Below, piece by piece: positions 1 to 64,000 of a stretch of 64,000 nucleotides of DNA (the first letter of the stretch is position 1; the number at the start of each line of letters is the position of its first letter). Position numbers and translations under genes: made by a program. The stretch spans positions 9,548,001 to 9,612,000 of the forward strand of contig OZ296656.1 of the NCBI GenBank assembly GCA_965655095.1, given 5' to 3'. The notes under the pieces are model-generated. The model saw nothing but the letters and a program-made list of their open reading frames with translations. It was not told where the DNA came from and made no database searches. This DNA comes from Haplodiscus bocki. Lineage: Eukaryota.

Positions 1-3000
1 TAAAACCTCACTTTTACATTTTCATCCCAGAGTAATTCCCTTGAACTTCACACCCTTCACTTTTTTATATCATGACAATTTCAACCCATTACAATATCAA
101 TCCCTTACAGTTTCATCCCATAAAACTTCAACCCATTGCAATTTCATCCCATACAACTTGCTCTGCTGGCACTTTAAATCCATCACGATTTCTTCCGATG
201 ACAGTCTCAGCCGACAAAAAACCCAACTCCTTACATTTTCTTTTTATAGAACTTCAAGCCCTGGCACTTTACACCCATTACATGTTCATCCCATGACAAA
301 TGCACATCATTAAAACTTCAGCCAACTACAAGTTCATCCCATACAACTTCAACTTTTTGCGCTTTACATCCATCAGAATTTCATTTCATAACCTTTTCAC
401 CACAATAAAGTCTCAATGCTTTACATTTTGATCCCATAAAAACTTCAACCTCTTGCAACTTCCACATAACAGTTCTATTCCATGACAATTTCAACACATT
501 AAACTTTCAACCCCGTACAACATCAAACGCTTGCACATTCAGCCGATCACAATTCCATTCCGTGACAATTTCACAGCAATAAAAAATCAACCCATTACAA
601 ATTCATCACATACAACTTCAACAACCTGCTTTTCACAACCACCACAATTTTATCCCATGATGATTTCACCCCATTGAATTTTCAAACCCATACACCTTCA
701 TCCCAAACTACTTCAACCCTTTGCACTTAACACAAAACGCAATTTCATCCAACCACCAATGCACTCCAAAAAAATTCAACACCTTACAAATTCAAGCCGT
801 ACAACTTGCGCCCCTGGCACTTTTAACACTTCAGGATTTCGTCTGATGACACTTTCAGCCGACAGAAAATCCCAAACCCTTACATTTCCTTTTTGAACAA
901 CTTTAAACCCTGGCACTTTGCACCCTTTACATGTTCATGCGGTAACAAATGCACCCCAATAAAATTTCAACCCACTACAAAATCACCCCACACAACTCCA
1001 ACTTTTTGCGCTTCACATCCATCACAATTTCAGCCCACTAAAAACTCAACCCTTTACAATTTCATCCCATGAATCTTCGATGCCTTGCATGTAAAGTGCA
1101 CCATCATTTTATCCCATGACAATTTCAACCCAAAAAATTTCAACAATTCACAGTATCATCCCATGACAATTTCACCCCATTAGAATTTCTACTCATCACA
1201 ATTTCACCACATACAACTACAACAACTTGCATTTTACAACCATCACAAATTCATCCCATGACATTTTCACCCCATTGAAATTTCACACCCCTTACACTTT
1301 CATCCCAAACAACTTCAACCCCTTGACTTTTAAACCCACCACAATTCAGACCCTGAAAATTTCACCCTATTACAAAACCAAGAACTCACATTTTCATCCC
1401 AAGACTGTTTCACGCCATTAAAACCTCACTTTTACATTTTCATCCCATAGTAATACCCTTGAACTTCACACCCTTCACTTTTTTATATCATGACAATTTC
1501 AACCCATTACAATATCAATCCCTTACAGTTTCATCCCATAAAACTTCAACCCATTGCAATTTCATCCCATACAACTTGCTCTGCTGGCACTTTAAATCCA
1601 TCACGATTTCTTCCGATGACAGTCTCAGCCGACAAAAAACCCAACTCCTTACAATTTCGTTTTATAGAACTTCAAGCCCTGGCACTTTACACCCATTACA
1701 TGTTCATCCCATGAAAATTGCACATCATTAAAATTTCAGCCAACTACAAGTTCATCCCATACAACTTCAACTTTTTGCGCTTTACATCCATCACAATTTC
1801 ATTTCATAACCTTTTCACCACAATAAAGTCTCAATGCTTTACATTTTGATCCCATAAAAACTTCAACCTCTTGCAACTTCCACATAACAGTTCTATTCCA
1901 TGACAATTTCAACACATTAAACTTTCAACCCCGTACAACATCAAACGCTTGCACATTCAGCCGATCACAATTCCATTCCGTGACAATTTCACAGCAATAA
2001 AAAATCAACCCATTACAAATTCATCACATACAACTTCAACAACCTGCTTTTTACAACCACCACAATTTTATCCCATGATGATTTCACCCCATTGAATTTT
2101 CAAACCCATACACCTTCATCCCAAACTACTTCAACCCTTTGCACTTAACACAAAACGCAATTTCATCCAACCACCAATGCACTCCAAAAAAATTCAACAC
2201 CTTACAAATTCAAGCCGTACAACTTGCGCCCCTGGCACTTTTAACACTTCAGAATTTCGTCTGATGACACTTTCAGCCGACAGAAAATCCCAAACCCTTA
2301 CATTTCCTTTTTGAACAACTTTAAACCCTGGCACTTTGCACCCTTTACATGTTCATGCGGTAACAAATGCACCCCAATAAAATTTCAACCCACTACAAAA
2401 TCACCCCACACAACTCCAACTTTTTGCGCTTCACATCCATCACAATTTCAGCCCACTAAAAACTCAACCCTTTACAATTTCATCCCATGAATCTTCGATG
2501 CCTTGCATGTAAAGTGCACCATCATTTTATCCCATGACAATTTCAACCCAAAAAAATTCAACAATTCACAGTATCATCCCATGACAATTTCGCCCCATTA
2601 GAATTTCTACTCATCACAATTTCACCACATACAACTACAACAACTTGCATTTTACAACCATCACAAATTCATCCCATGACATTTTCACCCCATTGAAATT
2701 TCACACCCCTTACACTTTCATCCCAAACAACTTCAACCCCTTGACTTATAAACCCACCAAAATTCAGACCCTGAAACTTTCTCCCTTTTACAATAGCAAG
2801 CCCTAACATATTCATCCCAAGACTATTTCACGCCCTTAAAACCTCACTTTTACATTTTCATCCCATAGTATTTCCCTTGAACTTCACACCCTTCACTTTT
2901 TTATATCATGACAATTTCAACCCATTACAATATCAATCCCTTACTGTTTCATCCCATAAAACTTCAACCGCCTTGCAATTTCATCCCATACAACTTGCAC

Positions 3001-6000
3001 TGCTGGCACTTTAAACCCATCACGGTTTCTTCCGATGACAGTCTCAGCCGACAAAAAACCCAACTCCTTACATTTTCATTTTATAGAACTTCAAGCCCTG
3101 GCACTTTACACCCATTACATGTTCATCCCATGAAAAATGCACATCATTAAAATTTCAGCCAACTACAAGTTCATCCCATACAACTTCAACTTTTTGCGCT
3201 TTACATCCATCACAATTTCATTTCATAACCTTTTCACCACAATAAAGTCTCAATGCTTTACATTTTGATCCCATAAAAACTTCAACCTCTTGCAATTTCC
3301 ACATAACAGTTCTATTCCATGACAATTTCAACACATTAAACTTTCAACCCCGTACAACATCAAACGCTTGCACATTCAGCCGATCACAATTCCATTCCGT
3401 GACAATTTCACAGCAATAAAAAAATCAACCCATTACAAATTCATCACATACAACTTCAACAACCTGCTTTTTACAACCACCACAATTTTATCCCATGATG
3501 ATTTCACCCCATTGAATTTTCAAACCCATACACCTTCATCCCAAACTACTTCAACCCTTTGCACTTAACACAAAACGCAATTTCATCCAACCACCAATGC
3601 ACTCCAAAAAAATTCAACACCTTACAAATTCAAGCCGTACAACTTGCGCCCCTGGCACTTTTAACACTTCAGGATTTCGTCTGATGACACTTTCAGCCGA
3701 GAGAAAATCCCAAACCCTTACATTTCCTTTTTGAACAACTTTAAACCCTGGCACTTTGCACCCTTTACATGTTCATGCGGTAACAAATGCACCCCAATAA
3801 AATTTCAACCCACTACAAAATCACCCCACACAACTCCAACTTTTTGCGCTTCACATCCATCACAATTTCAGCCCACTAAAAACTCAACCCTTTACAATTT
3901 CATCCCATGAATCTTCGATGCCTTGCATGTAAAGTGCACCATCATTTTATCCCATGACAAGTTCAACCCAAAAAATTTCAACAATTCACAGTATCATCCC
4001 ATGACAATTTCACACCATTAGAATTTCTACCCATCACAATTTCACCATATACAACTACAACAACTTGCATTTTACAACCATCACAAATTCATCCCATGAC
4101 ATTTTCACCCCATTGAAATTTCACACCCCTTACACTTTCATCCCAAACAACTTCAACCCCTTGACTTATAAACCCACCAAAATTCAGACCCTGAAAATTT
4201 CTCCCTTTTACAATAGCAAGCCCTAACATATTCATCCCAAGACTATTTCACGCCCTTAAAACCTCACTTTTACATTTTCATCCCATAGTATTTCCCTTGA
4301 ACTTCACACCCTTCACTTTTTTATATCATGACAATTTCAACCCATTACAATATCAATCCCTTACTGTTTCATCCCATAAAAATTCAACCGCCTTGCAATT
4401 TCATGCCATACAACTTGCACTGCTGGCACTTTAAACCCATCACGGTTTCTTCCGATGACAGTCTCAGCCGACAAAAAACCCAACTCCTTACATTTTCGTT
4501 TTATAGAACTTCAAGCCCTGGCACTTTACACCCATTACATGTTCATCCCATGACAAATGCACATCATTAAAATTTCAGCCAACTACAAGGTGATCCCATA
4601 AAACTTCAACTTTTTGCTCTTTACATACATCAAAATTTCATTGCATAACCTTTTTACCACAATAAAGTCTCAACGCTTTACATTTTAATCCCATAAAAAC
4701 TTCAACCTCTTGCAATTTCCACATAACAGTTCTATTCCATGACAATTTCAACACATTAAACTTTCAACCCCGTACAACATCAAACGCTTGCACATTCAGC
4801 CCATCACAATTTCATTGAGTGACAATTTCACAGCATTATATATTCAACCCATTACAAATTCATCACATATAACTTCAACAACCTGCTTCCTACAACCATC
4901 ACAATTTCATCCCATGACAATTTCACCCCACTGAATTTTCAACCCCTTGCACTTTCAACCCAAACAACTTGAACTCTTGCACTTAACACAAAACGCAATT
5001 TCATCCAACCACCAAAGCACTCCAAAAACATTCAACACCTTACAAATTCATCCCGTACAACTTGCACCCCTGGCACTTTTAACCCTTCACGATTTCGTCT
5101 GATGGAACTTTCAGCCGACAGAAAAACCCAAACCCTTACAATTTTTTTTTAAACAACTTTAAACCCTGGCACTTTGCACCCACTACATGATCATCCGGTA
5201 ACAAATGCAACCCAATAAAATTTCAACCCACTACAAGTTCACCCCACACAACTCCAACTTTTTGCGCTTCACATCCATCTTAATATCATCACATGGCAAT
5301 TTCAGCCCACTAAAACCTCAATCCTTTACAATTTCATATATGATTCTTCGATGTCTTGCATTTAAAGTGCACCATCAGTTTATCCCATGACAATTTCAAC
5401 CCAAAAAAATTCAACATTTCACAGTATCTTCCCATGACAATTTCACCCCATTAGAATTTCTACCCATCACAATTTCACCACATACAACTACAACAACTTG
5501 CATTTTACAACCATCACAAATTCATCCCATGACATTTTCACCCCATTGAAATTTCACACCCCTTACACTTTCATCCCAAACAACTTCAACCCCTTGACCC
5601 TTAAACCCACCACAATTCAGACCCTGAAAATTTCAACCTTTTACAAAATCGAGCCCTCACATATTCATCCCGAGACTATTTCACGCCATTAAGACATCAC
5701 TTTTACGTTTTCATCACATAGTATTTCCCTTGAACTTCACACCCTTCACTTTTTTATATCATGACAATTTCAACGCATTACAATATCAATCCATTACAGT
5801 TTCATCCAATAAAACTTCAACCCCTTGCAATTTCATCCCATACAACTTGCACTGCTGGCACTTTAAACCCATCACGATTACTTCCGATGACAGTGTCAGC
5901 CGACAAAAAACCCAACTCCTTACATTTTCGTTTCATACAACTTCAAGCCCTGGCACTTTGCACCCCTTACATGTTTATGCGGTAACAAATGCACCCCAAA

Positions 6001-7100
6001 AAAAATTCAACCCACTACAAGTTCACCCCACACAACTCCAACTTTTTGCGTTTCACATACATCACAGTTTCAGCCCACTAAAACATCAACCCTTTACAAT
6101 ATCATCCCATGAAACTTCGATGCCTTGCATTTAAAGTGCACCATCATTTTATCCCAAGACAATTTCAACCCAAAAAGTTTCAACATTTCAAAGTATCATC
6201 CCATGACAATTTCACCCCATTAGAATTTCTACCCATCACAATTTCACCGCATACAACTACAACAACTTGCATTTTACAACCATCACAAATTCATCCCATG
6301 ACATTTTCACCCCATTGAAATTTCACACTCCTAACACTTTCATCCCAAACAACTTCAACCCCTTGACTTTTGAGCCCACCACAATTCAGACCCTGAAAAT
6401 TTCACCCTTTTACAAAATCGATCCCTCACATATTCATCCCAAGACTATTTCACGCCATTAAAACCTCACTTTTACATTTTCATCACATAGTATTTCCCTT
6501 GAACTTCACACCCTTCACTTTTTTTATCATGACAATTTCAACCCATTACAATATCAATCCCTTACTGTTTCATCCCATAAAACTTCAACCCCTTGCAGTT
6601 TCATCCCATACAACTTGCACTGCTGGCACTTTAAACCCATCACGATTTCTTCCGATGACAGTCTTAGCCGAAAAAAGACCCAACTCCTTACATTTTCGTT
6701 TTATACAACTTCAAGCCCTGGCACTTTACACCCATTACATGTTCATCCCATGACAAATGCACATCATTAAAATTTCAGCCAACTACAAGTTCATCCCATA
6801 AAACTTCAACTTTTTGCTCTTTTCATCCATCAAAATTTCATTGCATAACATTTTTAAAACAATAAATTCTCAACCATCTACATTTTAATCCCATAAAAAC
6901 TTCAACCCCTTGCAATTTCCACATAACAGTTCTATCCCATGACAATTTCAACCCCTTAAAATTTCAACCCCGTACAACTTCAAACGCTTGCACATTCAGC
7001 CCATCACATTTTCATTCCATGACAATTTCACCCAAGTGAATTTTCAACCCCTTACACTTTCATCCCAAGAAACTTCAACCCCTTGCACTTAAAACAAAAC
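1..7100. repeat. HOR domain 1: 1418-bp unit (~15 monomers), 4 full copies, one 769-bp deleted copy, then a diverging partial copy
   Basis: Homologous ORF starts at 72, 1490, 2908, 4328 and 5761 give spacings of 1418, 1418, 1420 and 1433. 5730->6499 and 5498->6267 are both 769. Confidence 0.92.
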
Positions 7101-7725
7101 GCATTTTCATCCAACGACCAATTCACTCCAATAAATTTCAACTCCTTACAAAATCATACCGTAGATCTTGCACTCCCGGCACCTTAAACCCATCACAGTT
7201 TCTTCCGATGACAGTTTCAGCCTAGACAAAACCCAAACCCTCATATTTTCATTTTAAACAACTTCAAACCCTGGCACATTATATCCATTACATGTTCATC
7301 TCGTGACAATTTCACCCCAATAAAAATTCAACCCTTTAGATTTTCCTCCCGTAAAACTTCGACCCCTTGCATTTTAAGCGAACCACGTTTTATCCCATGA
7401 GAACTTGAAGCCAATAGAAATTCAACATTTACATTTTCATCCCATTCAACTTTAACCCCCTACAATTTTCACCTAACACAGATTTGTTCCATGACAATTC
7501 CAACCCATCAAAATTTCAACTCGATACAACTTCAAACCCCTGCACTTCAAGTCTGACACAATTTCATCCCTTGACAGTTTCACTCCATTATTTTTTCAAC
7601 CCATTACGAATTCATCACATACAAGTTCAACACCTTGATTTTTGCAACGATCACAAATTCATCCCAAGACATTTTCACCCCATTGAATTTTCGCACCCCT
7701 TACATTTTCATCCCAATATCTTCAA

Positions 7726-10700
7726 CCCCTTGACCTTTAAACCCAACACATTTCAGGACCTGAAAACTTCACCCTATTACAAAATCAAGCCCTCACATAA
7801 TTATCCCAAGACTATTTCACGCCATTAAATTTCCACCTTTACATTTTCATCCCATAGTGTTTCCCTTGAACTTCACACACTTCACATTTCTATAACATGA
7901 CAATATCAACCCATTACAATATCAATCCCTTATAGTTTCATCCCATATATCTTCAACCCTTTGCAATTTCAACCCATACAACTTCGAGCCTTGTACCTTA
8001 CTCACAGCACGACTTCATTCCATGACATTTTTAATCCAATAAAAGGGAAACCCCTTACAATTTCATTTCTTACAGTTTCAACTCCTTGCATTGTGAACCC
8101 ACTACACTTTCATTCCATGACAAATTCAACCCACTAAAAAAGTCAACCCCTTAAATCTTCATCCCATGCAACTTCAACCCCGTGCACTTCGCACAAATTG
8201 AAAATTCTTCCAGTGACCACTTCAACCCTTTGAAAATTCAAAACCTTACAAATTCACCCTGTACATCTTGCACCATGGACGTTTTTATCCCATCACAATT
8301 TCTTCTGACGACTATTTCAACCCATTAAATTTCAATCCCTTTAAAATTTCATCCCATACCACTGCAACTCATTTGAATTCAAATCCGTCACTTTTTCACC
8401 CCATGACAGTGTTACCCCATTAAGAAAACATCTCCTTAAAAAGCCATCTAATAAATTTTCAGCCCCTTGCACTTCAAACCCATCACACTTTCATCACATG
8501 ATGTTTTCACCCCATTAAAATTTCAACCCCATACAACTTCAAACGCTTGCACTTTCAGCCCATCACAATTTCATTGAGTGACAATTTCACAGCATTATAT
8601 ATTCAACCCATTACAAATTCATCACATATAACTTCAACAACCTGCTTCCTACAACCATCACAATTTCATCCCATGACAATTTCACCCCACTGAATTTTCA
8701 ACCCCTTGCACTTTCAACCCAAACAACTTGAACTCTTGCACTTAACACAAAACGCTATTTCATCCAACGACCAATTCACTTCAATAAATTTCAACACCTT
8801 TCAAAATCATCCCGTACAACTTGTACACCTGGCACCTTAAACCCATCACAATTTCTTCCGATGACAGTTTCAGCCTAAAAAACCCAACGCCTCATAATTT
8901 CATTTTAAACAACTTGAAACCCTGGCACATCACATGCATTACATGTTCATCCCGTGACAATTTCACCCGAATAAAAATTCAACACTTTACAATTTCCTCC
9001 CGCAAAACTTCGACCCCTTGACCTTTAAACCCAACACAATTCAGGCCCTCAAAACTTCACCATATTACAAAGTCAAGCCCTCAGATATTCATCCCAAGAC
9101 TATTTCACGCCATTAAATTTCCACCTTTACATTTTCATCCCATAGTGTTTCCCTTGAACTTCACACACTTCACAATTCTATAACATGACAATATCAACCC
9201 ATTACAATATCAATCCCTTATAGTTTCATCCCATAAATCTTCAACCCTTTGCAATTTCAACCCATACAACTTCGAGCCTTGTACCTTACTCACAGCACGA
9301 CTTCATCCCATGACATTTTTAATCCAATAAAAGGGAAACCCCTTACAATTTCATTTCTTACAGTTTCAACTCCTTGCATTGTGAACCCACTACAATTTCA
9401 TTCCATGACAAACTCAACCCATTAAAAAAGTCAACCCCTTAAATCTTCATCCCATGCAACTTCAACCCCGTGCACTTCGCACAAATTGAAAATTCTTCCA
9501 ATGACCACTTCAACCCTTTGAAAATTCAAAACCTTACAAATTCACCCTGTACATCTTGCACCCCGGACGTTTTTATCCCATCACAATTTTTTCTGACGAC
9601 TATTTCAACCCATTAAATTTCAATCCCTTTAAAATTTCATCCCATACCACTGCAACTCATTTGAATTCAAATCCGTCACTTTTTCACCCCATGACAGTGT
9701 TACCCCATTAAGAAAACATCTCCTTAAAAAGCCATCTAATAAATTTTCAGCCCCTTGCACTTCAAACCCATCACACTTTCATCACATGATGTTTTCACCC
9801 CATTAAAACTTCAACCCCATACAACTTCAAACGCTTGCACTTTCAGCCCATCACAATTTCAATCCGTTACAATTTCACAGCATTAAAAAGTCAACCCTTT
9901 AAAAATTCATCTTAAACAACTTCAACAACCTGCTTTTTACAACCAACACAATTTCATCCCATGACAATTTCACCCCATTGAATTTTCAACCCCTTACTTT
10001 TCCACCCCAAACAACTTCAACCACTTGCACTTAACACAAAACGGAATTTCAACCAACGACCATTTCACTCCAATAAATTTCAACACCTTACAAAATCATC
10101 CCGTAACACTTGCACCCCTGACACCTTAAACCCATCACAATTTTTTCCGATGGCAGTTTCAGCCTACAAAAATCCCAACCCCTCTTATTTTCATTTTAAA
10201 CAACTTCAAACCCTGGCACATTACATCCATTACATGTTCATCCTGTGACAATTTCACCCCAATAAAAACCTAACCTTTTACATTTTCCTCCCATAAAATT
10301 TCGACCCCTTTGCATTTTAGGCGCACCACGATTTTATCCTATGACAACATCAAACCAATAAAAGTTCAACATTTACAGTTTCATCCCATTCAACTTTAAC
10401 CCCTTACAAACTTCACCTAACACAGATTTGTTCCATGATATTTTCACCCCATTGAATTTTCAACCCCTTACACATTCACACCAAACAACTTGAACCCATT
10501 TCACTCAACACAGAAGGCAATTTCATCCAACGACCAATACACTCCAATAAATTTCAACACCTTACAAATTCATCCCGTGACAAATTCACGTGACAATTTC
10601 ACGTGACAATTTCACGCCATTAAAATTTCTACCTAACACAATAATTTCATCACATACAACTACAACAACTTGCTTTTTACAGCCATCACAAATTCGTCCC

Positions 10701-11560
10701 ATGACATTTTCACCCCATTGAATTTTCACATCCCTTACACTTTCATCCCAAACAACTTCAGCTCCTTGCCGTTTAAACCCACCACAATTCAGGCCGTGAA
10801 AATTTCACCCCATTACAAAATCAAGCCCTCCTATATTCATCCCAAGACTATTTCACGCCATTAAAATTCCACCTTTACATTTTCATCCAATAGTATTTCC
10901 CTTGAACTTCACACCCTTCACAATTCTGTATCATGACAATTTCAACCCATTACTTTATCAATCCCTTCCAGTTTCATCCCATAAAACTTCAACCCCTTGC
11001 AAAATCATCCCATACAACTTCGAGTCTTGCACTCTACTCACAGCACGACTTCATCCCATGACATTTTTAATCCAATAAAAGGGAAACCCCTTACAATTTC
11101 ATTTCTTACAGTTTCAACTCCTTGCATTGTGAACCCACTACACTTTCATTCCATGACAAATTCAACCCACTAAAAAAACAACTCCTAAAATTTCATCCCA
11201 TGCAACTTCAACCTCGTGCACTTCGCACAAAATGAAATTTGTTCTAATGACCACTTCAACCAATTGAAAATTCAAACTCTTACAATTTCACCCTGTACAT
11301 CTTGCACCCCGGACAGTTTTAACCCAACGCGATTTCGTCTGATGGCTATTTCAACCCTTTATTATTCAATCCCTTTAAAAATTCATCCCATATAACTTCA
11401 ACTGATTTAAATTCAAATCCGTCACTTTTTCACCCCTCGACAGTATCACCCCATTATAAAAACAACTCCTTAAAAAGTCATCCAATAAATTCTCAACCCC
11501 TCGCACTTCAAAACCATCACACTTTCATCCCATGACGTTTTCAACCCATTAAAAACTCAA
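7726..11560. repeat. HOR domain 2: related units of 1288 bp and 1748 bp plus a diverging partial third copy
   Basis: The GGG of the distinctive AATAAAAGGGAAACCCC landmark is at 8045, 9333 and 11081. TATTTCACGCCATTAAA is at 7813, 9101 and 10849, a landmark shared with domain 1. The right boundary is approximate. Confidence 0.85.
10576..10614. repeat. Micro-tandem, 3 x 13 bp (CGTGACAAWTTCA)
   Basis: Read directly: cgtgacaaattca cgtgacaatttca cgtgacaatttca. Confidence 0.9.
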
Positions 11561-12830
11561 TCCCTCATAATTTCTTCCTGGACAGATTCAACTCCTTGCA
11601 TTTTAAACCTATCACTTTTTCACCCCATGACTATGTCAAACCACTAAAAATTCAACTCCCTAAAATCCTTCCCATAAAACCTCAACTAACTGCATAAAAA
11701 AACAATCATTTTTTCAGCCCATGACAGTGTCACACCTTTAAAAAATCATTTCCTTAAAAAATCATCCTATCAAAATTCAACCACTTGCACTTTATACCCA
11801 TCACACATTCCTCCCATGACATTTTCACTCCAACAAAAATTGCACCCCTAACCATTTCATCCCGAACGATTTAGACCCCTCGCACTTCGAACCCATCACA
11901 CTTTCATCCCATGACAATTTCAACCCAATAAAAACTGAACCCTTAACGAATTCATCTCAGACAACTTCAACTCTTTGCATTTCAAACCCATCTTAATTTC
12001 ATCCCATGACATTTTCAACCATTTAGAAATTCAAACCCCCATATTTACATCCCACACAACTTCAACTGGTTGCAATTTAAACCCATCAGTTTTTCAGTCC
12101 ATGACAGTATCACCCCATTAAACGTTCAACCCCATAAAACTTCATCCCATCATCCTATAGGATTTCAGCCCCTTGCTCTTTACACCCATCATAATTTCAT
12201 CCCATGACAATTTCACTTCAATGAATAGTCAACCTTTTACAAAATCATCACATACAGTTTCAACCCTTGCACTATAAACCCACCACCTTCTCAGACGCCG
12301 AAAATTTCACCCCAATACAATTTCAACCCCTAACACTTTCATCCCATTCATTTTCAACCCCTTGCAATCTGAACCCTTCGTTCTTTCGGCCAATGACAGT
12401 TTCACTCCATTAAAATGTCAGCTCTCACAATTTCATCCCAGACTTTATCCAGCACTTTCACAATACACCCATCACAACTTCATATCATTACAAATTCACA
12501 CCTCTAATTTTTCAACTCTTTACATTTTTATCCCATAAGAATTCAACTCCTCGCACTTCAAACCCAACACAATCTCATCCCATGACCTTTCCACCCAATT
12601 AAAATTTCAATCCCGCACAATTTCATCCCATGTGTTTTCAACTCCTTCCACAAAAAACCCATCACTTTTTCAGCCCATGAGAGTGTCACCCCATTGAATG
12701 TTCAACTCCTTAAAAAATCAGCCTACAAAACTTCAACCACTTGCACTCTACACCCATCAGAATTTCATCCAATGACTTTTTAACCCCATTAAAAATTGAA
12801 CCCCTAACAATTTCATCCCAAATATTTAAG

Positions 12831-15800
12831 ACCCCTCGCACTTCAAAGCCATCACACTTTCATCCCATGAAAACTTCAAACTAAATAAAACTGAGCCCCT
12901 AGCGAATTCATCCCATACAATTTCCACTCATTGCATTTGATACCTATCAACTTTTCAGCCCATGACAGTGTGAACCCATTAAATGTTCATTTCCTTAAAA
13001 CACCATTCTATGATATTTCAACCACTTGCACTTTACACCCATCAGAAATTCATCCATTGATAATTTCACCCCAATAAAAAATTGAACCCCTTACCATTTC
13101 AACCCATACAATATCAACCCTTAGCTGTTCAAACCCATCAAACTTTCATGCCATGCCAATTTCACCCCAATAAAAACTCAAACCCGTACGAATTATTCAC
13201 ATACAACTTACACCCTTGCACTTTACACCCATCACAGCTTAATTTAATGACAATTTCAAGCCCATAAGATTTCAATCTTTTACAATTTCATCCAAGACAA
13301 CTTCAACTCATTGCAATTTAAACCCTTCACATTTTCAGCCCATGACAATGTCAAATCATTAAAAAGTAAATTCCTTAAAATCACCCCATAAAACCTCAAC
13401 TCCCTGCAATTTGAAACAATCACTTTTTCAGCTCATTACACAGTCACATCATTAAGTGTTCAACTCCCTAAAAAATCATCCTATCAAACTTCAACCACTT
13501 GCACTTTACACCAATCACACATTCATCCCATGACATCTTCACCCCATTGAAAATTGAACCCCTAACCATTCCATCCCAAACAATTTGAGACCCCTTGCAC
13601 TTCAAAGCCATCACACTTTCAACCCATGACATTTTCAACCCAATAAAAACTGAACCCCTAACGAACTCATCACATACAATTTCAGTTCATTGCATTTGAT
13701 ACCCATCATTTTTTTGGCCCATGACAGTGTCACCGCAAAAAATGTTCAACTCCTCAGAAAAACAACTCAAAAAGATGTAACCACTTGCTTTTTACACCCA
13801 TCACAATTTCATCTCATGACATTATCACCCCATTAAAGATTGACCCATTTACTATTTCATCCAATACAATTTCGAACCCTCGCACTTCAGACCCATCACA
13901 CGTTCATCACACGCCAAATTCACCCAAATAATAACTCAACCCCGTACGAATTAATCACGTACAACTTCAACCCTTGCACTTTACACCCATCAGAGTTTAA
14001 TCCCATGACAATTTCAAACCACTAAAACTTCAGTCCCTTAAAAATTTATCCCATAGAACTTCAATTCGCTGCAGTTTACACACAAGATTTTCAGTCCATG
14101 ACAGAGTCAATCCATTAAAATGTCAACTCCTTATAACATCCTCCTATGAAACATCAACCACTTGGACTTTAGACAAATCACAGTTTCATCCAATGACATT
14201 TTCACCCCATTTAAAATTGAACCTCTTACCAATTCATCCCCTACAATTTCAAACCCTAGCATTTCAAACCAATCACACTTTCATCCAATGGTAATTTCAC
14301 CCCAATAATAACTCGACCCCGTAGGAATTAATCACGTACAACTTCAACCCTTGCACTTTACACCCGTCACAGACTTAACCCATGACATTTTCAACCCAAT
14401 GAAGTTTCAATCCCTTACAACTTTTTCATCACAAGCAACTTCATCTCATTGCAATTTAAACCCATCACTTTTTCAGTCCAAGACATTGTCACCCCATTAA
14501 ATGTTCAATTCATCAAAAAATCAACATAAAAGTCTTCAACCTTTTGCACTTTACACTCATCACAATTTCAACTCATGGCATTTTCACCCCATTAAAAAAT
14601 GACCACCTTACCATTTCATCCCATACAATTTCAAACCCTCGCACTGCAAACCAATCACACTTTCATCCCATGCGAATTTCACCCCAATAATAACTCAACC
14701 TAGTACGAATTAATCACGTACAACTTCAACCCTTGCACTTTACACCCATCAGCGTTTAATCCCATGAGGATTTGAACCCATTAAAATTTCAATCCCTTGA
14801 AAATCTATCCCATACACCTTCAACTCATTGCAGTTTAAACCGATCACTTTTTCAGCCCATGACAGTGTCACCCCAATAAAAAGTCAACTCCTTGAAAAAT
14901 CATCCTATAAAACTTCAACCCGTTGCAATTTACATCCTTCATAATATCATCCCATGACACTTTCATCCCATTGAATATTGAATTCCTTACAAATTCAACC
15001 CATACAATTTCAAGCCCTCGCACTTTAAACGCATCACACTTTCATTCCATGACAATTTCATTCCATGACATTTTTAACTTAATGAAAACTCAACCCTTTA
15101 CGAATTCATCACAAAAAATTTCAAACCTTGCACTTTACACCCGTCAAAGTTTCATCCCATGAAATTTTCAAACCATTATAACAACAACCTTTTAAGATTT
15201 CATCCCTTAATTCTTCAAACCCTTGCACTTTAAGCCGACCACATTAACAGACCCTGACAATCTCACCCCAATACAATTTTAACCCCTTACAATTTCATCC
15301 AAAACATTTTCAACCGATTGCAATTTGAACCCTTCACTGTTTCAGCCCAACCCACGTTGACTCCACTAAAAACTCAACATTTATAAATCCATCCCATACT
15401 ATTTCCACCCCTTGCAGATTACACCCATCACACTTTCGTATCATGGCAATTTCATCCCATTCAATTTCGATACCTCGCCTTTTACACCCACCGCACTTTC
15501 ATCCCTTGACAATTTCATCTAATAACAATTTCACCTCGATGAAAACTCAACTCCTTACAAATTCACCACTTACAACTTCAACCCTTGCAATTTACACCCA
15601 TCAAAGTTTCATCCCATGACATTTTCAGCCCATTATAAGCTCAATCCCACACAAGTCCATCCCATACAATTTCAACTCCTGGCAGTATAACCCCATCACA
15701 AGTTCATCCCTATGGGATCTTCAGCCCACGATAACATCAACCCCTTAAAATTTCATTCTCAAGAATCAATTCCACTGCACTTTGAACCCACCACATTTTC

Positions 15801-18800
15801 CGACCCTGACAGTTCCATCCCTTGTATTTTCAACGACTTGCACATTGAAACCTTCAAAATTTTAATCCACGACATTTTCATTCCATTCAAAAATCAACAA
15901 TTACAAATTCATCACAAACAACTTCATCGCACTTTTAGCCCATAACATTTTCATCCCATGACAACCTCTTCCAATGGCAATTTCATCCCAATAAAATTTC
16001 AACCTGTAACGAATTCATCACATACAATATCAACCCCTGCAAGTTGCAACTATCACAGTTTCATGTCATCACAATTTCCTCGCATTAAAATTTCAAACCC
16101 AGACAATTTCAACCCAAACAATTTTAGCTCCTTGCACTTCAAACGGTCACATTTTGATCTCGTGACCTTTGAACACCATACAAAATTCGATCCCGCAAAA
16201 TTTCATCCCAAGCAACTTCAACTCCTTGCAATTTAAATCCACCACAATTTTTCAGCCCGTGACAGTGTCACCCCATTAAAATTTCAACTCCTTAGAAACT
16301 CATCTTATAAATATTCCACCACTTGCACTTCACACACATCACTCTTCCAACCCATGAAAGTTCCAACCCATTAAAAATTCAAACCCTTACGTTTTCATCC
16401 CATAAAAAATCAACCCTTGCAGTTTACATCCATCACAATTTCATGCTTTGACTATTTAACCCCATAAAAATTTCAACCCTTTACACTTTCGTCCAGTACA
16501 ATTTTAATTTCTAGCACTTCTTTCCATCACTTTTTCAGACCAATAAAAACTCATTGCAGTACAATTTCATGCTATACATCTTCAACACTTTGCATTTTAG
16601 ATACACCACAATTTCAAACACAGACAATTTTACCACATTACAAAGCCCTCCCTTACCATTCCATCTCATACGACTTCAAATCCTTGCACCTTAAACCCAT
16701 CACAAGTTCATCCCATGACATCATCAACCCACTATAATCTCAACCCCTTAAAATTTAATTCTTAAGAGTCCAGTCCCCAGCACATTAAACCCACCTTATT
16801 TTCAGACCCTGACAGCTCCATCCCATTTATTTTTAACGCCTTGCACATTGAAACCTTCAATATTTCAACCCATGACCCTTTCACTCCATTAGAACTTCAA
16901 CAATTACAAATTCATCACACACTATTTCAACCCCTCGCACTTCAAAGCCATCACACTTTCATCCCATGAAAACTTCAAACTAAATAAAACTGAGCCCCTA
17001 GCGAATTCATCCCATACAATTTCCACTCATTGCATTTGATACCTATCAACTTTTCAGCCCATGACAGTGTGAACCCATTAAATGTTCATTTCCTTAAAAC
17101 ACCATTCTATGATATTTCAACCACTTGCACTTTACACCCATCAGAAATTCATCCATTGATAATTTCACCCCAATAAAAAATTGAACCCCTTACCATTTCA
17201 ACCCATACAATATCAACCCTTAGCTGTTCAAACCCATCAAACTTTCATGCCATGCCAATTTCACCCCAATAAAAACTCAAACCCGTACGAATTATTCACA
17301 TACAACTTACACCCTTGCACTTTACACCCATCACAGCTTAATTTAATGACAATTTCAAGCCCATAAGATTTCAATCTTTTACAATTTCATCCAAGACAAC
17401 TTCAACTCATTGCAATTTAAACCCTTCACATTTTCAGCCCATGACAATGTCAAATCATTAAAAAGTAAATTCCTTAAAATCACCCCATAAAACCTCAACT
17501 CCCTGCAATTTGAAACAATCACTTTTTCAGCTCATTACACAGTCACATCATTAAGTGTTCAACTCCCTAAAAAATCATCCTATCAAACTTCAACCACTTG
17601 CACTTTACACCAATCACACATTCATCCCATGACATCTTCACCCCATTGAAAATTGAACCCCTAACCATTCCATCCCAAACAATTTGAGACCCCTTGCACT
17701 TCAAAGCCATCACACTTTCAACCCATGACATTTTCAACCCAATAAAAACTGAACCCCTAACGAACTCATCACATACAATTTCAGTTCATTGCATTTGATA
17801 CCCATCATTTTTTTGGCCCATGACAGTGTCACCGCAAAAAATGTTCAACTCCTCAGAAAAACAACTCAAAAAGATGTAACCACTTGCTTTTTACACCCAT
17901 CACAATTTCATCTCATGACATTATCACCCCATTAAAGATTGACCCATTTACTATTTCATCCAATACAATTTCGAACCCTCGCACTTCAGACCCATCACAC
18001 GTTCATCACACGCCAAATTCACCCAAATAATAACTCAACCCCGTACGAATTAATCACGTACAACTTCAACCCTTGCACTTTACACCCATCAGAGTTTAAT
18101 CCCATGACAATTTCAAACCACTAAAACTTCAGTCCCTTAAAAATTTATCCCATAGAACTTCAATTCGCTGCAGTTTACACACAAGATTTTCAGTCCATGA
18201 CAGAGTCAATCCATTAAAATGTCAACTCCTTATAACATCCTCCTATGAAACATCAACCACTTGGACTTTAGACAAATCACAGTTTCATCCAATGACATTT
18301 TCACCCCATTTAAAATTGAACCTCTTACCAATTCATCCCCTACAATTTCAAACCCTAGCATTTCAAACCAATCACACTTTCATCCAATGGTAATTTCACC
18401 CCAATAATAACTCGACCCCGTAGGAATTAATCACGTACAACTTCAACCCTTGCACTTTACACCCGTCACAGACTTAACCCATGACATTTTCAACCCAATG
18501 AAGTTTCAATCCCTTACAACTTTTTCATCACAAGCAACTTCATCTCATTGCAATTTAAACCCATCACTTTTTCAGTCCAAGACATTGTCACCCCATTAAA
18601 TGTTCAATTCATCAAAAAATCAACATAAAAGTCTTCAACCTTTTGCACTTTACACTCATCACAATTTCAACTCATGGCATTTTCACCCCATTAAAAAATG
18701 ACCACCTTACCATTTCATCCCATACAATTTCAAACCCTCGCACTGCAAACCAATCACACTTTCATCCCATGCGAATTTCACCCCAATAATAACTCAACCT

Positions 18801-21042
18801 AGTACGAATTAATCACGTACAACTTCAACCCTTGCACTTTACACCCATCAGCGTTTAATCCCATGAGGATTTGAACCCATTAAAATTTCAATCCCTTGAA
18901 AATCTATCCCATACACCTTCAACTCATTGCAGTTTAAACCGATCACTTTTTCAGCCCATGACAGTGTCACCCCAATAAAAAGTCAACTCCTTGAAAAATC
19001 ATCCTATAAAACTTCAACCCGTTGCAATTTACATCCTTCATAATATCATCCCATGACACTTTCATCCCATTGAATATTGAATTCCTTACAAATTCAACCC
19101 ATACAATTTCAAGCCCTCGCACTTTAAACGCATCACACTTTCATTCCATGACAATTTCATTCCATGACATTTTTAACTTAATGAAAACTCAACCCTTTAC
19201 GAATTCATCACAAAAAATTTCAAACCTTGCACTTTACACCCGTCAAAGTTTCATCCCATGAAATTTTCAAACCATTATAACAACAACCTTTTAAGATTTC
19301 ATCCCTTAATTCTTCAAACCCTTGCACTTTAAGCCGACCACATTAACAGACCCTGACAATCTCACCCCAATACAATTTTAACCCCTTACAATTTCATCCA
19401 AAACATTTTCAACCGATTGCAATTTGAACCCTTCACTGTTTCAGCCCAACCCACGTTGACTCCACTAAAAACTCAACATTTATAAATCCATCCCATACTA
19501 TTTCCACCCCTTGCAGATTACACCCATCACACTTTCGTATCATGGCAATTTCATCCCATTCAATTTCGATACCTCGCCTTTTACACCCACCGCACTTTCA
19601 TCCCTTGACAATTTCATCTAATAACAATTTCACCTCGATGAAAACTCAACTCCTTACAAATTCACCACTTACAACTTCAACCCTTGCAATTTACACCCAT
19701 CAAAGTTTCATCCCATGACATTTTCAGCCCATTATAAGCTCAATCCCACACAAGTCCATCCCATACAATTTCAACTCCTGGCAGTATAACCCCATCACAA
19801 GTTCATCCCTATGGGATCTTCAGCCCACGATAACATCAACCCCTTAAAATTTCATTCTCAAGAATCAATTCCACTGCACTTTGAACCCACCACATTTTCC
19901 GACCCTGACAGTTCCATCCCTTGTATTTTCAACGACTTGCACATTGAAACCTTCAAAATTTTAATCCACGACATTTTCATTCCATTCAAAAATCAACAAT
20001 TACAAATTCATCACAAACAACTTCATCGCACTTTTAGCCCATAACATTTTCATCCCATGACAACCTCTTCCAATGGCAATTTCATCCCAATAAAATTTCA
20101 ACCTGTAACGAATTCATCACATACAATATCAACCCCTGCAAGTTGCAACTATCACAGTTTCATGTCATCACAATTTCCTCGCATTAAAATTTCAAACCCA
20201 GACAATTTCAACCCAAACAATTTTAGCTCCTTGCACTTCAAACGGTCACATTTTGATCTCGTGACCTTTGAACACCATACAAAATTCGATCCCGCAAAAT
20301 TTCATCCCAAGCAACTTCAACTCCTTGCAATTTAAATCCACCACAATTTTTCAGCCCGTGACAGTGTCACCCCATTAAAATTTCAACTCCTTAGAAACTC
20401 ATCTTATAAATATTCCACCACTTGCACTTCACACACATCACTCTTCCAACCCATGAAAGTTCCAACCCATTAAAAATTCAAACCCTTACGTTTTCATCCC
20501 ATAAAAAATCAACCCTTGCAGTTTACATCCATCACAATTTCATGCTTTGACTATTTAACCCCATAAAAATTTCAACCCTTTACACTTTCGTCCAGTACAA
20601 TTTTAATTTCTAGCACTTCTTTCCATCACTTTTTCAGACCAATAAAAACTCATTGCAGTACAATTTCATGCTATACATCTTCAACACTTTGCATTTTAGA
20701 TACACCACAATTTCAAACACAGACAATTTTACCACATTACAAAGCCCTCCCTTACCATTCCATCTCATACGACTTCAAATCCTTGCACCTTAAACCCATC
20801 ACAAGTTCATCCCATGACATCATCAACCCACTATAATCTCAACCCCTTAAAATTTAATTCTTAAGAGTCCAGTCCCCAGCACATTAAACCCACCTTATTT
20901 TCAGACCCTGACAGCTCCATCCCATTTATTTTTAACGCCTTGCACATTGAAACCTTCAATATTTCAACCCATGACCCTTTCACTCCATTAGAACTTCAAC
21001 AATTACAAATTCATCACACACTATTTCAACCCCTCGCACTTC
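12831..21042. repeat. Direct tandem duplication of 4099 bp (12831-16929 / 16930-21028), apparently identical
   Basis: Five ORF pairs have identical translations at offset 4099 (13082/17181, 13840/17939, 14923/19022, 15712/19811, 15958/20057). ACCCCTCGCACTTC occurs at 12831, 16930 and 21029. Confidence 0.95.
13150..14900. repeat. Older ~380-bp (4-monomer) periodicity nested inside the 4099-bp unit
   Basis: TTAATCACGTACAACTTCAACCCTTGCACTTTACACCC at 13951, 14328 and 14710 (spacings 377 and 382), with a related copy at 13193 (758 upstream). Boundaries are approximate. Confidence 0.8.
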
Positions 21043-24000
21043 CAACCCATAACACTTTCATCCCATGACAACTTCATCCAATAACATTTTCATCCAATGA
21101 CAATTTCTCTCCAGTAAAATTTCAACCCTTAACGAATTCATCACATACAACTTCAACCCGTTGCACATCAAACCCGTAACACTTTCATCCCATGACAATT
21201 TCACCGAATGACATTTTCACGCCAATAAAAACTCAACCCTTGTCGAATTCATCACATACAATTTCAACCACTGCACTTCACCTATCATAGTTTCATCCCA
21301 TGGCAACTTCAACCCATTAAAAAATCAATCCCGCACAATTTCATTCCATACAACTTCAACGCCTTGCACTTCTATTCCATCACTTTTTCAACCCCTGACT
21401 TTTTCACCCCATTGAAATTTCAATCCCGCAAAATTTCATCCCAAGCAACTTCAACTCTTTGCAATTTAAATCCACAACAATTTTTCAACCCGTGACAGTG
21501 TCACCCCATTGAAAATTCAATGCCGCACAATTCCATCCCAAGCAACTTCAAATCCTTGCAATTCAAACCCAGCACTTTTTCAGCCCGTGACAGTGTCACC
21601 CCATGAAAATTTCAACTCCTTAGAAACTCATCCCATAAATCTTCAACCACTTGAACTTCACACACACCACAATTCCAACCCAAGAAAAATTCAACCCATC
21701 AAAAATTGAACCCCTTACATTTTCATCCCATAAAAATTTCAACCCCTTACACTTTCGTCCTTTACAATTTCAACCTCTAGCACTTCCTTCCATCACTTTT
21801 TCAGCCCAATAAAAACTCATTGCAGTACAATTTCATGCCATACATCTTCAACCCTTTGCATTTTAGATCCACCACAATTTCAAACCCAGACAATTTTACC
21901 CCATTACAAAGGCCACCCCTTACAATTCCATCTCATACAACTTCAAAACCTGGCACCTTAAACCCATCACAAGTTCATCCCATGGCATCTTCAACCCACT
22001 ATAACCTCAATCCTTTGAAATTTATTTCTTAAAACTCCAGTCCTCAGCACTTTGAAGCCACCAAATTTTCAGATCCTGACAGCTCCATCCCATATAAATT
22101 CAGCGCCTTGCACATTGGAACCTTCAATAATTCAACCCATGATGCTTTCACTCCATTAGAAATTCAACAATTACAAATTCATCACACACAATTTCAACCC
22201 CTCGAACACCCAACCCAAAACACTTTCATCCCATAACGATTTCAACCAATGACAATTTCGCCCCAGTAAAAGTTCAACCCTTAATTAATTCATCACATAC
22301 AACTTCAACCCGTTGCATATTAAAACCGTAACACTTTCATCCCGTGACAATTTCAACGAATGACAACTTCACTCCAATAAAAACTCAACCCTTATCAAAT
22401 TCATCACATGCAGTTTCAACCACTGCACTTCAATTATCACAGTTTCATTCCATGGCAACTTCAACCCATTAAAAGTTCAATCCCGCACAATTTCCTCCCA
22501 TACAACTTCAACGCCTTGCACTTCTATTCCACCACTTTTTCAACCCATGATTTTTTCGCCCCATTGAAACTTCAATCCCGCAAAATTTCATCCCACGCAA
22601 CTTCAAATCCTTGCAAATTAAAACCAGCAATTCTTCAGCTTGTGACTATGTCACCCCATTTAAAGTTCAGCTCCTTAGAAACTCGTCCCAATTAATCTTT
22701 AACCACTTGCACTTCACACACATCACCCTTCCATCCCATGAAAGTTTCAACCCATTAGAAATTGAACCCGTGACGTTTTCATCCCATACAAATTCAACCC
22801 TTGCACTTTACGTCCATCACATTTAAATGCCACGACTTTCTAACCCCATAAAGTTTCAACCCTTTACAATTTCGTCCCATACAATTTCAACCTCTAGCAC
22901 TTCTTTCCATCACTTTTTCAGCCCAATGAAAACTCATTGCAGCACAATTTCATGCCATACATCTTCAACTCCTTGCATTCTAGATCCACCACAATTTCAG
23001 ACCCTGACAATTTGACCCCATTATAATTGCCACCCCTTACAATTTCATCTCCTACAACTCCAATTACTTGGACCTTAAACCCATCACAGTTTCAACACAT
23101 GGCAATTTCAACCCATTAAAACGTCAACCCTTTGAAATTTCATTCCTTAAACCTTCGACCCCTTGCACTCTTCACCCATCACAGTTTCATCCCATGACAT
23201 TTTCAACCCAAAAAAATTTCAACCTTTTACACTTTCGTCCCATACAATTTCAACCCCTTGCAGTTTAACCCCATCACAAGTTTAACCCCTGCACATCCCT
23301 ATGGGATCTTCAGCCCACGATAACATCAACCACTTAAAATTTCATTCTCAAGAATCAATTCCACTGCACTTTGAACCCACCACATTTTCCGACCCTGACA
23401 ATTCCATCCCATGTATTTTCAACGACTGGCACATTTAAACCTCCAATATTTGAATCCATGACGCTTTCACTCCATTCAAAAATCAACAATTACAAATTCA
23501 TCACATACAATTTGAACCCCTCGCACTTTCAGCCCAAAACACTTCCATCCCATGACAATTTCATTCATTGACAATTTCACCCCAATAAAAACTCAACCCT
23601 TAACGAATTCATCACATACAGATTCAACCCCTGCAAATTGCAGCTATCACAGTTTCATGTCATCACAAATTCGTCGCATTAAAGATTCAACCCCATACAA
23701 TTTCAACCCAAACAATTTTAGCCCCTCTCACTTCAAACAGTCACATTTTGATGCCGTGACATTTTCACACCATAAAAAACTCAATCCCGCAAAATTTCAT
23801 CCCAAGCAACTTCAACTCTTTGCAATTTAAATCCACCACAATTTTTCAACCCGTGACAGTTTAACCCCATTGAAAATTCAATGCCGCACAATTTCATCCC
23901 AAGCAACTTCAAATCCTTGCAATTCAAACCCAGCAATTTTTCAGCCCGTGACAGTGTCACCCCATGAAAATTTCAACTCCTTAGAAACTCATCCCATAAA

Positions 24001-26300
24001 TCTTCAACCACTTGCACTTCACACACACCACATTTCCAACACAAGAAAAATTCAACCCATCAAAAATTGAACCCCTTACATTTTCATCCCATAAACATTT
24101 CAACCCTTTACACTTTCATCCTTTACAATTTCAACCTCTAGCACTTCCTTCCATCACTTTTTCAGCCCAATAAAAACTCATTGCAGTACAATTTCATGCC
24201 ATACATCTTCAACACTTTGCATTTTAGATACACCATAATTTCAAACCCAGACATTTTTACCACATTACAAAGCCCTCCCTTACCATTCCATCTCATACAA
24301 CTTCAAATCCTTGCACCTTAAACCCATCACAAGTTCATCCCATGACATCTTCAACCCACTATAATCTCAACCCATTAAAATTTAACTCTTAAGAGTCCAG
24401 TCCCCAGCACATTAAACCCACCTTATTTTCAGACCCTGACAGTTCCATCCCATATACTTTCAACGCCTTGCACATAGGAACCTTCAATAATTCAACCCAT
24501 GACCCTTTCACTCCATTAGAAATTCAACAATTACAAATTCATCACACACAATTTCAACCCCTCGCACTTCCAACCCATAACACTTTCATCCCATGACAAC
24601 TTCATCCAATAACATTTTCATCCAATGGCAATTTCGCTCCAGTAAAATTCAACCCTTACCGAATTCATCACATACAACTTCCACCCGTTGCACATTAAAC
24701 CCATAACACTTTCATCCCATGACAATTTCACCGAATGACATTTTCTCGCCAACAAAAACTCAACCTTTATCGAAAACATCAGATACAATTTCAACCACTG
24801 CACTTCACCTATCACAGTTTCATCCCATGGCAACTTCAACTCCTTGCAATTTAAATCCACCACAATTTTTCAACACGTGACAGTGTCGCCTCTTTGAAAA
24901 TTCAATGCCGCACAATTTCGTCCCAAGCAACTTCAACTCCTTGCAATTCAAACAGAGCAATTTTTCGACCCGTGGAAGTGTCACTCATTAAAAATTCAAC
25001 TCCTTAGAAACTCATCCCATAAATCTTCAACCACTTCCAATTCACACACATCACTCTTCCATCCCATTAAAGTTTCAACCCATTAAAAATTGAACCCCTT
25101 ACATTTTCATTCCATAAAAATTCAACCATTGCACTTTACATCCATCACAATTTCATGCCTTGACTATTTAACCCCATAAAAATTTCCACCCTTTACACTT
25201 TCGTCCTTACAACTTCAACCTCTAGCATTCTTTCCATCACTTTTTCAGACCAATAAAAACTCATTGCAGTACAATTTCATGCCATACATCTTCATCCCTT
25301 TGCATTTTAGATCCACCACAATTTCAAACCCAGACATTTTCACCACATTACAAAGGCCCCCCCTCACCATTCCATCTCATACAACTTCAAATCCTTGCAC
25401 CTTAAACCCATTACAAGTTCATCCCATGGCATCTTCAACCCACTATAACCTCAATCCCTTGAAATTTAATTCTTAAAACTCCAGTCCTCAGCACTTTGAA
25501 GCCACCACATTTTCAGATCCTGACAGTTCCATCCCATATATTTTCAACGCCTTGCACATTGGAACCTTCAATAATTCAACCCATGACGCTTCCACTCCAT
25601 TAAAAACTTAACAATTACAAATCCATCGCATGCAATTTCAACCCCTCTCACTTCCAACCCATAACACTTTCATCCCATGACAATTTCATCCAATGACAAT
25701 TTCGCCCCAGTAAAAGTTCAACCCTTATCAAATTCATCACATGCAGTTTCAACCACTGCACTTCACCTATCACAGTTTCATTCCGTGGCAACGTCAACCC
25801 ATTAAAAGTTCAATCCCGCAAAATTTCATCCCACGCAACTTCAAATCCTTGCAATATAAAACCAGCAATTCTTCAGCTTGTGACTATGTCACCCCATTTA
25901 AAGTTCAGCTCCTTAGAAACTCGTCCCAATTAGTCTTTAACCACTTGCACTTCACACACATCACCCTTCCATCCCATGAAAGTTTCAACCCACTAGAAAT
26001 TGAACCCGTTACGTTTTCATCCCATACAAATTCAACCCTTGCACTTTACGTCGAGCACATTTACATGCCATGACTATTTAACCCCATAAAAAATACAACA
26101 CTTCACAATTTCGTCCCATATAATTTCAACCTCTAACACTTCCATTTGATAACTTTTTCAGCCCAATAAAAACTCATTTCACCAGTTTTTCATGCCATAC
26201 AACTTCATTTCCTTGCACATCAGGTCCACCACAATTTAGGACCCTGACTACTTCACTCCATTAAATTTGCAACCCCTTAAAATATCATCTCCTAGAACTC
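20640..26300. repeat. Decayed variable-length ~0.9-1.25-kb HOR
   Basis: CAATRAAAACTCATT landmark at 20640, 21807, 22924, 24168, 25251 and 26164 (spacings 1167, 1117, 1244, 1083, 913). Paralogous ORFs 21509/23870, 21820/25264 and 22408/25741. Confidence 0.8.
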
Positions 26301-28126
26301 CAAATACTTGTACCATAAACCCGTCACAGATTAGGCCCATGGCAATTTCACCCCTTTATAACGTCAGCCCTTAAACCTTCATCCCTTAGAACTTCAACCC
26401 CCTGCCCTTTAAACCCATCAGATTTTCATTTCAATCCAGGTTCTATCCACTAAAACCTCAACCACTTGGAAGCATAACCGACAAAATTTCAATCCTTACA
26501 CTTTATATACAACACCCTTTCATCCCATGACAATTCCACTCCAATAAAAACTCAACCCGTTACAATGTTTTCGTAACAACTACAACCCTTAAAACTCAAA
26601 CCAGTCACAATTTCATCCGATGACCTTTTCCCCCATTTAAAAACTGAAACCCGCACAATTTCATCCCAAGAAACTTCAACTCCTTGCAATATAAACGCAG
26701 CAGTTTTTCAGCCCATGGCTGTATCACCCCTTTAAAAGTTCAACTCCTTAGAAACTCATCCCATAAATCTTCAACCACTTGCACTTTACACCCATCAAAC
26801 TTTCAACCCATGAAAGATTTCAACCCAATAACAATTAAACTCCTTACGAATTCATCACATACATCTTCAACCCTCGCACTTTACTCCCATCACGATTTCG
26901 CCCCATGGCAATTTCACCCAGTTTCAACGTCAACAACTCAAAACTCCACCCCTTAAAACTTTAACCCCTTGCACTTTAAAACCATCACAATTTCACTCCA
27001 AGCCAACTTCAACGTTCTAAAACCTCAACCCTTTGGTATACAGCCCAAAAAATCTCAATCCTTGCACTTTATAATAAGCACCATTTCGTCCCATGACAAT
27101 TCCACTTCATTAGAAACTCAACACCTTACATTTTCTTTATTAACAACGGCAACCCCTTGAACTTCTAACCTATCAAAACTTCATCCCATAACATTTTCAT
27201 ACCAATAAAAACTCAATCCCTCACAATTTTTTTCCATACAACTTCAAACCCTTGCACCTTACACCCATCACAATTTCATCCCATGGCTGTTTCTTCCCAA
27301 TATAAGGTCAACCCTTTAAAATTCCATCACATAAAATTTCAATATCTGGCACTTTGAACCCATCACAATTTCATCCGATGGCACCCTCACTCCACTAAAA
27401 CCTCAAACATTTAAAAGTACATCCCATAAAATTTCTACAGTTGCACTTTATATTCAACACCATTTCATACCATGACAATTCCACTCCATTAGAAACTGAT
27501 AAACTTATCCCCTTACACTTTCTTTATTAACAACTACAAACCCTTGATTTTCAAACCTATCACAATTTCATCCCATGACAAATTCACTCCATTGGAAACT
27601 CAATCCCGCACAATTTCAACCCTCAAAACTTCAAGCCCTTGCATTTCAAACCCACCAAATTTTCAGACACTGACAATATCACCCCATTACAACTGCAGCC
27701 CCTTACATTTTCATCCCATACTGTTTCCAGCCCTTGCACATTACACCGATCACATTCTCATCCGATGGCAGTTTCACCCAATTAAATGCAAAACCAAGTA
27801 AAATTTCACCCCATAAAGCTGTAAACCTTGCGCTTCATAGTCAAAACCATTTCATTCCATGACAAGTCCAGCCCACTAAAAGCTCATCCACTTACATTTA
27901 CTTCATAAACATATTCGAACCCTTGAACTTCAAAACCATCAGAATTTCATCCCATGACATTTTCATCGTGTTGAAAACTTAATCCAGCACAATATCATTC
28001 CATACTACTTCAAATCCTTGCAGTTTACACCCATCACATTTTCAGACCCTAACAAATTGAACCCATTACAACTGCAGCCCGTTAAATTTTCATCTCATAC
28101 AACTTCAAAACCTTGCACCTTAAACC

Positions 28127-31100
28127 CATCACATTTTCATTCCCTGGCGATTTCACCCCACTGAAACCTCAAACCCTTAAATTTACATTCCATAAAACAT
28201 CAACCGTGCTTTTTATATTCAACACCACTTAATCCCATGACAAATCCAGCCCCCTAAAAACTCAACCCTTTACAATTCCTTCAAGAACAACATCAACCCG
28301 TTGAAAATCAAACCCATCACAATTTCATCCCTTGACATTTTCATTCAAATAAAAACTCACTCCGTCACACCTTATATTCAACACCATTTCATCCCATGAC
28401 AATTCGACGCCATTAAAAATTCAATCAATCACGGTTTCATCCCATACAACTTCGACCCCTTGCACCTTAAACACAACACAATTTCACAACCGGACAATTT
28501 TACCCCATTACAAATCCAACAATTCACAATTTCATCTCATACAACTTCAAACACTTGCAACTTGAACCCATCAAAATTTCGTCCCATGGCAGCTTTACCA
28601 CTTTATAACATGAGCCCTCAAAAAGTCATCCCTTAAAACCTCAACTCCTTGTACTATAAACTCATCACACTTTCATCCCATGGCAATTTCACTCCATAAA
28701 AAATTTAGAACCTGACAATTTCTTTCCATACAACGTCAACTTCTTGCACTTTGATCCCATCACACGTTCATCCCATGACAATTTCACCCCACAAAAACCT
28801 CAACCCTTACACTTTATATTCAACACCATTTCATCCCATGACAATTCGACCCCATTAAAAACTCAATCCATCACGGTTTCATCCCAAACAACTTGCATTC
28901 TAACCCACCACAATTTCAGAACCCGAAAATTTTACCCACTACAATTGCAAATACTTACTTTTTCATCTCTTACTACTTCAAACTCTTGCACCCTAAACTC
29001 ATCACATTGTAATTGCATGGCAAATTTACTCCATAATAACGTCAACCCCTCAAAATATCTTTTTTACGACTTCAACTCATTGCACTTTAAACTCATTGTT
29101 GTTTCATCCGATGGCAATTTCACTCCACTGAAACCTCAACCACCTAAATATACGTCGCATAATATTTCAACCCAAAAAATTCAAATTCAACACCATTCCA
29201 TCCGATGTCAATTCCACCCCAATAAAATATCAATATCTTACATTCTCTTCATAAACAACTTCAAGTTTCAACCTCTTACACTTTCATCCCGTATAATTTA
29301 ATCCCCCGGCACCCAAAACTCATCACAATTTCATCCCATGACAATTCCACCCCAATGAAACGTCAACCCCTTGTAACTTCTTCATAAACAAATTCAACCC
29401 CTCGAACTTCAAACCCATCATAAATCAAAACCCTGACAAATTTAACCCATTAAAAATGCAGCCATTTACAGTTTCATCTCATAAAACTTCAAGCCTTTCA
29501 CTTTACAGCCATCACAGTTTCATCCCATGACTAATCCAGCCTATTAAAAGCTAAGTCCCTTGCAATTTCATACCATAAAATTTCAATCCCTTTCACTTCA
29601 AAACCAACACGATGCGGAACCTGACAGTTCTACCCAATTAGAATTGCAACCTCTCACAAATTCATCTCATACAACTTCGGACCCTTGCAACTTAAACCCA
29701 TAAAATTTTCATCCCCCGGCAGTTTTACCGCATTTTAGCATCAACAAAATAAAATTTCAACCCCTAAAGCCTCAAGGCCTTGTACTATAAACTCACCACA
29801 AATTCATCCCATGGCATTTTCACTCCATTAAGAATTGAAAACTTTACAAATTCATCACAGAAATCTTCAACCCAAGCACTTTACACACATCAAAGTTTCA
29901 TCCCATGAAAAATTCAGCCCATTAAGGTTTCAACACCCTTCATTTTCATCCCATAAAACTGAATCGTCCGGCACTTCAAACCCATCACAATTTCACCTAA
30001 TGACAGTTTCACCCGAATAATAAGTCAACCCGTTGCATTTTCTACTCAAACAACTTCAACACTTTGAACTTTAAACCCATCACAATTTCATCCCATGTCA
30101 ATTTCAGCGCAATACAACTTCAACTCGTAAGAATTTTATCCCATACAACTTCAACACTTTGAACTTTCAACCCAACACATTTTAGGACTCTGACATTTTT
30201 AACCCATTAAAAATGCAACCCATTACAATTTCAGCTCAAACAACTTCAAACACTTGGACCTTGAACCCATCACAATTTCATCCCATGTCAATTTCAGCCC
30301 AATACAACTTCAACTCGTAAGACTTTTATCCCATACAACTTCAACACTTTGAACTTTCATTCCACCACATTTTAGGACTCTGACATTTTTAACCCATTAA
30401 AAATGCAACCCATTACAATTTCAGCTCAAACAACTTCAAACACTTGGACCTTGAACCCATCACAATTTCATCCCATGTCAATTTCAGCCCAATACAACTT
30501 CAAATCGTAAGAATTTTATCCCATACAACTTCAACACTTTGAACTTTCAACCCACCACATTTTAGGACTCTGACATTTTTAACCCATTAAAAATGCAACC
30601 CATTACAATTTCAGCTCAAACAACTTCAAACACTTGGACCTTGAACCCATCACAGTTTCATCCCATGACAACTTCATTCCATTAAAATTTCAATTCTTAC
30701 AGCTTCATCCCATACAATTTGAATCCCGCACACTTCAAACCAATCGCAATTTCATCTGAAGGCAATTTCATCCCAATAAAAATTCAATGCCTCACATTTT
30801 CGTCCAAAAGACTTCAGACTTTCGCCCTTTAAGCCCATCACAATTTCATCCCAAGTCAATTTCACACCGATACAACCTGAACCCGTAAGAATTTTATCCC
30901 ATGCAACTTGAACCCCTTGAATTTCAAACCCACCACAAAGTAGGACCCTGACATTTTTAACCCATTACGAATGCAACCCTTTACAAAATCATCTCACACA
31001 AAGTCTAAACCTTGCACCTTAAACCCATCAAAGGTTCATTCAATGACAGTTTCACCCCATTAAAACTCAATCCCTTACAATTTCAACTCATACAACTTCA

Positions 31101-34100
31101 AACACTTGCACCTTAAACCCATCACACTTTCATCCGATGGCAGTTTTACCCCTTTAAAACGTCATCCCCTGAAGATTTCATCCCTTATAACCTCACTCTA
31201 TTAAAAAAGTAAACCCTTACAATTTCTTCCCATACAATTTAAACCCCTTGTACTTTACACAGGTCAAAGTTTCATCCCATGAACAATTCAACCCATTGAA
31301 GTGTCAACACCTTTCATTTTCATCCCATAAAACCTAACCTCCTGGCACCTTAAACGCATCACGATTTCGTCCCATGACAATTCGACCCCATTAAAAAGTC
31401 AACCCTTTACGTTTTTTCTTAAAATCTTCAACTCCTTGAACTTCAAACCCACCAGAAAAAAGGAACCTGACGTTTTTAACTAATACATTTGCAACCACTT
31501 CTATTTTCATCTAATTCAAATTCAAACGCTTGCGCTTTAAATCAATCACAATTTCATCCCAAGACAAATTCACCCCATTAAAGTTTCAATACTTTGCAGT
31601 TTCATCGCCTAAACCTTCAACCCCGCGCACTTCAAACACATCACGATTCCAACCCATGACAATTTCACCCCAATAAAAACTCAATGGCTCAAAATTTCTT
31701 CTCAAAAAAATTCACCCTTGCACTTTAAACCCGGCACAAATTCAGACCCTGACAATTTTGCCCAGTACAATTGCAACCCCTTACAATTACATCTCTTACA
31801 ACATCACCCTTCCATCTTAAGCCTATCAAACTGTAATCCCTTGGCAACTTCAATACATTATAACGTCAACACCTTAAAATTTCATTCCTTAAAACTTCAA
31901 CACCTTGCACTTTAAACCAAAGGAAATTTAATCCCATGTCAGTTTCACTCCAAAAGGACCTCAACCTGTAAAAAGTACATCCCATGCAACTTCAAAACTT
32001 TGAAATTCAAAACAACCACATTATAGGACTCTGACATTTTTAACCCATTAAAAATGCAACCCATTACAATTTCAGCTCAAACAACTTCAAACACTTGGAC
32101 CTTGAACCCATCACAATTTCATCCCATGTCAATTTCAGCCCAATACAACTTCAAATCGTAAGAATTTTATCCCATACAACTTCAACACTTTGAACTTTCA
32201 ACCCACCACATTTTAGGACTCTGACATTTTTAACCCATTAAAAATGCAACCCATTACAATTTCAGCTCAAACAACTTCAAACACTTGGACCTTGAACCCA
32301 TCACAGTTTCATCCCATGACAACTTCATTCCATTAAAATTTCAATTCTTACAGCTTCATCCCATACAATTTGAATCCCGCACACTTCAAACCAATCGCAA
32401 TTTCATCTGAAGGCAATTTCATCCCAATAAAAATTCAATGCCTCACATTTTCGTCCAAAAGACTTCAGACTTTCGCCCTTTAAGCCCATCACAATTTCAT
32501 CCCAAGTCAATTTCACACCGATACAACCTGAACCCGTAAGAATTTTATCCCATGCAACTTGAACCCCTTGAATTTCAAACCCACCACAAAGTAGGACCCT
32601 GACATTTTTAACCCACTACAAAAGCAACCCCTTACAAATTCATCTCATACAAAATCAAACACTTCCACCTTAAACCCATCACAGGTTCATCCATGACAGT
32701 TTCACCCCATTAAACTTCAATCCTTACAGTCTCATCTCATACAATTTCAAACACTTGCGCCTTAAACCCATCATAATTTCATCCGCTGACAATTTCACTC
32801 CATTAAAATTTCAATCCCTTACTGTTTCATCCCATACAATTTCAACCCTGCGCTCTTCAAACCAATCACATTTTCATCTCAAGACAATTTCAAACCAACA
32901 AGAAACTAAGGCCTCACAATTTCGTCCCAAAAGACTTCAAACCCTTGCCCTTTAAACAGACCCCAAATTCAGACCCTGAAAACTTTACTCTAGTACAATT
33001 GCAACTCCTTACAATTACATCTCTTACAACTTCACACCCTTGAACCTTTAGCCTATCACATTGTAATCCCATGGCAACTTCACTCCGATGTAACGTCAAC
33101 ACCTTAAAAAACGTTCGCCTAAAACATCAACACCTTGAACTGTCAGCCCATCACAATTTGATCCCATGTCAATTTCATCCCAATAGAACCTCAACCCGTA
33201 AGAAGTTCATCCCATTCAACTTGATTCCCTTGAACTTCAAACCCACCATAATTTAAGACACTGACAGTTTGAACCCAATACAAACGCAACCCCTTACAAA
33301 TTCATCTCATACAAAATCAAAGCTTTGCACCTTAAACCCATCACAGGTTCATCCCATGAGAGTTTCACCCCATTAAGATCTAAATCCCCTAAATTTCATC
33401 TCTTACAACTTCAATCACTTGCACCTTAGACCCATCATAGTTTCATCCCGTGGCAGTTCCACCACTTTATAGCATCATCTTTTGAAAAATTCATCCCTTA
33501 AGACCTCACACTAATAAAAAGGTAAACCCTTAAAATTTCTTCCCAAACAATTTAAATCCCTTGTACTTTACACACGTCAAAGTTTCATCCCATGAAAAAT
33601 TCAACCCTTTGAAGTGTCATCACCTTTCAATTTCATCACATAAAACCTAATCCCCTGGCAACTTAAACGCATCACATTTTCATTCCCTGGCGATTTCACC
33701 CCACTGAAACCTCAAGCCCTTAAATTTACATTCCATAAAACATCAACCGTGCACTTTATATTCAACACCACTTAATCCCATGACAAATCCAGCCCCCTAA
33801 AAACTCAACCCTTTACAATTTCTTCAAGAACAACATCAACCCGTTGAAATTCAAACCCATCACAATTTCATCCCTTGACATTTTCATTCAAATAAAAACT
33901 CACTCCGTCACACCTTATATTCAACACCATTTCATCCCATGACAATTCGACGCCATTAAAAATTCAATCAATCACGGTTTCATCCCATACAACTTCGACC
34001 CCTTGCACCTTAAACACAACACAATTTCACAACCGGACAATTTTACCCCATTACAAATCCAACAGTTCACAATTTCATCTCATACAACTTCAAACACTTG

Positions 34101-37100
34101 CAACTTGAACCCATCAAAATTTCGTCCCATGGCAGCTTTACCACTTTATAACATGAGCCCTCAAAAAGTCATCCCTTAAAACCTCAACTCTTTGTACTAT
34201 AAACTCATCACACTTTCATCCCATGGCAATTTCACTCCATAAAAAATTTAGAACCTGACAATTTCTTTCCATACAACGTCAACTTCTTGCACTTTGATCC
34301 CATCACACGTTCATCCCATGACAATTTCACCCCACAAAAACCTCAACCCTTACACTTTATATTCAACACCATTTCATCCCATGACAATTCGACCCCATTA
34401 AAAACTCAATCCATCACGGTTTCATCCCAAACAACTTGCATTCTAACCCACCACAATTTCAGAACCCGAAAATTTTACCCACTACAATTGCAAATACTTA
34501 CTTTTTCATCTCTTACTACTTCAAACTCTTGCACCCTAAACTCATCACATTGTAATTGCATGGCAAATTTACTCCATAATAACGTCAACCCCTCAAAATA
34601 TCTTTTTTACGACTTCAACTCATTGCACTTTAAACTCATTGTTGTTTCATCCGATGGCAATTTCACTCCACTGAAACCTCAACCACCTAAATATACGTCG
34701 CATAATATTTCAACCCAAAAAATTCAAATTCAACACCATTCCATCCGATGTCAATTCCACCCCAATAAAATATCAATATCTTACATTCTCTTCATAAACA
34801 ACTTCAAGTTTCAACCTCTTACACTTTCATCCCGTATAATTTAATCCCCCGGCACCCAAAACTCATCACAATTTCATCCCATGACAATTCCACCCCAATG
34901 AAACGTCAACCCCTTGTAACTTCTTCATAAACAAATTCAACCCCTCGAACTTCAAACCCATCATAAATCAAAACCCTGACAAATTTAACCCATTAAAAAT
35001 GCAGCCATTTACAGTTTCATCTCATAAAACTTCAAGCCTTTCACTTTACAGCCATCACAGTTTCATCCCATGACTAATCCAGCCTATTAAAAGCTAAGTC
35101 CCTTGCAATTTCATACCATAAAATTTCAATCTCTTTCACTTCAAAACCAACACAATGCGGAACCTGACAGTTCTACCCAATTAGAATTGCAACCTCTCAC
35201 AAATTCATCTCATACAACTTCGGACCCTTGCAACTTAAACCCATAACATTTTCATCCCCCGGCAGTTTTACCGCATTTTAGCATCAACAAAATAAAATTT
35301 CAACCCCTAAAGCCTCAAGGCCTTGTACTATAAACTCACCACAAATTCATCCCATGGCATTTTCACTCCATTAAGAATTGAAAACTTTACAAATTCATCA
35401 CAGAAATCTTCAACCCAAGCACTTTACACACATCAAAGTTTCATCCCATGAAAAATTCAGCCCATTAAGGTTTCAACACCCTTCATTTTCATCCCATAAA
35501 ACTGAATCGTCCGGCACTTCAAACCCATCACAATTTCACCTAATGACAGTTTCACCCCAATAATAAGTCAACCCGTTGCATTTTCTACTCAAACAACTTC
35601 AACACTTTGAACTTTAAACCCATCACAATTTCATCCCATGTCAATTTCAGCGCAATACAACTTCAACTCGTAAGAATTTTATCCCATACAACTTCAACAC
35701 TTTGAACTTTCAACCCAACACATTTTAGGACTCTGACATTTTTAACCCATTAAAAATGCAACCCATTACAATTTCAGCTCAAACAACTTCAAACACTTGG
35801 ACCTTGAACCCATCACAATTTCATCCCATGTCAATTTCAGCCCAATACAACTTCAACTCGTAAGACTTTTATCCCATACAACTTCAACACTTTGAACTTT
35901 CATTCCACCACATTTTAGGACTCTGACATTTTTAACCCATTAAAAATGCAACCCATTACAATTTCAGCTCAAACAACTTCAAACACTTGGACCTTGAACC
36001 CATCACAGTTTCATCCCATGACAACTTCATTCCATTGAAATTTCAATCTTTTACAGCTTCATCCCATACAATTTGAATCCCGCACACTTCAAACCAATCG
36101 CAATTTCATCTGAAGGCAATTTCATCCCAATAAAAATTCAATGAATCACATTTTCGTCCAAAAGACTTCAGACCTTCGCCCTTTAAGCCCATCACAATTT
36201 CATCCCAAGTCAATTTCACCCCGATACAACCTGAACCCGTAAGAATTTTATCCCATGCAACTTGAACCCCTTGAATTTCAAACCCACCACAAAGTAGGAC
36301 CCTGACAATTTTAACCCATTACGAATGCAACCCTTTACAAATTCATCTCACACAAATTCAAAACCTTGCACCTTAAACCCATCAAAGGTTCATTCCATGA
36401 CAGTTTCACCCCATTAAAACTCAATCCCTTACATTTTCAACTCATACAACTTCAAACACTTGCACCTTAAACCCATCACATTTTCATCCTATGGCAGTTT
36501 TACCCCTTTATAACGTCATCCCCTGAAGATTTCATCCCTTAAGACCTCACTCTGTTAAAAGGGTAAACCCTTACAATTTCTTCCCGTACAATTTAAACCC
36601 CTTGTACTTAACACACGTCAAAGTTTCATCCCATGAAAAATTCAACCCATTGAAGTGTCAACACCTTTCAATTTCATCCCATAAAACCTAATCTCCTGGC
36701 ACCTTAAACGAGTCACGATTTCGTTCCATGACAATTCGACCCCATTAAGAAATCAACCCTTTACGTTTCTTCTTAAAATCTTCAACTCCTTGAACTTCAA
36801 ACTCACCAGAAATTAGGAACCTGACGTTTTTAACTAATACAATTGCAACCACTTATATTTTCATCTAATTCAAATTCAAACGCTTGCGCCTTAAATCAAT
36901 CACAGTTTCATCCCAAGACAAATTCACCCCATTAAAGTTTCAATCCTTTGCACATTCATCGCCTAAAACTTCAACCCCGCGCACTTCAAACACATCACGA
37001 TTTCAACCCATGACATTTTCACCCCAATAAAAACTCAATGGCTCAAAATTTCTTCTCAAAAAAATTCACCCTTGCACTTTAAACCCGCCAAAATTTCAGA

Positions 37101-39126
37101 CCCCGACAATTTTGCCCAGTACAATTGCAACCCCTTACAATTACATCTCTTACAACATCACATCTTTCCATCTTAAGCCTATCAAACTGTAATCCCTTGA
37201 CAACTTCAATACATTATAACGTCAACACCTTAAAAATTCATTCCTTAAAACTTCAACACCTTGCACTTTAAACCAATGGAAACTTAATCCCATGTCAGTT
37301 TCACTCCAAAATGACCTCAACCTGTAAAAAGTACATCCCATGCAACTTCAAAACTTTGAAATTCAAAACAACCACATTATAGGACTCTGACATTTTTAAC
37401 CCATAAAAAATGCAACCCCTTACAAATTCATCTAAAACAATTTCAAAACCTTGCACCTTAAACCCATCACGGGTTCATCCCATGACAGTTTCACCCCATT
37501 TAAAATTCAATCCCTTACACTTTCATCTCATACAACTTCAAACACTTGCACCTTAAACCCATCAGTTTCATCCGATGACAAATTCACTCGATTAAAACTT
37601 CAATCCTTTACAGTTTCATCCCATACAATTTCAACCCCGCGCACTTCAAACCAACCACAATTTCATCTCAAGACAGTTTCACCCCAATAAAATATTAATG
37701 CCTCGCATTTTTGTCCCAAAAGACTTCAAACCCTTGCACTTTAAACCGACCCAAATTTCAGACACTGACAATTTTACTCCAGTACAATTGCAACCCCTCA
37801 CAATTACCTCTCTTAAAACTTCACACCCTTGGAACTTAAGCCTATCACTTTGTAATCCCATGGCAACTTCACTCCGAGGTAACGTCAACACCTTAAAAGT
37901 TCTTTCCTTAAAACTTCAACACCTTCAACTTTAAAGCCATCACAAATTCGTCCCATGTCGATTTCACCCCAATACAATATCAACCCGTAAGTATTACATA
38001 CCATGCAACTTGAAAACGTTGAATTTCAAACCCACCACAATTTAAGACCCTCACAATTTCAACCCACTACAAATGCAACCCCTTACAAATTCATCTCATA
38101 CAAAATCAAACACTTCCACCTTAAACCCATCACAGGTTCATCCATGACAGTTCCACCCCATTGAACTTCAATCCTTACAGTCTCATCTCATACAATTTCA
38201 AACACTTGCGCCTTAAACCCATCACAATTTCATCCGCTGACGATTTCACTCCATTAAAATTTCAATCCCTTACAGTTTCATCACATACAAATTCAACCCC
38301 GCGCTCTTGAAACCAATCACATTTTCATCTCAAGACAATTTCAACCCAACAAAAAATGAAGGCCTCACATTTGCGTCCCAAAAGACTTCAAACCCTTGCC
38401 CTTTAAACAGACCCCAAATTCAGACCCTGAAAACTTTACTCTAGTACAATTGCAACTCTTTACAATTACATCTCTTACAACTTCACACTCTTGAACCTGT
38501 AGCCTATCACATTGTAATCCCATGGCAAATTCACTCCGATGTAACGTCAACACCTTAAAAAACGTTCCCTTAAAACATCAACACCTTGAACTGTGAACCC
38601 ATCACAATTTCATCCCATGTCAATTTCATCCCAATAGAAACTCAACCCGTAAGAAGTTCATCCCATTCAACTTGATTCCCTTGAACTTCAAACCCACCAT
38701 AATTTAAGACACTGACAGTTTGAACCCAATACAAATGCAACCCCTCACAAATTCATCTCATACAAAATCAAAGCTTTGCACCTTAAACCCATCACAGGTT
38801 CATCCCATGACAGTTTCACCCCATTAAGGTCTAAATCCCCTAAATTTCATCTCATACAACTTCAATCACTCGCACCTTAGACCCATCACAGTTTCATCCC
38901 ATGGCAGTTTTACCACTTTATAGCATCATCCTTTGAAAAATTCATCCCTCAAGACCTCACTCTATTAAAAAAGTAAACCCTTACAATTTCTTCCCATACA
39001 ATTTAAACCCCTTGTACTTTACACAGGTCAAAGTTTCATCCCATGAAAAATTCAACCCATTGAAGTGTCAACACCTTTCAATTTAATCCCATAAAACCTA
39101 ATCCCCTGGCACCTTAAACGCATCAC
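28127..39126. repeat. Tandem duplication of ~5.5 kb (28127-33669 / 33670-~39126) with internal rearrangements
   Basis: ORF pairs 28744/34287 and 29835/35378 are at offset 5543. The offset becomes ~5353 after the 190-bp array and 5451 distally (32914/38365). Confidence 0.9.
30077..30660. repeat. 190-bp dimer (A-type + B-type 95-mers) x3; x2 in the sister copy at ~35620-36013
   Basis: TCCCATG at 30091, 30281, 30471 and 30661; sister copy at 35634, 35824 and 36014. Confidence 0.93.
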
Positions 39127-41019
39127 GATTTCGTCCCATGACAATTCGACCCCATTAAAAATTCAACCCCTTACATTTCTTCATAAAAACTTCAACTCCT
39201 TGAACTTCAAACCCACCAGAATTTAGGAAACTGACATTTTTAACCCAATACAATGGCAACCACTTACAATTTCATCTCATACAACTTCAAACACTTGCGC
39301 CCTAAACCCATCACAGTTTCATCCCAAGACAAATTCATCCCGATAAATTTTAATCCCCTAAAATTTCAACCCCGCGCACTTCAAAGCCACCACAATTGCA
39401 CACTATGACAATTTCACCCGAAAAAAAATTCAATGGCTCACAATTTAACACCAAAAAAACTCCAACCCCTTGCACTTTAAACCCACCCCAATTTCAGACC
39501 CTGACAAATTTAACCAACACAATTGCCACCCCTTACAGTTACATCTCTTACAACTTCACACCCTTGCACCTTTAGCCTATCACATTGTAATCCCATGGCA
39601 ACTTCACTCCTTTACAACGTCAACATCTTAGAATTTCAATCCTTAAAACTTCAACACCTTCCACTTTAAACCCATCACAATTTAATTCCATCTCAATTTC
39701 ACTCCAATAGAACCTCAACCCGTAATAACTACATCCCATGCAATTTCAACCCCTGAACTTCAAAACCACTACAATTTAAGTCCCTGACACTTTTACCCCA
39801 CTACAAATGCAACCCCTTACACTTCCGTCTCATACAAATTCAGAGCTTTGGACATTAAAACCATCAAAGGTTCATCTCATGACAGTTTCACCCGATTAAA
39901 ATTTCAAACCCTAACGGTTTCATCCCTTACAGCCTCAACCACTGCCACTTCAAAATTTATCTCAATTTCCTGCGAAGACGAAGCCACTGCATTAATTTTT
40001 CAGTCCTTTACAACTTCATACCTTGAAACTTCAAAACCTTGCACCTTAAACCCTCCACAATGCAGATCCTGTCAGTTTTACGGCATTACAAAAGCAACCC
40101 CTTACGATGTCGTCTCATACAAATTCAATCACTTGCAACTTAAACCCATAACAGTTTCATCCCATGGCAGCTTTACCACTTTATAACGTCACGCCCTGAA
40201 AATTTCATCCCTTAAAACCTCAAGTCCTTGTGTTATAAACTCATCACAATTTTTTTCCATGGCAATTTCACTCCATTAAAAAGTGAAACCCGTACAATTT
40301 CTTCCCATACAGTTTCAACCCCTTGCACTTTACACCCATCACAGTTTCATCCCGTGAGAATGTCACCGCATTAAAGGTTCAACTCCTTACAACCTCATCC
40401 CATAAAACCCAATCCCCTGGCACTTCCAACGCACCACGATTTCGTCCCATGACAATTCCAGCCAATTAAAAATTCAACCCAATACATTTCTTCATGAAAA
40501 ACTTACAGTCTCATCACATACAACTTCAAACACTTGCGCCTTAAACCCATCACAGTTTCATCCCCAGACAAATTCAAACCATTGAAAGCTAATCCCTTAA
40601 AACTTCAACCCCGCGCACTTCAATTCCATCACAATTCCGTCCCAGTACAATTTCACCTCAGTAAAAACTCAATGGCTCATAATTTTTTCCCAAAAAACTT
40701 CCACCCGTTGCACTTTAAACCCGCCACAGTTTCAGACAATGACAACTTTGTCCCCCTTACAATTGCAACCCCTTACATTTTCATCTCATAAAACTTCAAA
40801 CCCTTGCAGTTTAAACTCATCACAGGTTCATTCCATGACAATTTCAACCCATTAAATTTTCAATCACTGAAAGTTACAACCCATACAACTTCAACCCTTT
40901 GCGTTATAAACCCACCACGAATTCAGACCCTGACAATATTATCCCATTACAATTGCAACCCCTTACAATTACATCTCATACAACTGAAACCGTTGCACCT
41001 TGAACCCATCACATTGTAA

Positions 41020-44000
41020 TCCCATGGCAACTTCACCCCCTTATAACGTCAACCTCCTAAAAGTTCATACCCTAAAACTTCATACCTTTGCATTTTAAAC
41101 TCATCAATTTTCATTCCATAGCAGTTTCAACCCAACAAAACCTCAATCCCTGAAGTTTTGCAATTCATACTCTACATCATTTCATCCTACGACAGTTTCA
41201 ACCAATTGAAAACTCAGTCCCTCACAAATTCATCCAATACAACTTCAAGCCCTTGGGCCTTAAACCTACCTCAATTTCAGACCCTGACAATTTTAATCTA
41301 TTACAATTGCAACCCCTCACACTTTTATCTCATACAACTTCAAATCCTTGCACTTTAAGCCACTCACAATTTCATCCCATGGCAATTTCACCCCAATGAA
41401 ACCTCAAACTCCTAAAAATATATCCCATGAAACTTCAATACTTGCACATCATATTCAATATCATTTCAACCAATGACAATTTCACCTCAATAAAGTTTCA
41501 ATGGCTCAAAATTTCTTCCAAAAAAACTTCAACCCCTTGCACTTTAACCCCGCCAATGTATCAGACAATGACAATTTTGTCCCCTTTACAATTGCAACCC
41601 CTTACAATTTCATGTCCTACAACTTCAAACCCTTGCACTCTAAACTCAAAACAGGTTCATTCCATGACAGCTGCAACCGATTGAACTTCGCGTTATAAAC
41701 CCACCACAATATCAGACCCTGACAATATTACCCATTACAATTGCAACCCATTACAAATACATCTCATAGAACTGAAACCGTTGCACCTTAAACCCATCAC
41801 ATTGTAATCCCATAGCAACTTCACCCCCTTATAACGTCAACCAGTTAAAAGTTCTTACCCTAAAACTTCAAACCTTTGCATTTTATTTTAAACCCATCAC
41901 ATTTTCTTTCCGTAGCAGTTTCAACCCAATGAAACCTCAATCATTTAAATTTCGCACTTCATATTCTACATCATTTCATCCTACGACAAGTTCACCCAAT
42001 TAAAAACTCAGTCCTTCACAAGTTCATCCAATACAACTTCAACCACTTGCTATTTAAACGCGCCACACTTTCAGACATTGACAATTTTGTCCCCATTACA
42101 ATTGCAACCCTTACAATTTCAAGTCATACAAATTCACACCCTTGCACTCTGAACCCAAAACAGATTCTTTCCATGACAGTTTCAACCAATTAAACCTTTA
42201 ACCACTGGAAGTTCCAATCCATACAACTTCAACCCTTTGCGTTATAAACCCACCACAAATTCAGACCCCGACAATGTTACACCATTACAATTGCAACCCC
42301 TTACAATTACAACTCATACATCTGAAACCGTTGCGCCTTAAAGCAATCACATTTTCATCCCATGGCAATATCACCCCCATGAAAACCTCAACCTGCTGAA
42401 AATAAACCCCATGAAACTTCAAAATTTGCACATCATATTCAATATCATTTCATGCCATGACATTTTCACCCCTTTAAAAAATTGCCCCTTACACATTCAT
42501 CCCACACAACGTCAAGCCTTGCACTATAAACCCAACACAATTTTGGACCGTGACAATTTTACCACATTACAAATGCAACCCCTTACAATTTCATTTCATA
42601 CAACTTCAAACCCTTGCGCGTTAAACCCATCACAGTTTCAGCCCATGACAATTGCACAACATTTAAATTTCAATCCTTTACAGTTTCATCCCATACAATT
42701 TCTTCCCGGCGCACTTCAAACCCATCACACATTCATCTCAAAACAATTTCAATCCAACAAAAAACGAAGGCCTCACATTTTCGTCCCAAAAGACTTCAAA
42801 CCCTTGCCCTTTAAACAGACCCCAAATTCAGACCCTGAAAACTTTACTCTAGTACAATTGCAACTCTTTACAATTACATCTCTTACAACTTCACACCCTT
42901 AAACCTGTAGCCTATCACATTGTAATCCCATGGCAAATTCACTCCGATGTAACGTCAACACCTTAAAAAACGTTCCCTTAAAACATCAACACCTTGAACT
43001 GTGAACCCATCACAATTTCATCCCTTGTCAATTTCATCCCAATTGAACCTCAACCCGTAAGAAGTTCATCCCATTCAACTTGATTCCCTTGCACTTCAAA
43101 CCAACCATAATTTAAGACACTGAGCGTTTCAACCCAATACAAATGCAACCCCTTACAAATTCATCTCATACAAAATCAAAGCTTTGCACCTTAAACCCAT
43201 CACAGGTTAATCCCATGACAGTTTCACCCCATTAAGATCTAAATCCCCTAAATTTCATCTCATACAGGTTCAATCACTTGCACCTTAAACCCATCACAGT
43301 TTCATCCCATGGCAGCTTTACCCCTTTATAGCATCATCCTTTGAAAAATTCATCCCTTGAAACCTCACTCCAAGAAAAAGTCAAACCCTTAAAGTTTCTT
43401 CCCTAAAGCTTCCACCCCTTGCACTGTAAACACATCACAACTTCCCTCCTTGGCAATTCCACCCCAATAAAACCTCAACCCCTTATAATGGCATCCCAAC
43501 AAACTTCAACCATTGCACTTCATACTCAACACCATTTCAACCCTTGATAATTTGACCCCGTTTAAAACCTATTCCCTCTCAATATCGTCCCTTACAACTT
43601 CAACCCCATGCAAATTAAACCTGCCACCACTTCAGACCCTGACAAATTTTACCCCATTACAAACGCAACCGATTAAAAATTCTTCTCATACAAATTCAAA
43701 CACTTGCACCTTAAAGCCATCACAGTTTCATCCATGACAATTTCACCCCATAACAATTTCAACCCATTACAGTTTCGTCCCACACAATTTCAACACCGCA
43801 CATTTTACACCCATCGCAATTCATCTCATGACGGTTTCACCCCATTAAAATTTCAATGCCTCACACTTTCATTACATAAAACTTCAACCCTTTGCACATT
43901 AAACCCACCAAAATGTGAGACCCTGGCAATTTTACCCCATTACAATTGCAACCTTTACAATTTCTTGCCATACAACTTCAACCCTTTGCGTTATAAACCA

Positions 44001-47000
44001 ACCACAATTTCAGACCCTGACAATATTAGCCCATTACAATTGCAACCCCTTACAATTACATCTCATACAACTGAAACCGTTGCACCTTGAACCCATCACA
44101 TTGTAATCCCATGGCAACTTCACCCCCTTATAACGTCAACCTCCTAAAAGTTCATACCCTAAAACTTCATACCTTTGCATTTTAAACTCATCAATTTTCA
44201 TTCCATAGCAGTTTCAACCCAACAAAACCTCAATCCCTGAAGTTTTGCAATTCATACTCTACATCATTTCATCCTACGACAAGTTCACCCAAATAAAAAC
44301 AGTCCCTCAAAAATTCATCCAATACAACTTCAACCCCTTGCTATTTAAACCCGCCACAGTTTCAGACATTGACAATTTTGTCCCCATTACAATTGCAACC
44401 CCTTACAATTTCAAGTCATACAAATTCACACCCTTGCATTCTGATCCCAAAACAGGTTCTTCCCATGACAGTTTCAACCCATTAATTTTTCAACCACTGA
44501 AATTTCCAAACCATGCAACTTCAAACCTTTGCGTTATAAACCTACCACAAATTCAGACCCTGACAATGTTACCCCACTACAATTGCAACCCCTTACAATT
44601 ACATCTCATACAACTGAAACCGTTGCAACTTAAGCCCATCACATTGTAATCCCATGGCAACTTCACCCCCTTATAACGTCAACCCCTCAAAAATTCTTAC
44701 CCTAAAAATTCAAACCTTCGCATTTTATTTTAAACCCATCACATTTTCTTTCCGTAGCAGTTTCAACCCAATGAAACCTCAATCATTTAAATTTCGCACT
44801 TCATATTCTACATCATTTCATCCTACGACAAGTTCACCTAATTAAAAACTCAGTCCTTCACAAGTTCATCCAATACAACTTCAACCACTTGCTATTTAAA
44901 CGCGCCACACTTTCAGACATTGACAATTTTGTCCCCATTACAATTGCAACCCCTTACAATTTCAAGTCATACAAATTCACACCCTTGCACTCTGATCCCA
45001 AAACAGGTTCTTCCCATGACAGTTTCAACCCATTAATTTTTCAACCACTGAAATTTCCAAACCATGCAACTTCAAACCTTTGCGTTATAAACCTACCACA
45101 AATTCAGACCCTGACAATGTTACCCCACTACAATTGCAACCCCTTACAATTACATCTCATACAACTGAAACCGTTGCAACTTAAGCCCATCACATTGTAA
45201 TCCCATGGCAACTTCACCCCCTTATAACGTCAACCCCTCAAAAATTCTTACCCTAAAAATTCAAACCTTCGCATTTTATTTTAAACCCATCACATTTTCT
45301 TTCCGTAGCAGTTTCAACCCAATGAAACCTCAATCATTTAAATTTCGCACTTCATATTCTACATCATTTCATCCTACGACAAGTTCACCTAATTAAAAAC
45401 TCAGTCCTTCACAAGTTCATCCAATACAACTTCAACCACTTGCTATTTAAACGCGCCACACTTTCAGACATTGACAATTTTGTCCTCATTACAATTGCAA
45501 CCCCTTACAATTTCAAGTCATACAAATTCACACCCTTGCACTCTGAACCCAAAACAGGTTCGTTCCATGACAGTTTCAACCAATTAAACTTTTAACCACT
45601 GGAAATTCCAATCCATACAACTTCAACCCTTTGCGTTATAAACCCACCACAAATTCAGACCCCGACAATGTTACACCATTACAATTGCAACCCCTTACAA
45701 TTACAACTCATACAACTGAAACCGTTGCGCCTTAAAGCAATCACATTTTCATCCCATGGCAATATCACCCCCATGAAAACCTCAACCTGCTAAAAATAAA
45801 CCCCATGAAACTTCAAAATTTGCACATCATATTCAATATCATTTCATGCCATGACATTTTCACCCCATTAAAAAATTGCCCCTTACACATTCATCCCACA
45901 CAACGTCAAGCCTTGCACTATAAACCCAACACAATTTTGGACCGTGACAATTTTACCACATTACAAATGCAACCCCTTACAATTTCATTTCATACAACTT
46001 CAAACCCTTGCGCGTTAAACCCATCACAGTTTCAGCCCATGACAATTGCACAACATTTAAATTTCAATCCTTTACAGTTTCATCCCATACAATTTCTTCC
46101 CGGCGCATTTCAAACCCATCACACATTCATCTCAAAACAATTTCAACCCAACAAAAAACGAAGGCCTCACATTTTCGTCCCAAAAGACTTCAAACCCTTG
46201 CCCTCTAAACAGACCCCAAATTCAGACCCTGAAAACTTTAGTACAATTGCAACTCTTTACAATTACATCTCTTACAACTTCACACCCTTGAACCTGTAGC
46301 CTATCACATTGTAATCCCTTGGCAAATTCACTCCGATGTAACGTCAACACCTTAAAAAAACGTTCTCTTAAAACATCAACACCTTGAACTGTGAACCCAT
46401 CACAATTTCATCCCTTGTCAATTTCATCCCAATGGAACCTCAACCCGTAAGAAGTTCATCCCATTCAACTTGATTCCCTTGACTTCAAACCAACCATAAT
46501 TTAAGACACTGACCGTTTGAACCCAATACAAATGCAACCCCTTACAAATTCATCTCATACAAAATCAAAGCTTTGCACCTTAAACCCATCACAGGTTAAT
46601 CCCATGACAGTTTCATCCCATTAAGATCTAAATCCCCTAAATTTCATCTCATACAAGTTCAATCACTTGCACCTTAAACCCATCACAGTTTCATCCCATG
46701 GCACTTTTACCCCTTTATAGCATCATCCTTTGAAAAATTCATCCCTTGAAACCTCACTCCAAGAAAAAGTCAAACCCTTAAAGTTTCTTCCCTAAAGCTT
46801 CCACCCCTTGCACTGTAAACACATCACAACTTCCCTCCTTGGCATTTCCACCCCAATAAAACCTCAACCCCTTATAATGGCATCCCAACAAACTTCAACC
46901 ATTGCACTTCATACTCAACACCATTTCAACCCTTGATAATTTGACCCCGTTTAAAACCTATTCCCTCTCAATATCGTCCCTTACAACTTCAACCCCATGC

Positions 47001-50000
47001 AAATTAAACCTGCCACCACTTCAGACCCTGACAATTTTTACCCCATTACAAACGCAACCGATTAAAAATTCTTCTCATACAAATTCAAACACTTGCACCT
47101 TAAAGCCATCACAGTTTCATCCATGACAATTTCACCCCATAACAATTTCAACCCATTACAGTTTCGTCCCACACAATTTCAACACCGCACATTTTACACC
47201 CATCGCAATTCATCTCATGACGGTTTCACCCCATTAAAATTTCAAGGCCTCACACTTTCACTCTATAAAACTTCAACCCTTTGCACATTAAACCCACCAA
47301 AATGTGAGACCCTGGCAATTTTACCCCATTACAATTGCAACCTTTACAATTTCTTGCCATACAACTTCAACCCTTTGCGTTATAAACCAACCACAATTTC
47401 AGACCCTGACAATAATACCCCATTACAATTGCAACCCCTTACAATTACATCTCATACAACTGAAACCGTTGCACCTTGAACCCATCACATTGTAATCCCA
47501 TGGCAACTTCACCCCCTTATAATGTCAACCTCCTAAAAGTTCATACCCTAAAACTTCATACCTTTGCATTTTAAACTCATCAATTTTCATTCCATAGCAG
47601 TTTCAACCCAACAAAACCTCAATCCCTGAAGTTTTGCAATTCATACTCTACATCATTTCATCCTACGACAGTTTCAACCAATTGAAAACTCAGTCCCTCA
47701 CAATTTCATCCAATACAACTTCAAGCCCTTGGGCCTTTAACCTACCTCAATTTCAGACCCTGACAATTTTAATCTATTACAATTGCAACCCCTCACACTT
47801 TTATCTCATACAACTTCAAATCCTTGCACTTTAAGCCACTCACAATTTCATCCCATGGCAATTTCACCCCAATGAAACCTCAAACTCCTAAAAATATATC
47901 CCATGAAACTTCAATACTTGCACATCATATTCAATATCATTTCAACCAATGACAATTTCACCTCAATAAAGTTTCAATGGCTCAAAATTTCTTCCCAAAA
48001 AACTTCAACCCCTTGCACTTTAACCCCGCCAATGTTTCAGACAATGACAATTTTGTCCCCTTTACAATTGCAACCCCTTACAATTTCATGTCATACAACT
48101 TCAAACCCTTGTACTCTAAACTCAAAACAGGTTCATTCCATGACAGCTGCAACCGATTGAACTTCGCGTTATAAACCCACCACAATATCAGACCCTGACA
48201 ATATTACCCATTACAATTGCAACCCATTACAAATACATCTCATAAAACTGAAACCGTTGCACCTTAAACCCATCACATTGTAATCCCATAGCAACTTCAC
48301 CCCCTTATAACGTCAACTCGTTAAAAGTTCTTACCCTAAAACTTTATACCCTTGCATTTTAAACCCATCAGAGTTTCTTTCCATAGCAGTTTCAACCCAA
48401 TAAAACTTCAATACTTTGAATTTTCCACTTCATATTCTACATCATTTCATCCTACAACAAGTTCACCCAAATAAAAACAGTCCCTCAAAAATTCATCCAA
48501 TACAACTTCAACCCCTTGCTATTTAAACCCGCCACAGTTTCAGACATTGACAATTTTGTCCCCATTACAATTGCAACCCCTTACAATTTCAAGTCATACA
48601 AATTCACACCCTTGCATTCTGATCCCAAAACAGGTTCTTCCCATGACAGTTTCAACCCATTAATTTCTCAACCACTGAAATTTCCAAACCATACAACTTC
48701 AACCCTTTGCGTTATAAACCTACCACAAATTCAGACCCTGACAATGTTACCCCATTACAATTGCAACCCCTTACAATTACATCTCATACAACTGAAACCG
48801 TTGCACCTTGAACCCATCACATTGTAATCCCATGGCAAGTTCACCCCCTTATAACGTCAACCTCCTAAAAGTTCATACCCTAAAACTTCATACCTTTGCA
48901 TTTTAAACTCATCAATTTTCATTCCATAGCAGTTTCAACCAAACAAAACCTCAATTCCTGAAGTTTTGCAATTCATACTCTACATCATTTCATCCTACGA
49001 CAGTTTCAACCAATTGAAAACTCAGTCCCTCACAAATTCATCCAATACAACTTCAAGCCCTTGGGCCTTAAACCTACCTCAATTTCAGACCCTGACAATT
49101 TTAATCTATTACAATTGCAACCCCTCACACTCTTATCTCATACAACTTCAAATCCTTGCACTTTAAGCCACTCACAATTTCATCCCATGGCAATTTCACC
49201 CCAATGAAACCTCAAACTCCTAAAAATATATCCCATGAAACTTCAATACTTGCACATCATATTCAATATCATTTCAACCAATGACAATTTCACCTCAATA
49301 AAGTTTCAATGGCTCAAAATTTCTTCCCAAAAAACTTCAACCCCTTGCACTTTAACCCCGCCAATGTTTCAGACAATGACAATTTTGTCCCCTTTACAAT
49401 TGCAACCCCTTACAATTTCATGTCATACAACTTCAAACCCTTGTACTCTAAACTCAAAACAGGTTCATTCCATGACAGCTGCAACCGATTGAACTTCGCG
49501 TTATAAACCCACCACAATATCAGACCCTGACAATATTACCCATTACAATTGCAACCCATTACAAATACATCTCATAAAACTGAAACCGTTGCACCTTAAA
49601 CCCATCACATTGTAATCCCATAGCAACTTCACCCCCTTATAACGTCAACTCGTTAAAAGTTCTTACCCTAAAACTTTATACCCTTGCATTTTAAACCCAT
49701 CAGATTTTCTTTCCATAGCAGTTTCAACCCAATAAAACTTCAATACTTTGAATTTTCCACTTCATATTCTACATCATTTCATCCTACAACAAGTTCACCC
49801 AAATAAAAACAGTCCCTCAAAAATTCATCCAATACAACTTCAACCCCTTGCTATTTAAACCCGCCACAGTTTCAGACATTGACAATTTTGTCCCCATTAC
49901 AATTGCAACCCCTTACAATTTCAAGTCATACAAATTCACACCCTTGCATTCTGATCCCAAAACAGGTTCTTCCCATGACAGTTTCAACCCATTAATTTCT

Positions 50001-53000
50001 CAACCACTGAAATTTCCAAACCATACAACTTCAACCCTTTGCGTTATAAACCTACCACAAATTCAGACCCTGACAATATTACCCCATTACAATTGCAACC
50101 CCTTACAATTACATCTCATACAACTGAAACCGTTGCACCTTGAACCCATCACATTGTAATCCCATGGCAACTTCACCCCCTTATAACGTCAACCTCCTAA
50201 AAGTTCATACCCTAAAACTTCATACCTTTGCATTTTAAACTCATCAATTTTCATTCCATAGCAGTTTCAACCCAACAAAACCTCAATCCCTGAAGTTTTG
50301 CAATTCATACTCTACATCATTTCATCCTACGACAGTTTCAACCAATTGAAAACTCAGTCCCTCACAAATTCATCCAATACAACTTCAAGCCCTTGGGCCT
50401 TAAACCTACCTCAATTTCAGACCCTGACAATTTTAATCTATTACAATTGCAACCCCTCACACTCTTATCTCATACAACTTCAAATCCTTGCACTTTAAGC
50501 CACTCACAATTTCATCCCATGGCAATTTCACCCCAATGAAACCTCAAACTCCTAAAAATATAACCCATGAAACTTCAATACTTGCACATCATATTCAATA
50601 TCATTTCAACCAATGACAATTTCACCTCAATAAAGTTTCAATGGCTCAAAATTTCTTCCCAAAAAACTTCAACCCCTTGCACTTTAACCCCGCCAATGTT
50701 TCAGACAATGACAATTTTGTCCCCTTTACAATTGCAACCCCTTACAATTTCATGTCATACAACTTCAAACCCTTGTACTCTAAACTCAAAACAGGTTCAT
50801 TCCATGACAGCTGCAACCGATTGAACTTCGCGTTATAAACCCACCACAATATCAGACCCTGACAATATTACCCATTACAATTGCAACCCATTACAAATAC
50901 ATCTCATAAAACTGAAACCGTTGCACCTTAAACCCATCACATTGTAATCCCATAGCAACTTCACCCCCTTATAACGTCAACTCGTTAAAAGTTCTTACCC
51001 TAAAACTTTATACCCTTGCATTTTAAACCCATCAGATTTTCTTTCCATAGCAGTTTCAACCCAATAAAACCTCAATACTTTAAATTTTCCACTTCATATT
51101 CTACATCATTTCATCCTACAACAAGTTCACCCAAATAAAAACAGTCCCTCAAAAATTCATCCAATACAACTTCAACCCCTTGCTATTTAAACCCGCCACA
51201 GTTTCAGACATTGACAATTTTGTCCCCATTACAATTGCAACCCCTTACAATTTCAAGTCATACAAATTCACACCCTTGCATTCTGATCCCAAAACAGGTT
51301 CTTCCCATGACAGTTTCAACCCATTAATTTTTCAACCACTGAAATTTCCAAACCATACAACTTCAACCCTTTGCGTTATAAACCTACCACAAATTCAGAC
51401 CCTGACAATGTTACCCCATTACAATTGCAACCCCTTACAATTACATCTCATACAACTGAAACCGTTGCACCTTGAACCCATCACATTGTAATCCCATGGC
51501 AACTTCACCCCCTTATAACGTCAACCTCCTACAAGTTCATACCCTAAAACTTCATACCTTTGCATTTTAAACTCAACAATTTTCATTCCATAGCAGTTTC
51601 AACCCAACAAAACCTCAATCCCTGAAGTTTTGCAATTCATACTCTACATCATTTCATCCTACGACAGTTTCAACCAATTCAAAACTCAGTCCCTCACAAA
51701 TTCATCCAATACAACTTCAAGCCCTTGGGCCTTAAACCTACCTCAATTTCAGACCCTGACAATTTTAATCTATTACAATTGCAACCCCTCACACTTTTAT
51801 CTCATACAACTTCAAATCCTTGCACTTTAAGCCACTCACAATTTCATCCCATGGCAATTTCACCCCAATGAAACCTCAAACTCCTAAAAATATATCCCAT
51901 GAAACTTCAAAACTTGCACATCATATTCAATATCATTTCAACCAATGACAATTTCACCTCAATAAAGTTTCAATGGCTCAAAATTTCTTCCCAAAGAACT
52001 TCAACCCCTTGCACTTTAACCCCGCCAATGTTTCAGACAATGACAATTTTGTCCCCTTTACAATTGCAACCCCTTACAATTTCATGTCATACAACTTCAA
52101 ACCCTTGTACTCTAAACTCAAAACAGGTTCATTCCATGACAGCTGCAACCGATTGAACTTCGCCTTATAAACCCACCACAATATCAGACCCTGACAATAT
52201 TACCCATTACAATTGCAACCCATTACAAGTACATCTCATAGAACTGAAACCGTTGCACCTTAAACCCATCACATTGTAATCCCATAGCAACTTCACCCCC
52301 TTATAACGTCAACCCGTTAAAAGTTCTTACCTAAAATTTCATACCCTTGCATTTTAAACCCATCAGATTTTCTTTCCATAGCAGTTTCAACCCAATAAAA
52401 CCTCAATACTTTAAATTTTCCACTTCATATTCTACATCATTTCATCCTACAACAAGTTCACCCAAATAAAAACAGTCCCTCAAAAATTCATCCAATACAA
52501 CTTCAACCCCTTGCTATTTAAACCCGCCACAGTTTCAGACATTGACAATTTTGTCCCCATTACAATTGCAACCCCTTACAATTTCAAGTCATACAAATTC
52601 ACACCCTTGCGTTCTGATCCCAAAACAGGTTCTTCCCATGACAGTTTCAACCCATTAATTTTTCAACCACTGAAATTTCCAAACCATACAACTTCAACCC
52701 TTTGCGTTTTAAACCTACCACAAATTCAGACCCTGACAATGTTACCCCATTACAATTGCAACCCCTTACAATTACATCTCATACAACTGAAACCGTTGCA
52801 CCTTAAGCCCATCACATTGTAATCCCATGGCAACTTCACCCCCTTATAACGTCAACCCCTCAAAAGTTCTTACCCTAAAACATCAAACCTTTGCATTTTA
52901 TTTTAAACCCATCACATTTTCTTTCCGTAGCAGTTTCAACCCAATGAAACCTCAATCATTTAAATTTCGCACTTCATATTCTACATCATTTCATCCTACG

Positions 53001-56000
53001 ACAAGTTCACCCAATTAAAAACTCAGTCCTTCACAAGTTCATCCAATACAACTTCAACCACTTGCTATTTAAACGCGCCACACTTTCAGACATTGACAAT
53101 TTTGTCCCCATTACAATTGCAACCCCTTACAATTTCAAGTCATACAAATTCACACCCTTGCACTCTGAACCCAAAACAGGTTCTTTCCATGACAGTTTCA
53201 ACCAATTAAACTTTTAACCACTGGAGATTCCAATCCATACAACTTCAACCCTTTGCGTTATAAACCCACCACAAATTCAGACCCCGACAATGTTACACCA
53301 TTACAATTGCAACCCCTTACAATTACAACTCATACAACTGAAACCGTTGCGCCTTAAAGCAATCACATTTTCATCCCATGGCAATATCACCCCCTTATAA
53401 CGTCAACCCCTCAAAAGTTCTTACCCTAAAACATCAAACCTTTGCATTTTATTTTAAACCCATCACATTTTCTTTCCGTAGCAGTTTCAACCCAATGAAA
53501 CCTCAATCATTTAAATTTCGCACTTCATATTCTACATCATTTCATCCTACGACAAGTTCACCCAATTAAAAACTCAGTCCTTCACAAGTTCATCCAATAC
53601 AACTTCAACCACTTGCTATTTAAACGCGCCACACTTTCAGACATTGACAATTTTGTCCCCATTACAATTGCAACCCCTTACAATTTCAAGTCATACAAAT
53701 TCACACCCTTGCACTCTGAACCCAAAACAGGTTCTTTCCATGACAGTTTCAACCAATTAAACTTTTAACCACTGGAGATTCCAATCCATACAACTTCAAC
53801 CCTTTGCGTTATAAACCCACCACAAATTCAGACCCCGACAATGTTACACCATTACAATTGCAACCCCTTACAATTACAACTCATACAACTGAAACCGTTG
53901 CGCCTTAAAGCAATCACATTTTCATCCCATGGCAATATCACCCCCATGAAAACCTCAACCTACTAAAAATAAACCCCATGAAACTTTAAAATTTGCACAT
54001 CATATTCAATATCATTTCATGCCATGACATTTTCACCCCATTAAAAAATTGCCCCTTACACATTCATCCCACACAACGTCAAACCTTGCACTATAAACCC
54101 AACACAATTTTGGACCGTGACAATTTTACCACATTACAAATGCAACCCCTTACAATTTCATTTCATACAACTTCAAACCCTTGCGCGTTAAACCCATCAC
54201 AGTTTCAGCCCATGACAATTGCACAACATTTAAGTTTCAATCCTTTACAGTTTCATCCCATACAATTTCTTCCCGGCGCACTTCAAACCCATCACACATT
54301 CGTCTCAAAACAATTTCAACCCAACAAAAAACGAAGGCCTCACATTTTCGTCCCAAAAGACTTCAAACCCTTGCCCTTTAAACAGACCCCAAATTCAGAC
54401 CCTGAAAACTTTACTCTAGTACAATTGCAACTTCTTAGAATTACATCTCTTACAACTTCACACCCTTGAACCTTTAGCCTATCACATTGTAATCCCATGG
54501 CAACTTCACTCCGATGTAACGTCAACACCTTAAAAAACGTTCCCTTAAAACATCAACACCTTGAACTGTAAACCCATCACACTTTCATCCCTTGTCAATT
54601 TCTTCCCAATGGAACCTCAACCCGCAAGAAGTTCATCCCATTCAACTTGATTCCCTTGCACTTCAAACCCACCATAATTTAAGACACTGACCGTTTGAAC
54701 CCAATACAAATGCAACCCCTTACAAATTCATCTCATACAAAATCAAAGCTTTTCACCTTAAACCCATCACAGGTTAATCCCATGACAGTTTCACCCCATT
54801 AGGATCTAAATCCCCTAAATTTCATCTCATACAAGTTCAATCACTTGCACCTTAAACCCATCACAGTTTCATCCCATGGCAGTTTCACCCCTTTATAGCA
54901 TCATCCTTTGAAAAATTCATCCCTTGAAACCTCACTCCAAGAAAAAGTCAAACCCTTAAAGTTTCTTCCCCAAAGCTTCCACCCCTTGCACTGTAAACAC
55001 ATCACAACTTCCCTCCTTGGCAATTCCACCCCAATAAAACCTCAACCCCTTATAATGGCATCCCAACAAACTTCAACCATTGCACTTCATACTCAACACC
55101 ATTTCAACCCTTGATAATTTGACCCCGTTTAAAACCTATTCCCTCACAATATCGTCCCTTACAACTTCAACCCCATGCAAATTAAACCTGCCACCACTTC
55201 AGACCCTGACAAATTTTACCCCATTACAAACGCAACCGATTAAAAATTCTTCTCATACAAATTCAAACACTTGCACCTTAAAGCCATCACAGTTTCATCC
55301 ATGAAAATTTCACCCCATAACAATTTCAACCCATTACAGTTTCGTCCCACACAATTTCAACACCGCACATTTTACACCCATCGCAATTCATCTCATGACG
55401 GTTTCACCCCATTAAAATTTCAAGGCCTCACACTTTCACTCTATAAAACTTCAACCCTTTGCACATTAAACCCACCAAAATGTGAGACCCTGGCAATTTT
55501 ACCCCATTACAATGGCAACCTTTACAATTTCTTGCCATACAACTTCAACCCTTTGCGTTATAAACCAACCACAATTTCAGACCCTGACAATAATACCCCA
55601 TTACAATTGCAACCCCTTACAATTACATCTCATACAACTGAAACCGTTGCACCTTGAACCCATCACATTGTAATCCCATGGCAACTTCACCCCCTTATAA
55701 CGTCAACCTCCTAAAAGTTCATACCCTAAAACTTCATACATTTGCATTTTAAACTCATCAATTTTCATTCCATAGCAGTTTCAACCCAACAAAACCTCAA
55801 TCCCTGAAGTTTTGCAATTCATACTCTACATCATTTCATCCTACGACAGTTTCAACCAATTGAAAACTTAGTCCCTCACAAATTCATCCAGTACAACTTC
55901 AAGCCCTTGGGCCTTAAACCTACCTCAATTTCAGACCCTGACAATTTTAATCTATTACAATTGCAACCCCTCACACTTTTATCTCATACAACTTCAAATC

Positions 56001-57200
56001 CTTGCACTTTAAGCCACTCACAATTTCATCCCATGGCAATTTCACCCCAATGAAACCTCAAACTCCTAAAAATATATCCCATGAAACTTCAATACTTGCA
56101 CATCATTTTCAATATCATTTCAACCAATGACAATTTCACCTCAATAAAGTTTCAATGGCTCAAAATTTCTTCCCAAAAAACTTCAACCCCTTGCACTTTA
56201 ACCCCGCCAATGTTTCAGACAATGACAATTTTGTCCCCTTTACAATTGCAACCCCTTACAATTTCATGTCATACAACTTCAAACCCTTGTACTCTAAACT
56301 CAAAACAGGTTCATTCCATGACAGCTGCAACCGATTGAACTTCGCGTTATAAACCCACCACAATATCAGACCCTGACAATATTACCCATTACAATTGCAA
56401 CCCATTACAAATACATCTCATAAAACTGAAACCGTTGCACCTTAAACCCATCACATTGTAATCCCATAGCAACTTCACCCCCTTATAACGTCAACTCGTT
56501 AAAAGTTCTTACCCTAAAACTTTATACCCTTGCATTTTAAACCCATCAGATTTTCTTTCCATAGCAGTTTCAACCCAATAAAACTTCAATACTTTAAATT
56601 TTCCACTTCATATTCTACATCATTTCATCCTACAACAAGTTCACCCAAATAAAAACAGTCCCTCAAAAATTCATCCAATACAACTTCAACCCCTTGCTAT
56701 TTAAACCCGCCACAGTTTCAGACATTGACAATTTTGTCCCCATTACAATTGCAACCCCTTACAATTTCAAGTCATACAAATTCACACCCTTGCATTCTGA
56801 TCCCAAAACAGGTTCTTCCCATGACAGTTTCAACCCATTAATTTTTCAACCACTGAAATTTCCGAACCATACAACTTCAACCCTTTGCGTTATAAACCTA
56901 CCACAAATTCAGACCCTGAGAATGTTACCCCATTACAATTGCAACCCCTTACAATTACATCTCATACAACTGAAACCGTTGCACCTTAAGCCCATCACAT
57001 TGTAATCCCATGGCAACTTCACCCCCTTATAACGTCAACCCCTCAAAAGTTCTTACCCTAAAACATCAAACCTTTGCATTTTATTTTAAACCCATCACAT
57101 TTTCTTTCCGTAGCAGTTTCAACCCAATGAAACCTCAATCAATTAAATTTCGCACTTCATATTCTACATCATTTCATCCTACGACAAATTCACCCAATTA
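41020..57200. repeat. Modular HOR domain built from blocks Y (788 bp), Z (543-551 bp) and X (1744-1749 bp)
   Basis: Block boundaries fall at the ATCACATTKTMATCCCATRGCAA landmark: 41020 Y, 41808 Z', 42358 X, 44107 Y/Z hybrid, 44650 Z'/Z hybrid, 45201 Z', 45752 X, 47496 (YZ)x4, 52823 Z', 53374 Z', 53925 X, 55674 YZ, 57006 Z' head. These match the ORF offsets 551, 1332, 3394 and 8173-8178. Confidence 0.88.
47496..52822. repeat. 1332-bp HOR (~14 monomer lengths) x4, near-identical; fifth copy at 55674-57005
   Basis: ORF series 47634/48966/50298/51630, 47903/49235/50567/51899 and 48516/49848/51180/52511. Confidence 0.95.
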
Positions 57201-59099
57201 AAAACAATACTCCTCACAAAGTCATCCCATACAACGTCAAGCCCTTGCAGTATAAACCCACGCGAATTTTGGACCGTGACCTTTTACCACATTACAAATG
57301 CAATCCCTTGCGATTTCATTTCAAACAATCTCAAACCCTTGCACCTTAAACCCAACACAGTTTCATCCCATTACATTTTCACAACATTTAAATTTCAATC
57401 CTTTACAGTTTCATCCCATACAAATTCAACCCGGCGAACTTCAAACCCATCACAATTTCTTTCCATGACATTTTCACCCCAATAAAAACTCAATGCCTCA
57501 CAATTTCATTCCAAAAAACTTCAACCCCTTGCACATTAAACCCACCACAATTTGAGACCCTGGCGATTTTACCCCATTACAATTGCAACCCTATACAATT
57601 TCATGTGCATACAACTTCAAACCTTTGCACTTTAAGCCCATCACGTGTTCATTCCATGACAGTTTCACCCATTAAACTTTCAATCAGTTAAAGTTTCAAC
57701 CCATAAAACTTCAACCCTTTGCGTTATAAACCCACCACAAGTTCAGACCCTGACAATATTAGCCCATTACAATTGCAAGCCCTTACAATTACATCTCACA
57801 CAACTGGAACCGTTGCACCTTAAACCCATCGCATTGTAATCCCATTGCAACTTCAACCCCTTAAATAGTCAACCCCTTAAAGTTTCTTACCCTAAAATTT
57901 CATACCTTTGCATTTTAAACTCAACACAATTTCATTCCATAGCAATTTCAACACAATAACATCCCAATCTTTTGAAACTTGCACTTCATAATCTACATAG
58001 TTTCATCCTACGACAGTTTCACCCAATAAAAAACTCCGTCCCTCTCAACTTCATCCAATACAACTTCAAGCCCTTGGGCTTCAAACCCACCTCAATTTCA
58101 GACCCTGACAATTTTAGGCTTATACAAAGGCAACCCCTTACATTTTTATCTCATACAACTTTAAATCCTTGCATTTTAAACCAATCACATTTTCATCCCA
58201 TGGCAATATCACCCCCATGAAAACTTCAACCTGCAAAAAATAAATCCCATGAAATTTCAATATTTGCATATCATATTCAATATCATTTCATGCCATGACA
58301 ATTTCAACCCAATAAAAAATTGCCCCTTACACAATCATCCCACACAACGTCAAGCCTTGCACTATAAACCCACCACAATTTTGGACCGTCACAATTTTAC
58401 CACATTAAAAATGCAACACCTTACAATTTCATTTCATATAAATTCAAACCCTTGCACCTTAAACCCATCACAGTTTCAACCCATGACAACTTCACAACAT
58501 TTAAGTTTCAGTACTTTACAGTCTCATCCCATACAATTTCAACCCGGTGCACTTCAAACCCATCACAATTTCATCTCATGACATTTCCACCCCAAAAAAA
58601 CTCAAGGCCTCACAATTTCATTCTCAAGAAAACTTCAACATTTGCACTTCATTTCCAACACCAATTCCCCCCTTGACACTTTCAACCCGTTTAAAACCTA
58701 TTCCCTCACAATATTGTCCCTTACAACTTCAACCCCATGCAATTTAAACCTGCCACCACTTCAGACCCTGGTAAAGTTTACCCCATTACAAGCGCAACAC
58801 ATTAAAATTCTTCTCATACAAATTCAAACACTTGCACCTTAAAGCCATCACAGTTTCATCCATGACATTCTCACCCCATAACAGTTTCAACCCCTTACAG
58901 TTTCGTCCCACACAATTTCAACCCGGCACACTTTACACCCATCACAGTTCCATCTCATGTCAATCTCACCCAATTAAAAACTCAATCCCTCACACTTTCA
59001 TTCCAGAAAACTTCAACCCCTTGCACCACAAATTCAGACCCTGGAATTTTAACCCCATTACAATTGCAACCCCTTATGAAGAAAACTCATAGAACTTAA

Positions 59100-62000
59100 A
59101 CCTCTTTCACTTTAAACACATCACAAATTCATCCCATGTTAATTTCACCCCAAGAAATCTTCTACCCCTTAAAATTACATCCCATAAAACATCAACCTCT
59201 GCACTTGACATTCAACACCAGTTCACCCCTTGACATTTGAACTCCATTTAAAACTCAATCCCTCACAATTTCATTCCATACAATTTCAACACCTTGCAAT
59301 TTAAACCCGTCAAATTTTCAAACCCTGACAATTTTACGTCTCTACAATTACACTCCCTTACAGTTTCATCTCATACATTTCTAACACTCGCAATATAAAC
59401 CCTTCAAGTTTTCATCCCATCACAATTTCAACCCATCAAAAAATTTCAACCCCTTACAGTTTCATCCGATACAATTTCAAAACTTCGTTCTTCTAACCCA
59501 CCACAATTTCACACCAATAAAAACTCAACTCCTTACAAGTTCATCACTTACAATTTTAACCCTTGCATTTTACACCCATCACAATTTCATCAGATGACAT
59601 TTTTACCCCATTAAAAAGCTGATACCCTTACAGTTTCTTCCAATCCAATTTCAACCGTTCGCACTTTAAAACCATCACACTTTAAACCCAAGGAAATTTT
59701 ACCCAAATACAATATAACCCCTGACAAAATCATCCCATACAATTTCCAGCCCTTGAACTTCAAAATCATCCAATACAATTTCCAGCCCTTGAACTTTACA
59801 CCAATCACAATTTCAGATCAAGACAATTTCACCATTTTAAAATTTCATCCCTTTACATTTTCATCCCATACATCTTCCATCCTTGCACTATACACCCATC
59901 ACAGTTTCTTCCCATGGCATTTTCACCACAATAAAACCTCAACCCCTTAAAAGTACATCCCTTAAAAGTTCAATACTTGCACTTCGTATTCAATATCTTT
60001 TTATCCCATGACAACTTTACCCAATTAAAAGCTCAATCCCTCACAAATTCATCCCATACAACATATACCCCTTGCACTTTAAAACCACCATAAATTCGGA
60101 CCCGGAAAATTTTACCCCATTACAATTGCAACCCCTACAACTTCATCTCATACAACTTCAAACCTTTGCACTCTAAGCCCATCACATTGTAATCCCATGG
60201 CAATTTCACCCCATTATATCGTCACCCCCCTAAAATTTCATGCCTTAAACTTTCAACCCATTGCACTTTAAACATCTACAACTTCATTTCAAGCCAACTT
60301 CAACCCAATAAAACCTCAACCCCTTAAAAATACATCCCAAAAAAATCAACCCCTGCACTATATATTCAATACCATTCCATCCATGACAATGCCATTCCAT
60401 CAAATACTCAATACCTTACAATTTCACCTCATACAACTTCGAGCGCTTGCTTTTTCAGCCAATCACACTTTCATCCCATGGGAATTTCATTGTGTTGAAA
60501 TTTCTATCCAGCACAATAACATCCCATACAACTTCAAATTCTGGCACTTACACCTACCACATTTTCAGACCCTAACAATTTGATCCCATTACAACTGCAA
60601 CACTTTGAATGTTCATCTCAAACAACTTCAAACCTTTGCAGTTTAAAGCCATCAGATTTTCATTCCATGGCAATTCCAATCCATTGTAACGTCATCCCGT
60701 CAAAATTTCATCCCTTGAAAATTCAACCCATAGAACTTTAAATCCATCACTTCTTCATTCGATGGCAATTTCACTCCACTAAATGCTCAACCACTCAAAA
60801 AAACATCCCATAAAACTTAAAATCTTATACTTCATTTTAAACACCACTTCATCGCATGACAATTCCACACCTTTTGAATTTGAACTTGATACATATTCAT
60901 CCCATACAAATTCAACCCATCACAGTTTCATCCCGTGACAGTTTCACCCCATTAAAAATCCAATCCCTTACAAATTCACCTCATACAACTTCAAACACTT
61001 GCACTTCAAATCCATCACACTTGAATCCCAAGATAAGTTCACCCAATAAATGTTCAAACCCTTACATTTTCATCCCACAAAACTTCGACCCCTCGCATTC
61101 CAAACCCAACACAATTTCGTAATATGATAATTCCACCCCATTAAAAACTCATCCGCTAACAGTTTCATCGCATACAAATTCAAGCCCTCGAACATTAAAC
61201 ACACCACAATTTCAGACCCTGGCAAATTTACCCCAATACAATTGCAACACCTTAAAATTTCTTCTCATAAAACTTCAAATCCTTGAAACTTATACCCATC
61301 ACAGGTTCATCCCATGACAGTTTCAACCCATTAACAAGTCAACCGTTGCAATTCATATTCAACACCATTTCAACCCATTACGGTTCCACCAAAATAAAAA
61401 CTCTATCCCTCGCAATCTCATCCGATACCATTTCGATCCCTTGCACTTTAAACCCTTCACAATTTCATACCATGACAATTTAACCCCAACAAATTTTTAA
61501 CCAATTACATTTTGAGTCCTTACAACTTCAACATTTTGCATTAAAATTTGATCCCTTACTTCTCCATCCCATACAAATACCAGCCCCTGCACCTTAAATC
61601 CATCACAACTTCACATATTAATATTTTCACCCTTTTAAATTTTCAAACCTTCACAAATTCATCCCATAAAAAGTCAACCTTTGCAGTTGAAACCCATCGA
61701 TTTTTCTGCGCATGACAAGTTCACACCTTCAAAACTTCACCACTTTAAAAATTCATCCCATCCAATTTTAACACCTTGCATTTTCAGCATCACGTTTTCA
61801 GCCACTGACTATTTAACCACATTACCAGTTCAACAGTTTTCAGTTTCTTCCCAAACAAATTCAAGCCCTTGCAATTTAAAACCATCACTTTTCATCCCAC
61901 GACAATTTCTCCCCATTAAAAATTTCGAGCCATTTCAAATTCATTCCATACAACTTCAACCCCTCGCACTTTAAACATATTTCATTTTCAGACCCTGAAC

Positions 62001-63011
62001 AATTCACTCCACTAGAACATCAACTCCGTAAAAAGGCATTCCTTTGCAGTTAAATCCACCAAATATTCTGACGCTGACACTCTTACCCCAATAAAAATGC
62101 AACACTTTACAATGTCATCCCATACAACTTCAACCCGTTGCAATTTGAACCCCTCACTGTTTGAGCCCATGACAATTTCAACCCATCGACATTTCAACCA
62201 CTACAATTTCATCCCATACAGTTTGCAGTTTTTGCACTTAACACCCATCACAATTTCATATCAAAACGATTTCTCATCTTACAATATTAAACCTTTCACA
62301 ATTTCATCCAATACAACTTCAACGGTTGGTCTTATAAACATAACACATATTCAACCCATGACAATTTCATCCCATATAAACTTCAATCCCTTAATATTTA
62401 TCACATACAATTTCAACACGTTGCATTTTACACCCTTCAAACCCCCATCTCATTGAAGATACAACCCACTAAAAATCAACCCCTACTGTTTTCATCCCAT
62501 ACAATTTCAACTCTTTGCACTTTACACCCATCATAATTTCATCCCATGAAAAATTCACACCAATACCTTTTTAGGCCTTTACAATTTTATCCCATACGAA
62601 CTCAACCACTTGCATTTTATACCCAATACACGTTCACTTTATGATAATTTCATTCTATTCGAATTTCAACCCCGTACATTTTCTTCCCATACAATTTCCA
62701 CACCTTGCACTTTACACCCATTACAATTTCATCTCATGATATTTTCATCCCCCTAAAAGTTTAACCAACTAACAGTTCCATCCTATACAGTTTCAACCCC
62801 TTACACTTTATACATATCACATTTTCATCCCATGACAATTTCAACGAACTACTAATGAAACCTCTCACCATTTGATCTCTTAACAGTTGAGTCCATGCAC
62901 TTCACACCAATCGAAACTTCATCCCATGTCAATTTAAGACCTTTAAAACTTCAACTCTTCTTACCTTCATCCCATACAATATCAACCCTTTGCACTTTTA
63001 ATCCTTCTTAA
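59100..63011. repeat. Diverged monomeric satellite zone, no HOR recognised
   Basis: 95-bp phasing is retained, but neighbouring monomers differ strongly and no ORF translation is duplicated here. Confidence 0.7.
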
Positions 63012-64000
63012 TTTCATCCCATGACAATTTCAAACCATCAAATCTTCAAACTCCTACAGTTTATTCTCATAAAACTTAAACTTTTTGCTCTTTACACACT
63101 TCCCAAATTCAACGCAAGTCAATTTCATTCCATTAAAATTTTAACCCCTGAAGATTTCGTCTCATACAACTTCAACACTTTGCACTTTACACCCATCACA
63201 TTTTCATCCCATGACAATTTCCTTCCCTTAAAACTTCAGCCGCTTACTTTTTCATCCCAAACACTTTCAGCACCTTGCTTTTTAAACCCATCACAGTTTC
63301 GTCCAATGACAATTTCACCCAATACAATATCGACCCCCTTACATTTTCATCACATACTTGTTCAACAACTTGCACTTTACACCCTTCGAATTTCCATCTC
63401 ATGGCATTTTACCCCACTAAAATTTCAAGTTATAACAATTTCATCCAAAACAACTTCAACCACTTGAACTTTACACGCATCATAATTTCATCCAATGGCA
63501 ATATCACCCCAATATGTTTTTATACCCTCACAATTTTGTCCCATACGGCTTCCACCACTGGCACTCTAAACCCATCACAACTTCTTCCAATAAAAATATC
63601 AACCCTTTACATTATCATCCCATACATTTTCAACCCTTTGCTCTATAAACGCTTCACAAATTCATCCCATGGCAATTTCTTCCCAATAAGATTTTAACCC
63701 CTGACGTCTTCATCCCAAACAACTTCAACAAATTGCACCATACACCCATCACATTTTCATCAACTGACAGTTTCAACACATTAAAACTTCAAGCCTTACA
63801 ATTGATCCCTTATAACTTAAGTCCTCTCACTTCACAACAAACACATTTTCATCCCATGACAATTTCAAACCATCAAATCTTCAAACTCCTACAGTTTATT
63901 CTCATAAAACTTAAACTTTTTGCTCTTTACACACTTCCCAAATTCAACGCAAGTCAATTTCATTCCATTAAAATTTTAACCCCTGAAGATTTCGTCTCAT
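63012..64000. repeat. Start of an 835-bp duplication or HOR, truncated by the window edge
   Basis: 63847-64000 matches 63012-63165 (ATGACAATTTCAAACCATCAAATC at 63021 and 63856). Confidence 0.88.

What the first reader, a model, noticed from the sequence alone, without database searches (positions are those of the whole stretch)
1..64000. Multi-tier satellite: 16 bp -> 95 bp -> 190/380 bp -> 0.5-1.7-kb HORs -> 3-8-kb super-units, laid out in layers
Seen: every tier can be read from landmark spacings. Each zone has its own diagnostic monomer variants: CAGCCGACA at 1-7 kb; TTTTTCAGCCCRTGACAGTGTCACCCC at ~11-26 kb; TTCAGACCCTGACAAT...ACAATTGCAACCCC and ACATTGTAATCCCATGGC mainly at 27-60 kb. Established: homogeneous HORs alongside diverged monomeric layers is the architecture of primate alpha-satellite centromeres. 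Inference: this is an actively remodelling satellite family that I do not recognise, possibly centromeric, in which at least six distinct HORs arose locally within 64 kb.
Basis: partly seen in the sequence, partly recalled or inferred. Interest (0 to 1): 0.7.

Follow-up and report, generated by a model that had tools for sequence, protein, structure and literature searches.

The report
Satellite grown from a transposon arm
The whole window is a real, many-layered non-coding tandem repeat (16-bp pieces, 95-bp units, kilobase repeats), but it is most likely one hugely overgrown arm of a small jumping gene, and nothing here points to a centromere.

Summary
All 64 kb are one C-rich satellite with autocorrelation peaks at 16 and 95 bp. 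There are 698 monomers, each made of six 16-bp sub-repeats. Multi-monomer repeats of 1418, 1332, 1288 and 543-551 bp sit on top, and duplications of 3.4 to 11.6 kb on top of those. The 190/380-bp tier is only local and weak. Most "HORs" have 2 to 4.4 copies.

The centromere reading is not supported. The 95-bp family occupies a single locus: 94.6 kb of satellite on a 92.8-Mb chromosome, plus a 2.4-kb paralogue.

The array has defined ends. It starts at a conserved end sequence and finishes with a short spacer, a short inverted run of the same units and a second conserved end. Perfect 5-bp direct repeats flank the whole.

A 267-kb array of pure 16-bp units on another chromosome has the same two ends in mirror arrangement and its own 5-bp duplication. 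Both ends also recur at dozens of dispersed loci.

So these look like two copies of a foldback-like mobile element in which opposite arms grew into satellites, as described for Tetris in Drosophila virilis.

Earlier notes of this scan reported satellites born from transposon arms on other DNA of this genome.

An 18.6-kb Maverick/Polinton later inserted into the array.

The parts
1..64000 (+). Part of the long arm ('A-arm') of the element at C9:9,538,673-9,652,341. One uninterrupted head-to-tail array of 698 monomers of about 95 bp, C-rich on the + strand, each monomer made of six 16-bp sub-repeats.
   Evidence: element bounds
1..6072 (+). 1418-1420-bp higher-order repeat, 4.3 copies. It has 16 monomer slots, four of them truncated (75, 80, 80, 52 bp). 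Neighbouring copies are 92.9-98.5% alike. It carries the CAGCCGACA variant.
7658..10310 (+). 1288-bp unit, 2 copies, 93% alike.
11365..19159 (+). Zone with a weak 379-bp (4-monomer) periodicity. TRF gives 69-72% matches at period 379 against 64-65% at period 95.
   Evidence: (lags 4 and 8: 0.733 against about 0.72)
12762..21076 (+). 4099-bp unit, 2 tandem copies. Positions 12831-16943 and 16930-21042 are identical over 4113 bp.
28009..36218 (+). 5.5-kb duplication (offset 5542-5543), 96% alike. It contains 190-bp dimer arrays at 30026-31130 and 35544-36484.
41686..57679 (+). Mosaic of re-copied blocks at offsets 3392, 8174 and 11565 bp (95-96% alike). It is rich in the ACAATTGCAACCCC and ACATTGTAATCCCATGGC variants.
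47357..53211 (+). 1332-bp higher-order repeat, 4.4 copies, 15 slots (94,94,72,94,95,95,94,96,55,93,95,72,92,96,95). Neighbouring copies are 98.8-99.4% alike. Monomers inside one unit are 73% alike.
43968..45797 (+). 543-551-bp unit (6 slots), about 3 copies. The same unit recurs at 52158-53960.
57700..63000 (+). Old monomeric stretch with almost no repeated 24-mers and no HOR. Similar stretches lie at about 10-12 kb and 25-28 kb.

Best explanation
The window lies inside one arm of a non-autonomous, foldback-like mobile element. Both arms of that element are built from a 16-bp unit (ATTTCAACCCATCACA type) pointing in opposite directions.

In the copy at C9:9,538,673-9,652,341 the left ('A') arm grew to 94.6 kb. 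A block of six diverged 16-bp units, one of them 1 bp short, first became the copying unit (95 bp). It spread to about 1000 copies, which drifted to about 72% identity. Unequal exchange or replication slippage between out-of-register monomers then kept re-copying blocks of 6 to about 120 monomers. That produced the local HORs and kilobase super-units, the youngest 99-100% identical. The right ('B') arm stayed at 266 bp.

In a second copy on C2 the opposite arm grew into 267 kb of plain 16-bp units.

Shown here:
- the tiers
- the element ends and the inverted short arm
- the 5-bp flanking duplications
- the dispersed matches of both ends
- restriction of the 95-bp type to one locus

Inferred:
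- mobility of the family
- the order of events
- unequal exchange as the copying mechanism
- absence of a cellular role
For: Hierarchy.

Single locus: one search places the diagnostic 15-mer almost only at C9:9.541-9.682 Mb. Searches give the array bounds.

Sister array: C2:56,633,720-56,900,810 has a lag-16 match of 0.75-0.84 and the unit ATTTCAACCCATCACA.

Inverted short arm: it follows a 30-260-bp spacer at the right end of all three arrays. The 16-mer with up to 3 changes gave only two hits, both inside the Maverick insert, in the roughly 115 kb of other DNA I held, yet it occurs in reverse right after each array.

Ends:
- The C2 left end aligns with the reverse complement of the C9 right end, in both C9 copies, over about 80 nt (A2).
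- The C9 left end aligns with the reverse complement of the C2 right end (A1).

Perfect 5-bp direct repeats lie at the inferred termini: ATTTC|...|ATTTC, GTTTC|...|GTTTC and CTGAC|...|CTGAC.

Dispersed copies:
- End-plus-spacer sequences hit 23, 7 and about 8 other loci on 10 or more chromosomes, on both strands, at 71-86% identity.
- Homology stops within 3 nt of the inferred termini.
- Both ends lie in the C2 arrangement at C9:64,792,091-64,792,459 (about 0.37 kb) and C4:100,178,411-100,179,920 (about 1.5 kb).
- Isolated satellite-word hits sit beside such end matches at C10:14.581 Mb, C1:159.075 Mb, C4:12.717 Mb, C2:30.519 Mb and C1093.

The six-slot 95-bp order ranks 1 of 120 slot permutations in the A-arms of both C9 copies. 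It does not in their B-arms or in the C2 array.

Non-coding: there is no Pfam hit in the longest ORFs, and 95 is not a multiple of 3. There is no Rfam hit.
Against: - Their structure is inferred from match coordinates only.
- The two C9 copies share flanks, so only two independent insertions (C9 and C2) were seen.
- The A and B termini are not clean inverted repeats of each other beyond their unit-like core (TGTCAA/TGTCAG).
- No transposase or autonomous partner was looked for.
- The 5-bp duplication differs between the two C9 copies by the same A/G change on both sides. A single insertion before the segmental duplication does not readily explain that.
- The assembly itself was not tested. The runs that hold the sequence come from one study and are short unitigs.
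Confidence: 0.7

Rival explanations
1. It is the centromeric or pericentromeric satellite of chromosome 9, with the 16-bp array as that of chromosome 2. The HOR layers would reflect centromere-driven homogenisation, as in primate alpha satellite.
For: - It has true HOR structure: 73% identity within a unit, 97-99% between units.
- The middle of the array is most homogenised and the edges are older.
- The neighbourhood holds other satellites: 130-bp units sampled at 9.40, 9.45 and 9.50 Mb and a 31/154-bp array at 9.669-9.674 Mb.
- A mobile element has inserted into the array, as often happens in centromeres.
Against: - The largest HOR has 4.4 copies, and there is no long homogeneous core.
- The 95-bp family sits at one locus only.
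- The array holds 94.6 kb of satellite on a 92.8-Mb chromosome.
- It is bounded by transposon-like ends and a target duplication.
- The neighbouring 130-bp family is a genome-wide dispersed repeat with 16,652 exact 21-mer hits on both strands, so it is no centromere marker.
- There is no excess of dyad symmetry (z -2.2 to +1.3).
- Earlier notes list many unrelated single-locus HOR satellites in this genome.
Confidence: 0.1
2. It is an ordinary locus-specific satellite that arose in place from random sequence. The inverted tail, the shared end sequences and the 5-bp repeats are by-products of array-edge rearrangements or chance.
For: - Array edges are known to rearrange.
- The A and B ends themselves resemble degenerate 16-bp units, so similarity between loci could partly reflect shared units.
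- Only two independent loci were read.
Against: - The non-unit parts of the ends (GGTGTCARGG..TTTC; GTTRCATGTCA) and the spacer also recur at dispersed loci on many chromosomes. Homology there stops at the same nucleotides.
- Perfect 5-bp duplications lie at all three elements exactly at those stops. My estimate for chance is about 1 in 1000 per fixed position.
- The flanks of C2 and C9 are otherwise unrelated.
Confidence: 0.12
3. Part of the youngest tier is an assembly artefact. The 4099-bp two-copy block with a 4113-bp mismatch-free run, and perhaps some HOR copy numbers, would be false duplications or collapses in a long-read assembly of a repeat.
For: - Everything else in the array differs by at least 0.6% between copies, but this pair is identical over 4113 bp.
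- The only public runs holding the stretch are from one study, and their contigs are too short to span a unit.
Against: - The duplicate's ends are diverged (99.5% over 4217 bp), as expected of a real event with later change.
- The other tiers show graded identities of 93-99.4%, which an artefact would not produce.
Confidence: 0.08

Closest known systems
Tetris foldback transposon and its TIR-220 satellite in Drosophila virilis (PMC4079207, read)
   Same: - A non-autonomous element with inverted arms that contain internal tandem repeats.
- A variable middle domain and no ORFs.
- Few structurally complete copies.
- The arm repeats have been amplified into satellite-like arrays.
   Different: - Units here are 16 bp and 95 bp, not about 220 bp.
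- Arrays reach 95 and 267 kb, against kb size there.
- Growth is one-sided, and on opposite arms in the two copies.
- The target duplication is 5 bp here and 8-10 bp in Tetris, so probably a different superfamily.
- There is no sequence similarity, and the host is a different animal phylum according to earlier notes, which I did not verify.
Drosophila FB (foldback) elements (from my own knowledge; Potter 1982 and later work, not checked here)
   Same: Arms are made of short tandem units that build up into longer periods towards the inside. Arms have unequal length. The central part is variable or missing.
   Different: The FB target duplication is 9 bp, and its arms are kilobases long, not hundreds of kilobases. 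No HOR tiers of the kind seen here are described to my knowledge.
Primate alpha satellite with higher-order repeats (abstracts of PMC5052062 and PMC4131833 as listed)
   Same: Diverged monomers are grouped into multi-monomer units that are nearly identical to each other. Younger homogenised parts lie beside older monomeric parts.
   Different: - The monomer is 95 bp, not 171 bp.
- HORs have 2-4.4 copies, where alpha-satellite HORs are reiterated thousands of times (PMC5052062).
- The family occupies one locus, not all centromeres.
- It is bounded by transposon ends.
- There is no evidence of kinetochore function.
Regular HORs in non-primate genomes, e.g. Tribolium castaneum (PMC5737470, abstract as listed)
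   Same: [quoted passage not shown]
   Different: I compared only at the level of the concept. The sequence families are unrelated.

Membership tests
Centromeric HOR satellite (alpha-satellite type) | Tandem monomers organised in multi-monomer units whose copies are far more alike than the monomers within a unit | tested here: met
   Identity is 73-74% within a unit and 93-99.4% between units.
Centromeric HOR satellite (alpha-satellite type) | A long homogeneous core of many HOR copies | tested here: not met
   The largest HORs have 4.3 and 4.4 copies. The array is a mosaic of small blocks.
Centromeric HOR satellite (alpha-satellite type) | Family present at the centromeres of all or most chromosomes | tested here: not met
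   The 95-bp type lies at C9:9.54-9.68 Mb only. The 16-bp type forms one large array, on C2.
Centromeric HOR satellite (alpha-satellite type) | Bound by CENH3/CENP-A and located at the primary constriction | not testable with these tools
   There are no chromatin or cytological data. No RNA run holds the stretch.
Foldback-like transposon with tandem-repeat arms (FB/Tetris type) | Two arms built of the same repeat units in inverted orientation, separated by a middle part | tested here: met
   The order direct array, 30-260-bp spacer, inverted units is seen at C9 copy 1, C9 copy 2 and C2.
Foldback-like transposon with tandem-repeat arms (FB/Tetris type) | Conserved terminal sequences shared between copies | tested here: met
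   Alignments A1 and A2. Homology to dispersed loci stops within 3 nt of the same termini.
Foldback-like transposon with tandem-repeat arms (FB/Tetris type) | Target-site duplication flanking the element | tested here: met
   Perfect 5-bp direct repeats flank three elements, which represent two independent insertions.
Foldback-like transposon with tandem-repeat arms (FB/Tetris type) | Multiple dispersed copies in the genome | tested here: inconclusive
   End sequences match dozens of loci on 10 or more chromosomes, and two loci have both ends in the right order. I could not read those loci.
Foldback-like transposon with tandem-repeat arms (FB/Tetris type) | Termini that are inverted repeats of each other, and a known transposase partner | tested here: inconclusive
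   The A and B termini share only a TGTCAA/TGTCAG core plus unit-like sequence. No transposase was sought.
Maverick/Polinton (the 18.6-kb insert beyond the window's right end) | Double-jelly-roll capsid gene, retroviral-type integrase, terminal inverted repeats, 6-bp target duplication | tested here: met
   PF21738 at 4.2e-9 and PF00665 at 4e-9. The 37-nt termini are identical in inverted orientation, and GAAGTC lies on both sides. Polymerase, protease and ATPase were not identified.

The most novel reading that the evidence does not exclude
This animal may have chromosome-specific centromeres, each a satellite array of 60-270 kb born from a different mobile element. The window would then be the chromosome-9 centromere and the 16-bp array the chromosome-2 one. 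That would fit the many unrelated single-locus HOR satellites that this scan has noted in the genome. My data neither support nor exclude it.
Probability: 0.08. Interest if true: 0.7.

Novelty: new member of a known kind. Interest (0 to 1): 0.4.

Why it matters
It is an unusually complete natural record of how a satellite is born and layered. The seed element survives with both ends and its target duplication. A short untouched arm preserves the primitive 16-bp state. A paralogous copy is frozen at 2.4 kb. A second copy of the element expanded its other arm without ever forming the 95-bp unit. The large array shows every later step: hexamer unit, 2- and 4-monomer periods, HORs, kilobase duplications and a dated Maverick insertion.

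This makes the order of steps, and the idea that HOR layout needs no centromere, directly testable in one genome. It also warns that 'alpha-satellite-like' architecture by itself is a poor predictor of centromeres in this genome.

Tried and rejected
- Maverick as the source of the satellite. I rejected it here: the Maverick has its own 6-bp duplication, and the 95-bp monomer reads straight through the insertion site. A related Maverick 7 kb left of the C2 array is separate from it.
- Positional orthology of monomers between the two C9 copies. None rises above the 68-70% background.
- Distinct monomer subfamilies per zone. Median identity is 0.72 within and between zones.
- Hairpin or dyad potential. 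Energies are weak and z-scores run from -2.2 to +1.3.
- Coding potential. ORFs of 90 to 185 aa occur on the G-poor strand only and have no Pfam hit.
- Rfam gave nothing.
- Literature word searches for the unit gave only one irrelevant primer-like hit.
- Exact-pattern scans of metagenome and viral contigs gave nothing.
- Reads. Logan unitigs of four runs (two samples, one study) hold the stretch, but they are 79-906 bp long and cannot show copy number or polymorphism.
I did not try to get those letters another way.
- The taxon was not verified. Earlier notes say acoel, and one says coral.
- The 200-N gaps near C9:9,531 kb and C2:56,901 kb were left alone.
Full report
WHERE THE WINDOW LIES. The window is G000:C9:9,548,001-9,612,000 on a 92.8-Mb contig of a 1.50-Gb assembly. 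Earlier notes of this scan call the organism an acoel worm, and one says coral. I did not test this.

THE OBSERVATION
- The window is uniform in composition: GC 0.36-0.39, GC skew -0.59 to -0.68, G only 7%.
- Self-match is 0.477 at lag 16 and 0.474 at lag 95, against 0.294 expected. Weaker peaks fall at 32, 63, 79, 190, 284 and 379.
- A wrap-around profile alignment gives 698 monomers, mostly 95 or 94 bp long.
- The consensus reads as six sub-repeats: ATTTCATCCCATGACA / ATTTCACCCCATTAAA / ATTTCAACCCCTTACA / ATTTCATCCCATACAA / CTTCAACCCCTTGCAC / TTTAAACCCATCACA.
- Monomers are about 72% alike at any distance and between any two zones. Even so, 69% have a twin at 95% or more and 53% at 98% or more.
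- The twins form blocks:
  - 1418 bp x4.3 (16 slots)
  - 1332 bp x4.4 (15 slots, neighbours 98.8-99.4% alike)
  - 1288 bp x2
  - 543-551 bp x3, at two places
  - two-copy duplications of 3.4, 4.1, 5.5, 8.2 and 11.6 kb
- Truncated slots of 80, 63-65 and 110-111 bp show that the 16-bp register still guides some indels.
- The 190- and 380-bp tier is real but local and faint.
- One duplicate (4099 bp) is identical over 4113 bp. This needs checking against long reads.
- The stretch is non-coding by every test I could run.

EXTENT AND NEIGHBOURS
- Sampling the chromosome shows that the satellite starts near 9,538,700 and ends near 9,651,890.
- It is interrupted at 9,623,648-9,642,219 by an AT-rich 18,572-bp element.
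- That element encodes a double-jelly-roll capsid-like protein and an rve integrase. Its termini are identical for 37 nt in inverted orientation, and it is flanked by GAAGTC on both sides. The 95-bp monomer continues across the site. It is therefore a Maverick/Polinton that inserted into the array. I only describe it.
- Without the insert, the satellite is 94.6 kb with 1024 monomers. The window is its most homogenised part, and both edges are older.
- A diagnostic 15-mer of the 95-bp type occurs 46 times in the genome. 38 of those lie at C9:9.541-9.682 Mb, against a control count of 6. The family is single-locus.
- The flanks are segmentally duplicated on C9 at 81-93% identity. The second copy holds only 2.4 kb of the same satellite, and there is a partial third copy.
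- Nearby satellites are unrelated. One is a 130-bp family that is dispersed genome-wide. The other is a 31/154-bp array.

THE SISTER ARRAY. A 20-mer of the unit also hits C2:56.63-56.90 Mb with spacings in multiples of 16. That region is about 267 kb of plain 16-bp units. Its lag-16 match is 0.75-0.84, it has no 95-bp period, and its unit is ATTTCAACCCATCACA. Each slot of the 95-bp consensus is about 2 to 4 changes from that unit (my count from the sequences).

THE TURN IN THE ARGUMENT
- Each of the three arrays ends on the right with a short spacer (185, 30 and 260 bp). A short run of the same units in reverse orientation follows.
- The unit with up to 3 changes gave only two hits, both inside the Maverick insert, in the roughly 115 kb of other DNA I held.
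- The sequence at the left end of the C2 array aligns with the reverse complement of the right end of both C9 copies (B-end: GGTGTCARGG...CATGCAAKTTCAAC).
- The left end of the C9 arrays aligns with the reverse complement of the C2 right end (A-end: ATWWRGTTRCATGTCA...).
- Perfect 5-bp direct repeats lie exactly outside these termini:
  - ATTTC at C9:9,538,673-9,652,341
  - GTTTC at C9:9,680,503-9,683,082
  - CTGAC at C2:56,633,720-56,900,810
- The ends and the spacer match dozens of other loci on at least ten chromosomes, on both strands, at 71-86% identity. Homology stops within 3 nt of the same termini.
- At C9:64.792 Mb (about 0.37 kb) and C4:100.18 Mb (about 1.5 kb) both ends lie in the C2 order.
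- Isolated satellite-word hits sit beside such end matches.

I read this as a family of small foldback-like mobile elements. The A-arm of the C9 copy and the B-arm of the C2 copy have grown by three orders of magnitude.

WHEN THE 95-BP UNIT AROSE. The six-slot order beats all 119 other slot orders in the first 300 bp of the A-arm of both C9 copies and in an old part of the window. It does not in the short B-arms or in the C2 array. So the plain 16-bp series is the primitive arm state. The 95-bp hexamer arose in the C9 A-arm lineage, before or independently of the locus duplication.

MECHANISM (INFERRED). The likely mechanism is out-of-register exchange or slippage within one array. A unit of six diverged sub-repeats was fixed first. 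After long divergence, blocks of 6 to about 120 monomers were copied repeatedly and locally. Graded identities give at least three age classes: 72% between monomers, 81-93% between the duplicated flanks, and 93-100% between blocks.

CENTROMERE. Nothing here asks for it. There is no long homogeneous core, the family occupies one locus, and the array holds 94.6 kb of satellite. The array has transposon ends, and there is no dyad excess. It cannot be excluded without chromatin data, and I give it about 10%.

KNOWN PARALLELS. The closest is Tetris in Drosophila virilis, a foldback element whose arm repeats seeded satellite arrays. Its target duplication is 8-10 bp (PMC4079207). The present case differs in unit size, array size, one-sided growth and its 5-bp duplication. 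No described family matched by sequence in the resources I had. Dfam and Repbase were not available.

LIMITS
- The dispersed copies were not read.
- Only two independent insertions were examined.
- The public runs are one study's unitigs.
- The assembly was taken at face value.

Noticed in passing
C9:9,623,648-9,642,219 (L034:1648 to L036:219), 11.6 kb beyond the window's right end: An 18,572-bp AT-rich (22-29% GC) Maverick/Polinton-like element sits inside the satellite. It has capsid-like and integrase ORFs, 37-nt termini identical in inverted orientation, and a 6-bp duplication GAAGTC. A relative with about 68% nucleotide identity lies 7 kb left of the C2 array.
   Followed up: partly
C9:9,538,668-9,538,672 / 9,652,342-9,652,346 versus C9:9,680,498-9,680,502 / 9,683,083-9,683,087: The 5-bp duplication is ATTTC on both sides of copy 1 and GTTTC on both sides of copy 2, although the flanks are paralogous. 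The possible causes are two parallel changes, independent insertions at the same paralogous site, or conversion. This is unexplained.
   Followed up: no
window 12,831-21,042: A two-copy tandem duplicate of 4099 bp has a 4113-bp run without a single mismatch. Every other repeat tier differs by at least 0.6%. It is either a very recent event or a false duplication in the assembly.
   Followed up: partly
C9:9,400,001-9,502,000 (L014-L016, 2-kb samples at three points): A different, G-rich-strand tandem family of about 130 bp (GAGTATCAAGATT...GTCTCACAGTGCCGAAAA), with a 374-bp higher period. A 21-mer from it has 16,652 exact hits genome-wide on both strands, mostly in small clusters. It is a major dispersed repeat of this genome.
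   Followed up: partly
C9:9,669,075-9,674,000 (L038:7075 onwards): A 31-bp / 154-bp tandem array (TTAACCGGAAAAATAGCGGCGTTAACGGCGT), unrelated to the finding.
   Followed up: no
C9:9,652,343-9,652,970 (L037:343-970): A different dispersed repeat of about 650 bp starts right after the 5-bp duplication at the element's right terminus. It had 659 first-look candidates at 67-75% identity. Short inverted matches at its far end suggest a MITE.
   Followed up: no
C9:9,615,001-9,617,000, 9,622,001-9,623,600 and 9,642,200-9,643,000: Here the array switches from a 95-bp to a roughly 216-220-bp period, while the 16-bp period persists. The switch continues across the Maverick insertion site.
   Followed up: no
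window 40,000-60,000: The zone-specific variants ACAATTGCAAC and ACATTGTAATCC are partly complementary and give a small stem (ATTACAAT / ATTGTAAT) in that zone only. The folding z-scores there are -1.6 and -2.2, which is marginal.
   Followed up: partly
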